Position numbers and translations under genes: made by a program | Shown here: positions 1 through 64,000 of the stretch, piece after piece | Layout of the letters: each line of letters opens with the position of its first letter | Position numbering within the stretch: the stretch's first letter is position 1 | NCBI GenBank assembly: GCA_044225175.1 | Contig: JBGAJA010000005.1 | Location: 17,869-81,868 of the forward strand | Source of the DNA: Candidatus Omnitrophota bacterium | GTDB lineage: Bacteria; Omnitrophota; Gorgyraeia; Zapsychrales; Fredricksoniimonadaceae | Direction: 5' to 3' | DNA: 64,000 nt | The notes under the pieces: model-generated | Told to the model about the DNA's origin: nothing | Databases searched by the model: none | What the model saw: only the letters and a program-made list of their open reading frames with translations

Positions 1-254
1 CTTGGAGTGAATTTGAAGAAGCATTGACTTCTAAAGCCGAAATTATCCTGCTGGATAATATGACGCCAGCCCAGGTTAAACGATGTGTAAATTTTAGAAA
101 TAAATTCAAGAAGAATGTATTGTTGGAAGCCTCTGGTGGTATTAATCTTAAGAACGTTAAGGCTTATGCTAAGACGGGTGTTGAAAGAATTTCCGTTGGA
201 TCATTGACTTCAATTATTGAAGGAATAGATATCTCGCTGGACTTTAATTTATGA
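1..254 (+). CDS. nadC: Nicotinate-nucleotide pyrophosphorylase (quinolinate phosphoribosyltransferase), C-terminal fragment; the gene begins upstream of the window
   Basis: Translation ...ILLDNMTPAQVKRCV...LEASGGINLKNVKAYAKTGVERISVGSLTSI matches the conserved C-terminal TIM-barrel segment of NadC. The reading frame is open from base 1. Confidence 0.7.
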   Translation, partial: WSEFEEALTSKAEIILLDNMTPAQVKRCVNFRNKFKKNVLLEASGGINLKNVKAYAKTGVERISVGSLTSIIEGIDISLDFNL

Positions 255-919
255 AATTAATTGTGATACTGCTCTTGGTGTGTTTTTGTCCTGTAAGCTG
301 GGCCCAGACTCTGCCTATTGAAGGGGCTGAGCTTGGTTCTGGCGCTATCTTTGATGACCGTGCTTTAATCAATGGGTATACAGATAAGTTTGCTGAAGAG
401 AACCAAGATGTCTTGCTTGCCATGATTGAAGATGATTCTCTTGGGTCATATAAATGTGCGGCTGCTGTTCGAGTTTTTAAGCAAAAGTATGGTAACGAAA
501 TATTATCTGCTGAGAAGAGTGGAATTATTAGGCTCCTTTTACGACGTATGAACCGTACAGATTCTCCATTTGTTCAAGTAGAAATTTTTCATACATTAAT
601 TGTCTTAGATAGGTATCAATATTTCGAATCTATGATGCCTGCATTAATCCAGAAACTTGACCACTACAATGCTGTTGTACGTGACTTAAGCTATGATAAT
701 ATCCTTGAAGTGATTAAAGTGGGACATCATACGAGGGAAGCTAGGATCATTTTTAATAATTTACGAAAAACATTCTTTCTTTCACGAAAACGTTTAAGTA
801 ATGTTGTAACCCCAGATATTAAATTAAAACAGAAGCTAGAGATTTTGCGCTGGTCGATTAAGATCCTAGGCACTCAGGAACTTAAGAAGCTGCCTTCTGA
901 AGTTATCAGTTTGCTATAA
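251..919 (+). CDS. Hypothetical secreted protein with N-terminal signal peptide
   Basis: ORF of 222 aa. N-terminus MKLIVILLLVCFCPVSWAQ is a typical Sec signal peptide. No recognisable catalytic motifs. Confidence 0.45.
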   Translation: MKLIVILLLVCFCPVSWAQTLPIEGAELGSGAIFDDRALINGYTDKFAEENQDVLLAMIEDDSLGSYKCAAAVRVFKQKYGNEILSAEKSGIIRLLLRRMNRTDSPFVQVEIFHTLIVLDRYQYFESMMPALIQKLDHYNAVVRDLSYDNILEVIKVGHHTREARIIFNNLRKTFFLSRKRLSNVVTPDIKLKQKLEILRWSIKILGTQELKKLPSEVISLL

Positions 920-949
920 AACCCTTTTTTGTTATAATTTGCCTCAATT

Positions 950-1798
950 ATGTTGCTTAATCCTTTAACTCTTCACACACCAAAATCTGTTCAAGAAGCT
1001 GCAAAACTCTATAAAGAATTGGAAGATTCTAAGGTTTTAGCAGGAGGAACCTTTCTCATGAACAGTTTAAAGCTTTTTAAGCATAAGGGGACCAAAACTC
1101 CTCGCAATGTATTAAGCTTAAGCCATGTAGAGGATCTTAAAGGAATCATTTTTGATGGAAAGACCCTGACCATTAAAGCCATGACAACGATCACAGAGAT
1201 TTTTGAAAATCCCATCATTGAAGAACATTTTCCAATCCTTAAAATAATTGCTCGTAATATTTCAACGACACCTATACGCAATATGGCTAGTTTCGGTGGT
1301 AATTTAACTTGCCGCTATACCTGGACAGAAATGCCAGTTGCGATGATTGCGCTCGATGCTCAAATGTATTTTATGACTCCTGATGGTCAATCTTCTATCG
1401 TGAGTGCAGAAGATTTCTTTAAGAATAATGCTAGAAGCGAAAACCTTTTTACCCATGTTGTGATTGTTAAAGATTCCAATGCCCGCTTAGCTTACCGCAG
1501 AGTGCGCAAGATGTCTGATGTGGATCAGCCTGCATTGACGCTATCTATTAAGACCTCGATTAAAGATAAGCAATGGAGCAATACAAGAGTTGTTGTAAAT
1601 AGCGGAACAGCTTTTGCCCAAAGGGACTATATTCTTGAGAAATTCCTAGATGGCAAAGATTCAAAGGAATCTTTAGGGCTAGAGGCGTTGAATCATTTGA
1701 CCACAACCATTTATGATACGAGAAGCAACGAATACAAACAGCATATGTTTAGAATTAGCATTCAAAGATCTATTGAGGAAATATGCAAATCCAATTAA
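950..1798 (+). CDS. Molybdenum hydroxylase (xanthine dehydrogenase/CO dehydrogenase family) FAD-binding medium subunit (CoxM/XdhB-like)
   Basis: 282 aa. VLAGGTFLMNSL FAD-binding motif near the N-terminus, typical of the CO dehydrogenase flavoprotein family. It is translationally coupled to the downstream 2Fe-2S and Mo subunits. Confidence 0.8.
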   Translation: MLLNPLTLHTPKSVQEAAKLYKELEDSKVLAGGTFLMNSLKLFKHKGTKTPRNVLSLSHVEDLKGIIFDGKTLTIKAMTTITEIFENPIIEEHFPILKIIARNISTTPIRNMASFGGNLTCRYTWTEMPVAMIALDAQMYFMTPDGQSSIVSAEDFFKNNARSENLFTHVVIVKDSNARLAYRRVRKMSDVDQPALTLSIKTSIKDKQWSNTRVVVNSGTAFAQRDYILEKFLDGKDSKESLGLEALNHLTTTIYDTRSNEYKQHMFRISIQRSIEEICKSN

Positions 1799-2250
1799 CG
1801 GTCAATCAAAGGTTGCACACAATTGAACTCAAAGGTCATGAGACTCTACTTGAAACTCTACGTGATAACCTAGGCCTCACAGGAACTAAGACTGCTTGCC
1901 AGGAAAGTGAATGTGGAACGTGTGCAGTCATGATCAATGGAAAATCAATTTTGTCCTGTATTACCTTAGCTGCAACATTAGATGGTCAAAGCGTGACTAC
2001 CATAGAAGGGTTAGCTAAGGGTGATCATTTGCATCCTGTTCAAGAAGCCTTTATTGCTCATGGATCTTCTCAATGTGGTTTTTGTATTCCTGGGATGATC
2101 ATTTCAGCAACTGCTCTATTAGAAAAGAACCCTAATCCAACCAAAACAGAAATTGAATATGCGCTTGATGGAAATATTTGCCGCTGTGCTGGATATCCAA
2201 AGATCTTCGAAGCTGTAGTTGAAGCGGGTAAGAAAATGGCAAAAGGTTAA
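1783..2250 (+). CDS. Molybdenum hydroxylase [2Fe-2S] small subunit (CoxS/XdhC-small-like)
   Basis: 155 aa. Plant-type ferredoxin cluster CQESECGTCAV plus a second cluster CGFCIPGMI...CRCAGY, diagnostic of the family. Confidence 0.85.
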   Translation: MQIQLTVNQRLHTIELKGHETLLETLRDNLGLTGTKTACQESECGTCAVMINGKSILSCITLAATLDGQSVTTIEGLAKGDHLHPVQEAFIAHGSSQCGFCIPGMIISATALLEKNPNPTKTEIEYALDGNICRCAGYPKIFEAVVEAGKKMAKG

Positions 2251-4603
2251 TATGGCTTTAACAACGAAATCCAAATATATTGATCAATATGTTGACCCGG
2301 TGGGAAAGAGTGTTCCACGCTTAGAGGGTAGAGGTGTTGTTACAGGACAGCTTAAATATGCTTTTGATCTCAAATTTGGCAATATGCTTGTTGGCAAAAT
2401 GTTGCGTTCTCCACATGCACATGCTCGGATTTTGAGTATTGATACCTCCAAAGCCGAAGCTCTCCCTGGAGTAAAGGCCATCGTAACCGGAAAAGATACT
2501 TATGGAATCAAGTTTGGATCCAATGAATATTTTTTCCCCCATACTGTTGATCAAATGGCCCTTGAAACGGATAAGGTACGCTATATTGGAGATGAAATTG
2601 CAGCTGTTGCAGCGATTGATGAAGAAACTGTTGATCAAGCCTTGAAATTAATTGATGTGAAGTACGAAATCTTGCCAGGTGTTTTTGAAATTGAAGAAGC
2701 TATGAAGCCAGGTGCTCCTCAGATTCATGAAGCTTTGAATAATATCGCTCTCATCTTGCCTGTTAATTTTAACAATCCTGAACGTATGATGAAGGAAGCG
2801 GACTACGTGCGTGAGGACAAGTTTTGGTGTCCGGTCGCTCATCCATCTCCCATGGAACCCCATGTCTGCGTCGGGCAATGGGAAACATTTACCGATAAGA
2901 TTACGATTTGGTCTTCATCACAAGCTCCATTTAAGCTTCGTGAAGCTTTAGCTAAAACACTTAAAATGGATTTGAATAATGTCCGTGTCATCAAGATGCC
3001 AACCGGTGGTGGATTTGGTGGAAAGCTTGAGATGCTGCCAATGGATTTTGCTGCATGTTTATTATCTAGGAAGGCAGGTGGAGTGCCCGTTAAAATTTCT
3101 TTAACACGTGAAGAAGAATTTACAACCACTCGTCGTAAGCACGGTATGATTTATACGGTCAAGACTGGTGTTAAGAAAGATGGAACAATCATGGCTATGA
3201 CGGGCCAGGTCTTGGCTGATGGTGGAGCTTACTGCAGTTACGGACCCACTGTTCTTGCAGCAGCCATGATGCGTATCTTCATGGTTTACAAAATTGAACA
3301 TTTTAAAATGAGCGGTTATCGTATTTATACAAATAATCCTATCAGTGGAGCCATGCGCGGGTTTGGGGGGGTGCAATCAGGATTTGCCATTGAATCTCAC
3401 ATGGATATGATTGCCAACGATCTTGGCATGGACCCGATTGAATTTCGTTTAAAGAATATTACAACGGCAAACATGACAACGGTCAATGGAATGAAATTAA
3501 CAACCAATGGAATGAAAGAATGTATTGAAAAAGCCATGGTTGCCTGTGATTGGAAGAATAAAAGAGGCAAGCAACAACATCTCTGTCGGGGTATTGGTAT
3601 TGGAATTGCTGCTGATGTTATGGGTTCTAAGATGTACAAGTCTCATGAATCAGCTGGTGCTATTGTTAAAGTTGAGGAAGATGGTTCTGTATATCTATTT
3701 ACTGGTGCAGCTGATACAGGACAGGGTTCTAATACAGCATTGTCCCAAATTGCAGCTCAAGCCTTGGGGGTGAGTTTTACCCGTATTAAATGTAAAGCAG
3801 GGGATACAGAAATTACTCCGTTTGATACTGGTTCTTTTGCCAGCCGTGTTACTTTTATTTCTGGAAATGCTGCGCTCTTAGGCGCTCTTGATGCAAAGAA
3901 TCAAATTTTAGAAATTGTCTGCAAAGAACATAATTTAAAAGTTGAAGACTTAGATATTAAGGCTGAGCATGTGATCTACAAGGTTGATGGTAAAAAGTTA
4001 ATGAATTTTGATAAGGCGCTTGAACTTTGTTATTCATTTAATTATGGAAAGCAAATCATTGGTCGAGGAAGTTATAACCCTAAAACAACGCCTATTGATT
4101 TTAGAAATGGTTCTGGAAACGTTTCTGGAAGTTACGGTTTTGAAGCGCAGATTGCTGAAGTGGAAGTTAACAAAGACACTGGGGAAGTTAAGGTTTTACA
4201 AATTTGGGACGCACATGATATTGGAAAGGCAATCAATCCTCAGTCCTGCGAAGCTCAAATTGAAGGGTCTTTGGCAATGGGATTAGGTTATACATTCTAT
4301 GAAGATTTGAGATTCAAGAATGGTCGTGTATTAAATGCAAATTTCGCTGGCTATCGAGTTCCTCGTTCGATTGGTTTACCCATCATGACAAGTATCATGG
4401 TTGAAACAAATGATCCTGAAGGGCCATTTGGAGCCAAAGGAATGGGAGAGGCTGCTTTGCTTCCAACATCAGCGGCTATTGCTAACGCAATTGAAGATGC
4501 AATTGGTGTTCGAATTAAAGAACTTCCAATAACACCGGATAAAATCATCAAAGCTCTAAAAGAAAAAGCCTGTCAGACGAAGTCAAATTCAGAAAGCCTT
4601 TAA
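2219..4603 (+). CDS. Molybdenum hydroxylase large molybdopterin-binding subunit (CoxL/XdhA/aldehyde oxidase family)
   Basis: 794 aa. Aldehyde oxidase/xanthine dehydrogenase a/b hammerhead and Mo-binding regions. GGGFGGK motif present. C-terminal GAKGMGEAAL region present. Confidence 0.85.
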   Translation: MKRVRKWQKVNMALTTKSKYIDQYVDPVGKSVPRLEGRGVVTGQLKYAFDLKFGNMLVGKMLRSPHAHARILSIDTSKAEALPGVKAIVTGKDTYGIKFGSNEYFFPHTVDQMALETDKVRYIGDEIAAVAAIDEETVDQALKLIDVKYEILPGVFEIEEAMKPGAPQIHEALNNIALILPVNFNNPERMMKEADYVREDKFWCPVAHPSPMEPHVCVGQWETFTDKITIWSSSQAPFKLREALAKTLKMDLNNVRVIKMPTGGGFGGKLEMLPMDFAACLLSRKAGGVPVKISLTREEEFTTTRRKHGMIYTVKTGVKKDGTIMAMTGQVLADGGAYCSYGPTVLAAAMMRIFMVYKIEHFKMSGYRIYTNNPISGAMRGFGGVQSGFAIESHMDMIANDLGMDPIEFRLKNITTANMTTVNGMKLTTNGMKECIEKAMVACDWKNKRGKQQHLCRGIGIGIAADVMGSKMYKSHESAGAIVKVEEDGSVYLFTGAADTGQGSNTALSQIAAQALGVSFTRIKCKAGDTEITPFDTGSFASRVTFISGNAALLGALDAKNQILEIVCKEHNLKVEDLDIKAEHVIYKVDGKKLMNFDKALELCYSFNYGKQIIGRGSYNPKTTPIDFRNGSGNVSGSYGFEAQIAEVEVNKDTGEVKVLQIWDAHDIGKAINPQSCEAQIEGSLAMGLGYTFYEDLRFKNGRVLNANFAGYRVPRSIGLPIMTSIMVETNDPEGPFGAKGMGEAALLPTSAAIANAIEDAIGVRIKELPITPDKIIKALKEKACQTKSNSESL

Positions 4604-4635
4604 CGAAGTCTGAAAAAGAGCTTGTCAGTTTAACC

Positions 4636-5028
4636 TTGAAGGATATAATCAAAACTATGAAAAAATTATTCTTACTTCCACTACTCGCTTTAGTACTCAC
4701 AGGTTGTACAATTTATCAAATCGATTCTAAAGATACGACCGATAACTTTTATGCACCAAAGACAGAAATTGATCAAGTTCAGTATTTAGAAACCGTTGAT
4801 CGTGCCCACGATCAAATTGGCGTTGTAACAGTCACAACCGAACGCCGTCAATCCTTAGAAGACGCCATTCCCAAACTCAAACAAGAAGCCGCTATCCTAG
4901 GTGGAGATGCCATCACAGACATTCAAAGTGATGCCACCGAAAATTGGAAAAAGGTCAGACCTAAGAAACTCTTAGGCAACGCCTACATCCGCGCAACTTA
5001 TACTGCCAAAGTTATTGTATTTAAGTAA
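4636..5028 (+). CDS. Small lipoprotein of unknown function
   Basis: 130 aa. Lipobox MKKLFLLPLLALVLTGC. YdgH/DUF1471-like size. Followed by a strong intrinsic terminator. Confidence 0.5.
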   Translation: MKDIIKTMKKLFLLPLLALVLTGCTIYQIDSKDTTDNFYAPKTEIDQVQYLETVDRAHDQIGVVTVTTERRQSLEDAIPKLKQEAAILGGDAITDIQSDATENWKKVRPKKLLGNAYIRATYTAKVIVFK

Positions 5029-5039
5029 TAAATTTTAAA

Positions 5040-5077
5040 AAATGACGGACACTTTAATAAGTGTCCGTCATTTTTTT
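5040..5077 (+). terminator. Rho-independent terminator after the Mo-hydroxylase/lipoprotein operon
   Basis: Perfect hairpin 'atgacggacac tttaataa gtgtccgtcat' followed by TTTTTTT. Confidence 0.75.
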
Positions 5078-5158
5078 GTTTATATGGTATGCTTGATTGT
5101 ATGTCTTTGAAGGATATCGAATTTAAGTTGTTCTTTATATAGGAAGAGGAGTTGATCA

Positions 5159-6415
5159 ATGCTCAAGTCAGCGCGATTCTCGTGTGTCACGGTTGGTCTA
5201 TTAAGAATACCTAGTTTCTTGGGCATCACCCTTTTGGTGTCTGTTTTAAGTTTTAATTCTGTTCAAGCTGCAGTGTTTGCTCCACATGACTGTGGGGAAT
5301 TGTACTCGCCTAATTTTGTGTCAGAAATGCACGACCAGATCGATTCCAGAATTGCTGGTTTAGAAACTTCGGTTGGACATATCAATATTTTCTCATCCAG
5401 GGGAAATGGCGGCGGCGGTTGGTCTCGCAACGCGTCTGTGTGGACGAAAAATGGCGACTTTCCCCTTGATTTGACGGGTGTTTCGCCTTGGAACTCCTAT
5501 GGAGGCTACACAAGAGCTGGAACATTGATCAGTCCAAAGCATATTGTATATGCTAATCATTTTCAATATCCCATTGGAACGACAATTGTTTTTATTGATT
5601 CAGCCGGTGCCGTTGTCTCCAGAACAGTTCAGGCGAAGGCTTATATCCAAAATAGTGATATTATAGTGGGGGTTTTGAATGAAGCTGTACCAAACACAGT
5701 AGCTTTTTACCCAATCATGTCCGGGGATGAAATCAACCATTATTTTGATACGACAACGGGTATGCCTTTAGTCGTGCTTGACCAGGAAGGCAAAGCGATT
5801 GTTCGCAACGTTGTTCTTATTGGCCATCCTCAACTCAAGCGGACATTGCACCAGGTAGCTACTAGTTTACCTCGTTCACTTTTTTCTGAGGAGCTTGTGG
5901 ATGGAGATTCCGGCAATCCAGGATTTTTGGTTGCTGGAGATCAGCTTATTTTAAATTTTACTCATAAAGGCCCTTCCCACGGTATAGCACATGGAAATTT
6001 TATCAATGAAATTAATTCTGCGATGACAACACTAGGTAGTTCCGGGTACCAAGTTTCAACATTCGATTTGTCCTGTTTTACTTCGGGTCAGATCGTACTT
6101 ATTCCGCAAACATTTTTTATTTCTGAAAGAGCGGCCAAAGGTCTAGTGGTGGGAAGTGTTTACGCAAAAGGATTATTTCTAAATCATCAACCATATTACT
6201 CAATTATTTCTGGTGACAGCGAAGGTGCTTTTTCTATCAGCTCTTCCACTGGTGCTATTTCCGTATTAAATCCTTCGCTCCTAAATTTTAAAACCAAGCC
6301 GCAGTATGTGCTCACTGTTCAGGTAAGTAGCATACAGAATCCTTATAACCTTTCTACAACGACTATCACAATCAACGTTATGAACGTATCAAGTCACACT
6401 GCAGTTTTGCACTAG
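5159..6415 (+). CDS. Secreted hypothetical protein with a possible trypsin-like serine peptidase core and a C-terminal cadherin-like domain
   Basis: 418 aa with a signal peptide. GDSGNPGF resembles the trypsin GDSGGP active-site motif. The C-terminal SISSSTGAISVLNPSLLNFKTKPQYVLTVQV looks like a cadherin-repeat signature. Confidence 0.4.
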   Translation: MLKSARFSCVTVGLLRIPSFLGITLLVSVLSFNSVQAAVFAPHDCGELYSPNFVSEMHDQIDSRIAGLETSVGHINIFSSRGNGGGGWSRNASVWTKNGDFPLDLTGVSPWNSYGGYTRAGTLISPKHIVYANHFQYPIGTTIVFIDSAGAVVSRTVQAKAYIQNSDIIVGVLNEAVPNTVAFYPIMSGDEINHYFDTTTGMPLVVLDQEGKAIVRNVVLIGHPQLKRTLHQVATSLPRSLFSEELVDGDSGNPGFLVAGDQLILNFTHKGPSHGIAHGNFINEINSAMTTLGSSGYQVSTFDLSCFTSGQIVLIPQTFFISERAAKGLVVGSVYAKGLFLNHQPYYSIISGDSEGAFSISSSTGAISVLNPSLLNFKTKPQYVLTVQVSSIQNPYNLSTTTITINVMNVSSHTAVLH

Positions 6416-6416
6416 T

Positions 6417-6992
6417 TTATTTGAGGATTTTACTAAGTTCTTCTGGGGTGTTGAATGACTGAACAATTCCAGGGTCATCAATTTCTAAATATTGCACTTT
6501 CTGTTCCCGCATAAAATCATTCATGCCTTGATGAACGTTCATGCCAAGGATCGTATTTCTTAAATCGTTATTAAAAATGGGAGGATGGCCGCGTTTTCCT
6601 TTATAGGTGGGAAGAAGGATAGAAGGGTTCTTTGACTCGAAAGATTCAATCAATTCATTGATAGTTTTAGTCATAACAAAGGGACAATCCACAGGAAGAA
6701 GCATAAAACCATCGGCTTTGTAGCTGGCGATTGAAATTCCTTTTTGAAATGAAGATGTTTGCCCAAATTTATAATCTTTGTTGTAGACAACAGAGACTTT
6801 GCTGTGGTTAAATACATACGGTTTGACGACTTCTTCGTAAGCTCCAGTAACAATGATGATTTCACCGACGAGGCTCTCAATCAGTTTGTTTTGTAGTAGT
6901 TCGATAGCTTTGAGATTTTCAATCTCAGCCAATGCTTTGGGTGAGCCAAAACGTTTGCTCTCACCAGCTGTTAGTAGAATGCAAGAAACCAT
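6417..6992 (-). CDS. mocA: Molybdenum cofactor nucleotidyltransferase (MocA/MobA-like, probably the cytidylyltransferase that makes the MCD cofactor)
   Basis: 191 aa. N-terminal LLTAGESKRFGSPKAL nucleotidyltransferase motif typical of MobA/MocA. Located within the Mo-hydroxylase cluster. Confidence 0.7.
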   Translation of the reverse strand: MVSCILLTAGESKRFGSPKALAEIENLKAIELLQNKLIESLVGEIIIVTGAYEEVVKPYVFNHSKVSVVYNKDYKFGQTSSFQKGISIASYKADGFMLLPVDCPFVMTKTINELIESFESKNPSILLPTYKGKRGHPPIFNNDLRNTILGMNVHQGMNDFMREQKVQYLEIDDPGIVQSFNTPEELSKILK

Positions 6993-7021
6993 AATTTCAT
7001 TATAAATAAAGACTTTAAAAT

Positions 7022-7435
7022 ATGCTGATCTTTTTTGTGATTGTATTTATTTTCGGGCTTTCAGCTATTTTGTTGATTACTTTATTTGCCCCTGAAATCC
7101 TACCTTGGTTTAAACCCCATTTAATTTTAGAAAGAAGTGAAATAAAAAGAGAACCAAAGCCTCCGGCTATTCAAAAGCCTCAGGTCATGGAAGGTTTGAT
7201 TGAGCAAGATATAGAATTTAATATTTCTTTGAAAGAAAAGATTGAAAGATTAGAGGTCATTCTTCATGAGAAGAATAAAATTCTTGAAAAGCTACAGACC
7301 CAATTAGATGCTGAACGTGAGCATAGGCATGAATTTGAAAAGGTCCGTGAAATGTTAATAGCGCAGATTGAAAGTTTAAAAAATAAAAATAAAGAATTAA
7401 AAACATCCGCCAAAGGTGGATCAGCCTCTGGCTGA
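7022..7435 (+). CDS. Membrane-anchored coiled-coil protein, function unknown
   Basis: 137 aa. N-terminal transmembrane helix followed by heptad-rich sequence rich in E, K and L. Confidence 0.4.
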   Translation: MLIFFVIVFIFGLSAILLITLFAPEILPWFKPHLILERSEIKREPKPPAIQKPQVMEGLIEQDIEFNISLKEKIERLEVILHEKNKILEKLQTQLDAEREHRHEFEKVREMLIAQIESLKNKNKELKTSAKGGSASG

Positions 7436-8006
7436 AAGAGAGGAGAGCTCAATGGTTAAGATTTTATCTATGATCGTAGGTTTATTTTTAGTAATGCCAA
7501 ATTTGGCACAAGCACAAGAAAAGGAGAATGCTGTGAATAATCCAATAGTTGTCTTAGAAACAAATCAAGGTAAGGTAGAAATTAAAATGTATCCAGAATA
7601 TGCCCCTAAGACAGTCGAGAACTTTGTCGGTCTTGTCAAAAAAGGATATTATGATGGTCTTATTTTTCATCGTGTCATTAAGAATTTTATGATTCAAGGT
7701 GGCGATCCTACAGGAACTGGTCGTGGGGGGGAGAGTCTTTGGGGTGGTAAATTTGATGATGAGTTTAGCGATAAAATTCGTTTTGATCGCAAAGGTCTCT
7801 TAGCTATGGCTAATGCTGGTCCTGGAACTAACGGCAGCCAATTTTTTATTACTACAATTCCAACTCCATGGCTCAATGATCATCACACAATTTTTGGTGA
7901 AGTCGTGTCTGGTTATGATGTGGTTCAAAAAATTGAGAATACTTCCACTCAACCTGGTGATCGTCCAACTCAAGAACAAAAGATCATTAAAGCAACTGTT
8001 AAATGA
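7416..8006 (+). CDS. Peptidyl-prolyl cis-trans isomerase, cyclophilin type, secreted or periplasmic
   Basis: 196 aa with a signal peptide. FHRVIKNFMIQGGDPTGTGRGGESLWG is the cyclophilin signature. Confidence 0.85.
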   Translation: MDQPLAEREESSMVKILSMIVGLFLVMPNLAQAQEKENAVNNPIVVLETNQGKVEIKMYPEYAPKTVENFVGLVKKGYYDGLIFHRVIKNFMIQGGDPTGTGRGGESLWGGKFDDEFSDKIRFDRKGLLAMANAGPGTNGSQFFITTIPTPWLNDHHTIFGEVVSGYDVVQKIENTSTQPGDRPTQEQKIIKATVK

Positions 8007-8800
8007 CAGATGTCTTATTAAATAAAGCGCTGGAAGCTTTTCAACGGGGAGAGAAGTACGCTTTTGCAACCATCATTGAAGCGACTTTGAAAGGTACACC
8101 TCGAAAAGCAGGGGCCAAGATGATTGTGTTTGAAGATGGATCATCTTGGGGGACAATTGGTGGGGGTAGGAATGAAAAAGCTGCTATTGCGGAATGTCTT
8201 AAAGCCTTAGCATCAGGTAACCCTGCGACGGTGACATACAATTATTTTGGCCGTGAAGGGGAGTCTGTGTGTGGCGGGCAGATGAAGGTCTTTATAGAAC
8301 CTTTTATGCCATCGATTCATTTGGTCATTTGTGGTGCAGGACACATTGCTTTGCCCCTTTCTGCCATTGGAAAGATGCTTGGATATAAAATCACAATCAT
8401 TGATAATCGAAAAGAGTTTGCGAATAAGAAACGATTTCCACACGCAGATCAGATTCTTTTAGGCGATCATGCAAAAAAGTTGGCAACTGTTCCAATGAAT
8501 TCGAGTACATATGTAGCCATTGTGACCCAAGGCAATGAATTTGATTTTGAATGCCTTAAGGTGGTTGTGAAATCAAATGCAGGTTATATTGGTGTTATTT
8601 CTTCTCAACCTAAGAAAGTAAAATTCTTTGGACGTTTAAAGAAAGCAGGTGTGGAGGAGAAATATTTAAAGAGAGTAAAAATTCCAATGGGTTTAGATAT
8701 TGGCGCTCAAACACCTTGTGAGATTGCAATTTCTATTACGTCACAAATGGTAATGCTTAAAGAGCAAAGTCATATAGGAACCGATAAGTTTAGGAGATAA
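8003..8800 (+). CDS. xdhC: XdhC/CoxI-family molybdenum hydroxylase maturation (accessory) protein
   Basis: 265 aa. N-terminal XdhC_CoxI domain (ATIIEATLKGTPRKAGAKMIV...GTIGGG) and a C-terminal Rossmann-like domain. Confidence 0.75.
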   Translation: MTDVLLNKALEAFQRGEKYAFATIIEATLKGTPRKAGAKMIVFEDGSSWGTIGGGRNEKAAIAECLKALASGNPATVTYNYFGREGESVCGGQMKVFIEPFMPSIHLVICGAGHIALPLSAIGKMLGYKITIIDNRKEFANKKRFPHADQILLGDHAKKLATVPMNSSTYVAIVTQGNEFDFECLKVVVKSNAGYIGVISSQPKKVKFFGRLKKAGVEEKYLKRVKIPMGLDIGAQTPCEIAISITSQMVMLKEQSHIGTDKFRR

Positions 8801-8801
8801 C

Positions 8802-9209
8802 ATGGAAAAAGAAGAAGCGATTGATATTATTCGTGATGCAGGGTTTGGTTTTTTTGCAACAGCGGAAGGAGACCAGCCACGCGTAAGGCCAATGATGCCA
8901 TATTTATCAGAAGACGGGGAGCTTTTATTGGCTTTGTTAGGTCGCTCAAGAACTATCAATCAGATTAAAGCTAATTCTAAGATCGAGGTTTGTTTTGTAG
9001 ACCGTAAGATGTGGTATTGCCGTGCAACAGGCACGGCGAAATTGACCGATGACGTTTCTAAGAAACAAACAGTCTTTGAGAATGTGCCTATGCTTCGTCA
9101 ATATTTTGCCGGTCCTGAAGACCCTAATTTTTATTTAGCCATCATAGATATCACAGCAGTTGAAGCTATGACGCCTCATAGCCGTAATCCTGAGCAAATT
9201 CCTCTTTAA
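8802..9209 (+). CDS. Pyridoxamine 5'-phosphate oxidase-like FMN-binding split-barrel protein
   Basis: 135 aa. Size and hydrophobic/charge pattern fit the PNPOx-like fold. Generic assignment. Confidence 0.5.
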   Translation: MEKEEAIDIIRDAGFGFFATAEGDQPRVRPMMPYLSEDGELLLALLGRSRTINQIKANSKIEVCFVDRKMWYCRATGTAKLTDDVSKKQTVFENVPMLRQYFAGPEDPNFYLAIIDITAVEAMTPHSRNPEQIPL

Positions 9210-9220
9210 GAAAGGTTCTC

Positions 9221-9598
9221 ATGAAAAGAATTCTAATTGTCGATGATGATGCTGGGATTATTGCTGTACTGAAGAGTTTCTTAGAAGGTGAAGACTTTGA
9301 AGTTTTGACAGCCAAGGATGGATCAGAAGCAATTCCTATTGTTCAAACTTGTTCTCCGAATCTAATTATTATGGATATCATGATGCCAAAGATGGATGGA
9401 GGCCAGGCTGTTCGTATTTTGAAGAATGATCCTAAAACTGAATCTATTCCTGTTTTATTCTTAACGGGAGTCATGTCCAATCATCCTCAAGGTAATGAAG
9501 CAGCTGGGATAAATGTGGATGGGGTAAATTATCCTACGTTAGCAAAGCCTTTTGATTTACAAACATTACTAGATCAAATCAATAAACTTATTTCATGA
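9221..9598 (+). CDS. Stand-alone response regulator receiver domain (CheY-like)
   Basis: 125 aa. ILIVDDD..., a phospho-acceptor Asp in IIMDIMMP, and a conserved T/K. No output domain. Confidence 0.75.
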   Translation: MKRILIVDDDAGIIAVLKSFLEGEDFEVLTAKDGSEAIPIVQTCSPNLIIMDIMMPKMDGGQAVRILKNDPKTESIPVLFLTGVMSNHPQGNEAAGINVDGVNYPTLAKPFDLQTLLDQINKLIS

Positions 9599-9612
9599 GC
9601 TGAGTTTCAACA

Positions 9613-9636
9613 AAAAGGTGTCTGACACCTTTTTGA
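9613..9636. repeat. 24-bp palindromic element AAAAAGGTGTCTGACACCTTTTTG; a terminator-like hairpin in the convergent gap between the receiver gene and pntB
   Basis: Perfect inverted repeat flanked by A and T runs, so it can act as a bidirectional terminator. The same element recurs twice in-frame at 26831-26893. Confidence 0.65.
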
Positions 9637-9642
9637 CATGTT

Positions 9643-11022
9643 TTAATGCTGGCTGCTTTTAAATTCTGCTACTAAAGCCTGGACGGTTTGTTTGGCATCA
9701 CCAAAAATCATTCTTGTATTTTCATAGTAGAACAATTCATTTTCGATACCTGCAAAACCAGTTGCCATGGAGCGTTTTAAGACGAAGACAGTCTTGGCTT
9801 GATCGGCATTAATAATGGGCATGCCATAGATGGGGCTTGATTTGTCATGGCGGGCAGCTGGATTGACGACGTCATTAGCGCCAATGATGATGGCAACGTC
9901 CGTATTTTCCATCAAAGGATTGATGGCATCCATTTCCATAAGTAAATCATAGGAAATATTCGCTTCTGCTAAAAGTACGTTCATATGTCCTGGCATGCGA
10001 CCTGCAACAGGGTGGATGGCATATTTTACATCGCAGCCATTTTTTTCTAACAATTCGCCAAGTTCACGAACAGCATGCTGAGCTTGGGCAACGGCCAAAC
10101 CATACCCTGGAATAACGACAACAGATTTAGCGTTCTCCAAGATTAGGAATGCATCTTCTACTGACACAGATTTGGCTTCCTTTTTCTCAGTTGTGCCTTC
10201 TTTTTTAATAACTTTATTAAATGCACCAAACAAAACGTTAGTAATTGAGCGATTCATGGCCTTGCACATAATGATACTTAAAATGATACCGTTAGCACCA
10301 ACAATGGCGCCGACAACAATCAGAAGGGTGTTATGAATAACGAAACCAGTAGTGCAAGCAACAACGCCGGAATAGCTGTTTAAGACAGAGATGACAACAG
10401 GCATGTCAGCTCCGCCAATAGGGATAACCAAAAAGATCCCAAAGATAAGTGAAAGAACCATGATCGCAACAAAGATACTATATTGGGCTGGGTTCATGAT
10501 AAACATGATGCTAAGAATAACAATGGAACTGATTAAAGCGATATTGAATAAACGCTGGCCGGGAAATAGAATGGCTTTTCCAGGAATTTTTTCACTAAGC
10601 TTTCCCCAGGCAATAGCACTTCCAGTAAATGTTAACCCACCAATAATGATAGAAAGTAAAAGAGTGATTGTGTTGGTCAAATCGCTAGCTCCATGAACAT
10701 GATAGGCTGTCCAATCCACAAAAACGCTAGCTAATGCGCCACATCCGTGCAACAGAGCAATCATTTCTGGCATTTGGGTCATGGCAGCACGAAATGCAAC
10801 CAAAGCCCCTAATGCGCCGCCAATAAGGATACCTAAGATAATCCATTGATAACTTATAATATGTCCGTTAGCAAGGGTAGCTAAGACGGCTAAAAGCATA
10901 CCAAGTGCTGAAAGGATGTTTCCTTTGCGAGCGGTTACAGGTGAGCCTAGGAATTTTAAACCAAAGGCAAATAAGATGGCACTCACGATATAGACTAAGT
11001 TGGCTAAGAATTCAATGTTCAT
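9643..11022 (-). CDS. pntB: NAD(P) transhydrogenase beta subunit
   Basis: 459 aa. N-terminal multi-TM domain plus a C-terminal NADP(H)-binding domain (GYGLAVAQAQH...). Classic PntB. Confidence 0.9.
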   Translation of the reverse strand: MNIEFLANLVYIVSAILFAFGLKFLGSPVTARKGNILSALGMLLAVLATLANGHIISYQWIILGILIGGALGALVAFRAAMTQMPEMIALLHGCGALASVFVDWTAYHVHGASDLTNTITLLLSIIIGGLTFTGSAIAWGKLSEKIPGKAILFPGQRLFNIALISSIVILSIMFIMNPAQYSIFVAIMVLSLIFGIFLVIPIGGADMPVVISVLNSYSGVVACTTGFVIHNTLLIVVGAIVGANGIILSIIMCKAMNRSITNVLFGAFNKVIKKEGTTEKKEAKSVSVEDAFLILENAKSVVVIPGYGLAVAQAQHAVRELGELLEKNGCDVKYAIHPVAGRMPGHMNVLLAEANISYDLLMEMDAINPLMENTDVAIIIGANDVVNPAARHDKSSPIYGMPIINADQAKTVFVLKRSMATGFAGIENELFYYENTRMIFGDAKQTVQALVAEFKSSQH

Positions 11023-11330
11023 TTAGTTGTATCCTTTTTCTTAAACATTTTAAGCATGCGTTCAGTCACAAGATAACCGCCAACCACGTTGAATGTGGCA
11101 AGTGCAACAGCGGAAGTCCCTAATATGATAGTCAGTGTGCTATTAGCTTCTGCTCCAGCTGCAATCAAAGCGCCAACAATAATGATCCCGCAAATGGCGT
11201 TGGCTTCAGACATGAGGGGTGTGTGGAGTAAAGGGGGAACGCGTGAGATTAAGGCGAATCCCAAGAAGACCGATAAAACCAAAATGAATAACAAATATAT
11301 TAATTCCATGTGGATCTCCTGTAGGGGCAA
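11019..11330 (-). CDS. pntA: NAD(P) transhydrogenase alpha subunit part 2 (small membrane subunit of split PntA)
   Basis: About 100 aa with three TM helices, overlapping pntB by 4 nt. The annotated start is TTG; the ATG at the MELIYLL position is an alternative. Confidence 0.8.
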   Translation of the reverse strand: MPLQEIHMELIYLLFILVLSVFLGFALISRVPPLLHTPLMSEANAICGIIIVGALIAAGAEANSTLTIILGTSAVALATFNVVGGYLVTERMLKMFKKKDTTK

Positions 11331-11381
11331 CCCCCTGTGGTTGCCCTTATAATTAAGGCAGGCACGGGGGCCTGCCCTACG
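11324..11381. repeat. Two adjacent GC-rich hairpins in the pntA-I / pntA-II intergenic junction
   Basis: Hairpin 1 'gggcaacc ccctgt ggttgccc' overlaps the pntA-II start codon. Hairpin 2 is 'ggcaggc acggg ggcctgcc'. GC-rich in an AT-rich genome. Confidence 0.4.
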
Positions 11382-12509
11382 TTATATTTTTTTCACCATC
11401 TCATTAACAACCGCACCCGCATGTGTAACCAACGCACCTTTAATAATGTCGTCTTCAACATTCAATTTGAAAGCCTTTGTATCTTTATCCCAGTATTCTT
11501 CAAGCAGGTTGTGAAGGTTAGCAGAATACATTTGAGATGCATTGACTGCAACTTTGCCTGGCAGATTACCTAAACCAATAATGCGAACACCATTTTCCGT
11601 GATGATTTCTTCGTTCGCTTTAGATCCTTCAACATTACCGCCAGATTCGACAGCCATATCAACAATAATACTTCCAGCTTTCATTTGAGCCACCATGGCT
11701 TTAGAAAGGACTACAGGGGCTTTGCGGCCGAAGAGTTGAGCGGTTGTAATGACGACATCAGACTGAGCACAAACTTTAGCCATGCCCTCTTGTTGTTTTT
11801 GGATTTGTTCGGGAGTTAAAGCTTTAGCATAACCTTGAGCGGTTTGTCCTGTTTCTCCAAGGTCAATTTCAACGAATTTGGCACCCAGAGATTGAACTTG
11901 TTCTTTGACAACAGGGCGGGTGTCAAAGGCTTCCACGCGAGCACCCAAACGTTTGGCGGTTGCAATAGCTTGAAGACCAGCAACCCCAGCGCCAATGATA
12001 AAAACGCGGGCTGGTTGAATGGTGCCAGCTGGAGTCATCATTAAAGGGAAGATTTTTTGTAAGCGTTCAGCAGCTAAGACGACCATAACATAACCGGCTA
12101 AGTTAGCTTGAGAACTTAAAGCATCCATTTTTTGTGCACGGGTTGTGCGAGGAATCATTTCCATGGAGATGGCACTGATGTTATTTTTAGCTAGTTCTTC
12201 AACGAGAGACTTCTCGTTAAATGGATCTAGAAAAGAGATGTGAAGGGAACCTTTTTTAAGCTGTGAGACTTCTTCTAAAGGGGGCTTACGTAAACGAAGG
12301 ATGATATCAGCATTCTTTAGGATATTGGATCTGGAATCTATGGTTGCTCCAACCTTTGTAAATTCACTATCTGGAGCACCGATAAAGGCTCCCAAACCAC
12401 TTTCAACAGCAACTTGGGCTCCTTTTTTAACCAAACGATCAACCGAAGAAGGTATAAAAGCGCAGCGTGTTTCGCCAGGGTGACTTTCTTTAAGAACTCC
12501 GATCATCAT
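11382..12509 (-). CDS. pntA: NAD(P) transhydrogenase alpha subunit part 1 (soluble NAD(H)-binding domain)
   Basis: 375 aa. Alanine dehydrogenase/PNT N- and C-domains. GAGVAGLQA Rossmann motif. Confidence 0.9.
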   Translation of the reverse strand: MMIGVLKESHPGETRCAFIPSSVDRLVKKGAQVAVESGLGAFIGAPDSEFTKVGATIDSRSNILKNADIILRLRKPPLEEVSQLKKGSLHISFLDPFNEKSLVEELAKNNISAISMEMIPRTTRAQKMDALSSQANLAGYVMVVLAAERLQKIFPLMMTPAGTIQPARVFIIGAGVAGLQAIATAKRLGARVEAFDTRPVVKEQVQSLGAKFVEIDLGETGQTAQGYAKALTPEQIQKQQEGMAKVCAQSDVVITTAQLFGRKAPVVLSKAMVAQMKAGSIIVDMAVESGGNVEGSKANEEIITENGVRIIGLGNLPGKVAVNASQMYSANLHNLLEEYWDKDTKAFKLNVEDDIIKGALVTHAGAVVNEMVKKI

Positions 12510-12649
12510 AAAATGTCCTCAAAAGGGATTAAATTGTGTTGGAAACTTTTCACATAATCTAACAAATTAACCCTCCAGTCAAGGATCAATTCAGAAAAAG
12601 CCTTCAGTTGGCTATATATATAAATATAGGGTATACTTTTTCCAATTCT

Positions 12650-15600
12650 ATGAAATTCCCGTTTAAAAAGCCTTTAATCCTGTGGATTCTCTTTGCCTTT
12701 GTGGTCAATACTTTTGGGCCCTTGCCAGCTTCTGCCCAAGAGATAACACTCCCAAAGCCTGGTGAGATGGTGCATTTAAGTACAGCTGTAAACCCACCCA
12801 TCCTAAAGGGACTCAAGGTCCACCCAGATAACCCTTTTAGGTTCGATTTTATCCTGGATCAGGGGGAACAGCCCGACGCTATTTCGACTAAATTGAAGGA
12901 AGATTCCACCCGTCTAATCAAGTACTTTTTAGCCTCTTTAACGATTCCCGAAGTGGATCTTTGGGTCAACTTAAGCCCCTATGAGAAAGACAGAATCATC
13001 CCAAACAGCTTTGGCTTAACCGAGATGGGGCGCGACCTTCTAGCCCAGGATTACATGCTCAAGCAGATTACCGCCAGCTTGATCTATCCAGAAGCCGAAG
13101 TGGGAAAGAGATTCTGGAAGCGAATCTATGAGGAAGCAGCCAAAAGGTATGGAAACACCAATATTCCAGTCAACACCTTCAACAAGGTTTGGATAGTTCC
13201 TGAGAAGGCGGTTGTCTATGAGAACGCAAAGGCTGAGACAGCTTATGTGGTTGAGTCCAGGCTCAAGGTTATGCTGGAAGAAGATTACCTATCCAAAGCC
13301 AAGAATGACCTTCAATCTAAAGCCAACAGCCCGTCGCTAAATGCCTCTAATTTAGGATCTCAAATCATCCGAGAAATCGTCCTTCCAGAGCTGATCAAAG
13401 AGGTGAATGAAGGTGCCAACTTTGCCCAGCTCAGACAAGTCTACAGCAGTCTAATCTTAGCTACGTGGTACAAGAAAAAGATCAAAGACAGCATTCTATC
13501 CCAAGTCTATTCAGACAAGAATAAAGTCTCCGGAATTGATATTAATGATCCAGCCCAAAAGGACAAGATCTATCAGCAGTATATCCAAGCTTTCAAAAAG
13601 GGCGTCTACAACTACATCAAGGAAGAAATTGATCCAGCAACTCAGCAAGCTATTCCTAGGAAATATTTCTCAGGAGGAGCTAAGTTTGGCAATTTGGCTA
13701 TGACAACTACAAACCAATTTCCTCAAGTTATTCCTGCTGGTTTAGTTGCTATCCAAGCCGAAATTAAGAGTAGTAATCCAGAAGGAAAGACAAATGCGGC
13801 AATGATAGCCCCTCTAACTGCTGGAGAAAAGTTTGTATCAGAATTGGACGATAAAATTATTCTTGATGGCCAAGGGCGAATTAGGTACGCCGCTGGACAT
13901 CCTACACCAATTGTTAAACCATTGTTTACATTCCTAGCTGAGCGTCATGGTGAGACTTTTGCAAATCTTGACGAACGGGCGCAGGGAGTTGCTGATGAGA
14001 ACCATTTAAATGAATCAACGCCGCATGGATTGGATCAAGGCAGAGATTCCGCCAAAGGATTATTCCAACGAGCAGATATTCAAGAAATGATTCGAAAGAG
14101 AATTCCTATTGTTGTCCTAACGAGTGGGAAAAAGCGAACGACGCAGGCCGCAGAACCCTTTATTAGACGCGTAGAAGAAGCAGGTGGGATTATTGAATAT
14201 GCCCCAGAGGAATTGATGAAAGGCGCTTCTGAAATAAATTTTGGAGCTGTGGAAAATAAAAAACTATCTCATTTTTCTCCAGAAGAAATTGAGATTCTTA
14301 ATCAGTATAGAAAACAATTAAGTGCAACTGCCAAATTCAAAGGCGGTGAAAGTTTTTTAGAATTGTTAATCAAGATCAAGAAATGGTTAGAAGAGTTAAA
14401 TAGGCTTTATGCCGGCCGGACAGTCGTGCTATTTGGACATGGTACACAACTAAAAGCAGTTCAAACCTTGCTGGGAGATCCATTGATAGTAGATCCTTCG
14501 GGATATATTAATCGAAATGCCTACGTAATTCCTAATGGCAAGATTATTGAATTACATAGTCCAGCCATGGCTGCCCCAGCCATAAAATCTACTTTCGATG
14601 GATCAGCTCTAAAGTATAGCTCTGATTCTATAATCCAAAACGCACCAGAATTTGAAAGGGTTGATATGTTTCTTGATTGGTATAAGGCCAATCGAGAAAA
14701 ATTACCAGCCAAAGATGGTTATAGAGAATTCTTAAGTGCTTCTTATACGGCTAACGTTTTAATGCATGCAGGTAAGATCACAATAGAAAGGTTGGAAGAA
14801 TTTCAAAGAGAGGCAGGTGCTTATGAATATGGTCAAGAATCTGCTGTAATCCAGAATGCTCCGGAATTTGATGATGTAGAGAAATTCTTAAAATGGTATG
14901 ACGACAAACATGAACAACTGCGGTCTAAGGACCATCCTGAAGAATTTTTATCTAGAAGTTACACCTTTCAAGTCTTGAGACGTTGGGGAAAAATTAAGCA
15001 AAAGAAATTCCAGAGTATTTTGAGGCATATTATCTCTTATGAATACGCCCAGGAGTCTATAGTTATTAAGCATGCCCCAAAATTTGAGGACGTGGAAGCC
15101 TATCTTAAATGGTATAGAACTAATCGAGAACAATTGCCATTTAAAGATGATCCTAAGAAATTCTTAACTGCTGGTTCTGTTGTTATGGCATTGATGCATG
15201 CTGGAAAGATTGATAAAGAAAATTTTCAAGATTTTCAAAGGCATGTAGGAGCTTATGAATATGCTCAGGAATCCGAAATTATACTCAGTGCTCCAGAATT
15301 TAATGATGTAGGATATTTTTTAAAATGGTTTAGAACGAATGGAGAGAAATTAAGATCTAAAGAAAATCCTGAGATATTTATAAGTGCAAGTTATGCCGCG
15401 CTTTGTTTAATGTATGCCAGAAAGATTAAACGCGAGAAATTGGAGCATTTTCAAAGGCAGGCTGGAGCTTACGAGTATGCCCAGGAATCTGCGATTATAC
15501 AAAGTGCACCAGAATTTAATGAGATAAGCGAATTTATAAAATGGTATAGAGCAAATCGTGTGCTACTGCGCTCAAAAGAGCATCCAGAAGAATCTTTAAG

Positions 15601-18600
15601 CGGAAGTTATACGGCTCAAGTTTTAATGCATGCAGGTAAGATTCCTTCAGAAAGATTAACAAAGTTTCAGTTACATGTGGGAGCCTATCAACGCGCAATA
15701 GATGAAGAGAAAATAATTACAGCAGAAATGCAAAGAATTTGGAAAGAGTCGATTCACAAAGAACTCTCAGGGCTCCCTCGAATCAAAGCCGCCTTTAATC
15801 CGCAACTATTATTAAATAAAAGAATCTCAAAAGGTCCATCCAAACCATTAGGAGCGGAATATCGCAATCTAATCCTCACATATGCGTATGAGTATTATGG
15901 AGAAAAAGAAGAAGCTTCGATAAACCCGGCTATGGCTTCCAATCTGGGAAACGTTTCTGTAGCAGAGAGAGCTTCCTATCTTGTTTATCGATATTTATTG
16001 TTGGCTTTATATCAACTGCGTGGAAGTGGTGAATATTTGGATCGTCGTGCAATCATGGATCATTTAATGAAAAATTCAGATTATAAAAGGGAGGTTTTTA
16101 ATCCTAATTCAGGCTGGGTTGATATTAATTTTAGGAAAACTGGCATTTTAGGAGTGGGTCTTATTATTAAAATGCCAGATGAGAAGAAATTTAAGTTAAC
16201 AGAAGCCGGAATTGCTTTTATGGAACGATCTTATCGATTAACAGGTGATGCTTTCATTTTAGCTTTAAAAGATCAACAAAAACAATATGCTCAAGGTTCA
16301 ATAGATTCTAAGAGCGGGGAAGATCCTGTTGAACTGGTTAGATATCCCAAAGATTTCAATATTCTTAATAAAGTTAAACTAAAAATTGCTATTGCGGACA
16401 GCGTTGTTCAAAAGACAGTCGATTCTAAATTACAATATGTGGTTAATTTAGAAGAGGTAATTGAGAAATATTCTGAAGGATTATCGCCTAGATACTTAAT
16501 ACAAGCACAACAACTTTCTAAGTTAATAGAAAAACAACTTGTAGCCTTTGGCTTTACCAAGGCTAGAGATATGGGTCTTGATAAATCAAATTTATATAGT
16601 AGAGACCGTTCCTATAATCTTGATTTGATTGCAAATCCAAACATCATTAGAACCCAAGATGAAATAAATTTTGAACCTTATCGCAATTTTCTACTTGCTT
16701 TGCATAGGCTCAATTCTGAAGAAATAAAAGATTCCTATAGCCCTCAAGAGGTTTGGAAAAAGATTCAAGTGCTCTCGCGAGAAATGGAATTGCAAGTAGT
16801 GTTTTCTTCGGTAACTGCAAAACAACTTAAAAGTGCTTATGAATCTATGGCTCAAAGGGGTGTTTTATTAATAGAAAGAACTGAGAAAGGGTATAGGTTA
16901 AGTTCTGAAGGATTGAAATTCATGCAAGAAAATGGGAATTTGATAAAGGAAAGTTTGCTTAAGGCTCTAAAAAGACATTTGTATGATATAGAACAATACG
17001 AGTTAAGAAGGGAATGGTTAAGATTGCCGCAAGCTGGTGGGACATTGAACAATGCTCCTACAGGTGATCAAGTTTATAAACCTAAGTTATTATCTGAAGT
17101 TGAATTCAGAAGTATAGAAGAAATATTCGAAGCGTCATCGCACCCAGAAGTAGGCCAGTGGTTAACTTCTCAAGATATTGTTGCTTTTGAAGGACATCAA
17201 ATTGGCAAGGACAGAATTCTTAAAGCTTTAAAGTCTCCTTTTAGAACTAGTCTTGAGAGTATGGGATTGGCAAATACAGTTTTTTATCCTGTCAAAGTTA
17301 ATCAACCCATGTTAATTCAGAAAGATTTTGAGCAATTAATCAGCAAAAGAAAAGATGAAGGAAATTTCAATATTCTCATTTATCAAATTGGACTAGGTGA
17401 GGAAGGTTTTCTTGAAACTAGAGATATTTTTAACGCTTTAAAAAATGCGTTTCATCAAGCGGGGATATCTCAAGAAGATCAACAAAAGTGGAAAGTTACA
17501 TTTATTGGTGTTGATGTCATTAAAACTATTGTGGATGATTTTATTCAGAAATTTTCTGTAAAGACTGATTTCCAGAGCAATATTTTGACCATTAGAGCGG
17601 ATGCTTTGGTAGAGGACCAGATGAGATGGTTAGGAGAGAAGTTTAAGTCAGATTATTTGTTCTTTCGTAATGTAGCCTATGGAAATTATCGAGCGTCTAG
17701 AGGTCATTTAAAAAGCTATATCAATGTTGTAGAGACGCTTGCTATTTATCTGGGTACCAAAAATATACTTAAACATCTAAGTGTTCCAGAAACTCGTTTT
17801 GTAATTGAGCCTGCCCAAGAATTTGAAAACACCCAGAATTATGTCTTCCATGCCCCAGGAACACGCATCGTAACATTGAAACATTATGATCCCACAAAAG
17901 AATTTTTAGATCTAAACAATGTGATTAACACAGGGACAGGAATATATAAGGTATTAGATCCAGGTGCAATGGACAGAGAAGGTCTGCAATATTTTCTTGA
18001 TCATGTTACTGAATTTGAAAAGCCTGTGGCTGACCAAGCTCAAAAGGCCCCCTCTCTTTCTAGTTATTCTACTTTGAAACTTAATGATCGCAGCAATTTA
18101 TCAATGACCCTTATAGGCTCAAATCCAGGATCTCGAGCAGATTATATTAAGGTGGGGAATAGGAAAGACTATAAGTATGGATTTACTCGAGAAGAATTGC
18201 TTCAGCGTGAGGCGGCTTTGATGCAGGTGTTATCGACAGATCAAAGATATAATCAAATAAGAAAATATCTTCCAGTTTTTAAAGGTTTGGGACGTCTTGA
18301 TATTTCTGATGTACGTAATGTGATACCGCGTCTGCCTAGGCGTTCTTCAATTCCAGATGTTCCTCCGAGGTTTTTTCAAGAAGAGGATTTCTTAGGTTCA
18401 TATATGGTAACAGAGGATGCTGGTGATCCGATATATGCTATTGCCAATGAAGTTAGGGAAGGAAAACTGACCGAAGATGACTTGTTGAAAACAATGTCCT
18501 TGTTAGTTCAATCAATCTACGATTTTCATCATGCTGGGATTGCTTTTGGAGACCTCACTCCAGATGAAATTTTTATAGCACCCTCTACAGAGAAGGTGAC

Positions 18601-21100
18601 TATTATTGATTATGGTTTGGCAATGATTGATGAGGATAGAGATTTTGGTTATGAGAATCTAAAATCTTTTGGATTAGATAGATGGGAAGGTAGATCTGAT
18701 TATGGGGGTGGAGGTCCTGATTGGTTTAAGCGGGACGTAAGAACTGTGTTGACAATTTTGGATGCCATGACGCCAAATTCTAAATTTGGAAATTTTTTTA
18801 TAAGCCAGTTTAATATTGAAACAGTGCTTAAGGATTTTGACAATAATCCCTTATCTATATCAGATGTATTGTCGAAAGTTCAGGATATAGAACGTCAATG
18901 GTATGAGCATTCCAATGCGGCCATGACTGCTAAATTGCCCGTTGGAGTCGTGCAGTATTGGAGAGACTTGCCAAAACCTTGGGAATCGACTCTTGAGCGT
19001 TATCCTAGTCATCATCAAACGTTAATGGACAGAATGGATGCAATCACTAAAAGGGTTCGTAAATTTGCACAAGGAAAGGCAATTACTCTGACTGAGATTT
19101 GTTGTGGAACAGGTAAGTTGTTTGCTTCTTTAGTTCAATTGCCCGGTGTCACAAAGGCTGTTGCTATTGATATTAATGCCAAGGCTTTAGATAGTTTGAA
19201 AGATCGATTGCATGGAATTGAATCAAAAACTTCCGATATTAGCGTTTTTGAAGGTGACATCAATGGTCCGCTGGCCAAAGACATTGTGCCAAACTCCGAT
19301 GTCATTGTGATTAACGATGCATTAATGCATATGCCTGATTTAGAAAAGGTGTTGGACTTGGTTGCTGAGCGTTTGTCGGAAGGTGGTTTATTCATGGGAA
19401 GTGGTATTTCGCGTGAAGGCTTATTTAAAGAAACTCCCATTTTGGGACCTCTTTGGTATGTAGGATATCGTTTTATTCTTCCTCAATTCGAAAGGGTTGG
19501 TTTAGGAGCGCTTGCTAACAGGGTCGTGCAGTGGGAATCGCTTCGTATCCGCCTTACAGCTCAAAGTCAAAGAGAGATTAAGGAGATGCTAGGAAAAAGA
19601 TTTGATATTGAAGAGATCACTGTAAAAGGACGTCACTATCAATTTACCGTCAGAAAAAAAGATGGAAAAATAGAAGATAGCGCTCAAATATCTGAGGAAT
19701 CTGTGAAGACCCCGGAAAATATGGTAAAGGTTCCTGTCACCCAAGAGGAGTTGGTTGGTTTTATCGGGGATATTCGAACTAAGATGCAAGCTATTTACGC
19801 GCGTAGTAATGATCCAACGAACAGTTCGTATTGGCATGTTTTTGATGAGATCGTAAATACATATAAAGAAGAAGTTAATGCGTCAGACAATCAATTGAAA
19901 ATGTTTGCTGATTTATATACTGAAACGAGTTTAATAGGGCCGCTCATTCCTCGTCCCAAAGAAGCCAAACATGTGCTTTTAGCTATGGCCATGTTTTTAA
20001 TGCTTGCCAATCATAGGAAGGAAAATGTATATACGAGCGAAGTATTCAATGAATTAAGAAATCTTATTGATGACTATAACAAACAATCCTTTGTAACTTT
20101 TCCTTTCAGTTTGTCCTCGCTATTTGTAATCGCACTAACGCCATACTTCCATGATCCAGACTTATTTGTTGAGTTATGGAATAAATTAGACCAACTTCCA
20201 GATGATATTAGTCCACAAGCAAAATTTTTATCTATGTTTTCGGTCTCTGCTCATTTAGGAGTAGTTCGTGTTGATGGAGACGATGATTTTAAGATAATTT
20301 ATCAAAAGATCGAGGGAATTTTGGCTGACAAATCACATCCCGATCAAATTCCAGACTCTTTAAAGAGAGTTCTATTAAACTCTATTGCTAAAGTTTTGCC
20401 TTCCATTTATCACCCTAATCATAAGGACGTTTATTCAGGCTTTCATCGTATGATTGGATGGTCATCTGGTTTTCGAGAGAAATTTTTAAATTTACTTACA
20501 AAGCATAAAGATTTGATCTGTGATATTTATTATGAATATTTTTCAAATTCTGATACTACGGATGATCCTATTCTGGCAGGGCTCGGCTTTAGTTTTTATT
20601 TAAAAGCAGAAAAAGAGTTATTGAGTAAAGTTTTGCGAGACAAAATACTTCAAATTACTGGATCACAACAATTACCACCGCTTAACGTATTAATTTCTGA
20701 TAGCCGTTTCCATGAAATATTAAAGGAAAGTCCTTTATACTCCAGATTAAAAGCTAATTTTTTTATTAAATATCTGCGACAATTTGTCGAGCTGAAAGAA
20801 GATAGTCCAACAGCTGTCGGTATTGAAGATCAACAATCAGTAAGCCCACAGCCTGGTTCCAGCCCAGCCATGGCGGTACGGACGGAAGCAAAGCAAGGGG
20901 GGGTTGATTTTACGGCAAATAAAACTCCTTTAGAGGTTCAAAATGTAGGAGGCGACATTCAATTTCATATTGATCTTGCCATGATGAAACAATTGCAAGC
21001 TGCTCCGGGGTTTTATCCTGTCATTATGAATATAACCCCGCTAAAAGATTTAAAGGTATTTTTAGACGTAGAGACGACCGGCCGGTCGTCTCTACAATAA
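12650..21100 (+). CDS. Giant secreted multidomain protein, paralog 1 of a 3-member family. Domains: conserved N-module, histidine-phosphatase-like, five tandem ~72-aa repeats, protein-kinase-like, SAM-methyltransferase
   Basis: Single ORF of about 2816 aa counted from the signal peptide MKFPFKKPLILWILFAFVVNTFGPLPASAQE. The ORF track start at 12608 is probably upstream of the real start. The N-terminal 340 aa are paralogous to 26159.. and 42980.. and the C-terminal 60 aa are paralogous to the C-termini of the other two. Motifs: LAERHGETFAN (RHGE...N) and LFGHGTQ; HAGIAFGDLTPDEIF...IIDYGLA; LTEICCGTGK...VIVINDALMH...GGLFMG. Confidence 0.8.
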   Translation: MKFPFKKPLILWILFAFVVNTFGPLPASAQEITLPKPGEMVHLSTAVNPPILKGLKVHPDNPFRFDFILDQGEQPDAISTKLKEDSTRLIKYFLASLTIPEVDLWVNLSPYEKDRIIPNSFGLTEMGRDLLAQDYMLKQITASLIYPEAEVGKRFWKRIYEEAAKRYGNTNIPVNTFNKVWIVPEKAVVYENAKAETAYVVESRLKVMLEEDYLSKAKNDLQSKANSPSLNASNLGSQIIREIVLPELIKEVNEGANFAQLRQVYSSLILATWYKKKIKDSILSQVYSDKNKVSGIDINDPAQKDKIYQQYIQAFKKGVYNYIKEEIDPATQQAIPRKYFSGGAKFGNLAMTTTNQFPQVIPAGLVAIQAEIKSSNPEGKTNAAMIAPLTAGEKFVSELDDKIILDGQGRIRYAAGHPTPIVKPLFTFLAERHGETFANLDERAQGVADENHLNESTPHGLDQGRDSAKGLFQRADIQEMIRKRIPIVVLTSGKKRTTQAAEPFIRRVEEAGGIIEYAPEELMKGASEINFGAVENKKLSHFSPEEIEILNQYRKQLSATAKFKGGESFLELLIKIKKWLEELNRLYAGRTVVLFGHGTQLKAVQTLLGDPLIVDPSGYINRNAYVIPNGKIIELHSPAMAAPAIKSTFDGSALKYSSDSIIQNAPEFERVDMFLDWYKANREKLPAKDGYREFLSASYTANVLMHAGKITIERLEEFQREAGAYEYGQESAVIQNAPEFDDVEKFLKWYDDKHEQLRSKDHPEEFLSRSYTFQVLRRWGKIKQKKFQSILRHIISYEYAQESIVIKHAPKFEDVEAYLKWYRTNREQLPFKDDPKKFLTAGSVVMALMHAGKIDKENFQDFQRHVGAYEYAQESEIILSAPEFNDVGYFLKWFRTNGEKLRSKENPEIFISASYAALCLMYARKIKREKLEHFQRQAGAYEYAQESAIIQSAPEFNEISEFIKWYRANRVLLRSKEHPEESLSGSYTAQVLMHAGKIPSERLTKFQLHVGAYQRAIDEEKIITAEMQRIWKESIHKELSGLPRIKAAFNPQLLLNKRISKGPSKPLGAEYRNLILTYAYEYYGEKEEASINPAMASNLGNVSVAERASYLVYRYLLLALYQLRGSGEYLDRRAIMDHLMKNSDYKREVFNPNSGWVDINFRKTGILGVGLIIKMPDEKKFKLTEAGIAFMERSYRLTGDAFILALKDQQKQYAQGSIDSKSGEDPVELVRYPKDFNILNKVKLKIAIADSVVQKTVDSKLQYVVNLEEVIEKYSEGLSPRYLIQAQQLSKLIEKQLVAFGFTKARDMGLDKSNLYSRDRSYNLDLIANPNIIRTQDEINFEPYRNFLLALHRLNSEEIKDSYSPQEVWKKIQVLSREMELQVVFSSVTAKQLKSAYESMAQRGVLLIERTEKGYRLSSEGLKFMQENGNLIKESLLKALKRHLYDIEQYELRREWLRLPQAGGTLNNAPTGDQVYKPKLLSEVEFRSIEEIFEASSHPEVGQWLTSQDIVAFEGHQIGKDRILKALKSPFRTSLESMGLANTVFYPVKVNQPMLIQKDFEQLISKRKDEGNFNILIYQIGLGEEGFLETRDIFNALKNAFHQAGISQEDQQKWKVTFIGVDVIKTIVDDFIQKFSVKTDFQSNILTIRADALVEDQMRWLGEKFKSDYLFFRNVAYGNYRASRGHLKSYINVVETLAIYLGTKNILKHLSVPETRFVIEPAQEFENTQNYVFHAPGTRIVTLKHYDPTKEFLDLNNVINTGTGIYKVLDPGAMDREGLQYFLDHVTEFEKPVADQAQKAPSLSSYSTLKLNDRSNLSMTLIGSNPGSRADYIKVGNRKDYKYGFTREELLQREAALMQVLSTDQRYNQIRKYLPVFKGLGRLDISDVRNVIPRLPRRSSIPDVPPRFFQEEDFLGSYMVTEDAGDPIYAIANEVREGKLTEDDLLKTMSLLVQSIYDFHHAGIAFGDLTPDEIFIAPSTEKVTIIDYGLAMIDEDRDFGYENLKSFGLDRWEGRSDYGGGGPDWFKRDVRTVLTILDAMTPNSKFGNFFISQFNIETVLKDFDNNPLSISDVLSKVQDIERQWYEHSNAAMTAKLPVGVVQYWRDLPKPWESTLERYPSHHQTLMDRMDAITKRVRKFAQGKAITLTEICCGTGKLFASLVQLPGVTKAVAIDINAKALDSLKDRLHGIESKTSDISVFEGDINGPLAKDIVPNSDVIVINDALMHMPDLEKVLDLVAERLSEGGLFMGSGISREGLFKETPILGPLWYVGYRFILPQFERVGLGALANRVVQWESLRIRLTAQSQREIKEMLGKRFDIEEITVKGRHYQFTVRKKDGKIEDSAQISEESVKTPENMVKVPVTQEELVGFIGDIRTKMQAIYARSNDPTNSSYWHVFDEIVNTYKEEVNASDNQLKMFADLYTETSLIGPLIPRPKEAKHVLLAMAMFLMLANHRKENVYTSEVFNELRNLIDDYNKQSFVTFPFSLSSLFVIALTPYFHDPDLFVELWNKLDQLPDDISPQAKFLSMFSVSAHLGVVRVDGDDDFKIIYQKIEGILADKSHPDQIPDSLKRVLLNSIAKVLPSIYHPNHKDVYSGFHRMIGWSSGFREKFLNLLTKHKDLICDIYYEYFSNSDTTDDPILAGLGFSFYLKAEKELLSKVLRDKILQITGSQQLPPLNVLISDSRFHEILKESPLYSRLKANFFIKYLRQFVELKEDSPTAVGIEDQQSVSPQPGSSPAMAVRTEAKQGGVDFTANKTPLEVQNVGGDIQFHIDLAMMKQLQAAPGFYPVIMNITPLKDLKVFLDVETTGRSSLQ
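14630..15710 (+). repeat. Five in-frame tandem coding repeats of about 213-219 bp (~72 aa) inside giant paralog 1
   Basis: Repeating unit SAPEF(N/D)DVExFLKWY(R/D)xNxExLRSKxxPEEFLSxSYTAxVLMHAGKIxxExLxxFQRxAGAYEYAQES. Unit starts are near 14637, 14848, 15066, 15290 and 15503. Confidence 0.75.
21068..21095. repeat. 28-bp GC-rich perfect palindrome GTAGAGACGACCGGCCGGTCGTCTCTAC, copy 1; it overlaps the last codons and stop of giant paralog 1
   Basis: Perfect inverted repeat. Identical copy at 25092-25119. It encodes ...VETTGRSSLQ* and likely acts as a terminator hairpin. Confidence 0.7.
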
Positions 21101-21144
21101 TTGATAATTGCATTTTATTCATTTTGTGATATCGTTTTAATCCT

Positions 21145-22254
21145 ATGAACCAAAATTTCTACGAAAACCTAGCTCACCAAAGTCTAAGCGGTCAAGAATT
21201 AGATGATGCTACATGTGAGCGAATCCTTAGTGACAATCAAATCGAATTACTTCCTTTAGTGAATGCCGCTTTTACTGTTCGCAAACATTATTGGCAGAAA
21301 CAAGTCATTATTCATATCATTAACAATGCTCAAAATGGGCATTGTCCTGAAGATTGTAAGTATTGTGCTCAAGCTAAAACGTCTAAGGCTGACATTGAAG
21401 AATATGGCCTTAAGTCTGATGAAGAAATGCTTCAGGAAGCACGTCAGGCATATGCTAAGGGGGCTTATCGTTATTGCATGGTGTATGCAGGACGAGGCGC
21501 TTCCGAGAAACGCATTGATCGATTGACTAATCTCATACGTCAGATCAAGTCTGAATTTCCTAACAATGAAATATGTGTATCCACAGGTTTGGTAAATGCT
21601 CCTGGTGCAGTTGAATTAAAGAAAGCTGGCCTTGATCGTTTGAACCATAATCTCAACTCATCCGAAAGTCATTATCCTAATATTTGCACAACACACACCT
21701 ATGCTGATCGATTAAGCACGTTATTAGCTGCACGGGCTGCCGGGATTAAGCTATGTTCTGGAATGATTGCAGGAATGGGGGAGCAAAATAAAGATATTAT
21801 TGAAGTTGCTAAACGATTACGCTCATTAAAATCTGAGTCAATTCCTGTCAATTTTCTAATTCCTATTGAAGGAACTGAAATGGCTCCTTCTGAAGCGCTG
21901 AATCCGGAATTTTGTCTAAGAATTCTATGTTTGTTTAGATTTTTAAATCCAGAAGCTGAACTTAGGGTAGGGGCTGGACGGGAAATGCATTTAAGAGGCT
22001 TAGAGGTTTTATCGTTATATCCTGCAAATTCTTTATTTCTACAGGGTTACTTAAATGCCAAAGGAAATTCAAACGGCAAAACTTTACGCATGATTAAAGA
22101 TGCGGGTTTTGATATAAAATCTGAAGAGAATTTAGCTGAATTGGTGGCTCATGAAAATGATGAAGTTTCAAAGGTTTCCGTGGATCCAGTTCAAGTTATG
22201 ATGAAAGATATTAAAGATTTACGTCCTGCCTTGCGGCAGGCAGGCCCGCTCTAA
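21145..22254 (+). CDS. bioB: Biotin synthase-like radical SAM enzyme
   Basis: 369 aa. GHCPEDCKYCAQA matches the BioB CxxxCxxC radical-SAM motif (GACPEDCKYCPQS). Somewhat longer than typical BioB. Confidence 0.6.
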   Translation: MNQNFYENLAHQSLSGQELDDATCERILSDNQIELLPLVNAAFTVRKHYWQKQVIIHIINNAQNGHCPEDCKYCAQAKTSKADIEEYGLKSDEEMLQEARQAYAKGAYRYCMVYAGRGASEKRIDRLTNLIRQIKSEFPNNEICVSTGLVNAPGAVELKKAGLDRLNHNLNSSESHYPNICTTHTYADRLSTLLAARAAGIKLCSGMIAGMGEQNKDIIEVAKRLRSLKSESIPVNFLIPIEGTEMAPSEALNPEFCLRILCLFRFLNPEAELRVGAGREMHLRGLEVLSLYPANSLFLQGYLNAKGNSNGKTLRMIKDAGFDIKSEENLAELVAHENDEVSKVSVDPVQVMMKDIKDLRPALRQAGPL

Positions 22255-22353
22255 AATCCTAAATTTCCATTGTCAAAACCCCTTGGTAAGTCTATAGTTA
22301 AATTCATCCGCTATTTTAACCATTTATAGTTCTAATTAAAAGAAGGACCGTAT

Positions 22354-24165
22354 ATGTCAGTAGAAAAAAGACCAGTAACAAGATTTGAGTTGTTGATGGA
22401 TGCCGGTTTTGGGGCACAAAAAGCCGGAGATATTCTCCTCAGTGCTTTTGTGGCTATGGGTAAGTATGTTTACGTAGAGCCCATGATTCCCGCTGAAATC
22501 TCGCCGCCAGCCAGAAGTAAAGCTGCTCTTTCTGGTATCATTATTCGTTTAGCTGATTTTGATGTTACTAACATTGGTAACGATACTGATTTAATTATTG
22601 CCTCCCACGAAGTTGTCCTCGATCGTCGTCTCGAAGATCGTGAATTCAATGCCAAATGCGTCATTTTATTAGATATGGGTGACCAAGAATCTAACCCGGA
22701 TTCTTATGAAATGGTCCTTAAAAAATGTACCCAAGAAGGTTTAAGTGTTATTCCTTTTCATACCGATGATGTTTCCAAGGAAGTGATTAAACAATTAGGC
22801 GGTAAAGGTCAAAACCTTTATTACCTTGGTATGCTTGCGTACATCTATGATATGGATGAAGAAATCGTCAAAGAAGAGATCCGTAAGACATTTGGAAAGA
22901 AATTAAAGCCTGAAATCATGGAAAAGAACTTAACTCTTTGCCATCAGGGGTATGAATTAGCTAAACAAAAAGTATTTTTTAGAATTAGTGTTGCCAGTGG
23001 TAAGCGTGAGGGAGAGAAGATCTTAATTGATGGTAACTCGGCTTTGAGTATGGGGGTTATTGATGCTGGATTTAAATTATTCTCTGGTTATCCCATTACA
23101 CCAGCCTCTTCTATTATGCATACATTAGCTAAAGAACTTCCTTCCTATGGTGGTATGGTTCATCAAGCTGAAGATGAAATTGCCGCCATTGGAACAGCGA
23201 TTGGTTCCTATTTCGGTGGAGTTCCTTCATTAACCTGTACTTCTGGTCCGGGACTTTCTTTGAAGCAAGAGTTTATCGGATATGCACAATCTGCAGAGAT
23301 TCCATTAGTTGTGATCGACGTCCAACGTTCAGGTCCTTCAACTGGTATGCCCACTAAAACAGAGCAATCGGATTTGCCATCTGTCATTTTTGGAAGCCAT
23401 GGGGATTACACAAAGATTGTCATTGGTGTCAGTAGTGTTATTGATTGCTTCTATGCTCCTCATATGGCTCGTTATTTGACAGAAAAGTTGCATGTGCCTG
23501 TCTTTATTATGAGCGATTTCCAAACAGCAAATAGTTATAAGGTTATTAATAAATTTAAAGTGATTCAAATGAATAAGGTCGATGAAATTCCAGATTTTAT
23601 TCTAGAACGTTTCCGCATGAAACGTTTGCCTGAAAAGATTGAAATGGTTAGAACTTTGCAGTCTATTCCAGGCGAAGAGGGTGGCATGCGACGGGTGACT
23701 GGATTAAATACGGATAAACAAGGTAAGGTCAGTTATTCGGCAACTTCCAATCAGCTTGCTCATCAAATCCGTAATGAAAAAGTCCATCACGTACAACGTG
23801 CTTTGACAAAACCCGAAATGTTTGGTGAAGAATCTGGTGATGTGTTGATCGTTGGATGGGGAAGTACACGTGGAGCGATTGAAGAAGCAGTATTTTTGTG
23901 TAAAAAAGAAGGGATGAAGGTTTCTGGAATGAATCTCCGTGTTGTTCATCCGCTGCCTTTAGTCTTAAATGAAGTTTTTGCTAATTTTAAAAAAGTTATG
24001 ACCGTTGAAGTGGCTTACGGTGATGAACTAAAACCATCCCCGTTAGCATTATTACTACGCGCTCAAACATTGGTTGATATTAAACCGCTTCTGTCGCAAG
24101 CAACAGGACGACCAGTTCGTCCTAGAATCATTATGAATACGCTCAAGGAGGTACTGTCCAAATGA
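22354..24165 (+). CDS. korA: 2-oxoacid:ferredoxin oxidoreductase alpha subunit (fused KorA type)
   Basis: 603 aa. Pyruvate/ferredoxin oxidoreductase domains with GYPITPAS... followed by a transketolase-like C-domain. Translationally coupled to the beta subunit. Confidence 0.8.
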   Translation: MSVEKRPVTRFELLMDAGFGAQKAGDILLSAFVAMGKYVYVEPMIPAEISPPARSKAALSGIIIRLADFDVTNIGNDTDLIIASHEVVLDRRLEDREFNAKCVILLDMGDQESNPDSYEMVLKKCTQEGLSVIPFHTDDVSKEVIKQLGGKGQNLYYLGMLAYIYDMDEEIVKEEIRKTFGKKLKPEIMEKNLTLCHQGYELAKQKVFFRISVASGKREGEKILIDGNSALSMGVIDAGFKLFSGYPITPASSIMHTLAKELPSYGGMVHQAEDEIAAIGTAIGSYFGGVPSLTCTSGPGLSLKQEFIGYAQSAEIPLVVIDVQRSGPSTGMPTKTEQSDLPSVIFGSHGDYTKIVIGVSSVIDCFYAPHMARYLTEKLHVPVFIMSDFQTANSYKVINKFKVIQMNKVDEIPDFILERFRMKRLPEKIEMVRTLQSIPGEEGGMRRVTGLNTDKQGKVSYSATSNQLAHQIRNEKVHHVQRALTKPEMFGEESGDVLIVGWGSTRGAIEEAVFLCKKEGMKVSGMNLRVVHPLPLVLNEVFANFKKVMTVEVAYGDELKPSPLALLLRAQTLVDIKPLLSQATGRPVRPRIIMNTLKEVLSK

Positions 24166-25082
24166 GTACAGAAACTATAGATCCTCAAGCTAAAGCACCA
24201 ATTACAATTAAGGATTTGCAAACTGAGAATCCACGCTGGTGTGCTGGGTGTGGAGATTTCGGTATTATTATGGGCCTCAAACGTTTCATTGTGGAACGTC
24301 AATTGCTGCCTGCCATGACTATGAATGTGTCAGGGATTGGCTGTTCAGGCCGGGCGCCTAATTATTTTAACACCTATGGTGTGCATTCCATCCATGGTCG
24401 TGCTGTCACTGTGGCACTTGGGTTAGCTCTTGCTCGTCCAGACTTAAACTTATTTGTTCATTCAGGAGACGGAGATTCATTAAGTATTGGTGGAAACCAT
24501 TTGATGCATGGGATCAATAAGAATTTTAAATGTGTCTACATGATGTATGACAATGAGCTTTATGCTTTAACTAAGAATCAAACATCCCCAACGACACGTA
24601 AGGACCATGTGACCAATACGCAGCCTCAGGGAAGTTTCTTGAGTCCTATGAATCCTTTAAGTATTGCAATTGGTCTGGGAGCTTCTTTTGTGGCATCTAC
24701 AGCAGATTGGATCCCAGATCATTTGACGAACACTTTAAAAACAGCGTTTGATCATCCAGGATTTGCTTTTGTGCATATCTCTCAGAGATGTCCACATTTC
24801 GATCCAAGTAATTTTGATCATAAGACGTCTACTTGGTTTTCATTCTTGAAGCATCAAAATGGAATTGAACCTGATCGTCGTTTAGCTGATAAAACAGAAA
24901 TCGTTGATCATGATCCTTCTGATCTTGGTAAGGCTTTCCAATTTGCTGCTGCTGAACGCCGTTATTTTGGTTTGTTCTATCAAGATAAAACTAAACCACG
25001 TTATGATGCTATTTTGCAGAATACAATTAAGAATGCAACGCCTAAGGACAGATCAAAAATCTTAGATAAATTTAACGTTTAA
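24162..25082 (+). CDS. korB: 2-oxoacid:ferredoxin oxidoreductase beta subunit (TPP-binding)
   Basis: 306 aa. WCAGCGDFGI and the GDGD TPP-binding motif. Confidence 0.85.
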   Translation: MSTETIDPQAKAPITIKDLQTENPRWCAGCGDFGIIMGLKRFIVERQLLPAMTMNVSGIGCSGRAPNYFNTYGVHSIHGRAVTVALGLALARPDLNLFVHSGDGDSLSIGGNHLMHGINKNFKCVYMMYDNELYALTKNQTSPTTRKDHVTNTQPQGSFLSPMNPLSIAIGLGASFVASTADWIPDHLTNTLKTAFDHPGFAFVHISQRCPHFDPSNFDHKTSTWFSFLKHQNGIEPDRRLADKTEIVDHDPSDLGKAFQFAAAERRYFGLFYQDKTKPRYDAILQNTIKNATPKDRSKILDKFNV

Positions 25083-25091
25083 TTTTTTAAT

Positions 25092-25119
25092 GTAGAGACG
25101 ACCGGCCGGTCGTCTCTAC
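25092..25119. repeat. 28-bp GC-rich perfect palindrome GTAGAGACGACCGGCCGGTCGTCTCTAC, copy 2; terminator-like, after korB
   Basis: Identical to 21068-21095. Preceded by an A/T-rich stretch. Confidence 0.7.
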
Positions 25120-25130
25120 AAATTTCCCCT

Positions 25131-26060
25131 ATGGAAAATGTCATTATTATTGGTTCCGGCCCAGCCGGCCACACAGCTGCGATTTATGCTGCTCGTGCCA
25201 ATCTAAAACCTTTGATGTTTGAAGGGCAGTTTGCCGGAGGAGTTGCAGCTGGTGGTCAATTAACCACAACGACCGAGGTTGAGAATTTCCCTGGATACTC
25301 GACGATCTCTGGACCTGAATTAATGGAAAAAATGCGTCAGCAGTCTATTCACTGTGGGACGCGCATTGTGACTGAGACGGTTGATAGGGTTGATTTATCC
25401 AAGAAACCATTTAAAGTTATTGCAGCTGGCATCACATATGAAGGTAAATCTTTGATTATTACAACCGGAGCAACAGCCAAGCGAATGGAACTTCCCGGTG
25501 AAGATCGTTTATGGCAAAAGGGAATATCTGCTTGTGCTGTCTGCGATGGCGCTTTGCCTTTTTTTCGTAATAAAGTTTTAGCTGTTGTTGGTGGAGGCGA
25601 CTCTGCTGTTGAAGAAGCAGGTTATTTGACGAAATATGCGTCTAAGGTTGTCATGTTGGTTCGCCGCGATGTGCTTCGTGCTTCTCAAGTCATGCAGCAT
25701 CGTGCCAAGCATAATCCTAAAATTGAAATTATGTATCACACAATTCCTATAGAAGTCTTAGGAGAGAAATCTGTGACAGGCTTAATGATCAAAAATGTTT
25801 CTACTCAAGTTGAATCCACGATAGATGTTGGTGGTCTATTTTATGCAATAGGTCATACTCCTAACACGGCCTTTTTAAATGGCCAGATAGAATTAGACGA
25901 TTCTGGTTATATCAAAACGAAACCAGGAACTACACAAACAAGTGTGGATGGTGTTTTTGCCGCAGGTGATGTTCAAGATAAAATTTATCGCCAGGCCATT
26001 ACTTCTGCTGGAACTGGCTGTATGGCTGCCTTAGATGCGGAACGCTTTTTGAGCCATTAA
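25131..26060 (+). CDS. trxB: Thioredoxin-disulfide reductase
   Basis: 309 aa. IIGSGPAGHTAAIYAAR FAD motif, CAVCDG redox-active disulfide, GGGDSA NADPH motif. Confidence 0.9.
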   Translation: MENVIIIGSGPAGHTAAIYAARANLKPLMFEGQFAGGVAAGGQLTTTTEVENFPGYSTISGPELMEKMRQQSIHCGTRIVTETVDRVDLSKKPFKVIAAGITYEGKSLIITTGATAKRMELPGEDRLWQKGISACAVCDGALPFFRNKVLAVVGGGDSAVEEAGYLTKYASKVVMLVRRDVLRASQVMQHRAKHNPKIEIMYHTIPIEVLGEKSVTGLMIKNVSTQVESTIDVGGLFYAIGHTPNTAFLNGQIELDDSGYIKTKPGTTQTSVDGVFAAGDVQDKIYRQAITSAGTGCMAALDAERFLSH

Positions 26061-26158
26061 TTCTAATTTTTCCAAATAAAACGTTTTCTCAAATCCCCTT
26101 TTTAGGGCTTGTAAGTGACTTTATATATGGCATATTTATATAAAGGTAAGATACACCT

Positions 26159-29100
26159 ATGCGAAGACTAATAGTCGCTCTAATCTTGGTTTGCTTTATT
26201 ATAAGCTCTTTGATTCCTATGCCTGCCAATGCCCAGGAATTTGCTTTGCCTGTCCCTGGGACGATGATTCATCTAAGTTCCCAATACACTCCAGCCCATT
26301 TAGCTGGCCTTGTGATCCACCCCGAAGATCCATTCAAATTTGATTTTTTAATTCATCGTGGCGATCAATTCGTAGGGGATGGGCTTGCCCCATCCCAAGA
26401 AGGGCGAATGCAAGATTCGCCCCTACAAGATAAACAGGTGGTCTATTCAAAATTAATTAAATACTTCCTAGCTTCACTAACCGTCCCCGATGAAGACCAA
26501 TGGGTAAATTTATCTCCCTATGAGAAGGAGCGTATCATTAATGAGAATTTTGGTAAAACAGAGATGGGGCGAGATCTGTTGGCCCAGGACTATCTATTGA
26601 AACAGATCACCGCATCCATGATTTATCCCCAAGACAAGTTAGGAGAGAAGTTTTGGGAGAAGGTGTACAGGCAAGCATGGGAGAAGTACAAGACAACCAA
26701 TATCCCAGTAAATACGTTTAATAAAGTATGGATAGTTCCCGATGAAGCAGCCGTGTACGAATCAGGGAATACAGTGTATGTGTTAAAGAACCATTTAAAA
26801 GTCATGTTAGAAGAAGATTACCTAGCCAAGAAAAAGGTGTCTGACACCTTTTTGGATGGAGCAGGTGTTAAAAAGGTGTCAGACACCTTTTTGACAAGCC
26901 AGGTGATGCGGCAGATCATTTTGCCGGAGTTGGAGCGTGAAGTTAATGAAGGGAAGAACTTTGCAAATCTTAGGCAGATCTATAGTGGGATGATCTTAGC
27001 TACATGGTACAAACGAAGCCTTAAGGAATCCATTCTTTCTAAAGCCTATGCCAATAAATCGAAGGTCAAGGGGGTCAATCAGGTTGATACCAAGGCCAAT
27101 GAGGATATATATCAGCAATATTTGAAATCCTTTAAGAAGGGAGTATTTAACTACATCAAAGAGGATGTGGATAAGTATTCGAAACAGGCTATTCCTAGGA
27201 AGTATTTTTCAGGTGGAATGACCCATGGGTTAGAGAAAGTGAATGTTTATAGTTCAGATAAAGCCATGCCGGCTGAATATCGTCCTGATGCCGCGACGCT
27301 ATCAGGCCTTGATATAGCTCAGGTATTACTAAGAACGGATAGGGAAATAACAGATATAAGAAATGATGCTAGTAGAAGAATAGACATCAATTTGTCTGAA
27401 TTTATTTATAAATTCTTGTTAACTAAGTCAGGAATATACAGATTATTTAAAGGAAATCCCCCTATTCAAATGTCTAGATCATGGAACATCAAAAGAGAAA
27501 AGAAGAGTGAAGATCAAGAATTGCCAGACCGTAGTTATTATGAGCAATTGAATGATGAAAATGATGCTAAATCTTTTGATGAATTGATGGCGCAGCTATT
27601 GCCTCAAGTCCTAAATAATAAGATTCCAGGCATTCTTTATAAGCCCAATCAAGCAGGAAATGGGCGAGGAATATTCTTTATTGAGAGAAATTCAGAGGGT
27701 GGTTTAACAGTAACAATGCTTTCAAGACCAAAAAGACAAGGAGAGTTGTCTCCAGAGGAACTTACTCAGATTCTTAGTCCTGGTATAGAAGTCCGAACAA
27801 GTTTAGAAGAAGAAATCATGCAGTTTGATCTTCCAAAGACTATGGGTGAGAATCGTCACAGAGAGATTTTAAAGAATTTGTGGAGTTATTTATCGACAAG
27901 AGAAGGAGCTTATGATTCTGGCATCATTCAAGTGATGGAGTCTTTTGTAAAGGTTTCCAACCCGCAGGAACACAAGCGTCGTGCCTTTGATACTAGGTTT
28001 GTATTTCATGGAAATTTATCTTCTGGACGTATTAAATTTATTTCTAATGAATCAATTGGAAGGGTAGGTTCTTCGTCATACTTTTCTAATTTGGGTGGTA
28101 GTCCCAATCTTTCAGATCATCCTTATGGATTTAAAGGGGAATCAAGGCCGTATTGGTATAATAGCCAGGATATGTTTAAGCCTGTATTTGATGCTTTTCC
28201 AGAGTTGTTTGATTCTTTTAAGAATGCAAAGGCTTCTGAGGAGAAAAGAAAATTTATTGCTGACACCTACAAAAGACTTGAGGAACAATTTAGATACTTA
28301 ACCGAACGATTAAAATCCACTGGAGCTAATTTAGATTTAATGGTGGATGGACAATTTGACTTAATGTGGAAGAAACCCTTTAAAGTCGGGGATTTTCCTG
28401 AGCCGATTTTGGTTGAATCATGGATCAATCTATTAGATCCAGGAAAAGATTTGTCTGGAATTAAGTTTCAATTAGAAGCGGATAAAGATCATGCTATGGT
28501 GATTGCTGTTGGTCAAAAAGAGAAGTTTATACTTCCTCATGGGGTATCGTGGATCAAAATAGGAGAAGTTCCTATTGAAGTCACTTGCAGAGCTAGTGAG
28601 ATTTATTTGAATGCCTATAGGATTGGCTGGCATGGCCCTATTTTAAAAGATGGTTCAATCGATTTGAATGATTTAACTAATACACAAGTGCCTATTGTGG
28701 TTAATAGGTTGCCAGGTAATACCAATATATTAATTATAGAAAATAAATCGTACGAACCTTTAGGAGTTATTCCAAATTATTCAGAAGAATCATTAGGAGT
28801 TAAAAGGCATGGATTGGCTTTGTTTAAGGATCAATCATCTATTTTGTTGTTTAAGAAAGGGCGAGAACAAGATTTTATAATCATGGGGGATTACTTTAAA
28901 GTCAAATTCTCTCAAGAGGGCATTTATTTCTCATCGATGGCATTTGGAATCGAAGATGATTTTATAAAACAAGGAGAGTCGAAGGATTATGACTTGAGAA
29001 ATGGGACAGCTTTTACACTTGAAGTTTCATCTCATGATCCTCGCCGCATCATTATTAGAAATAAACGTACCATCCCATTATATATTTCCAATATTCCGGG

Positions 29101-32100
29101 TATTGAAGATATGTCTCATATTAAAGGTAAAAATATTTTCACATTTCAAAGAACAGAACAACGGAAGCCAATTAAGATCAATGGAGTTCCTTTTACCATA
29201 GAACGTACGGGTGATTCTTTTTTTGTAAGATCCCCATTCTATGAGGGATTCTTATCGATGCGTCAGCAAGAGTCTTTAGATGTTCGTATTCCAGATCAGC
29301 CTCAAATTAATCAAAAAGCTTTTCAGATTAGATTTTTGATTCCAAGCGGTGGGTATGACTTTGTTATTCTGAATCTGACAGAAGAATCTTTGATTATTGA
29401 GGAAGATCAAACTTCAGCTATTTGGATAGGGGATCGAAAACCTTCTCCTTTATGGAAAGATTTAGAGGAAACTTTAATTGAAGTGGAAGGCCAAAGTAAA
29501 AATGAAGTTAATAAAGCAGTGAGGCTGTTGAAAGAAAAGCCTATAACAGTGTGGAAGATAGGCGTCTATGAGGGTAGATGGACTCAAGATATTGCAAGAA
29601 GAAATGAGAATATAGGACTAATTGTAACTGAGAATTTTTCTGCACAAACTAATTCCAGGCCTGGAGACTCATTGGATGATTGGAGGCGAGGATCTTTGGA
29701 TGTTCAAATACAGCAACCTGATAATTTAGCTGTCCTTAATGGTTCAGTTCGCAGTATCCTTAGTAATATGCCGGATAATTCTTTAGATACTATTATTTTT
29801 GAGAATACTGAAGCACGCAGTTTTTCTGAAGGCCAGGAAGTAGTTGTTTTAGATGGGAGAGATAAGCAAAGAACGTGGACTTTTCTAAGTAGGAATATTT
29901 CTCTCGTGTTGAGAAAATTAAAGCCTGGTGGAAAATTGATTATTGCGCCGTACCATTTATCTAATACTTATCAAATAGCAAATAATGAATTCTACAAAAC
30001 TTGGCAGAAAAGTGAGACTCCAGGAATAGATTTCACGACAAGAAAATCATATTGGGCTTATTCTAAGGACATTGCAGTTCTGATTAAAGACAGTGCAATG
30101 AAAGCGGATCACAAGGAAGATATTATTTCAGTTGAACAGTTCAGAAAAATTATGAGCAGGGCTATTTTAAGAGCAGACCCTAATATTTTTGAATTTAAAG
30201 ATAGAACGGCATCTTTTTTTAATGCTTTTTTAAATGCATTATTAGAGCATGACATTAAGAAGGGAAGATCAGCTTCAGAGGTAATGATGGCTATATCGCA
30301 AATCATTGATTTGTTGCAGCCAGAGAACTTTACTAAACATACATTTACCAATCCTGAAGCATATGTGCGTGAATGGGTGGAGGATTATGCTCCTTATTTT
30401 AAAGAGGATAAAACTTTTGAGAAATCAGCTATTGTGGCCCTTAAGTATTTATTGAAAAATCCAGAACATCAAAGTACAGAAGCTGATGATGAGGGATTTG
30501 AAGATACGGTGGACCCAGACCAAAATGTTTCTTTCAATGATCAAGGAGCTAAATTGCTTAAAATGGCTTTTAATGCTTTGCAGTTATATGTAAAGGCTAA
30601 GGCCAAGATGAAAGCTATTTTACAAAGATTCCCAAAAATTGAATCGATGGAATTGTATCCGAATCATACCTCAACAATTTTTCTGGATAAAAAGTACCCA
30701 CAGGCACAAATCTTTTATTTAAATGGGATGGAAGCTTCTGTACAACGAGATGATCAGGGAGATGTTTTTTTATCGATTCCTGAAATTGAGATTCAATCTA
30801 AAGAAATTGAACAAGGAGGATTTGTTTCTTACGATATAAGAGGAGTCAGTGTTGGGATCCAATTATCAGATTATACAGATCGTGTGGTTATTAAGAACTT
30901 GAACCCAATGGTACCCATGGTTCTAGCCATCGAGAATTTACCAGCCATTGTTGAAAGTTCTTCTATATTTAATGAAGAGCAAAATTCTTTGAATGACTCT
31001 TTTTTTCTTCCCTGGCGTGAGAGAGCCACACTTTCTTTTTTCGGAAATGAAAATACTGAGAAAGAATTTCAGTTAAATGGAAGGGTTTTTAAGGTCCTTT
31101 TCTTATCTAAAGGTAGTATTTTATTACAGCATGGCAGCTCAAATGAATTTATTCCCTCGAAAAGTTCCAAGATAATTTCTCTGCCTGCAGATGAAAAGAG
31201 TAATAATTCTCTTAATGTCAGCATATCATCTCCTCAAGGACAGTTAAAATTGACAATTGTGAATCTAAGTGAGCAATCCTTAAAAATTGAAAATAAATTT
31301 AATCGCTTAGCGGACGTGGCGCGAGATTCTGAGAAGATCGTTATTAGTACAATTGAGCAAGTAGAAGAAATTGCCAAATCTTATGTGCAAGATACTCGTT
31401 TAGGAGAACAAATGGTTAAGGACACGAATTTGGGGGAAGATGATTTGATTGTAGTTTTGACATTTATTCTTCTTGATAAATATTTAAATGAGAAAAATAT
31501 AGATTTAAATATTGAAGATCCCCAGCAATTAACTCGGGAAGTCAAGAAGCGCGCCAAGAATATTAAATGGCGAGAGTACCTCGTTAAGAAATTTAATCTT
31601 AAGCAGAGAGGTCAAAGAAATAATAGGGGTAGTAGCAGGAATGAAATTATAAATCCTTCTTATGAAACTTCAGATTCTCTAAATACCTCAGGGCAGATTA
31701 CACATGGTGAGTTTTATGCGCGATTACAGATGTTAAAAGAGGGGTTAAGAGCATTAATAGATTCTTGGGAAACACGACAGGAATACTCGGACACTTTTAG
31801 AGAAGAAAGTACTATAAAGTTCTTACTTACCACGGAAAATTTTCTTAGAGTTATTCAAACTTTAGATAATGATCGTGTCAATATTGAGAATTTAAGTCTT
31901 GAGTTTGGTTTTGAATCAGCTGGCTTTATAAATAATCTTAAGAAGTCTATTGAATCCAATGCCATACAATCGGAAGTAAGTTACATTATCAATACGATTG
32001 CTCTGATTTTAGGAATGGATAAGAAAAATCCTAATTATTTTTATACGATGACAGGGGATGAAGATGATAAATCCCTTAAAGAACTTACAATTTATAAACA

Positions 32101-32371
32101 TGCTAAGCAGATTTCTAGAATTAATGGGAGTGGAAGTCATGATGCGGCTATGGTTGCGTTGAATAAAGGAGGTATTGATTTTAATTCGTCCAATTTAAAT
32201 CTTCAAATCAAACGTGATGGCAAGGGTGTGCCATTGCCTTTTGCCCAGCAAGATATGGCCCAAATCAATAATATTGAGGGCTTTGTGCCAGTGATTCTAG
32301 AGATCAAACCTGCCGGTAACTTGCCTTTTTTTTCCGAACTTCAGGCGCAGAATAAGTTTGCGACTAGATAG
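26159..32371 (+). CDS. Giant secreted multidomain protein, paralog 2. Conserved N- and C-modules with a central region containing a TTL/ATP-grasp-like motif and a possible methyltransferase-like motif
   Basis: 2070 aa. Signal peptide MRRLIVALILVCFIISSLIPMPANAQE. N-module about 60% identical to paralogs 1 and 3. KPNQAGNGRGIFFIE resembles the tubulin-tyrosine-ligase/ATP-grasp P-loop. LKPGGKLIIAPY resembles MTase motif III. The C-terminal GGIDFNSSNLNLQIKRDGKGVPLP... is shared with paralog 3. Confidence 0.8.
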   Translation: MRRLIVALILVCFIISSLIPMPANAQEFALPVPGTMIHLSSQYTPAHLAGLVIHPEDPFKFDFLIHRGDQFVGDGLAPSQEGRMQDSPLQDKQVVYSKLIKYFLASLTVPDEDQWVNLSPYEKERIINENFGKTEMGRDLLAQDYLLKQITASMIYPQDKLGEKFWEKVYRQAWEKYKTTNIPVNTFNKVWIVPDEAAVYESGNTVYVLKNHLKVMLEEDYLAKKKVSDTFLDGAGVKKVSDTFLTSQVMRQIILPELEREVNEGKNFANLRQIYSGMILATWYKRSLKESILSKAYANKSKVKGVNQVDTKANEDIYQQYLKSFKKGVFNYIKEDVDKYSKQAIPRKYFSGGMTHGLEKVNVYSSDKAMPAEYRPDAATLSGLDIAQVLLRTDREITDIRNDASRRIDINLSEFIYKFLLTKSGIYRLFKGNPPIQMSRSWNIKREKKSEDQELPDRSYYEQLNDENDAKSFDELMAQLLPQVLNNKIPGILYKPNQAGNGRGIFFIERNSEGGLTVTMLSRPKRQGELSPEELTQILSPGIEVRTSLEEEIMQFDLPKTMGENRHREILKNLWSYLSTREGAYDSGIIQVMESFVKVSNPQEHKRRAFDTRFVFHGNLSSGRIKFISNESIGRVGSSSYFSNLGGSPNLSDHPYGFKGESRPYWYNSQDMFKPVFDAFPELFDSFKNAKASEEKRKFIADTYKRLEEQFRYLTERLKSTGANLDLMVDGQFDLMWKKPFKVGDFPEPILVESWINLLDPGKDLSGIKFQLEADKDHAMVIAVGQKEKFILPHGVSWIKIGEVPIEVTCRASEIYLNAYRIGWHGPILKDGSIDLNDLTNTQVPIVVNRLPGNTNILIIENKSYEPLGVIPNYSEESLGVKRHGLALFKDQSSILLFKKGREQDFIIMGDYFKVKFSQEGIYFSSMAFGIEDDFIKQGESKDYDLRNGTAFTLEVSSHDPRRIIIRNKRTIPLYISNIPGIEDMSHIKGKNIFTFQRTEQRKPIKINGVPFTIERTGDSFFVRSPFYEGFLSMRQQESLDVRIPDQPQINQKAFQIRFLIPSGGYDFVILNLTEESLIIEEDQTSAIWIGDRKPSPLWKDLEETLIEVEGQSKNEVNKAVRLLKEKPITVWKIGVYEGRWTQDIARRNENIGLIVTENFSAQTNSRPGDSLDDWRRGSLDVQIQQPDNLAVLNGSVRSILSNMPDNSLDTIIFENTEARSFSEGQEVVVLDGRDKQRTWTFLSRNISLVLRKLKPGGKLIIAPYHLSNTYQIANNEFYKTWQKSETPGIDFTTRKSYWAYSKDIAVLIKDSAMKADHKEDIISVEQFRKIMSRAILRADPNIFEFKDRTASFFNAFLNALLEHDIKKGRSASEVMMAISQIIDLLQPENFTKHTFTNPEAYVREWVEDYAPYFKEDKTFEKSAIVALKYLLKNPEHQSTEADDEGFEDTVDPDQNVSFNDQGAKLLKMAFNALQLYVKAKAKMKAILQRFPKIESMELYPNHTSTIFLDKKYPQAQIFYLNGMEASVQRDDQGDVFLSIPEIEIQSKEIEQGGFVSYDIRGVSVGIQLSDYTDRVVIKNLNPMVPMVLAIENLPAIVESSSIFNEEQNSLNDSFFLPWRERATLSFFGNENTEKEFQLNGRVFKVLFLSKGSILLQHGSSNEFIPSKSSKIISLPADEKSNNSLNVSISSPQGQLKLTIVNLSEQSLKIENKFNRLADVARDSEKIVISTIEQVEEIAKSYVQDTRLGEQMVKDTNLGEDDLIVVLTFILLDKYLNEKNIDLNIEDPQQLTREVKKRAKNIKWREYLVKKFNLKQRGQRNNRGSSRNEIINPSYETSDSLNTSGQITHGEFYARLQMLKEGLRALIDSWETRQEYSDTFREESTIKFLLTTENFLRVIQTLDNDRVNIENLSLEFGFESAGFINNLKKSIESNAIQSEVSYIINTIALILGMDKKNPNYFYTMTGDEDDKSLKELTIYKHAKQISRINGSGSHDAAMVALNKGGIDFNSSNLNLQIKRDGKGVPLPFAQQDMAQINNIEGFVPVILEIKPAGNLPFFSELQAQNKFATR
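26831..26893 (+). repeat. Two tandem in-frame copies of the 24-bp palindromic element (AAAAAGGTGTCTGACACCTTTTTG / ...GTCAGAC...) inside giant paralog 2, encoding the duplicated peptide KKVSDTFL
   Basis: Copies at 26831-26854 and 26870-26893, separated by 15 bp. Identical to the intergenic hairpin at 9613-9636. They sit in a linker that is hypervariable among the three paralogs. Confidence 0.75.
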
Positions 32372-32464
32372 ATTGAATAAAATTGTTTTATATTATATTG
32401 CAGTCGAAAATCCTTTCCGTTAATATAAATTCTGTTATATCAATTCAACCCTAGAAATTTTCCC

Positions 32465-32956
32465 ATGAACATTGATTTTTCTAAAAAAACTCTCGAACAA
32501 TACATTAATCAGCTTTCTAGCAAAGAACCTGTTCCAGGTGGAGGTTCAGCTGCAGGTTTAACAGCGGCATTAGGGGCTGGGCTGGTGAGTATGGTTGCCA
32601 ATTACTCCATTGGGCGTAAAGCTAATACCCCTGCGATCGAAAAGAAGTTAAAGGCAATTCTTACCCAAAGTGAAGCTATTCGAAAGCGTCTTTTGGAGCT
32701 TTCGAGTTTAGATTCGGAAGCTTATTTACAGGTCGTAGCTGCCAGAACTTTGGATAAATCCTCACAAAAGAAAGCTTCCAAGCAAGCTCGTGCAGTTCCC
32801 TTAGAGATTTGTAAGCTTTGTTATAAGGCTTTAGATTTAACACCTTTTTTAGTCGCTAATGGAAATCCTTATTTGATGTCAGATGTTCAGGTGGCAGTTG
32901 AACTGCTGGAGGCTGGTTTTAATGGAGCAATGGTTATGGTGAGGGTGAATTCATGA
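32465..32956 (+). CDS. fchA: Methenyltetrahydrofolate cyclohydrolase / formiminotransferase-cyclodeaminase-domain protein (FchA-like)
   Basis: 163 aa. PVPGGGSAAGLTAALGAGLVSMVANYS is the cyclodeaminase (FTCD_C) signature. Coupled to folD. Confidence 0.7.
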   Translation: MNIDFSKKTLEQYINQLSSKEPVPGGGSAAGLTAALGAGLVSMVANYSIGRKANTPAIEKKLKAILTQSEAIRKRLLELSSLDSEAYLQVVAARTLDKSSQKKASKQARAVPLEICKLCYKALDLTPFLVANGNPYLMSDVQVAVELLEAGFNGAMVMVRVNS

Positions 32957-33810
32957 GTGCGCAAATATTAGATGGTAAAATTTTGGCTTCTCAACTAAAG
33001 GCACAATTGCAAGGAGCATTGGAAGATCTTCGCAAGATTAATAAGTCGGTATCTATTGTGAGTATTACGGTCGGCCAGGATCCTAGTGCATTTTCCTACC
33101 TTAAATCTCAAAAGAGAATTGCTGATGAATTAGGGATTCAATATCGACATGAAGAGCTTTCTATCACAACTGCCTATGAAGAAACGTTAGAAGTCATGGC
33201 TTTTATTAAAGATTTGAATAACGATCCACTGATTGATGGGGTCATCATTAATAAGCCTCTTCCAAGCGATATGGATTATTCTGTCTTGGTTAATCATTTA
33301 AATCCTGCAAAAGATATTGAAGGATTAGGTGAGACTAATTTGGGACGTCTATTGCTGGGTAAGAACAATGCTCTTCTTCCTTGCACAGCTGCAGCAGCTG
33401 TTGCTTTGCTTAAATCAGCCAATGTTAACCTACAAGGCAAACAAGCTGTCATTATTGGCCGAAGTGAGATTGTAGGGAAACCTGCCGCTTTGCTTTTATT
33501 AAAAGAAAATATGACTGTGACGATCTGTCACTCTAAGACGGAGAACTTGCCGGAACATGTCAAGCAAGCAGATGTTGTTATTGCAGCTATTGGTCATAAA
33601 CGTTTTGTTAAAGGTGAATGGTTAAAACAAGGGGCGATCGTTATAGATGTAGGCATTAATGATGAAGATGGAAAGATTGTAGGAGATGTAGATTTTCAAT
33701 CCTGCCAGGAAAAAGCTTCGTTTATTTCTCCTGTTCCAGGAGGGGTTGGTCCTGTCACAGCTGTCATGTTAATGAAAAATGCATTGGAGGCTTGTAAGCA
33801 TCGAATATGA
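32953..33810 (+). CDS. folD: Bifunctional methylenetetrahydrofolate dehydrogenase/cyclohydrolase
   Basis: 285 aa. MSAQILDGK..., GRSEIVGKP, and a C-terminal PVPGGVGPVT motif. Confidence 0.9.
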   Translation: MSAQILDGKILASQLKAQLQGALEDLRKINKSVSIVSITVGQDPSAFSYLKSQKRIADELGIQYRHEELSITTAYEETLEVMAFIKDLNNDPLIDGVIINKPLPSDMDYSVLVNHLNPAKDIEGLGETNLGRLLLGKNNALLPCTAAAAVALLKSANVNLQGKQAVIIGRSEIVGKPAALLLLKENMTVTICHSKTENLPEHVKQADVVIAAIGHKRFVKGEWLKQGAIVIDVGINDEDGKIVGDVDFQSCQEKASFISPVPGGVGPVTAVMLMKNALEACKHRI

Positions 33811-34850
33811 GTAAAACGTTGATTGTAGGAAATTCTCTGGTTGTCGTAGAAGCAATAAAAACTATTCGTCAAAGTGATTTGGAGTCTGAAATTTCATTGT
33901 TCTGTACTGAAAGTCTTTTGCCCTATGATCGATATCTTCTGCCTTCTTTAGTTGCCGGAGAAATGAAAGAAAATCAAATCTGTTCTTTGAAAGAAGGATT
34001 CTTTACAAACAACCATGTCGAAGTGATTGCTAATGAAAAAATTGCCCGCGTAAGTCTTAAGAGGCAATATGTCACGACTCAAAGCAAGAAGCAAATTGAG
34101 TTTGATCAATTGTTGGTGGCGGATTTGGGTGTTTTGAAAGATTCTCCTGTTAAAGGGCATCAAAAGAAGGGTGTCTTTGACTGTTCTCTTCTTTCTTCAG
34201 TCAAAGATATGATTAAATTTCTTCCATTTGTCGACTCAGCATTCGTGAATGTTACCAATTTGCAGGGCTTTAATATGGCTTGTGCTTTACATAAATTAGG
34301 AAAAGAAGTAGTGATCGTGACTTCGGATACAACTTTATTATCAAATATATTTGATGAAGAAACAGGATCTCTGCTTAAACAAATTATTGAAGGTAAAGGT
34401 GTTCGAGTGCTTTTGAGCAGTTCTATTGATGAGATTTTAGGTGATAGTGAAATTAAGGCTATTAAATTAGCTTCTGGAAAAGTCTTTGCAACTCAAATGG
34501 TCATTTTTGACTCTCTTGAATTAGATCAAAGGCTTTTAGAGACCGATGAAGGATATCAAAAGATTGAAGATCAATTTTTTGATTCAAAATTACCTGCTTC
34601 TGGTTTGCATTTTGGGTTTAATCTTTTAAATGGTTTTTGCTTAGGGGTAACTAAAATTCCTCCAGATGGTCGAGAATATTTAAAATTTGATGGACCGGTC
34701 AATATTTTTAAAAAGATTTTTGCAAAAGGCGATGAGATGGTAGGTGCGGTATTGTTTAACTCTCCAACAGATATCCAGGGACTCTCTCAGATTATTATCA
34801 ATAAGACTTCTATATCTGGAAAAGAAGAGGCCCTCATCGGAGGTTTGTGA
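33807..34850 (+). CDS. Degenerate pyridine nucleotide-disulfide oxidoreductase-like protein; glycine-rich FAD/NAD motifs are lost
   Basis: 347 aa. PYDRYLLPSLVAG mimics the PY(D/S)RPPLSK motif of rubredoxin/nitrite-reductase-type flavoproteins. However, LIVGNSLVVVEA and VVIVTSDTTLL replace both GxGxxG dinucleotide motifs. Confidence 0.45.
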   Translation: MSKTLIVGNSLVVVEAIKTIRQSDLESEISLFCTESLLPYDRYLLPSLVAGEMKENQICSLKEGFFTNNHVEVIANEKIARVSLKRQYVTTQSKKQIEFDQLLVADLGVLKDSPVKGHQKKGVFDCSLLSSVKDMIKFLPFVDSAFVNVTNLQGFNMACALHKLGKEVVIVTSDTTLLSNIFDEETGSLLKQIIEGKGVRVLLSSSIDEILGDSEIKAIKLASGKVFATQMVIFDSLELDQRLLETDEGYQKIEDQFFDSKLPASGLHFGFNLLNGFCLGVTKIPPDGREYLKFDGPVNIFKKIFAKGDEMVGAVLFNSPTDIQGLSQIIINKTSISGKEEALIGGL

Positions 34851-35650
34851 TGAAACAATTTCAGGTTATTCTTTTATTGATTCTTTGTTTTGGAAACATA
34901 GCTTGGGATTGGCAGAAACCCAAAGACCAGGAGTATATGGATAAGGGTAATCAAGCTTATGCTTCTGGAAATCGTTCTGAGGCTCTTGGTCAATATCAAA
35001 ATGCATTAATGGTCAATCCAAGAAATATTAAAGCACTTAATCTTTTAGGCATTCTTTATGAAGAAATGGGTTTTCCAGAGAAGGCTGAGGAAAAATATTT
35101 AACTGCTATTAAAGTGGATAGACACTTTTTACCCCCGTATTTAAATTTAGGTTTTTTGTATTGGAATAAAGGGGATCAAAGACAAGCGACATACTTCTTT
35201 GAAGAAAGAGTCCGATTGGGAAGATCTAATGACCCTTGGACAGTCAAGGCCAAGAATGCTTTGAAGAAGATCAAAGAACAGAACGATAAGACAATTCCTG
35301 TAGAACTTCCATCACCTACGCCCGATAATTCTGAGCGTTTAAAAGATGTCAATGAAGCTTTAGATCAGTTCGAGACTCCAAAGACCAAAGTAAATGCTAT
35401 TTCATCAGCTAAGAAAATTACAGTAACAACTGAGCTCTATGGCCAAGAGGAACTCCAAGGCCAAACTCAAGAAATGGATAGTCAACAGCTTTTCAATCAA
35501 GGACAACAATTTGTCTCTCAAGGGAATTATCAAAAAGCTATTTCAGCATATGATCAAGCTTTAAAACTCACGCCAGGAAATCCTCAGATTATCAAAGCTA
35601 GGGTGGCTGCTTATTTAGAGTGGAAACAACCAGAAAATCATGAGCAATAG
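34847..35650 (+). CDS. Tetratricopeptide-repeat protein with N-terminal signal/anchor
   Basis: 267 aa. Several TPR-like units (ALGQYQNALMVNPRNIKALNLLGILYEEMG..., GNYQKAISAYDQALKLTPGN). Confidence 0.6.
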   Translation: MMKQFQVILLLILCFGNIAWDWQKPKDQEYMDKGNQAYASGNRSEALGQYQNALMVNPRNIKALNLLGILYEEMGFPEKAEEKYLTAIKVDRHFLPPYLNLGFLYWNKGDQRQATYFFEERVRLGRSNDPWTVKAKNALKKIKEQNDKTIPVELPSPTPDNSERLKDVNEALDQFETPKTKVNAISSAKKITVTTELYGQEELQGQTQEMDSQQLFNQGQQFVSQGNYQKAISAYDQALKLTPGNPQIIKARVAAYLEWKQPENHEQ

Positions 35651-35656
35651 GCTGTA

Positions 35657-38020
35657 ATGTCCAATCAGAAGGTTTATTTAATTGATGCGCATGGTCTTTG
35701 TTACCGTGCATTTTACGCTGTTAGAGCTCTTGCGAATTCTAAAGGCAAGCCTACCAATGCTGTGTTTGGCTTTTGCAATATTTTAAGAAAGTTTGTAAAA
35801 GATTTTAAGCCTGAATATATGGCGGCTTGCTTTGATGTGGGAAAGGTCACTCTGCGGCAAGAAAGATTTGCTGATTATAAAATTCAGCGTCAGTCCATGC
35901 CTGAAGATTTAATTTCTCAAATTCCTGTGATCAGAGAAATTCTTAAAGCCTACAAAATCCCTATTTATGAAAAAGAAGGTTATGAGGCAGATGATGTGAT
36001 TGCAACTATTGCTTCTCGGATAAGTGAGCAAAAAGGAGAGGTTGTTATTGTTAGTGACGATAAGGATTTAAGCCAGCTGATGAGCAGCAATGTACATCTT
36101 TATAGTCCCCGTCAGGAAAAAATTTTAACTGATCAAGATATTATCGAAAAGTTTGGGGTTGGTTCTTCTAAGATTGTTGATTGGCTTTCTTTGGCTGGGG
36201 ATACTTCTGACAACATTCCAGGCGTAGATGGGGTAGGGCAAGTTACAGCTAGTAAATTGCTTAACAAATACGACTCTTTGCGAGATATTTACAAGCATGT
36301 TGATGAAATTGCTCCTCCCAAATTACAGGAAAAGTTGAAAAATGGAAAAGTCCAGGCTGAATTAAGTCATGAGTTAGCTACTGTAGATCGTAACGTTCCA
36401 ATTGATTTGGATTTAAAAGATTTAAAGATAGGTGATCCTGATGTTCAAAAGTTATTAGAGATCTTTACTGAGTTAGAGTTTCGTAAATTTGCCGATGAAT
36501 TTACTGTTGGTTCATCTGTTGAGACCGTAAGGGAAACTGTGATTGCGGAGGGTCCTGCAATTGACCTTTTAAAGGTTCAGTACAAAGATCAAGAATTGAA
36601 TGTGGTGTATGATTTAAAATCATTACGTAAGAAAGATGGGACTTTTCTGAGTGGAAAGATTTTTGATATCTTTCTGGCTCAATATCTTTTAGGAGGAAGC
36701 GTTCATCAGTTAGTTGAAAAGGGGGCTTCTTCGGAAAGTGGTTTTATTAAATTATATGAAGAATTAAGGCAGAGCATTCATGATCAAAAGCTAGATTATC
36801 TTCTTTATGATGTTGAGATTCCTTTAGCGAATGTCCTTTTTGAGATGGAGGACCATGGTGTTAAGTTAGATTTAGGAGTCTTAAAGAAGCTGTCTGAGGA
36901 TTGTTCAAAGAAAATGCAATCTCTTCAAGCGTCTCTTTATAAGGAGGCTGGCGGGGAATTTAATCTTAATTCCCCCAAACAGCTAAGCGAGATCCTTTTT
37001 GAGCGTCTAAAATTACCTGTCATTAAGAAAACAAAGACTGGTTTCTCGACGGATGAAGAGGTGTTGACTAAGCTTGCCAGTAAACATCCTATACCGGCTC
37101 TTATTTTAGAGAATCGTCAATTAGCCAAATTAAAATCCACCTATCTAGACGCTCTACCTTTATTGGTTGATAAGGATAATCGAGTACATGCTAGTTTTAA
37201 TCAAACGGGAGCGGAAACAGGGCGGTTGAGTTCGAATAATCCTAATTTGCAAAATATCCCGGTTAGAACAGAATTGGGTAAACAGATCCGCAAAGCATTT
37301 GTTCCTTATGAAAAAGGTCATGTTTTACTCTCTGCCGACTATTCTCAAATTGAATTAAGGCTTTTAGCGCATTATTGCGCAGATGATAATTTGGTTAAGG
37401 CATTTAAAACAGACGGTGATATTCATCGTTATACGGCATCTTTAATGTTTGATGTTAAGGAAGATGAAGTGGATGATACGATGCGTTATGCTGCCAAAAG
37501 GATTAATTTTGGCATCATTTATGGGATGAGTTCATTTGGTTTAGCCAAGGACTTGGATGTTCCGATGACGCAAGCTCAAGATTTTATTGATAGGTATTTC
37601 ATGCGTTACCCAAAAGTTCGTGAATACATGGATAGTTCTATTGAGCATGCCCAAAATCATGGATACGTAGAAACTCTTTTCCATAGGCGTCGATATTTTC
37701 CTGATATTAAAAGTAAAAATGTGGGACTTCGCCAATTCGCACAGCGTCAGGCGATTAACGCCCCCTTGCAGGGAACAGCAGCAGATTTAATTAAGATTGC
37801 TATGGTTCATGTGGCGAAAGCCATTAAAGACCAGAAATTGTCATCTGTCATGATCATGAGCGTTCACGATGAACTTGTCTTTAATGTTCCTGAAAAAGAA
37901 CAGAAAGAAATGGCAGTGTTAGTTAAGACTCATATGGAAAATGTTATGAAATTATCTGTTCCATTAAAGGCTGATTTAAAAGTAGGATTAAATTGGCTGG
38001 AAATGTCAGCCGTAGGCTGA
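35657..38020 (+). CDS. polA: DNA polymerase I (5'-3' exonuclease plus polymerase; no obvious intact 3'-5' exonuclease)
   Basis: 787 aa. N-terminal 5'-nuclease domain (YLIDAHGLCYRAFYA). Polymerase motifs A (DYSQIELR), B (RRxAKxINFGIIYG) and C (VHDE). Confidence 0.9.
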   Translation: MSNQKVYLIDAHGLCYRAFYAVRALANSKGKPTNAVFGFCNILRKFVKDFKPEYMAACFDVGKVTLRQERFADYKIQRQSMPEDLISQIPVIREILKAYKIPIYEKEGYEADDVIATIASRISEQKGEVVIVSDDKDLSQLMSSNVHLYSPRQEKILTDQDIIEKFGVGSSKIVDWLSLAGDTSDNIPGVDGVGQVTASKLLNKYDSLRDIYKHVDEIAPPKLQEKLKNGKVQAELSHELATVDRNVPIDLDLKDLKIGDPDVQKLLEIFTELEFRKFADEFTVGSSVETVRETVIAEGPAIDLLKVQYKDQELNVVYDLKSLRKKDGTFLSGKIFDIFLAQYLLGGSVHQLVEKGASSESGFIKLYEELRQSIHDQKLDYLLYDVEIPLANVLFEMEDHGVKLDLGVLKKLSEDCSKKMQSLQASLYKEAGGEFNLNSPKQLSEILFERLKLPVIKKTKTGFSTDEEVLTKLASKHPIPALILENRQLAKLKSTYLDALPLLVDKDNRVHASFNQTGAETGRLSSNNPNLQNIPVRTELGKQIRKAFVPYEKGHVLLSADYSQIELRLLAHYCADDNLVKAFKTDGDIHRYTASLMFDVKEDEVDDTMRYAAKRINFGIIYGMSSFGLAKDLDVPMTQAQDFIDRYFMRYPKVREYMDSSIEHAQNHGYVETLFHRRRYFPDIKSKNVGLRQFAQRQAINAPLQGTAADLIKIAMVHVAKAIKDQKLSSVMIMSVHDELVFNVPEKEQKEMAVLVKTHMENVMKLSVPLKADLKVGLNWLEMSAVG

Positions 38021-38042
38021 ACCGCCTCTGGCGGATACCTCA
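38021..38042 (+). terminator. Possible short terminator or attenuator hairpin after polA
   Basis: 'ccgcc tct ggcgg' hairpin immediately after the stop codon. The downstream T-run is weak. Confidence 0.25.
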
Positions 38043-38055
38043 TAAATAGGAATAT

Positions 38056-39444
38056 TTGATGAAAATCGTATTTTGCGCCTCAGAAGTTGTTCCTTTTGCC
38101 AAAACAGGTGGTTTGGCTGATGTGTGTGGATCATTGCCGCCAGCACTTGAGACATTAGGACATGAGATTGTTATTATCACCCCCCGTTATGGTACTGCAG
38201 GCGGTAATGTGGCTTCTCCCGTCGTGAGGATTGGTAAGAATATTGAGGTGCATTTTATTGAACATCGGAATTATTTTGGTCGTGAGGGTTTGTATGGGGA
38301 TGTCAATGGGGATTATCGGGATAATTTAGAACGTTTTTCTTATTTTTGTCATCAAAGTCTTAAGCTTTTAAAAGATATTTCATTTAAGCCTGACATTATT
38401 CATTGCCACGACTGGCATACAGCGCTTATTCCCGTCATCCTTAAGACCAAGTATGATAAAGACCCTTTTTATAAGAAAACTAAGAGTGTATTAACAATTC
38501 ACAATCTTGCTTATCAAGGAGTGTTTTCTAAGGACCAATATTCTATTCTTGGGGTAGATGGTAATTTATTTAATACTCAAGGCTTTGAATTTTATAATCA
38601 GATCAATATTCTTAAAGGTGGTATAAATTTTACAGATGCTATTACAACGGTGTCTCCGCGTTATGCCAAGGAAATGCAAACATCTCAATTTGGTTGTGCC
38701 CTAGATGGTGTTTTGCGCAATCACGCATCAAATATTTATGGGATTCTTAATGGGTTAGATTATGGTACATGGAACCCCCGAGAAGATTCTTTTATATTTC
38801 CTTTTAATTCGACAGATTTATCAAATAAATATAATAATAAAGCTGCTTTGCAGGAAATGCTGTCACTTGAGGTCAATCCAACTCGTCCCTTATTCGGCTT
38901 TGTAGCTCGATTGTGTCATCAAAAAGGGGTGGATTTGATTATTCAAGCTATGCCAGACATTATGAAAATGGGAGTTCAGGTTGCTTTCACAGGAACTGGG
39001 GACAGAAAATATCATCGGATGTTAGAAGAATGTGTACGTGATTATCCTAAACAGGTTGGAATTTATTTAAAATTTGAAGAGCGATTAGCTCATCAAGTCT
39101 ATGCGGGGTCGGACTTCTTTTTAATGCCTTCGGTATATGAGCCGTGTGGTTTGGGACAAATGATTGCGTTGCGTTATGGAAGTATTCCAATCGTATATAA
39201 AACGGGGGGATTAGCTGACACTATTAGTCTTTATGATGCTCTTCATCGTACTGGCAATGGATTTCCTTTTACAGAGTATACCAAACAAGATTTTGTTAAA
39301 GCCGTTGGGGAAGCTAAAAGAATATTTTCTGATCCTAAACAAATGGATTTCTTAGTGCCTCATGCCATGAAACAGAGATTTACATGGGAGAAATCAGCCA
39401 AGGAATATGAAAGGGTGTATCAAAAATGCTTATTGTTGGCCTAA
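38056..39444 (+). CDS. glgA: Glycogen synthase
   Basis: 462 aa. N-terminal KTGGLADV motif and a GT-B C-terminal domain. Confidence 0.9.
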   Translation: MMKIVFCASEVVPFAKTGGLADVCGSLPPALETLGHEIVIITPRYGTAGGNVASPVVRIGKNIEVHFIEHRNYFGREGLYGDVNGDYRDNLERFSYFCHQSLKLLKDISFKPDIIHCHDWHTALIPVILKTKYDKDPFYKKTKSVLTIHNLAYQGVFSKDQYSILGVDGNLFNTQGFEFYNQINILKGGINFTDAITTVSPRYAKEMQTSQFGCALDGVLRNHASNIYGILNGLDYGTWNPREDSFIFPFNSTDLSNKYNNKAALQEMLSLEVNPTRPLFGFVARLCHQKGVDLIIQAMPDIMKMGVQVAFTGTGDRKYHRMLEECVRDYPKQVGIYLKFEERLAHQVYAGSDFFLMPSVYEPCGLGQMIALRYGSIPIVYKTGGLADTISLYDALHRTGNGFPFTEYTKQDFVKAVGEAKRIFSDPKQMDFLVPHAMKQRFTWEKSAKEYERVYQKCLLLA

Positions 39445-40019
39445 CTGGGAGTTTTGGAACGGGAAAAACCACCGTAGCCAACCTTTTTAAAGAGTATGGA
39501 GCTGTTGTTATTGATGCGGATCAAATTACCCGTGATCTTTTGGGTCCAAAAGGAAAATGTATAAAAAAAGTGGCAAAAGTTTTTGGTCATGTTATACTCT
39601 CACACAATAAGGTTGATCGAATTGCTCTGGCAAGAATAGTTTTCAATGATCCGCGTGAATTAAAGAAACTCACCGATATCCTATATCCACTTGGTTTAAA
39701 AGAAGTAAAGAAGCAAATTACAAAAAATAAAAATAAGAAGCTTATAGTTCTAGATGTCCCATTGTTGTTTGAGTCTGGATGGGACAAAATAACACACACA
39801 AATGTTGTTGTACGATCAAATCAGAATTTACAAATCAAACGTCTTATTAAACGCACAGGGCTTTCCAAATCCGATATCCTCAGGCGAATCAAATCTCAAA
39901 TGTCAATCACAGAAAAACTTAAAAAAGCAGACATTATCATCGATAATAGAGGTTCTTTAGCAAATACACGTCTGCAGGTTAGGGCGGTTGTAGATAGATT
40001 GAATCAAAGAAAGAAATAA
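39426..40019 (+). CDS. coaE: Dephospho-CoA kinase
   Basis: 197 aa. P-loop GLTGSFGTGKTT near the N-terminus. Size is typical for CoaE. Confidence 0.85.
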   Translation: MLIVGLTGSFGTGKTTVANLFKEYGAVVIDADQITRDLLGPKGKCIKKVAKVFGHVILSHNKVDRIALARIVFNDPRELKKLTDILYPLGLKEVKKQITKNKNKKLIVLDVPLLFESGWDKITHTNVVVRSNQNLQIKRLIKRTGLSKSDILRRIKSQMSITEKLKKADIIIDNRGSLANTRLQVRAVVDRLNQRKK

Positions 40020-40036
40020 AACAATAGGAGAAACAC

Positions 40037-41371
40037 ATGAGCAGGTCAGAGGCAAAACAAGAAAAAGAAGAAAAAGAAAACGGTAATGGTGATTATAAAC
40101 CCGCTAATCCTGGCGGTAAGACAGTCAACATTGAAGAGCTTAAAGAAATGAAAATGGCTGAATTGACAAAATTAGCCAAAGATCTGGACGTCCAAGGGGC
40201 CAGCAGCTTAAAGAAACAGGACTTGATTTTTAAGATCCTCCAAGCCCAAGCAGAAAAAGAAGGTTTGATGTTTGGACAAGGAACTCTTGAAATCCTTTCC
40301 GAAGGATTCGGGTTCTTACGCTCTGCTAATTACAATTATCTCCCATGTCCTGATGATATTTATATATCTCCATCTCAAATTCGTCGTTTTGATTTAAAGA
40401 CAGGTGATACTGTTTCTGGCCAAATTCGTCCACCCAAGGAAGGGGAAAAGTATTTTGCCCTTTTAAAAGTGGAGGCAGTCAATTTTGAAAATCCTGAAAA
40501 GTGTAAAGATAAGATTTTCTTTGATAATTTAACTCCGCTTTATCCTAAAGAACGTTTAAATCTGGAAACAACTCAAAACGAAGTTTCCACACGTATTATT
40601 AATTTATTAACTCCAATCGGAAAAGGCCAGCGCGCCTTGATTGTTGCTCCTCCATATAGTGGTAAGACGGTTATCTTACAAAAGGTGGCTAATGCCATCG
40701 TTCAGAACCATCCAGAAGTGATTCTTATTGTTCTTCTGATTGATGAACGTCCTGAAGAAGTTACTGATATGCAGCGAAGTGTTAAGGGAGAAGTTATCGC
40801 CTCAACGTTCGATGAACCTGCAGAACGTCACGTTCAAATTGCAGAAATCGTCATTGAAAAAGCCAAGCGTTTGGTTGAACACAAACGTGATGTGGTCATC
40901 CTGCTTGACTCGATTACTCGTTTGGCCCGTGCTTATAACACTGTTGTTCCTCATTCCGGAAAGATTCTATCTGGTGGTGTGGACTCAAACGCCCTACATA
41001 AGCCAAAACGATTCTTTGGTGCTGCCCGTAATATTGAAGAAGGCGGGTCACTAACAATTATTGCTACATCCTTAGTTGATACGGGAAGCCGTATGGACGA
41101 AGTTATCTTCGAAGAATTTAAAGGTACTGGTAACATGGAATTGCAATTGGATCGCAACTTATTCCAACGTCGTATTTACCCTGCAATCGACCTTAAACGT
41201 TCCAACACTCGTCATGAAGAGCTGTTGGTTGAAGAAGGTGATTTGCAGCGCGCTTGGCTTTTACGTAAGGCCTTCAATGACCTTAATGCAGCCGAAGCTA
41301 TGGAACTTTTGATCAATAAGATCTCTAAGTACAAGACTAATACAGAGTTTTTGCAGAATATGAATAAGTAG
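40037..41371 (+). CDS. rho: Transcription termination factor Rho
   Basis: 444 aa. N-terminal cold-shock-like RNA-binding domain; Walker A GKT ([11 protein letters not shown]) and a RecA-like ATPase domain. Confidence 0.9.
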
Positions 41372-41421
41372 GCAAAAGATCCTTTGTTTTTTTGGAAACA
41401 TTAAGAGGAAACAAAGTATAC

Positions 41422-41450
41422 TTGCAAAGTATGACCAAATAGGGTAGTAT
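41422..41450 (+). promoter_or_regulatory. Candidate sigma70-type promoter for rpmE-prfA: TTGCAA, 17-bp spacer, TAGTAT
   Basis: Hexamers at 41422-41427 and 41445-41450. A structured leader of about 100 nt follows before the rpmE RBS (GGAGG). Confidence 0.3.
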
Positions 41451-41551
41451 ATCGCCCTTTGAAAACACAGGTTGATTCGCCACAGGCGGATCAAATTCTA
41501 TCCCGTCAAAGCGGGCCGCCTCAAGCGGAAAAATACCATGGAGGTAGGACA

Positions 41552-41755
41552 ATGAAAGCTGAAATTCACCCAAATTATGAAGAAACCACAATTAGCTGTG
41601 CTTGTGGAAACATTATTCATACGCGTACAACCAAGAAGAACATCCGCGTTGAAATCTGTTCCCAATGTCATCCTTTCTTCACAGGATCCAAGAAATTAGT
41701 GGATACTGCAGGCCGTATCGAGCGATTCAACAAACGTTATGCTAAAGGAAAATGA
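41552..41755 (+). CDS. rpmE: 50S ribosomal protein L31
   Basis: 67 aa. [27 protein letters not shown]...[10 protein letters not shown] zinc-ribbon L31 signature. GGAGG RBS 8 nt upstream. The N-terminal extension in the ORF track is spurious. Confidence 0.9.
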
Positions 41756-42830
41756 TCAGGCCAAGCTAGCTAAGGCCGAAGAGCGCTTTCATGAGTTAGA
41801 AAAGCTTCTAGCTGATGAAAGCGTCATCTCTGACCAAAGTCAATACGGAAAACTCGCTAAAGAGTTTTCCGAGTTGACTTCTCTTATGGAAAAGTACCAC
41901 GCTTTTCTGAAAACAACATCCCAAATTAAAGAATTACAAGACATTCTCAAAGATAAAAGCCAGTCGGATATGAAAGAACTGGCTGAATTAGAAATTCAAG
42001 ATTTAAAGCCAAAAGTTGAGGCTTTAGCTTCAGAATTAACTGATTATTTTGACCCTTCCAAGAATGAACCCGATAAAGATATTATTATTGAAATCCGTGC
42101 CGGCACAGGCGGCTTGGAAGCGTCTTTATTTGCTGGGGATCTGTATCGCATGTACAGTAAATATGCAGATCTTAAAGGATGGACTTTGGAAGTCATGTCT
42201 TACGTTACAACGGAAGCAGGGGGAGTCAAGGAAGTTTCCTTTTCATTAAGTGGGAAAGAATGTTCTAAGCGATTAAAATGGGAAAGTGGTATACATCGGG
42301 TGCAAAGAGTTCCTACCACAGAAGCTTCCGGCCGTATTCATACGTCAGCAGTCACGGTTGCGGTTATGATGGAGCCTGAGGAAATTGAATTAGAAATTCT
42401 CCAGAAAGATTTAAAAATTGATGTGTATCGTTCTTCTGGTCCAGGTGGACAAAGCGTTAATACTACGGACTCTGCTGTGAGAATTACTCATGGACCGACA
42501 GGGACAGTAGTTGTGTGTCAAGATGAACGGTCTCAATTAAAGAATAGAGCCAAAGCCATGCGCATTTTGAGGGCTAGAATTCTTGATAAAATGCAGCAGG
42601 ATGCTTTTGCAAAAGAAGCAGCGCTTCGTAAAGCTCAGGTTGGTTCAGGTGATCGCAGTGAAAAGATTCGTACTTACAATTTTCCTGATAGACGTGTGAC
42701 AGACCACCGCATTGGGTTTACCAGCCATCAACTCGAATCGATTCTTAATGGGAATATGGATGAGTTGACGGATGCTTTGATGGTGGCGGAACGCGAAGCT
42801 AAAGAACAGGCTGGTTTGAGCAGTCAATAG
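41739..42830 (+). CDS. prfA: Peptide chain release factor 1
   Basis: 363 aa. GGQ motif ([19 protein letters not shown]) and a PxT-region motif. Confidence 0.9.
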
Positions 42831-42979
42831 AAGATTATCACTAATCTTTATATATAAAATTTCCATAAAGTATTAATTAGCAATAGTTTAACAATAAACA
42901 GGTAAGCGTTTTCTCAAAAGCTCTTAGGAGCGATTGACAAGGCTTGCCCTGTGTTGCACACTTGTAGTAATTAATAAGT

Positions 42980-45900
42980 GTGGAGAGTAATATGAAAACC
43001 CCAAAAGCCATTTCTATTATTGTTTTAACAGCCTTCTTGACAACATCTCTCAATATTTCCGGGTATGCTAAAGACGTTTCGTTATTACCCGCTCCAGGTG
43101 TTATGGTTCACTTAAGCCCTGAATTTACTCCTGCCCATTTAAAAGGAATTGTTATTCACCCTGATAATGCTCTTAAATTCGATTTCATCATCAATAAAGG
43201 CGACAAGCCTTTAGATGAAGTGACAAAAAAGGCAGAATATACCAAACTTATTAAATATTTTTTAGCTTCCTTAGCCGTGCCTGATGACAATCAATGGGTC
43301 AATCTTTCGCCTTATGAAAAGAACCGTATTATTAAGGAAGACTTTGGAAAAACTGAAATGGGGCGAGATTTACTAGCGCAAGATTACCTACTTAAACAAA
43401 TTACAGCTTCTTTAATATACCCTCAAGACAAGTTAGGCCAGAAATTCTGGGATGAAGTTTATGCAAAAGCCCAGCAGCAATTTGGCACAACCAATATTCC
43501 AGTTAATACGTTCAATAAAGTTTGGATTGTCCCAGATGATGCTGTGATTTATGAAAAAGGTAATACAGCATATGTCATTAAGCATCATTTGAAGGTCATG
43601 CTAGAAGAGGACTATTTGTCTTTAGGAAAGCATGGTGGTATTCAGGAAAAATCGATCCGTGATTCCAATAAAGCCCATGCGATCGGTTCACAGGTCGTTC
43701 GTGAAGTTGTTTTACCTCAGCTTGAAAAGGAAGTTAATGAGGGGCAAAATTTTGCTCCTTTAAGACAGGTCTATAGCGGTATGCTCCTAGCTGCGTGGTA
43801 TAAAAGAGCTTTAAAGGAATCATTGCTTTCAAAGATCTATGCGGATAAATCCAAAATTAAGGGAATCAATCAGGACCCTAAGAACAATGAGGCTATTTAT
43901 CAGCAGTATCTCAAGGCTTTCAAAAAAGGTGTATTTAACTTTATTAAGGAAGATGTGGATAAGTATTCGAAGCAAACTATTCCAAGAAAGTACTTCTCTG
44001 GTGGAACAATTGGGGATGGTGCCATGTTTGCCAAGGTAGTGCGTATTATAAAGACCCTTGATCCGGCTCAAGCAGCCAGTTTAGCTAAATCTCTTGCAAG
44101 CGATGACTTAGCTCAAGTAATGGCTCATGAGACCCAAGATTCAGCTATGAGTGGAACAGAAGTCAATTTCTCTTGGAATAATGGAAAGAATTCATTCCAA
44201 GTAAAAAGAGGTACCATGTTAGGTGGTTATAAACTACATAATATCCTTATGAATGGTAAGCCAACTACAGTTAAGCTTGGCAATTTACAGGGAAGTATCC
44301 TTAGAATAGAAGGGGCTGAAACGTTGATTATTGGAAAAGATAAAACATCCAATCAATATGTATTTATTACGGGTGATCGTGATCCAAGTATGCCAAGGAA
44401 CACAGTGTTTTATTTTGAAGAAGGTAAGGGCTCTGCTCCGAATCTTTTAGTAAATAAGTCTGTTAGGAATGGAAATTTTGAGACGATTGCAATATTAATG
44501 CCTGCTCAAGGAGTAGTTGGTAAACAAGCATTGGATGTACAGAATTTTTCTGATCCTTCTTTGCTACTCAGTGATGAGACTGGTTCTCAAAAGTTACCAG
44601 TTGGAAAACAAATAAAAGTCTTAGATTATGCTCAATTAACCAGTAAAACTGCTGGCCAAGCCCTGTCAACATTGGATTTGCCTCCCGCTATACCTATGCC
44701 TGGTGCCACAGAAAGAACTATAAGGCAAAGAATTATAACGGATATTCATGTTGCTCACGTGTTAGATAGAATCAGGGAAAAAACAAACAGAGAGCCTGAT
44801 CCTGGTGTTTTAGATGGCTTTATAGATGTTGTACGGGAAGAGTCCAATGATATAAGGGCTATTGAATTAGCCATAGAAGCTATTTTAGGGGCGCATATAG
44901 AAGATGAATATTTGATGGATTCTTTTTTAACAGAGTTAAAGAAGATAGATTCCACTGAGAGTGCTAATAATTACATTTATTTGTTATCTGGAATGCTGAA
45001 AGACATGTCTGGTTTAGAATTAAGTATGAATGAAAAAGTTCGTAATGTGATCTTGAATCTATTCTACATTCAAGGTTTAAATAGTGCTCCAGAATTTAGA
45101 AGTCAATTTGAAAAGTGGTTAAAGAGATTTATAGAAATAGGTCGAAAGGGTAGAAGTGATGTAGAAATCGATCCTATGTGGCAGGATATCAAAGCAGAAG
45201 ATAAGGAAGTCTTTCAATCTTTGCCATACTCTATAGGATTAAGTCTCTACAAGGTTCGAATTGCTATGCAGTCAAATCTTCATATCAATGAAGCTTATAG
45301 AGATTACGAATCAACCATCAATATGGTTAATCAAGCAATTGCTCCACAGGGTGCTTCACAGAAGGTTCTTCCATCGAGCTTGGTTGTAGGAACAGAAGCG
45401 CTAATTCTCAATAGTTTTCTAACTTTAATCCCATTTGTTCTCGATTCATTAAATTTATTAATAGATGATTTTAAGAGTACAAGTGTGGATGACAAATTGA
45501 CACGTGTTAAAGATCTATTAATTAAAGTTGAATTTTTGCACGGAAAAATGATACAGGAGATTTCTAGTGAAAGTATTAATGGCGGTATGGGACTTTCTCA
45601 AAGGGGGAGGGATTTAAAAGAGCTGTTAGGAAATGTAGACGATCTGAAAGTGTTTCTTGATGAGGAAATTGCGAAAGTCGAGCTAATGTTGGGCGAAAGA
45701 GGTAATATGCATCAAATAGATCGTAATAAATATAGCGCTCAACGATTGAATCGAACATTAAGAATGGTTTTTTATTCTTTTAAGAAAAGATGGAGAGGTT
45801 TATCGTCTAAGTTAGATAGCCAAGGAATAGAAATTGAAGATATAGATAATGTATTTCGTCTTAGTTTAAAGAGACAAGAAATTGTTAATGAATTGATCCA

Positions 45901-46795
45901 AGAACATTTATCAGTAGAGGGGGCAGAAGTTGATTCTACATCGTCCCTTAAAGAAATAGGAATGTTTGATGATGATGTTATTTCTATGTTAGATATTTTA
46001 GAAGAGAGATATAGATTTGTTGTGCCAACGCAAGACATTAAATTATTTAGAAATAGACTTTCTGATGAGAAAAACAATTTAACTGTGAATGATTTTTATG
46101 CCTTGATTGAGCCTTATTGGTCTACTGATGAAGCTATGTCAGTGTTTGAAGTAAAAAAACCTATGGATAAAACGATACTTAAAGAACCTAAAAGACTTCG
46201 AGTTTTAGATTTATTGCAAGCCATTGAAGAAAAACCGGCCTCACTTATAGAAGATAAGCTGCAGGCTAGAGATTTGGCAAAAGAAATTAAAGCTGTGATA
46301 GATATGGCTACTGATCTTAGTAAGTTGAAGAGTGTATTAGAAGGTATGTGGTATGAAAACGAATACAAAGCTATCCCAAAAGAAATTCCCGAAATTAAAC
46401 AGAGTCTTGATTTAATCGATGAAATTTTTCGATTAAGAGAGCAATTATTGGTTAGCTCAGATTCGAAGATTCTTGATGATGTTATCAGCATAAAAAATCA
46501 ATTAAGTAGGCTTGTCAAAGAGGCGGTTAGGAAGGATATGGCGGATGACGCAATGAAATCTATTGAACCTCAGTATAAAGATCCCTTAGGTGGTATTGAT
46601 TTAAATGCTGCGAATTTGAATTTACAGATTAAGCGTGATGGTAATGGGGTGCCTCTTCCTATTAGTCAGCAAAATTTAGAAAGTATTCATATTGAAGGAC
46701 TGATTCCAGTGATTTTAGATATTAGACCTGCTTTGGGAGCGCTTCTTTTATCTGAATTAACCTCTGGTGTACCTCAATTATTAGCTAAAAAGTAA
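42980..46795 (+). CDS. Giant secreted protein, paralog 3: conserved N- and C-modules with a distinct central region of unknown function
   Basis: 1271 aa. Signal peptide; N-module LLPAPGVMVHLSPEFTPAHLKGIVIHPDNALKFDFII... paralogous to 12650.. and 26159... C-terminal GGIDLNAANLNLQIKRDGNGVPLPISQQNLESIHIEGLIPVILDIRPA shared with paralog 2. Confidence 0.8.
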   Translation: MESNMKTPKAISIIVLTAFLTTSLNISGYAKDVSLLPAPGVMVHLSPEFTPAHLKGIVIHPDNALKFDFIINKGDKPLDEVTKKAEYTKLIKYFLASLAVPDDNQWVNLSPYEKNRIIKEDFGKTEMGRDLLAQDYLLKQITASLIYPQDKLGQKFWDEVYAKAQQQFGTTNIPVNTFNKVWIVPDDAVIYEKGNTAYVIKHHLKVMLEEDYLSLGKHGGIQEKSIRDSNKAHAIGSQVVREVVLPQLEKEVNEGQNFAPLRQVYSGMLLAAWYKRALKESLLSKIYADKSKIKGINQDPKNNEAIYQQYLKAFKKGVFNFIKEDVDKYSKQTIPRKYFSGGTIGDGAMFAKVVRIIKTLDPAQAASLAKSLASDDLAQVMAHETQDSAMSGTEVNFSWNNGKNSFQVKRGTMLGGYKLHNILMNGKPTTVKLGNLQGSILRIEGAETLIIGKDKTSNQYVFITGDRDPSMPRNTVFYFEEGKGSAPNLLVNKSVRNGNFETIAILMPAQGVVGKQALDVQNFSDPSLLLSDETGSQKLPVGKQIKVLDYAQLTSKTAGQALSTLDLPPAIPMPGATERTIRQRIITDIHVAHVLDRIREKTNREPDPGVLDGFIDVVREESNDIRAIELAIEAILGAHIEDEYLMDSFLTELKKIDSTESANNYIYLLSGMLKDMSGLELSMNEKVRNVILNLFYIQGLNSAPEFRSQFEKWLKRFIEIGRKGRSDVEIDPMWQDIKAEDKEVFQSLPYSIGLSLYKVRIAMQSNLHINEAYRDYESTINMVNQAIAPQGASQKVLPSSLVVGTEALILNSFLTLIPFVLDSLNLLIDDFKSTSVDDKLTRVKDLLIKVEFLHGKMIQEISSESINGGMGLSQRGRDLKELLGNVDDLKVFLDEEIAKVELMLGERGNMHQIDRNKYSAQRLNRTLRMVFYSFKKRWRGLSSKLDSQGIEIEDIDNVFRLSLKRQEIVNELIQEHLSVEGAEVDSTSSLKEIGMFDDDVISMLDILEERYRFVVPTQDIKLFRNRLSDEKNNLTVNDFYALIEPYWSTDEAMSVFEVKKPMDKTILKEPKRLRVLDLLQAIEEKPASLIEDKLQARDLAKEIKAVIDMATDLSKLKSVLEGMWYENEYKAIPKEIPEIKQSLDLIDEIFRLREQLLVSSDSKILDDVISIKNQLSRLVKEAVRKDMADDAMKSIEPQYKDPLGGIDLNAANLNLQIKRDGNGVPLPISQQNLESIHIEGLIPVILDIRPALGALLLSELTSGVPQLLAKK

Positions 46796-46800
46796 TTTTA

Positions 46801-47562
46801 ATGACTGAAGATGAACTGATTTTGACCCATATTCTTGGTATTTCCCGCAGTGAGCTTTATTTACATAAGCCTCAATTGACCGAACTTCAAGAGAAACAAT
46901 TCCAATCTTATAAAGCTAGAAGACAAAAGGGAGAGCCTTTGCAGTATATTTTTGGGGACTGTGATTTTATGGGGCTTGAATTGAAGGTTGATCCAAGAGT
47001 CCTTGTGCCTCGCCCTGAGACGGAGATATTGGTTGATTTGGCTATTAAGAAATTTCATGGTGCTGAAATTTTAGATATCGGAACAGGATCAGGAAATATT
47101 GCTATTGCTTTAGCCAAGCATTTTCCAAAAGCCCATGTGATAACAATTGATGTTTCCAAGGATGCTTTGGATTTAGCTCAAGAGAATGCAAAGATTCACT
47201 CTGTGAGCAGCCAAATTGGTTTTATTCATACCAGTATTTTTGATTATGTTCCAAGTAAGAGATTTGATTTTATCATTTCTAATCCACCGTATATTCCAAG
47301 CGGAAAAATCCTCACCTTACCCATTGATGTTCAACAAGAGCCTCACTTAGCATTAGACGGTGGCATGGATGGGTTAGACTTTTACCGTGCTATTATAAAG
47401 ATGATTCCAGGCTTGATAAGACCTAAGGGTTGCCTTATGATGGAATTTGGTGACGGACAGGGTTTAGCAGTCAAAGACCTCGTACACGCGCTCCAAACAT
47501 TTTCAAATATTCAAATCCACAAGGACTTAACAGGCAGAGATCGTATTATTAGTGCAGAATAA
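46801..47562 (+). CDS. prmC: Release factor glutamine N5-methyltransferase (PrmC/HemK)
   Basis: 253 aa. DIGTGSGNIAI motif I and the NPPY motif (IISNPPYIP). Confidence 0.85.
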   Translation: MTEDELILTHILGISRSELYLHKPQLTELQEKQFQSYKARRQKGEPLQYIFGDCDFMGLELKVDPRVLVPRPETEILVDLAIKKFHGAEILDIGTGSGNIAIALAKHFPKAHVITIDVSKDALDLAQENAKIHSVSSQIGFIHTSIFDYVPSKRFDFIISNPPYIPSGKILTLPIDVQQEPHLALDGGMDGLDFYRAIIKMIPGLIRPKGCLMMEFGDGQGLAVKDLVHALQTFSNIQIHKDLTGRDRIISAE

Positions 47563-47580
47563 TTTTAGGAGAACTGTATC

Positions 47581-48840
47581 ATGGAGAAATTTGTTATTGA
47601 AGGCGGAAAGACGCTTAAGGGAAAAATTAGAGTTAGTGGTTCTAAGAATACAACCTTGCCTATCCTTGCAGCCACGCTTTTAACGGATGGTGTCTGCGAA
47701 ATCCGTAATGTCCCCAAACTCCGTGACACTTGGACGATGTGTAAACTCCTTAGAACTCTAGGTAAAACCGTGGAAATCAGTGGTAATAAAGTCACCATTT
47801 CAGGTGCAGCTAATACTCATATTGCCGATTATAAATTAGTCTCAACCATGCGTGGGTCATTTTGTGTCTTAGGCCCTTTATTGGCCAAACTCGGCAAAGC
47901 GAAAGTTTCTATGCCTGGAGGCTGTGTTATTGGGGTGCGGCCTGTTGATTTGCATATGAAGGGTATTTTAGCCTTAGGAGCTAAAGCGGATTTTGAAGGC
48001 GGGGATGTCATTGCAAGTGCTTCCAAGCTTAAAGGGACTCAAATGTACTTAGGAGGAATATTTGGCTCATCTGTTCTAGCCACAGCGAACGTTATGATGG
48101 CAGCATCTTTAGCTCACGGAGAAACAATTATTGAATGTGCGGCAAGTGAACCTGAGATGGAAGAGCTTGGAAATTTTTTAAGTGCAATGGGAGCTAAGAT
48201 TTCGGGACATGGAACCTCGCGCATTGTTATTAATGGTGTACGAAAACTTAATGGGGCTAACTATCGTATTGGATCAGACCGTATTGAAGCAGGCACGTTT
48301 TTAATTATGGCTGCTGCTGCCAAGAGTGATATCTTAGTTGAAGATGTTCAATACAATCATTTGTTGGCCCTCATTGATAAACTTCAAAGTATTGGTGTGT
48401 ACGTTAAGAAAGAAGGCAGTGATATTCGTATTCGTTGTAAGAAGATATTAAAACCGGCCAATGTGGTGACTCACCCTCATCCAGGTTTTCCTACAGATCT
48501 TCAAGCACAATACATGACATTAATGGCTTTAACGCCAGGTGTGAGTATTGTAACTGATAGAGTTTTTCCAGATCGTTTTATGCATATTTCAGAATTAAAT
48601 CGTATGGGCGCCCAGATTCGCCGCGACTCAGGAAGCGCCATCATTGAAGGGGTTAAGCAATTGTATGGAGCGCCTGTTATGGCATCCGACCTTCGTGCCT
48701 CAGCTGCTCTTGTCATTGCAGGATTGGTTGCCAAGGGTAAGACGGAAATTCATCGTATTTATCATTTGGACCGTGGTTATGAAGATTTAGACCAGAAATT
48801 GACCCAATTGGGTGCAAAGGTGTTTAGAGAGAAGGAATAA
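47581..48840 (+). CDS. murA: UDP-N-acetylglucosamine 1-carboxyvinyltransferase
   Basis: 419 aa. KISGSKNTTLP... catalytic Cys-containing loop PGGCVIG. EPSP-synthase fold. Confidence 0.9.
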   Translation: MEKFVIEGGKTLKGKIRVSGSKNTTLPILAATLLTDGVCEIRNVPKLRDTWTMCKLLRTLGKTVEISGNKVTISGAANTHIADYKLVSTMRGSFCVLGPLLAKLGKAKVSMPGGCVIGVRPVDLHMKGILALGAKADFEGGDVIASASKLKGTQMYLGGIFGSSVLATANVMMAASLAHGETIIECAASEPEMEELGNFLSAMGAKISGHGTSRIVINGVRKLNGANYRIGSDRIEAGTFLIMAAAAKSDILVEDVQYNHLLALIDKLQSIGVYVKKEGSDIRIRCKKILKPANVVTHPHPGFPTDLQAQYMTLMALTPGVSIVTDRVFPDRFMHISELNRMGAQIRRDSGSAIIEGVKQLYGAPVMASDLRASAALVIAGLVAKGKTEIHRIYHLDRGYEDLDQKLTQLGAKVFREKE

Positions 48841-48843
48841 GAC

Positions 48844-49410
48844 ATGATTCTCATGATCGACAATTACGATTCATTTACCTATAACCTCGTCCAGTATTTT
48901 GGAGAATTAAAAGCTGATATGAAGGTGTATCGTAATGATGAACTTACTCTTGCAGATATTCGACGTATGAAACCTGAAAAGATAGTAATCTCTCCGGGGC
49001 CTGGTCGACCTGAAGATGCGGGGATTTCAGTGGATGTAATTAAGAAGCTTTCAGGAGAATTCCCAATTCTTGGTGTTTGTTTAGGTCATCAGGGGATAGG
49101 ATATGCTTTTGGTGCTAAGATCACTAACGCTAAACATTTGATGCACGGTAAGACGTCTCCCATTGAACATAGGGATACGGATGTTTTTAAAGGTTTGTCC
49201 CATCCCTTTGATGCAACGCGGTATCATTCGCTTGTCATTGATCGTAAAACCTTGCCAGATTGTTTGGAAGTGACAGCCTGGACAACCGATGATCAGGAAA
49301 TCATGGGGGTCCGTCACAAAACTTTACCGCTATGGGGTGTGCAATTTCATCCTGAATCCATACTTACAAAAGAAGGAAAGAATATCCTCAAGAATTTTCT
49401 TAAACTCTGA
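48844..49410 (+). CDS. trpG: Glutamine amidotransferase component II of anthranilate/aminodeoxychorismate synthase
   Basis: 188 aa. Class-I GATase triad with GVCLGHQ and the C-terminal HPES motif. Adjacent to trpD. Confidence 0.75.
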
Positions 49411-50423
49411 TGCGTAACTACATTGATAAAATTAATAGCCATAAAAATTTAACTCATGATGAAATTACGGTTGTCATGGAGCTTATCATGTCAGGCCATG
49501 CGCCTCTTGAAGAGGTTGGCGATTTTTTACTGGCACTGAACGCTAAAGGCCCTACCGTTGAGGAGATTACTGCATGTGCATTAATTATGCGCAAGTTTGT
49601 TGTTCCTATTAAAACAACTCATAATGTGGTTCTAGATACATGTGGGACAGGTGGGGACCACAAAGGTACATTTAATATTTCAACAGCTGCTGCTTTTGTT
49701 ATTGCCTCGTGTGGCGTTGCAGTTGCTAAACATGGAAACCGTTCGGTATCTAGCAAATGTGGTTCTGCGGATGTGTTAGAAGCTCTAGGGATCAATGTGG
49801 ATTTGACTGACTCAAGAGTGAGTGCTTGTTTAGATCACGTAGGTATCGCATTCTTATTTGCTCCAAATCTTCATCCAGCCATGAAAAATGTTGCACCTGT
49901 GCGAAAAAGTCTTGGTGTGAAGACAATCTTTAATATTCTTGGACCTTTGACTAATCCTGCATCTGCTACACATCAAATCGTTGGAGTTTATAGTAGGGAT
50001 TTGGTCGAGCCGATTGCAAATGTACTTAAACACTTAGGAATTAAACGTGCGCTTGTAGTTCATGGAGATGATGGATTAGATGAAGTGACCACAACAGATA
50101 AAACGTTTATTGCTGAATTTAATGGAAAAGAAATTATTTCTTATGATATTGATCCTCAAGAATTAGGAATTATGCGTGCTAGTCCTGAAGATTTAATGGG
50201 TGGAGATAAGCATGAAAACGCTTCTATTCTGGAAACCATTTTAAGTGGACAAAAGGGTCCTAAAAGAGACATTGTCCTTCTGAATTCTGCCTATGGTCTG
50301 TATACCGCAGGAGCTGTAGATAATATCACTTTTGGTCTTCAGATGGCTGAGCATGCGATTGATTCTGGGCGTGCCTTGATGAAATTAAATGAATTAAAGG
50401 AGTCGACTAACCGTGTCTGGTGA
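49410..50423 (+). CDS. trpD: Anthranilate phosphoribosyltransferase
   Basis: 337 aa. DTCGTGGD and KHGNRSVSS motifs. Confidence 0.9.
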   Translation: MRNYIDKINSHKNLTHDEITVVMELIMSGHAPLEEVGDFLLALNAKGPTVEEITACALIMRKFVVPIKTTHNVVLDTCGTGGDHKGTFNISTAAAFVIASCGVAVAKHGNRSVSSKCGSADVLEALGINVDLTDSRVSACLDHVGIAFLFAPNLHPAMKNVAPVRKSLGVKTIFNILGPLTNPASATHQIVGVYSRDLVEPIANVLKHLGIKRALVVHGDDGLDEVTTTDKTFIAEFNGKEIISYDIDPQELGIMRASPEDLMGGDKHENASILETILSGQKGPKRDIVLLNSAYGLYTAGAVDNITFGLQMAEHAIDSGRALMKLNELKESTNRVW

Positions 50424-51207
50424 TTTTTTAAAGAAAATTGAGAGCCATAAGCTAGGCATTATTAAAGCTAAAAAGGATTATTACGAGAATCTTAAGAAGA
50501 ATATGAAGCGTGCGACATATAATCGCTATGAGATCTTCAAGAAAGCTATCTCTCGACCGGGACAAGTTAATTTAATTGCTGAAATAAAAAAAGCTTCTCC
50601 TTCAGCAGGTCTTATTCGTCAAGACTTTGAAGTCTCTAGAATTGCCAAAATCTATGTGGAGAATAAAGCGGCTGCTCTTTCTGTATTGACGGAGGAAAAG
50701 TATTTCTTAGGCGGTTTTCCTTATTTGGAAAAGGTAAGCGATGAGTTTCCAGTGCCTACACTTATGAAAGACTTTATTATTCATGAGTATCAGATTTTTG
50801 AAGGCGCTTTTTATGGGGCATCGGCTGTTTTATTGATTGTGGATATGCTTGAAGATAATCAATTGCGTGATTTGATTGCTGTTGCTCATTCATTAGGAAT
50901 AGATTGTTTAGTGGAAGCTCAAACTGAAAAAGAGGTTGAGCGAGCCTTGGACGCAGATTGTGAAGTCATTGGAATTAATAACCGTAATTTGCGCACCTTA
51001 GAGATGGATCAAGAGAATTTTTTTCGTTTAGTTAAAGAAATTCCTAAAGGAAAGATCATTGTTGCTGAAAGTGGACTTAAGACCCATGAAGATATTAAAA
51101 GAGTAGGGGAGGCAGGAGCACACGCAGTTTTAATCGGAGAAACATTTATGAAAGCTAATGACATTGGCGCTAAGATGAAGGAGATCATGGGTTATGGTAA
51201 GAATTAA
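50413..51207 (+). CDS. trpC: Indole-3-glycerol phosphate synthase
   Basis: 264 aa. IAEIKKASPS and IGINNRNL motifs. Confidence 0.85.
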   Translation: MSGDFLKKIESHKLGIIKAKKDYYENLKKNMKRATYNRYEIFKKAISRPGQVNLIAEIKKASPSAGLIRQDFEVSRIAKIYVENKAAALSVLTEEKYFLGGFPYLEKVSDEFPVPTLMKDFIIHEYQIFEGAFYGASAVLLIVDMLEDNQLRDLIAVAHSLGIDCLVEAQTEKEVERALDADCEVIGINNRNLRTLEMDQENFFRLVKEIPKGKIIVAESGLKTHEDIKRVGEAGAHAVLIGETFMKANDIGAKMKEIMGYGKN

Positions 51208-51841
51208 AGTTTGTGGGATTACGAATGAAAAAGATGCATTGAAGGCAGCCAATTTGGGTGCATGGGCTGTTGGTTTTATTTTTTATAAGAAAAGTCCAAG
51301 ATTTATAAGCCCCTTTAAGGCCAAGAAGATCATTGATGCCTTACCGCCTTTTGTGACACCGGTGGGTGTATTCGTGAACCATAATGCGGGGGCCATGAAA
51401 GATATTATCAATCATTGCGGTTTAAGAGCAGTTCAACTGCATGGAGATGAGGATCACCATTTCTGTCACCGTCTTCGCCGTTACAATGTAAAGATCATTA
51501 AAGCCTTTGGTATAGGAGAAGGTTTTGACCCTAGAGTTCTTGAGCCTTACAAAGTCGATGCGTTTTTATTTGATACTTTGGATAAAGAGAATCATGGTGG
51601 TACAGGAAGGACATTTGATTGGAATCTCTTAAGAGAAATCAAATCCATGAATGTTCCCATTATTCTTTCAGGCGGCTTAAATAGTCAAAATGTGATTGAG
51701 CCAGTCAATGAGCTTAAACCATATGCCGTGGATGTTAATAGTGGTGTAGAGCAAGCTCCAGGAATTAAAGATGCTGCAAAGATGAAGCAATTTATTGACG
51801 TTGTGACTTACATTACTGGACCTAAGGTCAGAGAATCTTAA
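51194..51841 (+). CDS. trpF: Phosphoribosylanthranilate isomerase
   Basis: 215 aa. KVCGIT... and QLHGDE motifs. Confidence 0.85.
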   Translation: MVRIKVCGITNEKDALKAANLGAWAVGFIFYKKSPRFISPFKAKKIIDALPPFVTPVGVFVNHNAGAMKDIINHCGLRAVQLHGDEDHHFCHRLRRYNVKIIKAFGIGEGFDPRVLEPYKVDAFLFDTLDKENHGGTGRTFDWNLLREIKSMNVPIILSGGLNSQNVIEPVNELKPYAVDVNSGVEQAPGIKDAAKMKQFIDVVTYITGPKVRES

Positions 51842-51845
51842 ATAA

Positions 51846-52916
51846 ATGCGTACGCATATTCCTAAGGATGACATTTCAGTCATCATTCAGTTAGCTGGAC
51901 AAGAAATTCGTCAGTTCCTTTCTTCAGCCAAACCCGAAGACTTTCGGGGTGAGGCCAAGTCTGCAATTGCTTTATATCAAAAAGATTCTAATCTTTTTAC
52001 AGATAAACATTTGATTGAATATGGCACAAATATTGAAAAGGCCATTGATCATCCCATGAGAATTGAAGTTAGGCATATCACATCCTATGGAGCTGCTCAA
52101 GTGGTGGCTAAAGGAGTGTGGGGGGCGCCTTTACGTCAAGAAGTGATCAAAAGAATTCGAGAAGAATTAAAAACATATGATAAAGATATTGAGGTCAGAT
52201 TAGCTGGAACTTCTTCTTTTGAGTTTAATGTAAAAGGTATTAATAAGTCTTCTTCCATTCGTTTCTTGCGCTATGCCTGGGGAGATGTTTTAGATCAGAT
52301 GAAATATACAGCCGGTCCTTATATTGACAGTCGAAAGACCAATACCATAATTGCCGCTGATGGAGACGGGACGATTTATGACGGCCCTAAAGCAGGCCAT
52401 GATCTTCCAACAATGGCGAAAAGTCCTGCAAGGGATGCTTTAATTGCATGGCTGGAGGCAGGCGGTATATTTATGCTGAATTCCGGCAATGAACTACAAC
52501 GCAACGTCCTTCGCATTAAAGATGGTATTCCTGCTCATTTGTTTAATCGTATTCTAGTTTCAGGAAATGGTGGAGCTGATTTAGTGTGTTTTGATGAAGC
52601 TCAGCAGCCTGTGTTTGTGAGAAGATTTAACGATTTCGCTATTCATAAATTGGATCCTAAATATACGTTGGATATTGTTTATCTAGGAGATGACGGCAGT
52701 CAAGATGGCAATGACTGGGCAGCTTTTAAAGAGGTAGGTTTCGAACGTGCAGTATTAGTTTCCAGAGACTTCAAACGTCATTACGATGCCGGTTTAAGAG
52801 TTGGTTATGTCGGGCATTTGGTTAGAGGTACCAAAAGATATTTCGAAATAGCCACTCTAAAAGCCAAAAATAACCGCCGAGGCAAAGGCTTTCTATCTGC
52901 CTGGGCCGTTTCATAA
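51846..52916 (+). CDS. Hypothetical protein with a possible HAD-like phosphatase core
   Basis: 356 aa. IIAADGDGTIYDG resembles HAD motif I (DxDGT). The rest is undiagnostic. Confidence 0.35.
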   Translation: MRTHIPKDDISVIIQLAGQEIRQFLSSAKPEDFRGEAKSAIALYQKDSNLFTDKHLIEYGTNIEKAIDHPMRIEVRHITSYGAAQVVAKGVWGAPLRQEVIKRIREELKTYDKDIEVRLAGTSSFEFNVKGINKSSSIRFLRYAWGDVLDQMKYTAGPYIDSRKTNTIIAADGDGTIYDGPKAGHDLPTMAKSPARDALIAWLEAGGIFMLNSGNELQRNVLRIKDGIPAHLFNRILVSGNGGADLVCFDEAQQPVFVRRFNDFAIHKLDPKYTLDIVYLGDDGSQDGNDWAAFKEVGFERAVLVSRDFKRHYDAGLRVGYVGHLVRGTKRYFEIATLKAKNNRRGKGFLSAWAVS

Positions 52917-52981
52917 ATGCTGATAGACACCAAAATAAGAAAAATGGTGCCTGTCACCATTTATTCAATTAGAATATTTCC

Positions 52982-53692
52982 ATGTCATTAGTCCTTTCAA
53001 AAAATGATTCGCCTAAAATGTTTGATGAAATCGCTCATAAGTATGATTTCCTCAATCGGCTTTTGTCTTTGGGGCAAGACGAGGCTTGGCGTTATCAAAT
53101 CAGAAGATGTTTACCTCAAAAAAATAGTTATGATCTTTTAGATATAGCAACTGGCACAGGGGATGTGATTTTGACCTTGGTCAAAGATAATTCATCGGTG
53201 CGCTCAGCTTATGGAGTAGATTTATCTGAAGGAATGCTTGAAATTGCAAAGGTCAAGGTTAAGGCGGCTAATTTACAGTCAAAAATCACTATTCAAAAAG
53301 CTGATGCTCAGGCTCTTCCATTTGTGGAAGGGAGTTTTGATGCTGTTACGATTTCCTTTGGCATTAGAAATATTCCAGATTTACGTTTAGCTCTTCTTGA
53401 AATGTATCGTGTTCTTAAGAAAGATGGGCGTGTGATTATCTTAGAGTTTTCCTTGCCCCAGAATATCTTCATCAGAACAGGCCACTGGTTTTATATTAAT
53501 ATTTTTGTTCCAATTGTTGGTTATATCTTCTCGGGACACAATAGTGCTTATCGATACTTGGCTCAAACAATCGAAACTTTTCCTTATGGAGATCGCTTTT
53601 GCAGGATCCTAAAGCAAATGGGATTTGTGAATGTTCAATCTAAAACTTTAATGGGCGGGGTTGCTACCGTTTATTGGGCAGATAAAGAATAA
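52982..53692 (+). CDS. ubiE: Demethylmenaquinone/ubiquinone C-methyltransferase (UbiE/MenG family)
   Basis: 236 aa. LLDIATGTGDV SAM motif; UbiE-family N-terminal FDEIAHKYDFLNRLLSLGQD. Confidence 0.8.
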   Translation: MSLVLSKNDSPKMFDEIAHKYDFLNRLLSLGQDEAWRYQIRRCLPQKNSYDLLDIATGTGDVILTLVKDNSSVRSAYGVDLSEGMLEIAKVKVKAANLQSKITIQKADAQALPFVEGSFDAVTISFGIRNIPDLRLALLEMYRVLKKDGRVIILEFSLPQNIFIRTGHWFYINIFVPIVGYIFSGHNSAYRYLAQTIETFPYGDRFCRILKQMGFVNVQSKTLMGGVATVYWADKE

Positions 53693-55044
53693 TGTCAGAC
53701 GAAATTGTTGATTTCAAAATAGCCAAGAAGATTATGGCTCAGAAGATCCAAGATGGGGTTGCCAACAAAGGTGCCTTCGATGTTTTTCGTGTTGAGATTA
53801 AGATTCACCCTATCGATGAAATCGCATGGATATCCAGTCAGAACTTTTCAGTCAAGATTTTTGGAGCTAACCAAGATAATTCGGCCTGTATTGCAGGTGT
53901 TGGTGAGGCCCACTCCATTACAGGTAAAAACATTAATTCTTTTAAAAAGGTCTTTTCAAGCTTAAGGCAATATCTGAAGAAGGAATATCCTTACCTGCAA
54001 TGGTATGGGGGTATGTGCTTTGACCCTAAACGTTCTTCTGGTCCTTGGAAGGAATTTGGAGCTTATCGTTTTGTGATCCCTAGATTTGAATTAGCTTCTG
54101 ATTCAAGTTCTATGATTTTTTGCTGTAATATCGTGGGAAAGCTTACCCCTAAAATCCAAGATCAAATTTTAAAACAATTGGATGCTTTAGAAATACCTTC
54201 AAATGTAGGGGAGGATGTTGCTTTAAAGGCAAAACAACGAAAAGATTTTCCGTCCCAAGTTCAGTGGGATAAAAATGTCAAAGCAGTATTACAATCTATT
54301 GCAAAGGCAAAGGTACAAAAGGTGGTTTTAGCCCGTCAAACGTCGCTTAGTTTTGCCAAGAAGGTCGATCCATGGAATATTTTACGTCGTCTCTTTGAGG
54401 TAACTCCTAACAGTTATCATTTTTGTTTTGAATTTAATGGCACAGCATTCTTGGGAGCATCCCCTGAGCGGCTGTATCGTAAATTTGGCCATACGATTAT
54501 TAGTGAGGCTATTGCAGGAACTTCTCCTCGGGCTAGAGGTATTTCTCAAGACAATGCATTTAAGGAACAGCTGTTAGGCTCTTTAAAGAATAATCGTGAA
54601 CATGATTTTGTAGTCCAAGCTATTCAAGAAGGATTAAAGAAGGTTTGCCAGGATCAGGAACACAGTCTCAAGCCTCAAATCCTAACTCTTGGCAATGGGC
54701 ATCATCTGCTGACTTCATTTCAGGGTAAGCTTAAAGATGGGATGAAAGACGAAGATATTATTAGTGCCCTGCATCCAACGCCTGCAGTTGGAGGATCTCC
54801 ATCAAAACAGGCTTTAGACATGCTTTCTAAGCTTGAGGGATTTCAAAGAGGTTGGTATACAGGCTTAATTGGATATGTTGGGCTTGATTGGAGTGAATTT
54901 GTTGTTGGAATACGTTCCGCTTTAGTTAAGAATAAAGAGATGACAGTGTATGCGGGGGCTGGAATTGTAGAAGGCTCTCAATCTCATGAAGAATGGCAGG
55001 AAATTGAAAACAAAATCAGTAATTTTATTAAGCTTATCCAATGA
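53692..55044 (+). CDS. menF: Isochorismate synthase (menaquinone-specific)
   Basis: 450 aa. Chorismate-binding C-terminal domain (GTSPRARG..., HPTPAVGGSP, GAGIVEGSQSHEEWQE). Coupled to menD. Confidence 0.75.
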   Translation: MSDEIVDFKIAKKIMAQKIQDGVANKGAFDVFRVEIKIHPIDEIAWISSQNFSVKIFGANQDNSACIAGVGEAHSITGKNINSFKKVFSSLRQYLKKEYPYLQWYGGMCFDPKRSSGPWKEFGAYRFVIPRFELASDSSSMIFCCNIVGKLTPKIQDQILKQLDALEIPSNVGEDVALKAKQRKDFPSQVQWDKNVKAVLQSIAKAKVQKVVLARQTSLSFAKKVDPWNILRRLFEVTPNSYHFCFEFNGTAFLGASPERLYRKFGHTIISEAIAGTSPRARGISQDNAFKEQLLGSLKNNREHDFVVQAIQEGLKKVCQDQEHSLKPQILTLGNGHHLLTSFQGKLKDGMKDEDIISALHPTPAVGGSPSKQALDMLSKLEGFQRGWYTGLIGYVGLDWSEFVVGIRSALVKNKEMTVYAGAGIVEGSQSHEEWQEIENKISNFIKLIQ

Positions 55045-56768
55045 AAAACTCTAATATCAATTATTGCTGGGGAAGTTTGATTGTTGAAGAATTGGTTCGT
55101 CTGGGTGTTGAGTATTTCTGTATTGCTCCTGGATCGCGTTCTTCGCCTTTAAGTGTTTGTGCTGGGCAAAATAAGAAGGCCAAAGCTATTGTTCATTTTG
55201 ATGAAAGAGGTTTAGGATTTTATGCTCTTGGAATTGCCAGTGCAACTCACAAGCCGGTTGTTCTGATTTGTACTTCTGGAACTGCAGCTGCCAATTTTTA
55301 CCCAGCTATCATTGAAGCTTCTAAGAAGAAAGTTCCTTTGATTGTTTTGACAGCAGATCGCCCTCCAGAACTTCGCCAAACAGGCGCTGTACAGACTATT
55401 GATCAGGTAGGTATTTTTGGCAGATATGTAAAACATTTTACGGATCTTCCTTGTCCAGATTTAAATATTAAACCGGAGTTTGTTTTAACGACCATAGATC
55501 AGGCTTGGTATCAAGCTTATCGAAATTCTAGTGGCGTTGCTCACATCAATTGTATGTTTCGTGATCCTCTAACACCGATCAAGACTAAGGATGATCTTGT
55601 TGCGTATACAAAGGGTCTTTCATCATGGTTAAAATCCCAGAAATCTTACACTCAGTATGTGCATGCTAAAGCAGAAGGATATAAAAATCCTGAAATCATT
55701 GCTGAGCGTATCAATAAGATTAAAAACGGTGTGATTGTAGTTGGTAAGATTGCTAAAAGGCATGAGAGTCAAGTGGTAGAGTTGGCACAAATGCTTGGCT
55801 GGCCAATTTTTGCTGATTTAACTTCTGGAATTAGACTTGGGAATCAAAGCAAGAATATCATTCATTATTTTGATCAACTTTTATTGTCTGAATCTCCCAA
55901 ATTTGATGGGGTGCTTCATTTAGGTGGAAGGCTTACATCTAAACGTTACTATGAATTTATTGAGAGAACGAAACCCCAGGAGTATATCATTGTTCTTGAT
56001 CATCCTTTGCGTAATGACCCGACCCATCAGGTGACTTTTCGGGTAGATTCTTGCGTCGGTAATTTTTGTCGCAACATCAAGCCATTGATGAAGAAGCGTG
56101 GAGAATCAGCATCCTTAAAGAAGCTCGCAGCTCTTAATCTTAAAGTTCATAAAGCTATTGAGAGCTTTCTTAAAAATGATGGGAGGTTATCTGAAATAGC
56201 AACCGCTAGGCTTGTCTCACAGCTGATCCCTAAAGACACGGGCTTATTTGTGTCTAATAGCATGCCTATCAGAGACATGGACTTCTATGGGGATTATACC
56301 TATTGTTCCGTCGCTGTTGGAGGTAATCGGGGGGCAAGTGGTATTGATGGAATTATCGCTTCAGCAGCTGGTTTTGCCCAAGGTTTAGGCAAACCCGTGA
56401 CCCTTATGATTGGTGATTTGGCAGCTTTACATGACGTAAACTCATTAGCACTCCTTAAAGATCTCTCTGTACCTTTAGTGATCGTTGTTCTTAATAATGG
56501 CGGAGGAGGTATATTTTCGTTCTTGCCGATAGCTCAAGATGCACCTCAAACATTTGAAAAGCTTTTTGGTACGCCACACAGCCAAACATTTGCTAATGCT
56601 GCAGCTATGTTTGAACTCAACTATGCTCAACCCATGGATACTGAGCAATTCAAGAATGTATACAGTCAGGCCTTAAAGTCACAAACAACAACGATCATTG
56701 AAGTAATTACTAGTCGTGATGAAAATTTAAAAATTCATAAGAATTTGCAACAACAGCTAACTTTTTAA
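55041..56768 (+). CDS. menD: 2-succinyl-5-enolpyruvyl-6-hydroxy-3-cyclohexene-1-carboxylate synthase
   Basis: 575 aa. TPP enzyme with the N-terminal WGSLIVEELVRLGV...CIAPGSRSSPL MenD signature and the GDLAALHD TPP motif. Confidence 0.85.
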   Translation: MKNSNINYCWGSLIVEELVRLGVEYFCIAPGSRSSPLSVCAGQNKKAKAIVHFDERGLGFYALGIASATHKPVVLICTSGTAAANFYPAIIEASKKKVPLIVLTADRPPELRQTGAVQTIDQVGIFGRYVKHFTDLPCPDLNIKPEFVLTTIDQAWYQAYRNSSGVAHINCMFRDPLTPIKTKDDLVAYTKGLSSWLKSQKSYTQYVHAKAEGYKNPEIIAERINKIKNGVIVVGKIAKRHESQVVELAQMLGWPIFADLTSGIRLGNQSKNIIHYFDQLLLSESPKFDGVLHLGGRLTSKRYYEFIERTKPQEYIIVLDHPLRNDPTHQVTFRVDSCVGNFCRNIKPLMKKRGESASLKKLAALNLKVHKAIESFLKNDGRLSEIATARLVSQLIPKDTGLFVSNSMPIRDMDFYGDYTYCSVAVGGNRGASGIDGIIASAAGFAQGLGKPVTLMIGDLAALHDVNSLALLKDLSVPLVIVVLNNGGGGIFSFLPIAQDAPQTFEKLFGTPHSQTFANAAAMFELNYAQPMDTEQFKNVYSQALKSQTTTIIEVITSRDENLKIHKNLQQQLTF

Positions 56769-56777
56769 AAGGATCTC

Positions 56778-57305
56778 ATGAAAAATTTATTTGTTATTAT
56801 AGTCGTTCTTTTTTGTTCTATTTCGGTTTCAAGAGCGCAGGAGGCTAAGTTTGTTCCATTTACCTCTGAGATTGCATCAGCTGAGTTTATTGGGATGTGG
56901 TATGTGACTCAGGATAAGAGGCGCTACGATGGGACTGATCGTACAGGAAGGATTAACCCTCCGACTCAGAATTGGATTATCCGCTATGATTTGGGTAAGG
57001 TCTGGGTTCTATATCCAGAGACCAAAACATATAAAGAAATGAACATGACAGAAGAACAAAAAAGGGAAGATAAAACAGCTCCTTATGGAAAATTATACAA
57101 GACCATAGATTACAAAGGGCAAAGTGTCGACCAATATGTTCCGAATGCAAAAACAACTTTATATTATATTCATGGCACTAAAGTCCCTTTAAGAGTCGAA
57201 CGCATCGTTGGAAATGAAACGCATATTACAGAATTTACAAATATTCAAATGCAAGAACCATCATCAGATGTTTTTGAAATACCTTTAGATTACGTAAAAA
57301 AATAG
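56778..57305 (+). CDS. Hypothetical secreted protein
   Basis: 175 aa with signal peptide MKNLFVIIVVLFCSISVSRAQE. Confidence 0.45.
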   Translation: MKNLFVIIVVLFCSISVSRAQEAKFVPFTSEIASAEFIGMWYVTQDKRRYDGTDRTGRINPPTQNWIIRYDLGKVWVLYPETKTYKEMNMTEEQKREDKTAPYGKLYKTIDYKGQSVDQYVPNAKTTLYYIHGTKVPLRVERIVGNETHITEFTNIQMQEPSSDVFEIPLDYVKK

Positions 57306-57310
57306 AATAG

Positions 57311-57380
57311 TGTCATTGCGAGCGAAAGCGAAGCAATCTTATTAAGATTGCCACGTCGCCTATGGCTCCTCGCAATGACA
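57311..57380. repeat. Imperfect ~70-bp inverted repeat (stem GTCATTGCGAG...CTCGCAATGAC) in the intergenic region before the helicase gene
   Basis: 11-bp perfect arms separated by about 47 bp with additional internal complementarity. Could be a terminator, a regulatory RNA structure or a small-element remnant. Confidence 0.4.
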
Positions 57381-57392
57381 TAAGATAGGCTT

Positions 57393-58721
57393 ATGGCATC
57401 CAATCCGATCAAATTCTCAGAGCTTGATTTTAATGATGAATTTGTGGCTTCTTTTGAAGCGCTTGAGAATACTCGTGATAATATTTTTTTGACCGGCAAG
57501 GCAGGAACGGGTAAGTCAACGCTTCTTCAATATTTTCGTCTGAAAACTTCCAAGAACATTGCTGTTTTAGCGCCTACTGGTGTGGCTGCGGTCAACATCA
57601 AAGGTCAGACTATTCATTCCTTCTTTCAATTTAAACCTGACATTACACCAGATAGTGTGAACGACATCATCATGCGCAAAACCAAACGCAAGATGTTTCA
57701 GGCATTAGAGGCTATTGTTATTGATGAGGTTTCTATGGTGCGTGCGGATTTGTTTGATTGTATTGATGCTTTTTTAAGGTTATTTGGTCCGCATTACGAT
57801 CGTCCATTTGGAGGAGTTCAAATAATTTTATTTGGTGATTTGTTTCAATTGCCGCCAGTTGTATCAAGAATGGAACAGGAGCTCTTTAGGGGAATCTATC
57901 CGAGTCCTTACTTTTTTTCAGCTAAAGTATTCAGTCAGATTAATCTAAAGATATTGGAACTTAAGAAAATTTATCGTCAAAAGGACGAGAATTTTATCCA
58001 TTTGCTTAATGCTATTCGTCACAATGAATTAAAAGAACATCATCTGCATGCATTTAATAGTCGCCATCATGAGAAGGCGAGTTTCAACAAAGAAGACTTT
58101 TATATAACGCTAACGACCACAAATGCGTTGGCGGAAGATGTGAATAATAGATGTTTGAATGCAATTGTGGGACAGGGGCATTCTTATCATGGTGAGATTT
58201 CAGGAGAGTTTGAGAAGAAGAGTTTGCCTGGGCAGGAAATTCTCCATTTGAAAAAAGGCGCCCAAGTTATGATGCTTAATAATGACGCAGATAAGCGCTG
58301 GGTCAATGGTTCATTAGGTGTGATTGAAGAAATCAAATCGTATTCCGGCGAAGATATTATTCTAGTTAAACTTGAGAATGGCCAAACAGTAGATGTCAAA
58401 AGGCATACTTGGGAGATTTATCAATACTATTTTGATGATGTGGTTAATAATCTTGCTTCTAAAGTCATCGGTTATTTTACACAATATCCTTTAAAACCAG
58501 CCTGGGCAGTCACAATTCATAAGTCACAAGGGCAAACATTTGAACGTATCGTCATTGATATTGGAGATGGGACATTTGCCCACGGACAGATGTATGTGGC
58601 CCTTAGTCGCTGTACTTCTTTAGAGGGGATTATTCTTAAAAAACTTCTTCGTCAAAGTCATGTCCTTATGGATAATCGTATACATGATTTTATGACTAAG
58701 AGTCTTGGAGAATTAGTATGA
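57393..58721 (+). CDS. ATP-dependent DNA helicase of the PIF1/RecD-like family (SF1B)
   Basis: 442 aa. Walker A LTGKAGTGKST, Walker B VIDEVSMV, and a C-terminal UvrD_C_2-like region (VTIHKSQGQTF...ALSRCTS). Confidence 0.75.
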   Translation: MASNPIKFSELDFNDEFVASFEALENTRDNIFLTGKAGTGKSTLLQYFRLKTSKNIAVLAPTGVAAVNIKGQTIHSFFQFKPDITPDSVNDIIMRKTKRKMFQALEAIVIDEVSMVRADLFDCIDAFLRLFGPHYDRPFGGVQIILFGDLFQLPPVVSRMEQELFRGIYPSPYFFSAKVFSQINLKILELKKIYRQKDENFIHLLNAIRHNELKEHHLHAFNSRHHEKASFNKEDFYITLTTTNALAEDVNNRCLNAIVGQGHSYHGEISGEFEKKSLPGQEILHLKKGAQVMMLNNDADKRWVNGSLGVIEEIKSYSGEDIILVKLENGQTVDVKRHTWEIYQYYFDDVVNNLASKVIGYFTQYPLKPAWAVTIHKSQGQTFERIVIDIGDGTFAHGQMYVALSRCTSLEGIILKKLLRQSHVLMDNRIHDFMTKSLGELV

Positions 58722-60640
58722 AAAAATTTTTATTTTTCACATTCTTTTTGATGTTTTCATTTTTAGCCTTTGCTCAAGAAATAAAAGAAGAGGCCTGGCT
58801 TTCTAAGAATGCTGACCAACCTTATATTGCTCTTGCAAATGAGTATCAAGTGACTTTAAAACCAGATTGGTCATATGAAGAAACATATCATTCTCGTATA
58901 AAGATACAAAAAGATACTGGAAAAGAATTGCAACAATGGCCTATTTATTACAATAAATCTAGAGATGCAATTTCGGACATTGTTGCTCGTGTGGAGAATC
59001 CGGATGGTCATCAAGTAACAGCAACTGATATCCAGGATTTGCCAGTTTACAAAGATTTAGATGCTTATTCGGATATGCACATGAAGTTAGTTAGTCTTCC
59101 TGAGGTTAGCGTTGGTTCCATTATTGATGTGACAGTTAGAAGTTCAACCACTCGAAAAGAAATTCCAAATCACTATTGGGCTGAAGTTCTTTATCCAGCT
59201 ATTCCAACACAGCATGCTAAACATGTTTTTATTATCCCAGATGACAAGCCTGTTCGTTTTAAATCCTATAAGATGGCTTATCAACCAACGATCGAGAAGT
59301 CCAATGGTCGAACGATATATACCATGGTTTTTGATGAGACAAATCCTATTCCGGATCAAGAAACATTAATGCCACCTATGCAGGAGGTGTTAGGAGCAAT
59401 GTACTTATCTTCAATGGATGATTGGAAGATCGTAGCGGATTGGTATCGTGACTTAGTTAATAAAAAAACTATTGATGATTCACAAATTACACTTAAAGCT
59501 TTAGAAGTTGTTAAGGGAAAGACCCTTCAGAAAGATAAGGCCCGGGCAATCTTGGAATACATTCAAGACAACTATCAATATGTTCCTCTTAATTTCGGTG
59601 ACAATACCGTCGATCCTAATTCCACAACGACAGTTTTTAAGAATCAATATGGGGATTCTAAAGACATTGCTCTTTTAACCAGACAATTATTTCAAATTGT
59701 AGGGATTGAGATTAATATTTGTCTTTTGAGTGAAGAGTTTTCGGGTAATCCTCAGTCAGGGCTTCCTAATCCAAATGTATTTAGCCATGTGATTCTTCAG
59801 GCAAAACTAGATGGAAAAGATTATTTTATTGATCCTCTTTTAAGAGGTTTTGATATCGGAGAATATCCAGCTAATTATGAGAACGGTTATGTATTAATCA
59901 TTGATTCTGAAAGTTATAGATTTGATAATCTTCCGAACACACCTGAAGATCGCCGGACTCTTTTAAGTGAAGCAGACGTAAATATATTTAATAGTGGAGC
60001 TGCAGACTATCGAGTTCATGTGAAGCTTCCCATTGAAGCGAGTCAGAGTTTTAGGCAAACGTGGCTTTCCTCAAGCAATGAAGACAAAGATAAGTTTTTT
60101 AAAAACCTTCAAGGAAACTTCGCTAAAAGTGGGCAAATGATTGATCATAAGGTCAGTGGGGTGGAGAACAGGTATGGACCCGTCGAATTTAATTTACGAT
60201 ATCACTCCGATGATGCTTATCCTATTGTTAATGATATGATTCTCATAAAAGAGGAAACCCAATCAGATCTTCCTGACTTTTCTGCTGAAAAGCGTGACCA
60301 TCCAATCTTTGTCTCAATAAATTCACTTATAAAAAATGTGAATACATATCATATTCCCGACCAATTCAAGGTTAATTTTCTGCCTCAAAGTTATACTATG
60401 TCCATTGATTTTATGGATGTTGAAGTGGATTATCAAAACAAAGAAAATTTTATTGAGATCACTAGCAATTATCACACAAAAAGGTGTACTATACCTGCTG
60501 AACGCTACGGACAATTGAAGAATTTTGCTAAGGATCTGTTCAAAAAGAACGATCAGTATATTGTTTTAAAGAAGTCTTCTGAGCCTGAACCAACGGGGGA
60601 GGCTAAAGAAGCTGTTAAAAAACCAATTGAAGGGAAATAA
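58718..60640 (+). CDS. Secreted protein with DUF3857-like N-terminal region and a transglutaminase-like (Cys-His-Asp) core
   Basis: 640 aa with a signal peptide. NICLLSEEF...FSHVILQAK...YFIDP shows the C/H/D order and spacing seen in transglutaminase-like cysteine protease folds. Confidence 0.4.
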
Positions 60641-60641
60641 T

Positions 60642-63350
60642 ATGTCATCATTTAATCAAAAAAGCATAGCCCAAGTCTTAAAAGTAGGTTCCAGCAAATA
60701 CAAAATTTATTCTCTTCCTAAATATGCAAAATCTGTAGGTTTAAAATTATCTGCCTTGCCGTTTTCCATACGAATCCTTCTCGAAAGTGCTTTACGTAAT
60801 TACGATGATTATCAAGTCACATTAAAAGATATTGAAACAATTGCTGCATGGAAACCCAATGATACCAAGCAAGAAATTGCTTTTAAACCTGGTCGCGTTA
60901 TTCTCCAGGATTTCACAGGGGTTCCCTGTGTTGTTGATTTAGCTGCTATGCGAGATGCTATGAAAGCTTTGGGTGGAAATATCAAGAAAATCAATCCCCA
61001 GGTTCAATGCGATTTGGTCATTGACCATTCTGTGCAAGTCGATGCTTTTGGTAATGCAAAAGCTTTAGGGACCAACGTCAAATTAGAATTTGATCGTAAC
61101 CGTGAACGTTATGAATTTCTTAAGTGGGGACAAAGTGCTTTTGAGAATTTCCGGGTTGTTCCCCCTGCGACAGGAATTGTCCACCAAGTGAATCTTGAAT
61201 ATTTAGCTAAGGGTGTTTTAAAAAAGAAAATAGGAACTGAAACAGTTGCTTATCCTGATAGCTTAGTTGGAACAGATTCCCATACGACCATGATCAATGG
61301 TTTAGGAATTGTGGGCTGGGGGGTTGGAGGAATTGAAGCGGAATCCGTTATGTTAGGGGAACCCATCAATATGCTTCTTCCAGAAGTTGTTGGTATGCGT
61401 TTAACGGGCAATCTTCCTGAAGGAGCAACAGCAACCGACATGGTTTTAACGGTCACCCAAATTCTTCGTAAGAAGGGTGTGGTTGAAAAGTTCGTGGAAT
61501 TCTTTGGGGAAGGTATTAAAAATTTAACACTTCCAGATCGTGCAACAATTGCCAACATGGCACCAGAATATGGGGCCACAATTGGTCTTTTCCCAGTTGA
61601 TGAACAAACATTGAGTTATTTAAAGATTTCAGGACGTACTCCTGATCAAATTGCTTTAGTTGAACAATATTACAAAGAACAGGGCATGTTTTATACCAAT
61701 AGAACGCCAGAATCAGTTTACTCAGATATTGTTGAATTAGATTTATCTACGGTCGTTCCTTCCTTAGCGGGCCCAAAACGTCCTCAAGATCGTGTGGCAT
61801 TAAAAGATCTTAAGACATCCTTCTTGCAAGGATTGACTGAAGACATTAAGTCTCGTGGTTATGGTTTGGCTGAAACAAGTTTAAATCGCACTGTTCTTGT
61901 TGGAGATGGTAAGAAGGAAAGAATCGGTCATGGTGCTGTTATTATTGCGGCCATCACAAGTTGTACTAATACATCCAATCCTTCAGTTCTAATTGGAGCA
62001 GGGCTTTTAGCCAAGAAAGCTGTTGAAAAAGGATTGTCAATGCATGGTTATGTAAAGACATCATTTGCTCCGGGCTCACAGGTTGTTGAAGATTATTTAA
62101 AAAGCGCTGGGCTTTTGAAGTATTTAGAGAAAATTGGTTTTAATATTGTAGGCTACGGTTGCACAACATGTATCGGAAACTCTGGCCCTATTCCTGAGCA
62201 TGTGGCTAATGCTGTAGTCGAAGGAGATTTAGTTGCTGCTGCTGTGCTTTCTGGAAATAGAAACTTTGAAGGGCGTGTTAATCCTCATGCAAGAGCTAAT
62301 TTTTTGGCCTCTCCGCCTTTGGTTGTGGCGTATGCCTTAGCTGGACGTGTGGACATTGATTTAGACAATGATCCAATTGGTTTTGATAAGAAAGATAAAC
62401 CTGTTTTCCTCAAAGATATTTGGCCGACTCAAAAAGAAATTTCAACCATCTTAAAGAAGTCGGTTAAGGCTTCCATTTTTCGTAAGCGTTATAAGAATGT
62501 GGATAAGGGGAATAAAAATTGGAACACTATTAAACAAACCAAATCTGATTTGTTTACATGGAGTGATAAAAGTACATATATCCATCAGCCTCCATATTTT
62601 ATTGGAATGAAAAGTCAGACAACTCCCATTGAAGCTATTAAGGGAGCCAGATGTCTGGTTATGGTTTCTGATTCCATTACAACGGATCACATTTCTCCAG
62701 CAGGTTCAATTGCCAAAGATTCTCCAGCAGGGAAGTTTTTGATGGAGCAAGGCGTGCAATCCGTTGATTTTAATCAGTATGGAGCTCGTCGAGGAAATGA
62801 CCTGGTAATGACGCGTGGAACATTTGCCAATATTCGTTTACGTAATTTGATTGCTCCAGGAACAGAAGGTCCATGGACCACCTATTGGCCAACCAATGAG
62901 AAAATGTTTATTTATGATGCTTCTTTAAAATATAAAGCAGATCGAACGCCTTTAATTGCCATTGCAGGAAAAGAGTATGGTACAGGTTCTTCTCGTGATT
63001 GGGCGGCAAAGGGAACAACATTGCTTGGAATCAAGGCCGTTATTGCAGAAAGTTTTGAGCGCATTCATCGCAGCAATTTAGCTGGTATGGGTGTGTTACC
63101 TTGCCAATTCTTACAAGGGGAGAATGCCGCAAGTCTTGGTTTAAAGGGTGATGAAACATTTTATTTTGAAGATCTGTCAGATAATTTGAAACCAAGACAG
63201 GAATTGACTATTGTTGCCAAGTCTCCGGATGGTGCTCAAAAGAAGTTTAAGGTTTTAGCTCGTGTGGATACACCTGTTGAGGTGGATTATCTTCGTAATG
63301 GAGGAATCCTTCAGACAGTTTTACGAAAATTAGCTTCAGCCAGAGGCTGA
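60642..63350 (+). CDS. acnA: Aconitate hydratase A
   Basis: About 902 aa starting MSSFNQ... Fe-S cluster cysteines ([18 protein letters not shown]) and the C-terminal swivel domain. The ORF track start at 60627 overlaps the upstream gene, so the likely start is the ATG at 60642. Confidence 0.9.
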
Positions 63351-63378
63351 TCCGCTTTCGGCGGAAAATTAAGGATAT
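63351..63378 (+). terminator. Possible terminator hairpin after acnA
   Basis: 'tccgc tttc ggcgga' followed by an AAATT-rich stretch. Weak T-tract. Confidence 0.3.
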
Positions 63379-63381
63379 CAC

Positions 63382-63966
63382 ATGAAATTGCTTTATACCA
63401 AACGTTCGCCATATGCCCGTAAGGTCAGGGTTGTTGCTTTAGAAAAAGGGATTAACCTGGAATTGCTCGATGAGGATTTACAAAATAAGTCTACTCGTCT
63501 TTTAGATGCAAACCCTCTAGGAAAAGTGCCTACACTGGTTTTAGATAATAATGAAACCGTCTATGACAGCTCGGTCATTTGTCAGTATTTGGATGGTTTA
63601 AATGAGACAAACCCTATGATTCCAAAAGACCCCAAAAAGAGAATTGACGTTCTCAAATGGGAGGCTTTCTCTAATGATTTAATGACTGTTGCAATTAATG
63701 CTTACATGGAAAAGATTCGTCATCCAGTTGATTTTAAAAAAGATTTTGTAACGACCCAGGAAAACAACATTCAAAAGGCCTATCAGTTTATTGAAAGTCA
63801 TTTGAATCAGCTTAAAGAATTTAATTTGGCCTCCATTGCTGTTGTGAGTGCCATTGGCTATGTCCATTTTCGTTTGCCTCATTTAAAGGTGCAGGGAAAG
63901 TTAGATGCGTGGTTTCAAGAAATGAATAAGCGTCCTTCCATGCAAAATACAATACCAATAGCTTAA
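63382..63966 (+). CDS. Glutathione S-transferase family protein
   Basis: 194 aa. N-terminal thioredoxin-like GST domain KLLYTKRSPYARKVR...LGKVPTLV...DSSVICQYL. Confidence 0.8.
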   Translation: MKLLYTKRSPYARKVRVVALEKGINLELLDEDLQNKSTRLLDANPLGKVPTLVLDNNETVYDSSVICQYLDGLNETNPMIPKDPKKRIDVLKWEAFSNDLMTVAINAYMEKIRHPVDFKKDFVTTQENNIQKAYQFIESHLNQLKEFNLASIAVVSAIGYVHFRLPHLKVQGKLDAWFQEMNKRPSMQNTIPIA

Positions 63967-64000
63967 TACTATTATGCGAAGAAAATTAGATTTTAGGTCA

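What the first reader, a model, noticed from the sequence alone, without database searches (positions are those of the whole stretch)
12650..46795. Three-member family of giant secreted modular proteins with shared N- and C-terminal modules and unrelated enzyme-like cores
ORFs 12650-21100 (~2816 aa), 26159-32371 (2070 aa) and 42980-46795 (1271 aa) all begin with a Sec-type signal peptide.
- Shared N-terminal module: about 340 aa, clearly homologous across the three. Conserved blocks include LPxPGxMxHLS...HP(D/E)xPFKFDF, LIKYFLASL(T/A)VP, NLSPYEK(E/D)RII...FG(K/L)TEMGRDLLAQDY(L/M)LKQITAS, NIPVNTFNKVWIVP, HLKVMLEEDYL, NF(A)xLRQ(I/V)YS, YQQY(L/I)(K/Q)(A/S)FKKGV(F/Y)N(Y/F)IKE and IPRKYFSGG.
- Shared C-terminal module: about 60 aa, GGIDxNxxNLNLQIKRDGxGVPLP...PVIL(E/D)I(K/R)PA.
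- Central regions: completely different in length and content, carrying different enzyme-like signatures.

This looks like a delivery and anchoring scaffold with swappable cargo, reminiscent of polymorphic toxin or effector systems. I do not recognise the N-module as any named domain. The three genes account for about 27% of this window.
Basis: partly seen in the sequence, partly recalled or inferred. Interest (0 to 1): 0.92.

Follow-up and report, generated by a model that had tools for sequence, protein, structure and literature searches.

The report
Omnitrophota exported scaffold-and-cargo protein family
The three large genes belong to a very large, apparently undescribed protein family of the candidate phylum Omnitrophota, in which a conserved head domain and a short conserved tail frame unrelated strings of modules, some of them recognisable cytoplasm-type enzymes, that appear to be exported from the cell.

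Summary
ORFs 12650-21100, 26159-32371 and 42980/42992-46795 share a ~330-aa N-module (53-62% identity) behind a Sec-type leader, and a ~60-aa C-terminal module. Their cores are unrelated.

The family is much larger than three members. It has at least 8,400 clusters at 50% identity. Almost all named hits are Omnitrophota MAGs, not Chlamydia, with several copies per genome.

- **Scaffold versus core:** N- and C-modules co-diverge, while 61 of 70 cores match no other core.
- **Core content:** enzymes of cytoplasmic type. Gene A has a histidine phosphatase, a kinase-like region and a SAM methyltransferase. Relatives carry PGK, a permuted enolase, GDH and HPr.

Two new features emerged:
- A [D/N]-x-A-M motif marks the inter-module linkers and is 10-15 times enriched.
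- Cysteine is nine-fold depleted (0.13% against 1.17%), which fits export.

Best reading: Sec-exported modular carriers, with the N-module and C-tag as handling modules and DxAM as a junction or processing motif. Their role is probably in host or prey interaction. The polymorphic-toxin analogy fails: there are no immunity genes and the C-terminus is conserved. Function is inferred, not shown.

The parts
12650..21100 (+). Gene A, 2816 aa: leader, N-module, about six modules, type-2 C-module
   Evidence: ORF, translation. An identical public gene call exists.
12650..12736 (+). A signal-peptide-like leader (aa 1-29, ...PASA|QE)
   Evidence: K-rich n-region, hydrophobic 19-mer scoring 1.89, and an A-x-A site. 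This is a heuristic; no SignalP was available.
12737..13678 (+). A N-module (aa 30-343, ends ...PRKYFSGG)
   Evidence: 53-56% identical to B and C. Matches the family profile.
13943..14467 (+). A histidine-phosphatase domain (aa 432-606), with RHGET and GHG motifs present
   Evidence: Pfam His_Phos_1, E 3.7e-13. Motifs read from the translation.
14630..15691 (+). A tandem 216-nt (72-aa) repeats, about 5 copies
   Evidence: the repeat finder families D1, D3 and D8; translation.
18401..18625 (+). A protein-kinase-like catalytic-loop region (aa 1918-1992; GDLTPDE and DYG)
   Evidence: Pfam Pkinase E 4.8e-6 on the isolated module, 26.6 bits, which is below the gathering score of 31.7.
19043..19552 (+). 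A SAM-dependent methyltransferase domain (aa 2132-2301; motif I EICCGTG)
   Evidence: Pfam Methyltransf_12/31/25/23/11, E 1e-9 to 3e-7.
20870..21097 (+). A C-module, type 2 (GGVDF...IQFHIDLAMMKQLQAAPGFYPVIMNITP)
13691..13702 (+). A junction motif NLAM (aa 348-351), just after the N-module
13793..13804 (+). A junction motif NAAM (aa 382-385)
14558..14569 (+). A junction motif SPAM (aa 637-640), after the His_Phos domain
15923..15934 (+). A junction motif NPAM (aa 1092-1095), after the 72-aa repeats
17960..17971 (+). A junction motif (D)PGAM (aa 1771-1774), before the kinase-like module
18914..18925 (+). A junction motif NAAM (aa 2089-2092), between the kinase-like and methyltransferase modules
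20861..20872 (+). A junction motif SPAM (aa 2738-2741), 9 aa before the GGVD of the C-module
26159..32371 (+). Gene B, 2070 aa: leader, N-module, three AM-delimited modules, type-1 C-module
26159..26233 (+). B signal-peptide-like leader (aa 1-25, ...PANA|QE)
26234..27217 (+). B N-module (aa 26-353)
   Evidence: AlphaFold2 model with pLDDT 78.5 and pTM 0.73. No PDB fold match.
27257..27268 (+). B junction motif DKAM
28487..28498 (+). B junction motif DHAM
30089..30100 (+). B junction motif DSAM
32141..32152 (+). B junction motif DAAM, 6 aa before GGID
32150..32368 (+). B C-module, type 1 (GGIDFNSSNLNLQIKRDGKGVPLP...GFVPVILEIKP)
42980..46795 (+). Gene C (1271 aa from GTG 42980; 1267 aa from ATG 42992 in the public call), lying between prfA and prmC
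42992..43069 (+). C signal-peptide-like leader (...SGYA|KD)
43070..44005 (+). C N-module (aa 31-342)
44015..44026 (+). C junction motif DGAM
44138..44149 (+). C junction motif DSAM
46127..46138 (+). C junction motif DEAM
46544..46555 (+). C junction motif DDAM, 13 aa before GGID
46553..46792 (+). C C-module, type 1

Best explanation
A, B and C are paralogues of a very large Omnitrophota-specific family of Sec-exported, almost cysteine-free modular proteins.

Each member is built in the same order:
1. a cleavable signal peptide;
2. a conserved ~330-aa alpha/beta N-domain of unknown fold;
3. a string of unrelated folded modules, often whole enzymes of cytoplasmic type, joined by flexible linkers that carry a [D/N]-x-A-M motif;
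4. a conserved ~60-aa C-terminal tag.

The N-domain and C-tag evolve together as a scaffold, while the cores are replaced module by module.

Most likely mechanism:
- The protein crosses the inner membrane by Sec.
- The N-domain and C-tag act as handling modules. They would be recognised by, or bound to, an as yet unidentified envelope partner for onward export, anchoring or display.
- The DxAM linkers are junction sites, possibly processing sites.
- The cargo acts outside the cytoplasm, plausibly at the interface with the host or prey cells on which Omnitrophota are thought to depend.

Shown: the architecture, family size, co-divergence of N and C, core turnover, motif enrichment and placement, and cysteine depletion.
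Inferred: export beyond the inner membrane, the handling role of N and C, cleavage at DxAM, and any role in host interaction.
For: Family and taxonomy:
- 1512 word-index hits, with named ones being Candidatus Omnitrophica/Omnitrophota.
- 8406 clusters at E ≤1e-3 and 6818 at E ≤1e-30 among 1.84 billion representatives, always matching at the N-terminus.
- At least 572 loci in GTDB species representatives, several per genome, with tandem arrays.

Architecture:
- 75 complete ORFs of 403-2451 aa (plus one spurious 18-aa stretch); at least 56 end in the C-module.
- The C-module is single-copy and always terminal. 70 of 84 C-bearing stretches also carry the N-module; the other 14 are mostly cut by a locus end or follow an interrupted family ORF.

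Scaffold versus cargo:
- The N-module's nearest neighbour has the same C subtype in 60 of 61 cases.
- 61 of 70 cores are orphans.
- The cores of A, B and C hit none of 370 members.
- C's core has no relative in 5.8 billion clusters.
- Shared modules are AM-bounded and sit at different positions.

Export:
- Leaders have K/R, a hydrophobic region and small-x-small in 230 of 234 members.
- There are no other clear transmembrane segments.
- Cys is 0.13% against 1.17% in 208,023 control residues. C has 0 Cys in 1271 aa.

Motif:
- [DN]xAM occurs at 2.0-2.1 per 1000 aa in the family, against 0.14-0.18 in controls.
- D or N is at -2 in 95 of 138 sites.
- It lies at Pfam domain borders and in low-pLDDT linkers.

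Cargo:
- His_Phos_1, kinase-like and methyltransferase domains in A.
- PGK (E 3e-107), enolase, GDH, AlaDH/PNT, HPr, receiver, PPDK_N, NUDIX, GH26 and GT5 in relatives.

Lifestyle context: Omnitrophota are proposed to be host-dependent or predatory, with exported long multi-enzyme proteins (PMC10066038; bioRxiv 10.1101/2023.11.21.568195; 10.64898/2026.06.07.730766).
Against: - No experiment or proteomic datum was examined for this family.
- Signal peptides were judged by a heuristic, not by SignalP.
- ATP- and SAM-dependent enzymes (PGK, kinase, methyltransferase) have no obvious substrates in a periplasm or outside the cell.
- No secretion machinery, protease or other gene is consistently linked to family genes.
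- AlphaFold2 gave only moderate confidence for the N-module (pLDDT 78.5), and 60-74 for the C-module with no confident docking.
- Some members have no strict DxAM motif, so it cannot be obligatory.
- Core 'replacement' cannot be fully separated from extreme divergence.
Confidence: 0.55

Rival explanations
1. Polyprotein precursors. The genes encode strings of enzymes that a dedicated protease cuts at D-x-A|M into separate functional proteins. The protease could be the N-module itself, which has invariant Ser and Lys but no His or Cys. The scaffold would serve only for synthesis and export.
For: - The motif is a short linear element in flexible linkers between folded modules.
- In member L056 the Met of the motif falls where the native Met1 of PGK would be, 18 aa before DFNVP.
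- Small residues follow the Met.
- West-Roberts et al. already speculated that Omnitrophota giant proteins are cleaved.
- The invariant polar residues of the N-module include S95, S129 and K124.
Against: - No protease fold or motif was found in the N-module.
- Some members lack the motif.
- A similar D-x-A-[MQ] stretch occurs inside the C-module, where it looks like a helix start. The motif may therefore be structural, a helix cap, rather than a cleavage site.
- There are no cleavage data.
Confidence: 0.2
2. Envelope-resident housekeeping proteins. The family is a periplasmic or outer-surface structural and enzymatic coat of the cell itself, with the N-module as a wall or outer-membrane anchor and no role in host or prey manipulation.
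For: - The genes lie among housekeeping genes and are co-oriented with them. C sits inside the prfA-prmC pair.
- There are many paralogues per genome.
- The invariant positions of the N-module are rich in aromatic residues (W, Y, F), as in binding domains.
- A surface 'coat' has been proposed for Velamenicoccus (PMC10066038).
Against: - Cores are almost never conserved between genomes, which is unusual for housekeeping functions.
- The cargo includes enzymes that need cytoplasmic cofactors.
Confidence: 0.15
3. A polymorphic toxin or effector system in the strict sense (CdiA, Rhs or MafB-like): N-terminal trafficking domain, variable toxin and cognate immunity gene.
For: - A conserved N-terminal region with variable remainder.
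- A short demarcation motif reminiscent of VENN or DPxGL.
- Cysteine depletion typical of secreted substrates.
Against: - The C-terminus is conserved and the variable part is internal.
- The downstream genes are radical-SAM/BATS, FTCD_C-FolD and PrmC, so there are no immunity candidates.
- No known trafficking, pre-toxin or toxin Pfam domain is present.
- Identifiable cargo is metabolic or regulatory.
- The paralogues are old, at 53-62% identity.
Confidence: 0.04
4. Cytoplasm-facing, membrane-tethered multi-enzyme proteins. The leader would be an uncleaved anchor and the enzymes would work in the cytoplasm.
For: The cargo domains are of cytoplasmic type and need ATP or SAM. The 2026 preprint reads many transmembrane-only long proteins this way.
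Against: - Positive charges precede the hydrophobic segment, and a small-x-small site follows it, in about 98% of members. That predicts the bulk of the protein lies outside.
- Nine-fold Cys depletion is not expected for cytoplasmic enzymes.
Confidence: 0.06

Closest known systems
Omnitrophota long or giant multi-enzyme proteins ('Archaeovorins', West-Roberts et al. 2023 bioRxiv 10.1101/2023.11.21.568195; 'multi-enzyme metabolic clusters', bioRxiv 10.64898/2026.06.07.730766)
   Same: - Same phylum.
- Signal peptide at the N-terminus.
- Unannotated N-terminal regions.
- Strings of cytoplasm-type domains (methyltransferase, NUDIX, kinases, sugar enzymes, receiver).
- An extracellular or host-directed role has been proposed.
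   Different: - Those proteins are 10,000 to 147,000 aa and mostly have many transmembrane helices and SecA-like domains. This family was seen here at about 0.4-2.8 kaa for complete members, with truncated ORFs above 3.6 kaa, and has no transmembrane helices.
- This family is defined by a conserved N-domain, a conserved C-tag, the DxAM junction motif and Cys depletion. In term searches of these two papers and of Seymour et al. 2023 (PMC10066038), plus one section read in full, I found no description of them.
Polymorphic toxins (CdiA, Rhs, MafB; Zhang et al. 2012, PMC3482391)
   Same: A conserved trafficking end plus hypervariable payload, and a short conserved motif at the boundary of exchangeable modules.
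   Different: Here the payload is internal rather than C-terminal, both ends are conserved, there are no immunity genes, there are no known toxin or trafficking domains, and the payloads look metabolic or regulatory.
Cargo families with a conserved C-terminal tag (T9SS CTD proteins; dockerin-bearing cellulosomal enzymes)
   Same: A Sec leader, diverse enzymes, and a small conserved C-terminal module shared by many paralogues. This suggests recognition by a common partner.
   Different: - There is no sequence match to Por_Secre_tail/CTD or dockerin models.
- The tag is shorter, about 60 aa.
- An additional large conserved N-domain is obligatory.
- T9SS is a Bacteroidota system (my knowledge).
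Two-partner-secretion TpsA exoproteins (FHA, ShlA, CdiA)
   Same: A Sec leader followed by a conserved ~250-300-aa N-terminal domain, then a very long variable passenger that is poor in cysteine.
   Different: The N-module is alpha/beta rather than a beta-helix, has no Haemagg_act hit, and no TpsB gene is adjacent.

Membership tests
Polymorphic toxin systems | Variable toxin domain at the extreme C-terminus | tested here: not met
   The C-terminal ~60 aa are the conserved module; the variable part is internal.
Polymorphic toxin systems | Cognate immunity gene immediately downstream (and orphan cassettes) | tested here: not met
   The downstream genes are radical SAM/BATS (21145), FTCD_C + FolD (32465, 32953) and PrmC (46801). 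No conserved neighbour was found in 80 loci.
Polymorphic toxin systems | Known N-terminal trafficking domain (TPS, PAAR, RHS, LXG, WXG100 and others) | tested here: not met
   No Pfam or NCBIfam hit on the N-module, even at E ≤10.
Polymorphic toxin systems | Conserved demarcation motif before exchangeable modules | tested here: inconclusive
   [D/N]xAM marks module borders and bounds shuffled modules, but it is unrelated to VENN or DPxGL and occurs many times per protein.
T9SS cargo | C-terminal domain matching Por_Secre_tail / T9SS CTD models | tested here: not met
   No Pfam or NCBIfam hit on the C-modules at E ≤10.
Two-partner secretion TpsA | TPS (Haemagg_act) beta-helical N-domain and linked TpsB | tested here: not met
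   No such hit. The model is alpha/beta with long helices. No Omp85-like neighbour.
Cellulosomal enzymes | Dockerin module | tested here: not met
   No PF00404 hit in A, B, C or the C-modules.
Omnitrophota giant proteins (Archaeovorin type) | Length above 30,000 aa with many transmembrane helices and SecA_DEAD-like domains | tested here: not met
   1271-2816 aa. Only the leader is clearly hydrophobic, with marginal segments at A 2480-2500 and C 796-828. No SecA domain.
Omnitrophota giant proteins (Archaeovorin type) | Signal peptide plus a mosaic of methyltransferase, NUDIX, kinase and sugar-enzyme domains | tested here: met
Sec-exported proteins | N-terminal n-h-c signal peptide with a small-x-small cleavage site | tested here: met
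   A ...ASA|QE, B ...ANA|QE, C ...GYA|KD, and 230 of 234 family members. This is a heuristic only. Supported by Cys depletion.
New family defined here (N-module / DxAM / C-module) | N-module directly after the leader AND a single terminal C-module | tested here: met
   All three window genes.

The most novel reading that the evidence does not exclude
The N-domain, the C-tag and the D-x-A-M linkers together define a phylum-specific export-and-processing pathway. Polyproteins made of captured cytoplasmic enzymes (PGK, enolase, kinases, methyltransferases) would be exported, handled through the N and C modules by an unknown envelope machinery, cut at DxA|M, and released onto or into host or prey cells. 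This would be a new kind of effector delivery system, and the small-scale key to the Omnitrophota giant proteins.
Probability: 0.15. Interest if true: 0.92.

Novelty: new variant of a known kind. Interest (0 to 1): 0.78.

Why it matters
Omnitrophota are uncultured, ultra-small, probably host-dependent bacteria. They are known for the longest predicted proteins of any organism, and the function of those proteins is unknown.

This family is a tractable version of the same phenomenon, at 0.4-3 kaa per protein. It has clear handles:
- a conserved domain of apparently new fold, present in thousands of proteins;
- a terminal tag;
- a linker motif;
- a compositional signature of export.

These handles make several questions directly testable:
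- Are such proteins exported?
- Are they processed?
- What recognises them?
- Why are glycolytic and regulatory enzymes placed outside the cytoplasm?

The N-module also deserves a domain-family model, since neither Pfam nor NCBIfam has one.

Tried and rejected
- **Pfam and NCBIfam on whole proteins and isolated modules:** nothing for the N- or C-modules, and nothing significant for the cores of B and C.
- **PDB sequence searches:** none with the N-module profile or with the cores.
- **Full-length AlphaFold2 of the 572-aa member P0027, to test N-C docking:** the C-module scored only pLDDT 60-74 with pTM 0.55, and no coordinates were available, so this is undetermined.
- **Internal translation starts at the Met of DxAM:** rejected. 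There is no Shine-Dalgarno sequence, and the GCN-ATG context differs from the AT-rich or SD context of real starts in the window.
- **A DNA-level recombination site at DxAM:** codons vary, although RAY-NNN-GCN-ATG cannot be formally excluded.
- **Conserved neighbour search in 80 loci:** the top cluster was antisense shadow ORFs of the N-module. The rest were generic families: receiver, ABC-F, MetH, GT2, histidine kinase and Rho.
- **Source look-ups:** the contig look-up for A found nothing on record. The cluster look-up gave no names.
- **Viral contigs:** three IMG/VR contigs carry family genes near a contig end, with no phage hallmark in the neighbouring ORFs scanned. They are probably host DNA.
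- **C-module search in the word-indexed database:** it returned only short contig-end fragments, so it says nothing about architecture.
- **Literature:** in term searches and one section read in full, I found no description of the N-module, the C-module, the motif or Cys depletion.

Full report
**Observation**

The window holds three long + strand ORFs at 12650-21100 (A, 2816 aa), 26159-32371 (B, 2070 aa) and 42980-46795 (C, 1271 aa) (translations). A, B and a version of C starting at ATG 42992 (1267 aa) are identical to public gene calls on a 186,673-bp NCBI contig.

- BLASTP shows a shared N-terminal region of about 350 aa. Identities are 53% for A/B, 56% for A/C and 59-62% for B/C, with E values of 1e-114 to 1e-139.
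- The shared C-terminal module is 60% identical between B and C (E 8e-18) and 26% identical between A and B (E 6e-6).
- The cores show no similarity.
- No fourth copy exists in the window.
- The similarity is not low complexity.

**Organism and family size**

- A search with B's N-module returned 1512 proteins. Almost all named ones are Candidatus Omnitrophica/Omnitrophota MAG 'hypothetical proteins', at up to about 64% identity.
- A profile search of 1.84 billion cluster representatives found 8406 proteins at E ≤1e-3 and 6818 at E ≤1e-30. Among the 150 best listed, the match always lies at the N-terminus.
Nearly all are labelled Omnitrophota. Some are auto-labelled 'uncultured Planctomycetales', and one is labelled Ca. 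Elulimicrobium.
- There are several copies per genome (for example at least 7 in JABDGZ01) and tandem arrays (three in L040).

The family is therefore not chlamydial and has far more than three members.

The window itself is ordinary chromosome. It carries a Mo-hydroxylase, PntAB, 2-oxoacid:ferredoxin oxidoreductase, FolD, PolA, glycogen synthase, Rho, RF1, PrmC, trp and men genes, and aconitase. Gene C is inserted between prfA and prmC. No secretion genes are present.

**Architecture of the family**

In 80 GTDB loci I found 75 complete N-module ORFs of 403-2451 aa, plus one spurious 18-aa stretch. At least 56 of them, by a crude regular expression, end in the C-module.

With HMMs, the C-module is single-copy and always at the extreme C-terminus. 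70 of 84 C-bearing ORF stretches also contain the N-module. The other 14 are mostly cut by a locus end or follow an interrupted family ORF.

The C-module has two subtypes:
- Type 1: GGIDxNxxxLNLQIKRDGxGVPLPxxQQ...GLxPVIxxIxP (B and C).
- Type 2: GGIDLT...IKFHLDPAMLxQLQNAPGFxPVIINIQP (A).

The N-module's closest relative carries the same C subtype in 60 of 61 cases. No permutation out of 2000 reached the observed difference in identity. N and C therefore co-diverge as one scaffold.

The cores behave quite differently:
- Only 6 of 2415 core pairs among 70 complete members show any similarity, and 61 cores are orphans.
- The cores of A, B and C hit none of 370 family members.
- C's core has no relative other than itself in the 5.8-billion-cluster database, within the limits of word-index sensitivity.

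**The N-module**

- It has no Pfam or NCBIfam model, even at E ≤10, and no PDB sequence relative.
- AlphaFold2 with 77 sequences gives pLDDT 78.5 and pTM 0.73. The model has three long beta-hairpins and several long helices, one of about 60 residues.
- The invariant residues are rich in W, Y and F and include S, K, D, E, N and R, but no H or C.

**Cores**

A carries three recognisable domains:
- a histidine phosphatase (E 4e-13), with the RHGET and GHG motifs intact;
- a kinase-like catalytic-loop region, which scores below Pfam's threshold, with GDLTPDE and DYG;
- a SAM methyltransferase (E 1e-9), with motif I EICCGTG.

A also has five 72-aa tandem repeats.

B and C have no significant domain hit. 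B has only a non-significant ATP-grasp hint. 'Enzyme-like' is therefore verified for A only.

A census of 29 long relatives found mostly cytoplasm-type enzymes and regulators: PGK (E 3e-107), enolase, glutamate dehydrogenase, AlaDH/PNT, receiver, PPDK_N, NUDIX, HPr, methyltransferases, RNAP alpha-CTD, cNMP-binding, GH26, starch synthase and UDPGP. In L076 the enolase is circularly permuted, with Enolase_C before Enolase_N.

**A junction motif**

Module borders carry [D/N]-x-A-M.
- Downstream of the N-module in A, B, C and 120 homologues, the dipeptide AM occurs 155 times against 43 expected. D is at -2 in 72 of 138 sites and N in 23 of 138. Small residues follow the Met.
- The density of [DN]xAM is 2.0-2.1 per 1000 aa in family proteins. 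It is 0.14 in 13,872 aa of other window ORFs and 0.18 in 256,865 aa of non-family ORFs of the loci.
- In A, AM sites bracket the His_Phos domain, the repeats, the kinase-like module and the methyltransferase module. In all three proteins, one site follows the N-module and one lies 6-13 aa before the C-module's GGID.
- L028 has twelve D-x-A-M-[TSIV] sites.
- In L056 the Met falls where the native Met1 of PGK would be.
- In the full-length model of P0027, the sites lie in or at the edge of low-pLDDT linkers.
- The few homologous core modules are bounded by AM sites and occupy different positions in different proteins. This is direct evidence for module-level shuffling.
- Codons for the motif vary and no Shine-Dalgarno sequence precedes it. 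Real starts in the window have AT-rich or SD contexts rather than GCN-ATG. Internal initiation is therefore unlikely.
- Whether the motif is cleaved is unknown. A D-x-A-[MQ] stretch inside the C-module suggests it may also be a helix-start element.

**Export**

- Leaders with K/R, a hydrophobic stretch and a small-x-small site occur in 230 of 234 members. A has ASA|QE, B has ANA|QE and C has GYA|KD.
- Apart from the leader there is no convincing transmembrane segment.
- Cysteine is 0.13% in 134,650 family residues against 1.17% in 208,023 control residues from the same loci. C has none in 1271 aa, mature B has one, and A has four.
- Such depletion is typical of proteins that leave the cytoplasm (my knowledge). 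It argues against a cytoplasm-facing topology.

**Interpretation**

The best-supported reading is a family of Sec-exported modular carriers.
- A co-evolving scaffold (N-domain + C-tag) is retained, while the cargo between them is exchanged module by module at DxAM linkers.
- I infer that N and C are handling modules, recognised by or bound to an unidentified envelope partner, and that the cargo acts outside the cytoplasm.
- The literature proposes that Omnitrophota are host-dependent or predatory and export long multi-enzyme proteins (PMC10066038; bioRxiv 10.1101/2023.11.21.568195; 10.64898/2026.06.07.730766). A role at the host or prey interface is therefore plausible but unproven.
- The main difficulty is why ATP- and SAM-dependent enzymes would be exported.

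Rivals are processed polyproteins, a self-directed envelope coat, strict polymorphic toxins and cytoplasm-facing tethered enzymes. The last two are contradicted by tests made here:
- Strict polymorphic toxins: there are no immunity genes, the C-terminus is conserved and no known trafficking domain is present.
- Cytoplasm-facing tethered enzymes: the charge distribution, the cleavage site and the Cys depletion all predict that the bulk lies outside.

**Novelty**

Exported multi-enzyme long proteins are known in this phylum. I did not find the conserved N-domain, the C-tag, the DxAM motif or the cysteine depletion described in the papers I could search. Neither module has a Pfam or NCBIfam model. 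I rate the finding a new variant of a known kind, with high interest for specialists.

**Limits**

- All evidence is computational.
- The signal peptides were called by a heuristic.
- The structure models have moderate confidence.
- Only PDB was searched for folds.
- The word-indexed searches miss distant relatives.

Noticed in passing
window 26831-26854 and 26866-26893 (inside gene B), and 9611-9634 (intergenic): A 24-nt perfect palindrome, AAAAAGGTGTCTGACACCTTTTT, looks like a bidirectional terminator next to the end of pntB. It also occurs twice in frame inside the N-module coding region of B, where it encodes KKVSDTFL twice in a variable, low-confidence loop. It could be a small mobile hairpin element that tolerates insertion in coding sequence.
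   Followed up: partly
window 21068-21100 and 25087-25119: A GC-rich palindrome, GTAGAGACGACCGGCCGGTCGTCTCTAC, supplies the last ten codons of gene A (...VETTGRSSLQ*). It recurs just after the oxidoreductase beta-subunit gene. It is a terminator-like repeat that has become coding at the end of A.
   Followed up: partly
window 41739-47562: Gene C sits between prfA (RF1) and prmC, a gene pair that is usually adjacent. Rho lies just upstream, and Rho is also near family genes in about five other loci, for example L004.
   Followed up: partly
L076:9875-14560: This family member contains a circularly permuted enolase. Enolase_C (aa 936-1250) precedes Enolase_N (aa 1269-1363), and the unit is bracketed by AM sites at 940 and 1360.
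   Followed up: partly
L056:3545-9226: This family member contains a complete phosphoglycerate kinase (aa 1112-1525, E 3e-107) inside an exported, cysteine-poor protein. The AM motif's Met coincides with the expected native start of PGK.
   Followed up: partly
window 14630-15691: About five tandem 216-nt (72-aa) repeats in gene A, 63-70% identical at the DNA level. They have no Pfam match and a consensus like ..IIQNAPEF..V..FLKWY..N.E.L.SK..PEEFLS.SYTA.VLMHAGKI.
   Followed up: no
window 7406-7436 and 63335-63365: A 31-nt inverted pair, 90% complementary (TCCGCCAAAGGTGGATCAGCCTCTGGCTGAA), lies at two intergenic or gene-boundary positions 56 kb apart. It is another dispersed short repeat.
   Followed up: no
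window 5159-6415 and 57393-60640: A 418-aa protein with a cadherin domain; a PIF1-like helicase followed by a DUF3857 protein. These are unrelated to the finding.
   Followed up: no
L081, L082, L083 (IMG/VR contigs): Three contigs classed as viral carry family genes near a contig end. Neighbouring ORFs gave no phage hallmark, only a radical SAM protein and unknowns. They are probably host DNA or flanks of a prophage.
   Followed up: partly
antisense strand of N-module regions in many loci (e.g. L037, L040): Long antisense 'shadow' ORFs of 120-350 aa overlap the conserved N-module coding sequence and cluster together in all-against-all BLAST. They are an artefact to beware of in gene calling.
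   Followed up: yes

Follow-up and report, generated by a model that had tools for sequence, protein, structure and literature searches.

Results

The window analysed here, a stretch of 64,000 nt from a Candidatus Omnitrophota bacterium, contains three paralogous genes, all on the + strand, as are all the features described below. Paralog 1 (12650..21100) reads without interruption from ATG to stop over 8.45 kb in a genome of 38% GC and codes for 2816 aa, as determined from the ORF list and the translation; starting instead from an in-frame TTG at 12608 would lengthen the product by 14 residues (2830 aa). NCBI record P0001, on a 186,673-bp contig, is identical to the 2816-aa product. Paralog 2 (26159..32371, 2070 aa) and paralog 3 (42980..46795, 1271 aa) carry the same N- and C-terminal modules as paralog 1 with unrelated cargo, and Pfam gave no match in the cargo of either. 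All three are surrounded by housekeeping genes, the neighbours in the window being pntAB, a radical SAM enzyme, oxidoreductases, folD, polA, rho, prfA, prmC and similar genes, with paralog 3 located between prfA and prmC. No secretion system, T2SS/T4P-like locus, pilZ, immunity gene or processing protease was found near the paralogs within the window.

Conserved termini and distribution of the family

The paralog 1 protein begins with a predicted Sec signal peptide (12650..12736), MKFPFKKPLILWILFAFVVNTFGPLPASA followed by QE, which was called by eye and from hydropathy only, the KK n-region and the AxA site being read from the sequence. Its 19-residue core (aa 8–26) is the sole hydrophobic segment of the protein, with KK (K6, K7) before it and ASA, followed by QE, after it. 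The lysines ahead of the core and the AxA site behind it predict an N-in/C-out orientation with cleavage, and it can reasonably be inferred that Sec exports the product and that cleavage takes place after ASA. By hydropathy, an N-terminal hydrophobic stretch was present in 108 of the 120 family members, and about a dozen members (P0021, P0030, P0036, P0040, P0042, P0056, P0065, P0067, P0079, P0092 and P0106) presented a second hydrophobic segment after the N-terminal domain (aa 358–432).

The signal peptide is followed by the family-defining N-terminal domain (~aa 30–365, ~335 aa; 12737..13744), recognized from motifs conserved across the family, the invariant ones including LIKYFLAxL, WVNLSPYE..R, TxMGRDLLxxDYxLKQxTAS, NKVW, EVN, LRQ and RKYFSGG. 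No recognizable fold was found for this domain, and it had no counterpart in the PDB. At the other end of the protein lies the family-defining C-terminal module (aa 2751–2816, ~55 aa conserved; 20900..21097), which has the pattern GGVDF..K.PLEVQN...IQFHIDLAMMKQLQAAPGFYPVIMNITPL.DL.VFL. in blastp and alignment A5. Blastp placed the module at the extreme C-terminus of almost all 119 further family proteins to which it was applied, and in independent genomes it was encoded in the same ORF, 1–25 residues before the stop, in 53 of the 66 complete ORFs. Neither Pfam nor NCBIfam gave a match for it, and a search with its profile returned only short gene fragments (58–126 aa), mostly on contigs of ~0.5–4 kb.

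More than 2000 family proteins were matched, the shared part covering only 12–17% of the query and corresponding to the N-terminal domain (45–73% identity). Species-representative genomes contain at least 582 family loci, with several copies per genome. The titles of the 80 loci that were kept, up to nine of them from one MAG, name Candidatus Omnitrophota/Omnitrophica in 47 cases, ‘uncultured Planctomycetales’ in 32 and Candidatus Elulimicrobium in one; the 32 ‘Planctomycetales’ loci are probably mislabelled, and all source-named relatives of the protein search are labelled Candidatus Omnitrophota/Omnitrophica. In these searches the family was found only in MAGs labelled Omnitrophota or apparently mislabelled, which carry several copies each.

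Family members range from 383 to 3700 aa, and their cargo types comprise His phosphatase, methyltransferase, GNAT, HATPase_c, PPDK_N, helicases, MutS, GGDEF, HAD, HEAT and others, while Pfam recognized no domain in about 49 of the 120 listed members. Counterparts of the phosphatase module of paralog 1 lie close to the C-terminus in P0003 (51% identity), P0021 (46%), P0015 (43%) and P0010 (35%). No ortholog sharing the domain order of paralog 1 was found among 5.8 billion proteins, and a tblastn search of 80 further related loci returned neither an ortholog nor a cargo homolog. Taken together, the family has a bookend architecture, with cargo shuffled between its members. A literature search turned up only papers on giant proteins and no published account of the bookended family.

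Domains of the paralog 1 cargo

Between the conserved termini, the cargo of paralog 1 consists of a PhoE-like histidine phosphatase, five 72-aa repeats, ~450 residues without a match, a domain that we named mid2, an atypical Hanks-type kinase-like domain, a class-I SAM methyltransferase and ~400 residues with no recognizable domain.

The histidine phosphatase belongs to branch 1 and is PhoE-like (aa 432–606, 13943..14467; Pfam, NCBIfam, PDB profile search and PHROGs). Pfam His_Phos_1 (PF00300) scored 50 bits (cutoff 21.7; E=3.8e-13). As a single sequence the segment had no match in the PDB search, while the profile of eight family copies matched PhoE (1EBB/1H2E, E=8e-12) and, further, PspA, CobC and the fructose-2,6-bisphosphatase domain. 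In the HMMER alignment to PhoE the catalytic set was intact, with AERHGETFAN (RHG..N), the Arg in TSGKKRT, the Glu in ASEINFG and the His in LFGHGT aligned to the PhoE catalytic residues R9/H10/N16, R59, E83 and H151. Other family copies of the module, namely that of P0015 and the second copy in P0087, are without the catalytic Arg or His, suggesting that the cargo domains are not always enzymes.

The five tandem 72-aa repeats (~aa 658–1017, 14621..15700) were placed in a register read from the sequence. Each follows the pattern APEF..V..FLKWY...E.L..K..P..F and ends in GAYEYAQES, and TRF detected a period of 216 nt in the last two copies. The array had no Pfam match and is 34% identical to an array in P0005. 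In the region of aa ~1100–1450, two winged-helix-like stretches had no Pfam profile support and are not claimed. The mid2 domain (~320 aa, aa 1465–1790; 17042..18019), delimited by blast segments and alignment A4, is specific to the family: it is 29–44% identical to segments of P0002, P0004, P0006, P0007, P0009 and P0115 and to three copies in P0017, and it occurs at varied positions among the members. It had no Pfam match, and its only PDB match (ElxO, E=0.25) was insignificant; a reading of mid2 from its sequence as a CheR-like methyltransferase was dropped as unsupported.

The atypical protein-kinase-like domain (~aa 1800–2095, 18047..18934) was delineated with Pfam, NCBIfam, phmmer, alignment A2, PADLOC and PHROGs. 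Pfam Pkinase scored 23.1 bits, below its gathering cutoff of 31.7, and covered only profile positions 74–146; an exhaustive phmmer search with the segment retrieved real kinases. The residues kept are the beta3 Lys1834 (DYIKV), the alphaC Glu1854 (QREA), the catalytic Asp1968 (FGD), the DFG-type Asp1987 (DYG) and the alphaF Asp2029 (KRD), and in alignment A2 the Glu, Asp and Asp were invariant or nearly so, with the Lys conserved in most copies of the subfamily. In the catalytic loop, FGDLTPDE, Thr1970 replaces Lys and Glu1973 replaces the Mg-binding Asn, so that the catalytic-loop Lys and Asn of active Ser/Thr kinases (HRDxKxxN) are both absent; the subfamily keeps an acidic Glu/Asp at the Asn position (HGDLKPxE, alignment A2). 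The beta1–beta2 loop (NDRSNLS) contains no Gly and thus no Gly-rich ATP loop, and the domain has no APE motif. A bilobal kinase fold was predicted by AF2, from an alignment that included five genuine kinases and may have biased the model. The closest kinase-like relatives sit in other very large proteins, P0123 (Candidatus Omnitrophota) and P0121 (three copies). The kinase-like domain of paralog 1 could be either a pseudokinase or a phosphotransferase of an unconventional kind.

The class-I SAM-dependent methyltransferase (aa 2132–2301, 19043..19552; Pfam, NCBIfam, PDB search and PHROGs) scored above the cutoff for five Pfam families: Methyltransf_12 (37.2 bits, cutoff 30), _31 (34, 27), _25 (33, 27), _23 (30.7, 27) and _11 (31, 21.2). 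Its motif I, LTEICCGTGK, aligned with DVGCGTG of CbiT, and the acidic residue in AVAIDIN with AIDRN of the same protein. The PDB matches of the segment, CbiT and UbiG, were weak, and a PHROG tRNA methyltransferase matched with E=4.7e-9; the matches that bear on substrate class (BioC, UbiG, Hen1, PrmC, CbiT and tRNA methyltransferase) were weak and mutually inconsistent. The phosphatase and the methyltransferase are probably active.

The original prediction had located three enzyme signatures in a single ORF, and Pfam and the translation confirmed them at the positions given. Its histidine phosphatase, recognized from RHGE..N and a second His, was borne out by the Pfam score and the catalytic alignment to PhoE, and its class-I SAM methyltransferase, recognized from motif I and AIDIN, by the five Pfam families over cutoff. 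Its reading of the kinase loop (K to T, N to E and DFG to DYG) is correct in the translation. While the phosphatase and methyltransferase superfamilies were thus assigned above Pfam cutoffs, the protein-kinase-like segment held only at the level of fold or superfamily. That the polypeptide is ‘secreted’ agrees with the Sec-type signal peptide and the lack of a further hydrophobic segment, secretion itself being predicted from sequence.

Discussion

The co-occurrence of phosphatase, kinase-like and methyltransferase signatures had been taken to suggest a multifunctional host-targeting effector or toxin. A special trifunctional effector was not supported by our analysis: this set of domains is one of the many assortments found in a very large, combinatorial family, and since no ortholog with this architecture was found, it may have no selected joint function. 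The claim is only partly supported: paralog 1 contains all three domains but is not a purpose-built trifunctional enzyme.

With moderate confidence, we propose that paralog 1 is a bookended member of an Omnitrophota family, exported, with a cargo that acts on or inside a partner cell. The gene is one member of a very large multi-copy family built from a Sec signal peptide, an N-terminal domain of ~335 aa, a variable cargo and a C-terminal module of ~55 aa. The conserved termini would serve a step common to all members (sorting, anchoring or translocation) and the activity would come from the cargo, which would act on or inside the host or prey cell like a multi-effector toxin. As the N-terminal domain has no recognizable fold, assigning it to sorting or translocation is conjectural. 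Kinase-like and SAM-dependent domains require ATP and SAM, which are unavailable outside a cytoplasm, and the likeliest place of action for the cargo is therefore on or in a partner cell. Omnitrophota have been proposed to be host-dependent, predatory or episymbiotic (PMC10066038; bioRxiv 10.1101/2023.11.21.568195), and a host-targeting effector or toxin would fit both this proposed lifestyle and the ATP/SAM dependence of the predicted exported domains. Against the proposal stand the housekeeping surroundings of the three paralogs, where no secretion system, pilZ, immunity gene or processing protease was found, the sub-cutoff Pfam score and unusual catalytic loop of the kinase-like domain, and the catalytic residues missing from some phosphatase copies of the family.

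Four other explanations were weighed against this one. It is rather unlikely that the protein, once exported, resides in the envelope and acts on the producer itself, in the periplasm or at the surface, with the phosphatase scavenging phosphate or remodelling surface molecules and the other domains serving as binding or structural parts of a surface coat instead of enzymes that consume ATP or SAM. Such a location agrees with the signal peptide and the lack of any other membrane segment, with the independence from cofactors of broad-specificity PhoE-type phosphatases, and with the ‘coat’ role that has been proposed for the V. archaeovorus giant protein (as cited in PMC10066038); the tight spacing of the housekeeping neighbours suggests constitutive expression, some family copies have degenerate catalytic sites and the kinase-like domain has no Gly-rich loop. 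However, the methyltransferase carries a canonical SAM-binding motif I and exceeds the cutoff of five Pfam families, and the kinase-like subfamily conserves Lys, Glu, Asp and Asp together with the acidic residue at the Asn position, pointing to a retained nucleotide or metal chemistry. Many members also contain helicase, MutS, HATPase_c or GGDEF domains, for which no role in the absence of NTPs is known. A second alternative has the cargo working in the producer's own cytoplasm as a fused assembly for signalling or regulation (phosphatase, kinase, methyltransferase); the protein would then be a membrane-tethered scaffold, its N-terminal hydrophobic segment either remaining uncleaved as an anchor or playing no part in export. 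The cargo domain types of the family are all typical cytoplasmic enzymes. A 2026 preprint takes the MTase/HATPase_c/GNAT/HAD module found in long Omnitrophota proteins to be consistent with a position facing the cytoplasm (bioRxiv 10.64898/2026.06.07.730766), and the second hydrophobic segment of about a dozen members would return their cargo to the cytoplasm. We consider this improbable for paralog 1, which has no second hydrophobic segment and whose K6/K7 and AxA site predict an N-in/C-out orientation with cleavage, while placing the conserved N-terminal domain alone outside the cytoplasm is impossible without a second membrane span.

The three signatures could also be relics in a fast-evolving, largely non-catalytic mosaic of captured domain fragments, kept for bulk, antigenic variation or adhesion. 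The uniqueness of the architecture, with no cargo homologs in the 80 other loci, is in line with this, as are the GC content of the paralog 1 cargo (0.34–0.38, under the window mean of ~0.39), the members without a Pfam domain (about 49 of 120) and the catalytic residues missing in some phosphatase copies. We regard it as distinctly improbable, because the 8.45-kb ORF is uninterrupted, the paralog 1 phosphatase retains every catalytic residue and the methyltransferase its motif I, and conservation within the kinase-like subfamily is position-specific even between proteins that have diverged very far. In the Pgl system (BREX type 2), PglW is a kinase, PglX a methyltransferase and PglZ a phosphatase, and a fused anti-phage defence protein of this type would have the same three activity classes. 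PADLOC gave weak matches to PD-T4-6 and MkoA, but these were limited to the generic kinase catalytic loop (aa 1916–2000, E≥4e-6), and it gave none for PglX, PglZ, PglW or any BREX model; moreover, the phosphatase is a histidine phosphatase, whereas PglZ has the alkaline-phosphatase fold, and a signal peptide and family bookends are ill-suited to a cytoplasmic defence system. This reading is hardly credible, and it was rejected after the PADLOC scan.

If paralog 1 is, as we propose, exported towards a partner cell, the family as a whole might constitute a phylum-wide combinatorial effector-delivery platform, the N- and C-terminal modules moving the cargo into host or prey cells. This extension is tentative and, in our estimate, somewhat unlikely to be correct. 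Omnitrophota are widespread, uncultured and ultra-small, and are thought to live on other cells; should the termini be a sorting or translocation device, they would represent a new protein-delivery route and the family a large library of candidate effectors, among them a previously unrecognized kinase subfamily in which an acidic residue takes the place of the Mg-binding Asn. Proteins that remained on the producer would still pose the puzzle of ATP-, SAM- and NTP-dependent domains outside the cytoplasm. In either case, the N-terminal domain and the C-terminal module are conserved handles for cataloguing members and for antibodies, reporter fusions and localization. Paralog 1 lends itself well to tests: the catalytic sites of both its phosphatase and its methyltransferase look complete, and it also offers an uncharacterized variant of the kinase-like domain.

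Comparison with known systems

PhoE of Geobacillus stearothermophilus is the best solved-structure match of the phosphatase module, with RHG..N, Arg, Glu and His aligned. PhoE, PspA and CobC, however, are free-standing cytoplasmic enzymes of ~200 aa, whereas in the module described here the RHG motif is followed by an insertion, and the module forms part of a predicted exported protein of 2816 aa. The kinase-like domain differs from Hanks-type Ser/Thr kinases, Bud32/PRPK and WaaP in scoring below the Pfam Pkinase cutoff, in having neither a Gly-rich loop nor an APE motif, and in carrying Glu for Asn.

In MARTX and polymorphic toxins, conserved terminal regions surround interchangeable enzymatic effector modules, and reshuffling makes these differ from paralog to paralog and from strain to strain. 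The bookended family is alike in that conserved termini frame variable modules. It differs in its predicted N-terminal Sec signal, and no RTX repeats, cysteine protease/autoprocessing domain or T1SS were found in paralog 1 (Pfam, NCBIfam) or its neighbours, nor does an immunity gene follow paralog 1. If the family does deliver its cargo into other cells, it would be a functional analogue of these toxins, evolutionarily unrelated to them.

The closest published relatives of paralog 1 are the giant multi-enzyme Archaeovorins. Omnitrophota carry giant multi-enzyme proteins with methyltransferase, HATPase_c, PPDK_N, GGDEF, HAD and HEAT domains (PMC10066038; bioRxiv 10.1101/2023.11.21.568195; bioRxiv 10.64898/2026.06.07.730766), and the Archaeovorins, from the same phylum, are signal-peptide-bearing strings of normally cytoplasmic enzyme domains (West-Roberts et al., bioRxiv 10.1101/2023.11.21.568195; bioRxiv 10.64898/2026.06.07.730766). 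They share with the bookended family a cargo repertoire (methyltransferases, HATPase_c, PPDK_N, GGDEF, HAD, HEAT and GNAT) and the puzzle of NTP- and SAM-dependent domains working outside the cell. In contrast, Archaeovorins measure from >10,000 to 147,000 aa, and the members of the bookended family, at 383–3700 aa, are ten to fifty times smaller. Archaeovorins also have internal TM helices, while paralog 1 has one N-terminal hydrophobic segment only, and they are preceded by a T2SS/T4P-like locus and followed by pilZ genes, a placement not seen for paralog 1. The bookended family is defined instead by its conserved N- and C-terminal modules, of which we found no mention in the Archaeovorin and giant-protein papers, and occurs in several copies per genome. 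The giant Omnitrophota proteins, on which the literature has concentrated, are too large for expression or modelling, and the bookended family presents like cargo in units of 0.4–3.7 kaa. Were it a delivery platform, the family would perhaps be a modular, small-scale counterpart of the giant Archaeovorins or the building set from which they evolved.

Identity of the enzyme-like domains

All three enzyme-like signatures fall within one long plus-strand ORF that stops at 21100. The ATG at 12650 is its more likely start, the other candidate being an in-frame TTG at 12608. The ATG version has the 2816 aa given in the original prediction and is identical to a protein recorded at NCBI from a 186,673-bp contig (P0001, the target); residues are numbered on this version, window nucleotide being 12650 + 3 × (aa − 1). 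The signatures had been read correctly, and they stand well above chance.

The histidine phosphatase was recognized by Pfam at aa 432–606 (His_Phos_1, E=3.8e-13; 50 bits, curated cutoff 21.7), and NCBIfam gave weak matches over the same stretch to RNase H/acid phosphatase, CobC, GpmB and PspA. A single-sequence search of the PDB with this segment found nothing, while a profile of the target module and seven copies from other family members matched PhoE of G. stearothermophilus (1EBB/1H2E, E=8e-12), as well as phosphoserine phosphatase PspA, CobC, glucosyl-3-phosphoglycerate phosphatase and the fructose-2,6-bisphosphatase domain. The catalytic residues of PhoE align with RHGET..N, the Arg of TSGKKRT, the Glu of ASEINFG and the His of FGHGT, and by this alignment the active site of the target is complete. 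Two family copies have lost the catalytic Arg or His (P0015, ‘VAPGQ’; the second copy in P0087, ‘VPHG’). The class-I SAM methyltransferase also held: five generic families of this class scored above their Pfam cutoffs at aa 2132–2301, and CbiT in the PDB aligns with the target at motif I (EICCGTG) and at the acidic residue (AIDIN). Matches to substrate classes were weak and mutually inconsistent (BioC, UbiG, Hen1, PrmC and a tRNA methyltransferase).

The kinase-like segment stood in part. Pfam Pkinase matched only aa 1918–1992 (profile positions 74–146; E=5.4e-5, 23.1 bits), under the 31.7-bit cutoff, and by Pfam's own standard the segment is not a member of that family. The same stretch was picked by NCBIfam (Bud32, the kinase parts of LanKC/LanL, PrkT), PADLOC (PD-T4-6, MkoA) and PHROGs (serine-threonine kinase). 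With aa 1776–2111 as query, exhaustive phmmer searching of 1.84 billion representatives yielded 21 proteins at E<1e-3 in two groups, one of very large proteins (P0121, three copies; P0122; P0123, the Candidatus Omnitrophota protein MDD5135852.1; P0124; P0126; P0135) and the other of ordinary kinases bearing HRDIKPDN...DFG motifs. In an alignment of the domain, the DFG-type Asp (D1987) and the alphaF Asp (D2029) are invariant, the alphaC Glu (E1854) and catalytic Asp (D1968) nearly so, and the beta3 Lys (K1834, DYIKV) is kept in most subfamily copies. The subfamily signature H-G-D-L-K-P-x-E places an acidic residue at the Mg-binding Asn position of kinases, and the target further departs in a Thr at the catalytic-loop Lys position and a beta1-beta2 loop without glycine. 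AlphaFold2 gave a confident model (pLDDT 80.6, pTM 0.78) from this alignment, whose five genuine kinases could bias it toward a kinase fold; the evidence from sequence does not depend on the model. The segment has an atypical protein-kinase-like fold and may be either an unconventional phosphotransferase or a pseudokinase.

Four of the very large relatives (P0121, P0124, P0126 and P0135; 3.8–6 kaa) are without the GGIDL-type C-terminal module and end in a shared type of short tail (...RRAVASAA, ...RSVRSSA, ...QAIGSAA and ...RIVASAA). P0124, P0126 and P0135 have signal-peptide-like N-termini; the start of P0121 looks truncated, and P0143, from its cluster, extends further at the N-terminus. These proteins may form a second class of mosaics with conserved ends.

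A family with two conserved ends and shuffled cargo

The sole hydrophobic segment of the target spans aa 8–26, and since it is preceded by KK and trailed by ASA|QE, the N-terminus reads as a predicted Sec signal peptide. An N-terminal domain of ~335 aa is 53–59% identical in paralogs 2 and 3 (ORFs 26159..32371 and 42980..46795). After the phosphatase come five tandem 72-aa repeats in exact register (aa ~658–1017, window 14621–15700), each 216-nt unit terminating in GAYEYAQES; they have no Pfam match, and at the DNA level TRF detected only the last two, with 73% matches. Next follow ~450 residues without any match, the family-specific domain ‘mid2’ (~320 aa, aa 1465–1790; no Pfam or PDB match), the kinase-like domain, the methyltransferase, ~400 residues without a match and a C-terminal module of ~55 aa (window 20900–21097), also common to paralogs 2 and 3.

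With the full-length target as query, relatives at E<1e-5 numbered more than 2000. The top 120 (1550–3660 aa) cover only 12–17% of the query, namely the N-terminal domain, at 45–73% identity; in nearly all the other 119, blastp placed the C-terminal module at the very end of the protein. The family is limited to Omnitrophota-type genomes and is multi-copy. Scanning by pattern, with each species represented by one genome, gave at least 582 loci. The 80 kept were titled Candidatus Omnitrophota/Omnitrophica (47), ‘uncultured Planctomycetales’ (32; a probable mislabel inside the PVC group) and Candidatus Elulimicrobium (1), a single MAG supplying up to nine. ORFs at these independent loci are 383–3101 aa long, with a median near 1150, and 53 of the 66 complete ones carry the C-terminal module 1–25 residues ahead of the stop.

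The C-terminal module occurs in two subtypes (window 20900–21097, 32170–32368 and 46600–46792): IKFHxDPAMLxQLQNAPGFxPVII in the target, and NLNLQIKRDGxGVPLP...EGxxPVIL in paralogs 2 and 3, P0122 and P0015.

Between these ends, family members are mosaics with highly varied cargo, whose modules have been shuffled. Precomputed Pfam annotation of the best 120 relatives listed class-I methyltransferases in about 15, HATPase_c in 8, His_Phos_1 in 7, SNF2/DEAD helicases in 5, GNAT in 4, GGDEF, PPDK_N, ABC1 kinases and receiver domains in 3 each and MutS in 2, with no Pfam domain at all in about 49; HAD, HEAT, WD40 and M48 domains also occur in the family. The phosphatase module, near the N-terminus in the target, has counterparts close to the C-terminus in P0003, P0021, P0015 and P0010 (51, 46, 43 and 35% identity, respectively), ‘mid2’ varies in position and is present three times in P0017, and an array related to the 72-aa repeats recurs in P0005. 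The full-length search found the target's domain combination in no other protein, and none of its cargo modules was present in the 80 loci. To call the target an unusual trifunctional effector goes too far, as its combination is a single permutation among thousands; greater interest attaches to the family and to the two ends that its members conserve.

In P0003 (2224 aa), which has the closest phosphatase module, His_Phos_1 and methyltransferase domains are joined by PF00485, a P-loop PRK-type kinase, and by ARMT1/DUF89, where the target has a Hanks-type kinase-like domain instead. The phosphatase, kinase and methyltransferase theme could have recurred here through non-homologous parts, or the likeness could be a coincidence.

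Genomic context

Within the window, no secretion genes or mobile island were found next to the three paralogs, which are co-directional with housekeeping genes: pntAB, a BioB/ThiH-like radical SAM enzyme, 2-oxoacid:ferredoxin oxidoreductase subunits, folD, polA, glycogen synthase, coaE, rho, and tryptophan and menaquinone genes. The genes prfA (RF-1) and prmC (RF methyltransferase) are normally adjacent; here paralog 3 lies between them (window 41739–47562), its stop 6 bp ahead of the prmC start. The GC content of the cargo-coding parts (14001–18000, 28001–32000 and 44001–46000) is 0.34–0.36, as compared with a window mean of about 0.39, and is also below that of the paralogs' conserved 5′ ends. 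A 418-aa ORF among metabolic genes (5159–6415) matches a cadherin domain (E=4e-10) and may encode another surface or adhesion protein.

Proposed role and alternatives

The description of the target as a secreted multi-enzyme protein is reasonable. We propose that the target would be exported by Sec, that the two conserved ends may share a role in sorting, anchoring or translocation, and that the cargo would act on or in a partner cell. The case for this last step is indirect: domains dependent on ATP, SAM or NTP (kinase-like and methyltransferase in the target; helicases, MutS, HATPase_c and GGDEF in relatives) lack these cofactors outside a cytoplasm. A host-dependent or predatory way of life has been proposed for Omnitrophota (PMC10066038).

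An unlikely but credible alternative is a protein that resides in the envelope and acts on the surface of its own producer. A membrane-tethered cytoplasmic scaffold is decidedly improbable: it is hard to square with the single N-terminal hydrophobic segment of the target, although about a dozen relatives (P0021, P0030, P0036, P0040, P0042, P0056, P0065, P0067, P0079, P0092 and P0106) carry a second one directly past the N-terminal domain (aa ~358–432). This segment would return their cargo to the cytoplasmic side, and the family may thus comprise two topological classes. That the target is a largely non-catalytic mosaic seems the least probable of the three. A BREX/Pgl-like defence fusion was rejected on the PADLOC result.

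Comparison with known systems

Conserved ends with swappable effector modules would follow the same logic as MARTX and polymorphic toxins, but RTX repeats, a processing protease, a T1SS and an immunity gene are missing from the target by Pfam, NCBIfam and its neighbours. The giant Archaeovorins have a domain repertoire that overlaps that of the family and present the same cofactor puzzle (bioRxiv 10.1101/2023.11.21.568195; bioRxiv 10.64898/2026.06.07.730766). No description of the end modules was found in the Archaeovorin papers, a limited literature, and they may have been described earlier elsewhere. The target resembles Archaeovorins in phylum, cargo types and topology puzzle, whereas it is far smaller, is without internal TM helices, does not lie beside a T2SS-like locus and belongs to a family defined by its end modules.

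Follow-up and report, generated by a model that had tools for sequence, protein, structure and literature searches.

A GC-rich 28-bp palindrome at two gene ends in a Candidatus Omnitrophota locus is probably a REP-like miniature repeat

Two identical palindromes lie about 4 kb apart in a 64-kb stretch of a Candidatus Omnitrophota genome (the window), on either side of the bioB, korA, and korB genes. The question is whether they delimit a cassette, terminate transcription, or represent something else. The sequence GTAGAGACGACCGGCCGGTCGTCTCTAC is found exactly at 21068–21095 (copy 1) and 25092–25119 (copy 2), as the earlier note had reported. No further copy was found within the window with up to three mismatches allowed, and 100 shuffles yielded no match to the 28-mer, the chance expectation being none. 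The 28-mer is a perfect palindrome with two arms of 14 nt, and the GC contrast described previously (about 64% against about 38%) is confirmed, with 18 of 28 positions (64%) being G or C vs. 38.5% in the window. Outward-facing GAGACG/CGTCTC (type IIS) sites are present in it. In RNA form, the 28-mer folds into a stem of 12–13 bp with a GGCC loop; the minimum free energies of the 78-nt contexts of the two copies are −23.0 and −26.2 kcal/mol (z = −5.1 and −5.6, respectively). The arrangement of both copies and the surrounding genes was recovered in two independent Logan assemblies (L001 and L002) and is therefore no assembly artefact.

Copy 1 is a GTAG...CTAC palindrome (unstranded) at the 3′ end of the gene for giant protein P1 (12608–21100, plus strand; 2830 aa). 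It encodes V-E-T-T-G-R-S-S-L and the first base of the codon for Q at the end of this ORF, and the last ten residues of P1 (VETTGRSSLQ) come from the palindrome. The claim that this copy supplies the end of the gene is thus upheld for the last codons and fails for the stop, as the TAA (21098–21100) lies 2 nt beyond the palindrome and not inside it. P1 consists of the family N-domain, a unique middle part (His_Phos_1, kinase-like, and methyltransferase), and the family C-terminal domain ending in ...KVFLD. In the family, this domain ends in ...FLG (FLD in P1), and in P1 it is complete up to this point. The tails past FLG/FLD are unconserved and comprise 1–18 aa in 39 family members and 150 database representatives. 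Removal of the 28-mer in silico gives ...VFLDNN*, and removal of the 28-mer together with the following AA gives ...VFLD*. Because the domain is complete to FLD and the family tails are unconserved and of variable length, P1 is not truncated; its tail is extended or rewritten by about 8–10 aa. A palindrome-derived tail of 10 aa is of typical length for the family, and the comparison of C-termini contradicts the proposed loss of a "true family tail" from this paralog. Read directly from the aligned sequences, a promoter-like stretch, TTGATAATTGCAT...TGTGATATC (21101–21133, plus strand), follows copy 1; its homologue in relatives is the region upstream of bioB that contains TTGACA, which they retain without a palindrome.

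Copy 2 (unstranded; a 30-bp palindrome if the flanking T and A are counted) is located in the korB–trxB spacer. It begins 9 nt past the korB stop codon (25080–25082) and ends 11 nt upstream of the trxB ATG (25131). The bracketed genes, all on the plus strand, are bioB encoding biotin synthase (21145–22254; TIGR00433, 347 bits) and korA- and korB-like genes for the alpha (22354–24165) and beta (24162–25082) subunits of a 2-oxoacid:acceptor oxidoreductase, and they are directly followed, past copy 2, by the backbone gene trxB for thioredoxin-disulfide reductase (25131–26060, plus strand). These genes belong to a conserved backbone, bioB-korA-korB-trxB-fchA-folD...polA, that is collinear in six relative lineages whether hairpins are present or not. 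The bioB-korAB block is found within it in L087, L088–90, L209/210, and L211, while in L207 the backbone is kept but other genes are inserted between bioB and korA. In L211, pntBA directly precedes bioB...polA, and both the giant genes and the palindromes are missing. The variable parts of the locus among relatives are the giant "paralog" genes. The korB–trxB junction is devoid of a palindrome in L087, where the spacer is 14 nt, and in L211, where the genes overlap; it contains other hairpins in L088 and L207, the latter with a T-tract, and a 29-nt family member in L209/L210. Some hairpin is found between korB and trxB in four of six lineages.

Beyond the window, one metagenome yielded exact 28-mers on four JGI contigs. 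Their loci bear no relation to that of the window, being CoaB, an rdgB-like spacer, and the N-termini of two giant genes. One further ENA contig has two copies. Taken together, the sites in other assemblies lie in frame in CoaB and in three giant-protein genes, as well as in another stop–start spacer. In CoaB homologues, 8 aa are missing precisely where VETTGRSSLQ lies, and reading frames and gene order run on correctly across every copy. At least five exact copies were counted in about 38 kb of ERZ3460577/Ga0214923 contigs, which were chosen for carrying the 28-mer. A search of 185,579 GTDB species representatives revealed no exact 28-mer.

The 28-mer is one member of a larger class. Among the 16 perfect loopless palindromes of at least 22 nt in 1.14 Mb of Omnitrophota loci, 11 are 28-mers of the form GTAG-N20-CTAC, and these comprise six inner variants; GTAG opens and CTAC closes every 28-nt member. 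Members keep the 9-bp arms GTAGAGACG/CGTCTCTAC but differ in the apical 10 nt, where changes on one side are compensated on the other. The pattern GTAGAGACG-N10-CGTCTCTAC was observed in 152 copies on 116 IMG/VR stretches (79 clusters); more than 40 N10 variants, mostly self-complementary, occur in viral contigs. The same pattern is found in cyanobacterial and Persicobacter plasmids, GTAGAGACG family members being present in plasmids of Nostoc, Anabaena, and Calothrix, and on Mu-like phage contigs, where copies lie within portal, capsid, and tape-measure genes. The centre of the unit is itself symmetric in 76 of 128 class copies. Two decayed GTAG-type palindromes at the N-terminal hot spot of giant protein P2 (26372–26396 and 26399–26426, plus strand) are read in frame as VGDGLAPSQ and EGRMQDSPLQ, respectively.

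The non-coding copies of the class cluster at stop codons. More than half of the copies outside ORFs (40/76) overlap a stop codon or lie at most 20 nt after one, vs. 10.5% of random intergenic positions. The coding copies use only two open frames, VET..SL (47 copies) and RDD/RDA..VS (34 copies of RDA..VST), whereas the TAG frame is never used. The net length change at coding sites varies (+8 aa, +4 aa, or +1–2 aa), which does not bear out simple cut-and-paste of one fixed unit.

Among the closest known systems are the GTAG-tagged REP elements (GTAG REPs; Di Nocera, De Gregorio & Rocco 2013, PMC3733652), which the 28-mer matches in many features. They are dispersed GC-rich palindromes of 20–40 bp with a terminal GTAG and form sub-families with compensating stem changes. 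Most of them lie less than 20 bp past an ORF, in co-directional or convergent gene pairs; they may form the ends of ORFs and also have in-frame intragenic copies starting with V, which are commonest in the PVC bacterium Opitutus terrae (PMC3733652). The 28-mer agrees with them as a small palindromic unit with terminal GTAG, placement past ORFs, in-frame intragenic copies, and sub-families. In the published families, however, the tag stays unpaired and marks one end alone, whereas the tag of the 28-mer is complementary to the CTAC at its other end; the published stems are mostly of 6–9 bp with a free loop, whereas here the unit is a fixed, centre-symmetric, near-perfect palindrome of 28 nt. The sequence GTAGAGAC is absent from the text and supplements of PMC3733652. 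Extension of gene 3′ ends by repeats has been described before (PMC3184786). In-frame palindromic repeats tolerated in surface or linker regions of proteins are likewise known as Rickettsia palindromic elements (Ogata 2000, as related in PMC3733652 and PMC3184786); according to these accounts, RPE-1 is lineage-restricted, about 100–150 bp long, encodes 30–50 aa, and differs from the GTAG...CTAC 28-nt architecture, which adds 9–10 aa in 28 bp. With the REP/RAYT system (E. coli TnpA-REP, PDB 4ER8; Nunvar 2010, PMC2817692) the 28-mer shares a GTAG-headed hairpin repeat that is presumed to be non-autonomous and mobilised in trans, and, as with REPINs, homogeneity within a genome and divergence between genomes (PMC2817692, PMC3116915). 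REPINs are doublets of about 70–110 bp (Bertels & Rainey 2011, PMC3116915), whereas here a single 28-mer is found.

In Kovacikia, Gloeocapsa, and Chloroflexota plasmids, the REPs flanking RAYT genes lack the symmetry of the 28-mer, each consisting of GTAG, a 9-bp stem, and a 7-nt loop. The search for a RAYT was negative both in the window, where a Pfam scan of the remaining 35 ORFs gave no RAYT/Y1 transposase, and in about 2.2 Mb of other sequence, where tblastn, insensitive with its single query (verified as the E. coli TnpA-REP of PDB 4ER8), gave none in 1.18 Mb of Omnitrophota and 1.0 Mb of viral loci. Very short palindromes are also a feature of the small dispersed repeats of heterocystous cyanobacteria, reportedly mobile palindromic repeats of about 21–27 nt that lie within genes and other repeats and make no target duplication; the GTAGAGACG family in the Nostoc, Anabaena, and Calothrix plasmids recalls them. 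To our knowledge, occurrences in Omnitrophota and phages are outside the scope of that description.

The bracketing of bioB-korAB had suggested a cassette, with the palindromes as recombination sites or terminal repeats. The pattern resembles the pdif (XerC/D) modules of Acinetobacter plasmids, in which 28-bp dyad-symmetric sites surround a few genes, and the size is that of dif-type sites (28 bp, 11-6-11 symmetry); moreover, as L207 shows, the interval between bioB and korA can take up other genes. Yet the block is conserved chromosomal backbone, complete in L211 without any palindrome; the identical 28-mer is also read in frame within CoaB and giant genes and recurs in a spacer elsewhere that has no relation to the block. 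There is no Xer-type recombinase context, no recombinase or transposase domain was detected in window ORFs of at least 150 aa, and the GC content of the block is not anomalous. A mobile module, whether pdif- or integron-like, is therefore largely refuted and highly improbable. The copies bracket these genes only because both junctions are gene ends, where the palindrome class accumulates; the flanking is incidental and no mark of a mobile cassette. An operator for a dimeric DNA-binding protein, e.g., a BirA-like or redox regulator of bioB-korAB and trxB, would account for dyad symmetry through the very centre, which a hairpin does not need, and for copy 1 preceding the bioB promoter-like region and copy 2 lying just upstream of trxB. 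It is very unlikely given the in-frame copies in CoaB, giant-protein loops, and phage structural genes, the copies in unrelated spacers, the retention of the bioB upstream region in relatives lacking the palindrome, and the freedom of the apical 10 nt to vary between genomes.

A selected Rho-independent terminator, used twice to end the P1 and bioB-korAB transcripts, is in keeping with the strong hairpin, the location of both copies at gene 3′ ends (with a promoter-like element of bioB after copy 1), and the recurrent hairpins at korB–trxB, including the one with a T-tract. However, neither copy is followed by a T-run on either strand (the tails are AATAATTG and AAATTTCC), and a terminator scan of the window did not call the palindrome, while the terminator-like hairpins that the window does contain are built differently, from an A-tract, a stem, and a T-tract (e.g., 9612–9634 and 5037–5076). 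Copy 2 leaves 11 nt to the trxB start, and in relatives the two genes are 14 nt apart or overlap; many class copies are translated within ORFs. We thus consider this role unlikely. Of the "reused strong terminator module" in the earlier note, the reused hairpin at the 3′ ends of transcription units is retained, while the canonical intrinsic terminator is abandoned because of the missing T-tract. Finally, a sequencing or assembly artefact might be suspected, such as a linker or a chimeric join made at a palindromic k-mer, since a perfect palindrome with outward type IIS sites resembles a synthetic stuffer and palindromes can confuse assemblers, but the same loci recur in independent Logan, JGI, and ENA assemblies, frames and gene order stay intact, and related variants are present in finished cyanobacterial plasmids; such an artefact is scarcely conceivable.

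We conclude that the 28-mer is probably a REP-like miniature palindromic repeat that varies in copy number in Candidatus Omnitrophota and forms part of the wider GTAG-N20-CTAC class. Identical copies occupy non-homologous loci, and the orthologous sites in relatives are empty or contain a different hairpin. Copy 1 would have landed at the very end of P1, just past the conserved FLD and upstream of the conserved bioB promoter-like region, rewriting the tail to VETTGRSSLQ*, and copy 2 in the short korB–trxB spacer. By analogy with GTAG REPs, new copies may be made via a single-stranded hairpin intermediate, with a RAYT-like HUH tyrosine transposase acting in trans, or some other enzyme, doing the work. 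By the same analogy, the transcribed hairpin (−23 to −26 kcal/mol) could serve as a 3′-end barrier or pause site, stabilising the mRNA or modulating translation termination rather than acting as a Rho-independent terminator.

The central symmetry of the class is not predicted by a hairpin-only model. In a different, rather unlikely reading, the GTAG-N20-CTAC 28-mers, often extended to 30 bp as Y-28-R, would be a distinct class of fully dyad-symmetric micro-elements and not ordinary RAYT-dependent REPs. Shared across phyla by Omnitrophota, cyanobacteria, Bacteroidota, and Mu-like phages, they would depend on an enzyme reading the conserved duplex arms GTAGAGACG/CGTCTCTAC and on phage carriage between hosts, and could remodel protein loops and C-termini in frame.

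The REP-like repeat explains the GC-rich oddity of this genome and removes a false lead from its annotation, as there is neither a bioB-korAB cassette nor a truncated paralog. The palindrome is ordinary in kind, a phenomenon already known elsewhere that is now seen in a further phylum. In Omnitrophota, which have many giant secreted proteins, GTAG-type palindromes rewrite the variable loops and C-terminal tails of these proteins, and the 9-bp arms recur in cyanobacteria, Persicobacter, and structural genes of Mu-like phages. If the mobilising enzyme were identified, these elements would offer a compact system for studying both the cross-phylum spread of 28-bp elements and the tolerance of proteins to in-frame hairpins.

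The palindrome GTAGAGACGACCGGCCGGTCGTCTCTAC is present in the 64-kb window in two exact copies, at 21068–21095 and 25092–25119. Neither the window nor shuffled sequence contains a further copy at up to three mismatches. The two identical 28-bp palindromes reported in an earlier note are confirmed; the dyad is perfect (arms of 14+14). The 28-mer has a GC content of 64%, against 38.5% for the window. Its RNA is predicted to fold into a stem of 12–13 bp with a GGCC loop, and the 78-nt contexts of the two copies have minimum free energies of −23.0 and −26.2 kcal/mol (z about −5). Copy 1 lies at the 3′ end of the ORF at 12608–21100 (2830 aa), encoding V-E-T-T-G-R-S-S-L and the first base of Q. Thus, of the proposal that the palindrome supplies both the last codons and the stop of this gene, the codons stand, but the TAA (21098–21100) lies just beyond the palindrome. 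Copy 2 occupies the korB-trxB spacer, separated by 9 nt from the korB stop and by 11 nt from the trxB start. Between the copies are bioB and genes for two 2-oxoacid:acceptor oxidoreductase subunits (korA and korB), and trxB is the next gene after copy 2; two Logan assemblies of other runs show the same arrangement. No target-site duplication is visible in the flanks of any copy examined. Rfam returned no family, either for the whole window at the gathering threshold or for 20800–25400 at the E-value threshold, and a tRNA scan found none.

None of 185,579 GTDB species representative genomes contains the exact 28-mer, nor does IMG/VR. Four contigs from a single JGI metagenome carry it, at loci other than those of the window: a CoaB gene, where it is read in frame (…FD-VETTGRSSLQ-RIR…), one N-terminal hot spot common to two giant-gene paralogues, likewise in frame (…FILDRGDR-VETTGRSSLQ-DDSTRLIKYF…), and a stop-start spacer that precedes an rdgB-like gene. 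Two copies are present on an ENA contig with 99.97% identity to the CoaB contig: one in CoaB, the other in a third giant gene. Omnitrophota homologues of CoaB are shorter by 8 residues exactly at the 28-mer site, and the flanks of the paralogous copies are 66–86% identical, whereas the 28-mer itself is identical at 28/28 positions. A padded-alignment search for the peptide VETTGRSSLQ in a database of 5.8 billion proteins gave 11 candidates, none of which scored.

The 28-mer belongs to a wider class of palindromes. Omnitrophota loci totalling 1.14 Mb contain 16 perfect loopless palindromes of at least 22 nt, of which 11 are GTAG-N20-CTAC 28-mers with six different inner sequences (e.g., GTAGAGACGCCATTAATGGCGTCTCTAC, GTAGGGAACGGTCGCGACCGTTCCCTAC). 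The pattern GTAGAGACG-N10-CGTCTCTAC was found in 116 IMG/VR stretches (152 copies, 79 non-redundant clusters), with a GC content of 35–64% and a mostly self-complementary N10. Copies within ORFs are read in the VET..SL frame (47) or the RDA..VST frame (34) and never in the TAG-containing frame, while 71 copies are not within ORFs of at least 100 aa. Among the host ORFs are Mu-like portal, Mu-F, capsid, and tape-measure genes. At the phage loci (L091–L206, e.g., L151, L173, L201, L203), the in-frame palindromes usually lie in linkers past the conserved domain, and the portal gene of L173 contains 14-aa, palindrome-derived units arranged in tandem. Among PLSDB plasmids, the variant with N10 = TTGCATGCAA is found in Anabaena, Planktothrix, Nostoc, Calothrix, Brasilonema, Gloeothece, and Persicobacter, with some copies inside PKS, NRPS, or Hsp70 genes. 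The 26 PLSDB matches (H1–H26, e.g., NC_020157.1 165743–165772 and NZ_AP025293.1), which include Persicobacter psychrovividus replicons, have this N10 or near variants; up to 28 reported places on one replicon correspond to about 14 copies, because each palindrome matches both strands. The variant CAAAATCTTG had no match in an exact-word search of GenBank phages and PLSDB.

Among 128 unique copies, 60 are perfect palindromes and 76 have a self-complementary central tetranucleotide; a purine adjoins each end in 76% (Y-28-R). For the 76 copies situated outside ORFs and having an upstream ORF end in range, a stop codon is overlapped or lies at most 20 nt upstream in 40 cases, compared with 10.5% of random intergenic positions; both window copies conform to this placement. 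The Y…R flanks suggested a fixed 30-nt unit read in frame, but the net length changes at coding sites (+8, +4, and +1–2 aa) are incompatible with an insertion of constant size. The membership of a 29-nt imperfect palindrome in glpK of locus L074 (+5 aa relative to PDB GlpK, 11/14 pairs) is doubtful.

The gene ending in copy 1 is the first of three giant secreted-protein genes in the window, at 12608–21100 (P1), 26159–32371 (P2), and 42980–46795 (P3), with relatives in the comparison loci L007–L086. The window paralogues have in common a signal peptide, a conserved N-domain of ~330 aa, and a C-terminal domain of ~65 aa (GGIDF…PGFxPVI…FLG); neither common domain has a Pfam match, and the part between them is variable. 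A search with the P1 N-domain retrieved hundreds of loci, 100% of them from Candidatus Omnitrophota MAGs and with many paralogues per genome; some giant-family records carry the label “uncultured Planctomycetales”. With the C-terminal 511 aa of P1 as query, an exhaustive search yielded 1082 representatives that match by the C-terminal domain only, and their alignments end at query residues 500–510, mostly 500–505, i.e., at or just inside the start of VETTGRSSLQ. In 39 family genes from the fetched loci, the tail past FLG comprises 1–18 unconserved residues, and one other member (in L037) has a palindrome there. Since family tails span this range, the 10-aa tail of P1 is of ordinary length, and the supposed truncation of P1 by the palindrome is refuted, the C-terminal domain being present. 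What the palindrome did was to lengthen or rewrite a short, unconstrained tail. Deletion of the 28-mer in silico leaves …VFLDNN before a TGA, and deletion of 28+AA leaves …VFLD before a TAA.

The middle of P1 (13900–19560) contains histidine-phosphatase, kinase-like, and SAM-methyltransferase domains. For residues 2320–2750, after the methyltransferase domain, 1.84 billion representative proteins include no relative, and the P1 middle has no match in the fetched loci; these data therefore contain no “orthologues of paralog 1”. A G7 homopolymer at 20897–20903, just upstream of the C-terminal domain, is G6 in one Logan assembly (L002, SRR28480381), where the frameshift removes this domain. The difference represents either phase-variation-like slippage or an assembly error; the same assembly has an additional indel in korA.

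Gene order around bioB is kept in several relatives with BioB proteins 70–73% identical, and the BioB and CoaB relatives are named Omnitrophica/Omnitrophota. Loci L087, L088–90, and L209/210 are collinear (bioB-korA-korB-trxB-fchA-folD-(Pyr_redox)-TPR-polA). Locus L211 contains neither giant genes nor palindromes; there, pntB-pntA is divergent from the adjoining bioB, korB and trxB overlap, and fchA directly follows trxB. For the closest BioB relative (87% identical), the gene table gives the order pntA, ORF6N, bioB. Besides the giant genes, the ORFs of the window are housekeeping ones (xanthine-dehydrogenase-like, pntAB, folD, polA, glgA, coaE, rho, prfA/prmC, aroA, trp, menaquinone genes, acnA), with no transposase or recombinase among them. 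The window is this backbone with giant genes inserted at three points: P1 lies between pntA and bioB, P2 separates trxB from fchA, and P3 separates prfA from prmC; in locus L036, prfA adjoins prmC. The synteny comparison refutes the view of bioB-korAB as a cassette delimited by the palindromes, as the block is backbone conserved in relatives. By gene order, it is the giant genes that are movable, not bioB-korAB. Giant genes sit at differing places in the otherwise conserved housekeeping backbone.

The korB-trxB junction holds a 14-nt spacer including GGAG in L087, a different hairpin in L088–90, a T-tract hairpin in L207, and a 29-nt member of the 28-mer's family, GTAGAGACGAGGCAATGCCTCGTCTCTAC, in L209/L210. 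Thus, hairpins have repeatedly landed or been retained at this junction, whose content differs by lineage. The region upstream of bioB in the relatives has ATTGTAAAC in common, with a TTGACA promoter-like element after it (L087 ~9925–9990; L088 ~4885–4950; L209 ~8935–8995). The upstream giant gene reads into ATTGTAAAC in L088 and L209, ending in …FLGIVN and a stop; in L087, ATTGTAAAC is present and the giant gene is absent. The corresponding upstream region of the window is 21096–21144, and the palindrome takes the place that ATTGTAAAC has in relatives.

The family N-domain has two variable loops, past FDFILDxGD and past LKVMLEEDYL, that are rich in hairpin-derived peptides (including VETTGRSSLQ, VETPLMASLR, VGNGRDRSLR, VIPAKAGIQ, and SPPLVGGARGGG), which contrast with a simple basal sequence. 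The N-terminal hot spot of P2 contains two decayed GTAG-type palindromes, in frame and side by side, at 26372–26396 (VGDGLAPSQ) and 26399–26426 (EGRMQDSPLQ), an arrangement like a REP dimer. A second palindrome family, AAAAAGGTGTC[T/A]GACACCTTTTT, occurs at 9612–9634, 26831–26853, and 26870–26892 and in none of the fetched loci. Its first copy, 8 nt 3′ of the pntB stop, is bidirectional-terminator-like; the other two lie in frame in P2, each encoding KKVSDTFL, and can jointly fold to −46.7 kcal/mol. Also bidirectional-terminator-like is a perfect 18-bp inverted repeat, AAAAAATGACGGACACTT/AAGTGTCCGTCATTTTTT, with an A-tract and a T-tract, at 5037–5076, intergenic before the ORF at 5159–6415.

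GTAG-tagged REPs are small GC-rich palindromes with a GTAG end and sub-families related by compensating stem changes; they lie mostly <20 bp 3′ of ORFs, in co-directional gene pairs, and can overlap ORF ends (PMC3733652). Intragenic in-frame copies reach their highest frequency in the PVC bacterium Opitutus terrae, with peptides that often begin with V (PMC3733652), and repeats extending the 3′ ends of genes have been reviewed (PMC3184786). The features of the 28-mer match this superfamily. Multi-locus identity, empty and filled sites, placement bias, frame usage, and compensating variation are directly observed. The earlier note's reused hairpin module at gene ends holds in spirit, but the 28-mer is a REP-like dispersed repeat and no canonical terminator: it has no T-run, is not called by a terminator scan, and differs in look from the terminator-like hairpins of the window. 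The conserved arms also hold an outward-facing GAGACG/CGTCTC, the type IIS site of BsmBI/Esp3I (21071–21076 and 21087–21092, same offsets in copy 2). A restriction-site reading was rejected, as the class members GTAGGGAA… and GTAGGAGC… lack the site, which is for this reason probably a coincidence.

As for mechanism, the element would most likely be copied, via a single-stranded hairpin, by a trans-acting, RAYT-like HUH tyrosine transposase. Neither the window nor, by RAYT/IS200 tblastn with E. coli TnpA-REP (verified against 4ER8) as the RAYT query, about 2.2 Mb of fetched loci yielded a RAYT. In plasmids of Kovacikia, Gloeocapsa, and Chloroflexota, the REPs flanking RAYT genes have an asymmetric build (GTAG, a 9-bp stem, and a 7-nt loop); members of the 28-mer class, by contrast, have GTAG paired with CTAC, a fixed length of 28, and a symmetric centre, which hints at duplex-DNA recognition or a palindrome-generating step. 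We consider it rather unlikely that the 28-mers form a distinct, phage-spread class with a mobilising enzyme not yet known. By analogy with GTAG REPs, the hairpin, when transcribed, would act as an RNA 3′-end barrier or pause site. REPs of E. coli stabilise upstream mRNA, and those located about 15 nt or less from a stop codon can stall terminating ribosomes. The phenomenon is known in kind, and its new member is the Omnitrophota family, which is linked to copies in cyanobacteria, Persicobacter, and Mu-like phages and has an unusual symmetric architecture.
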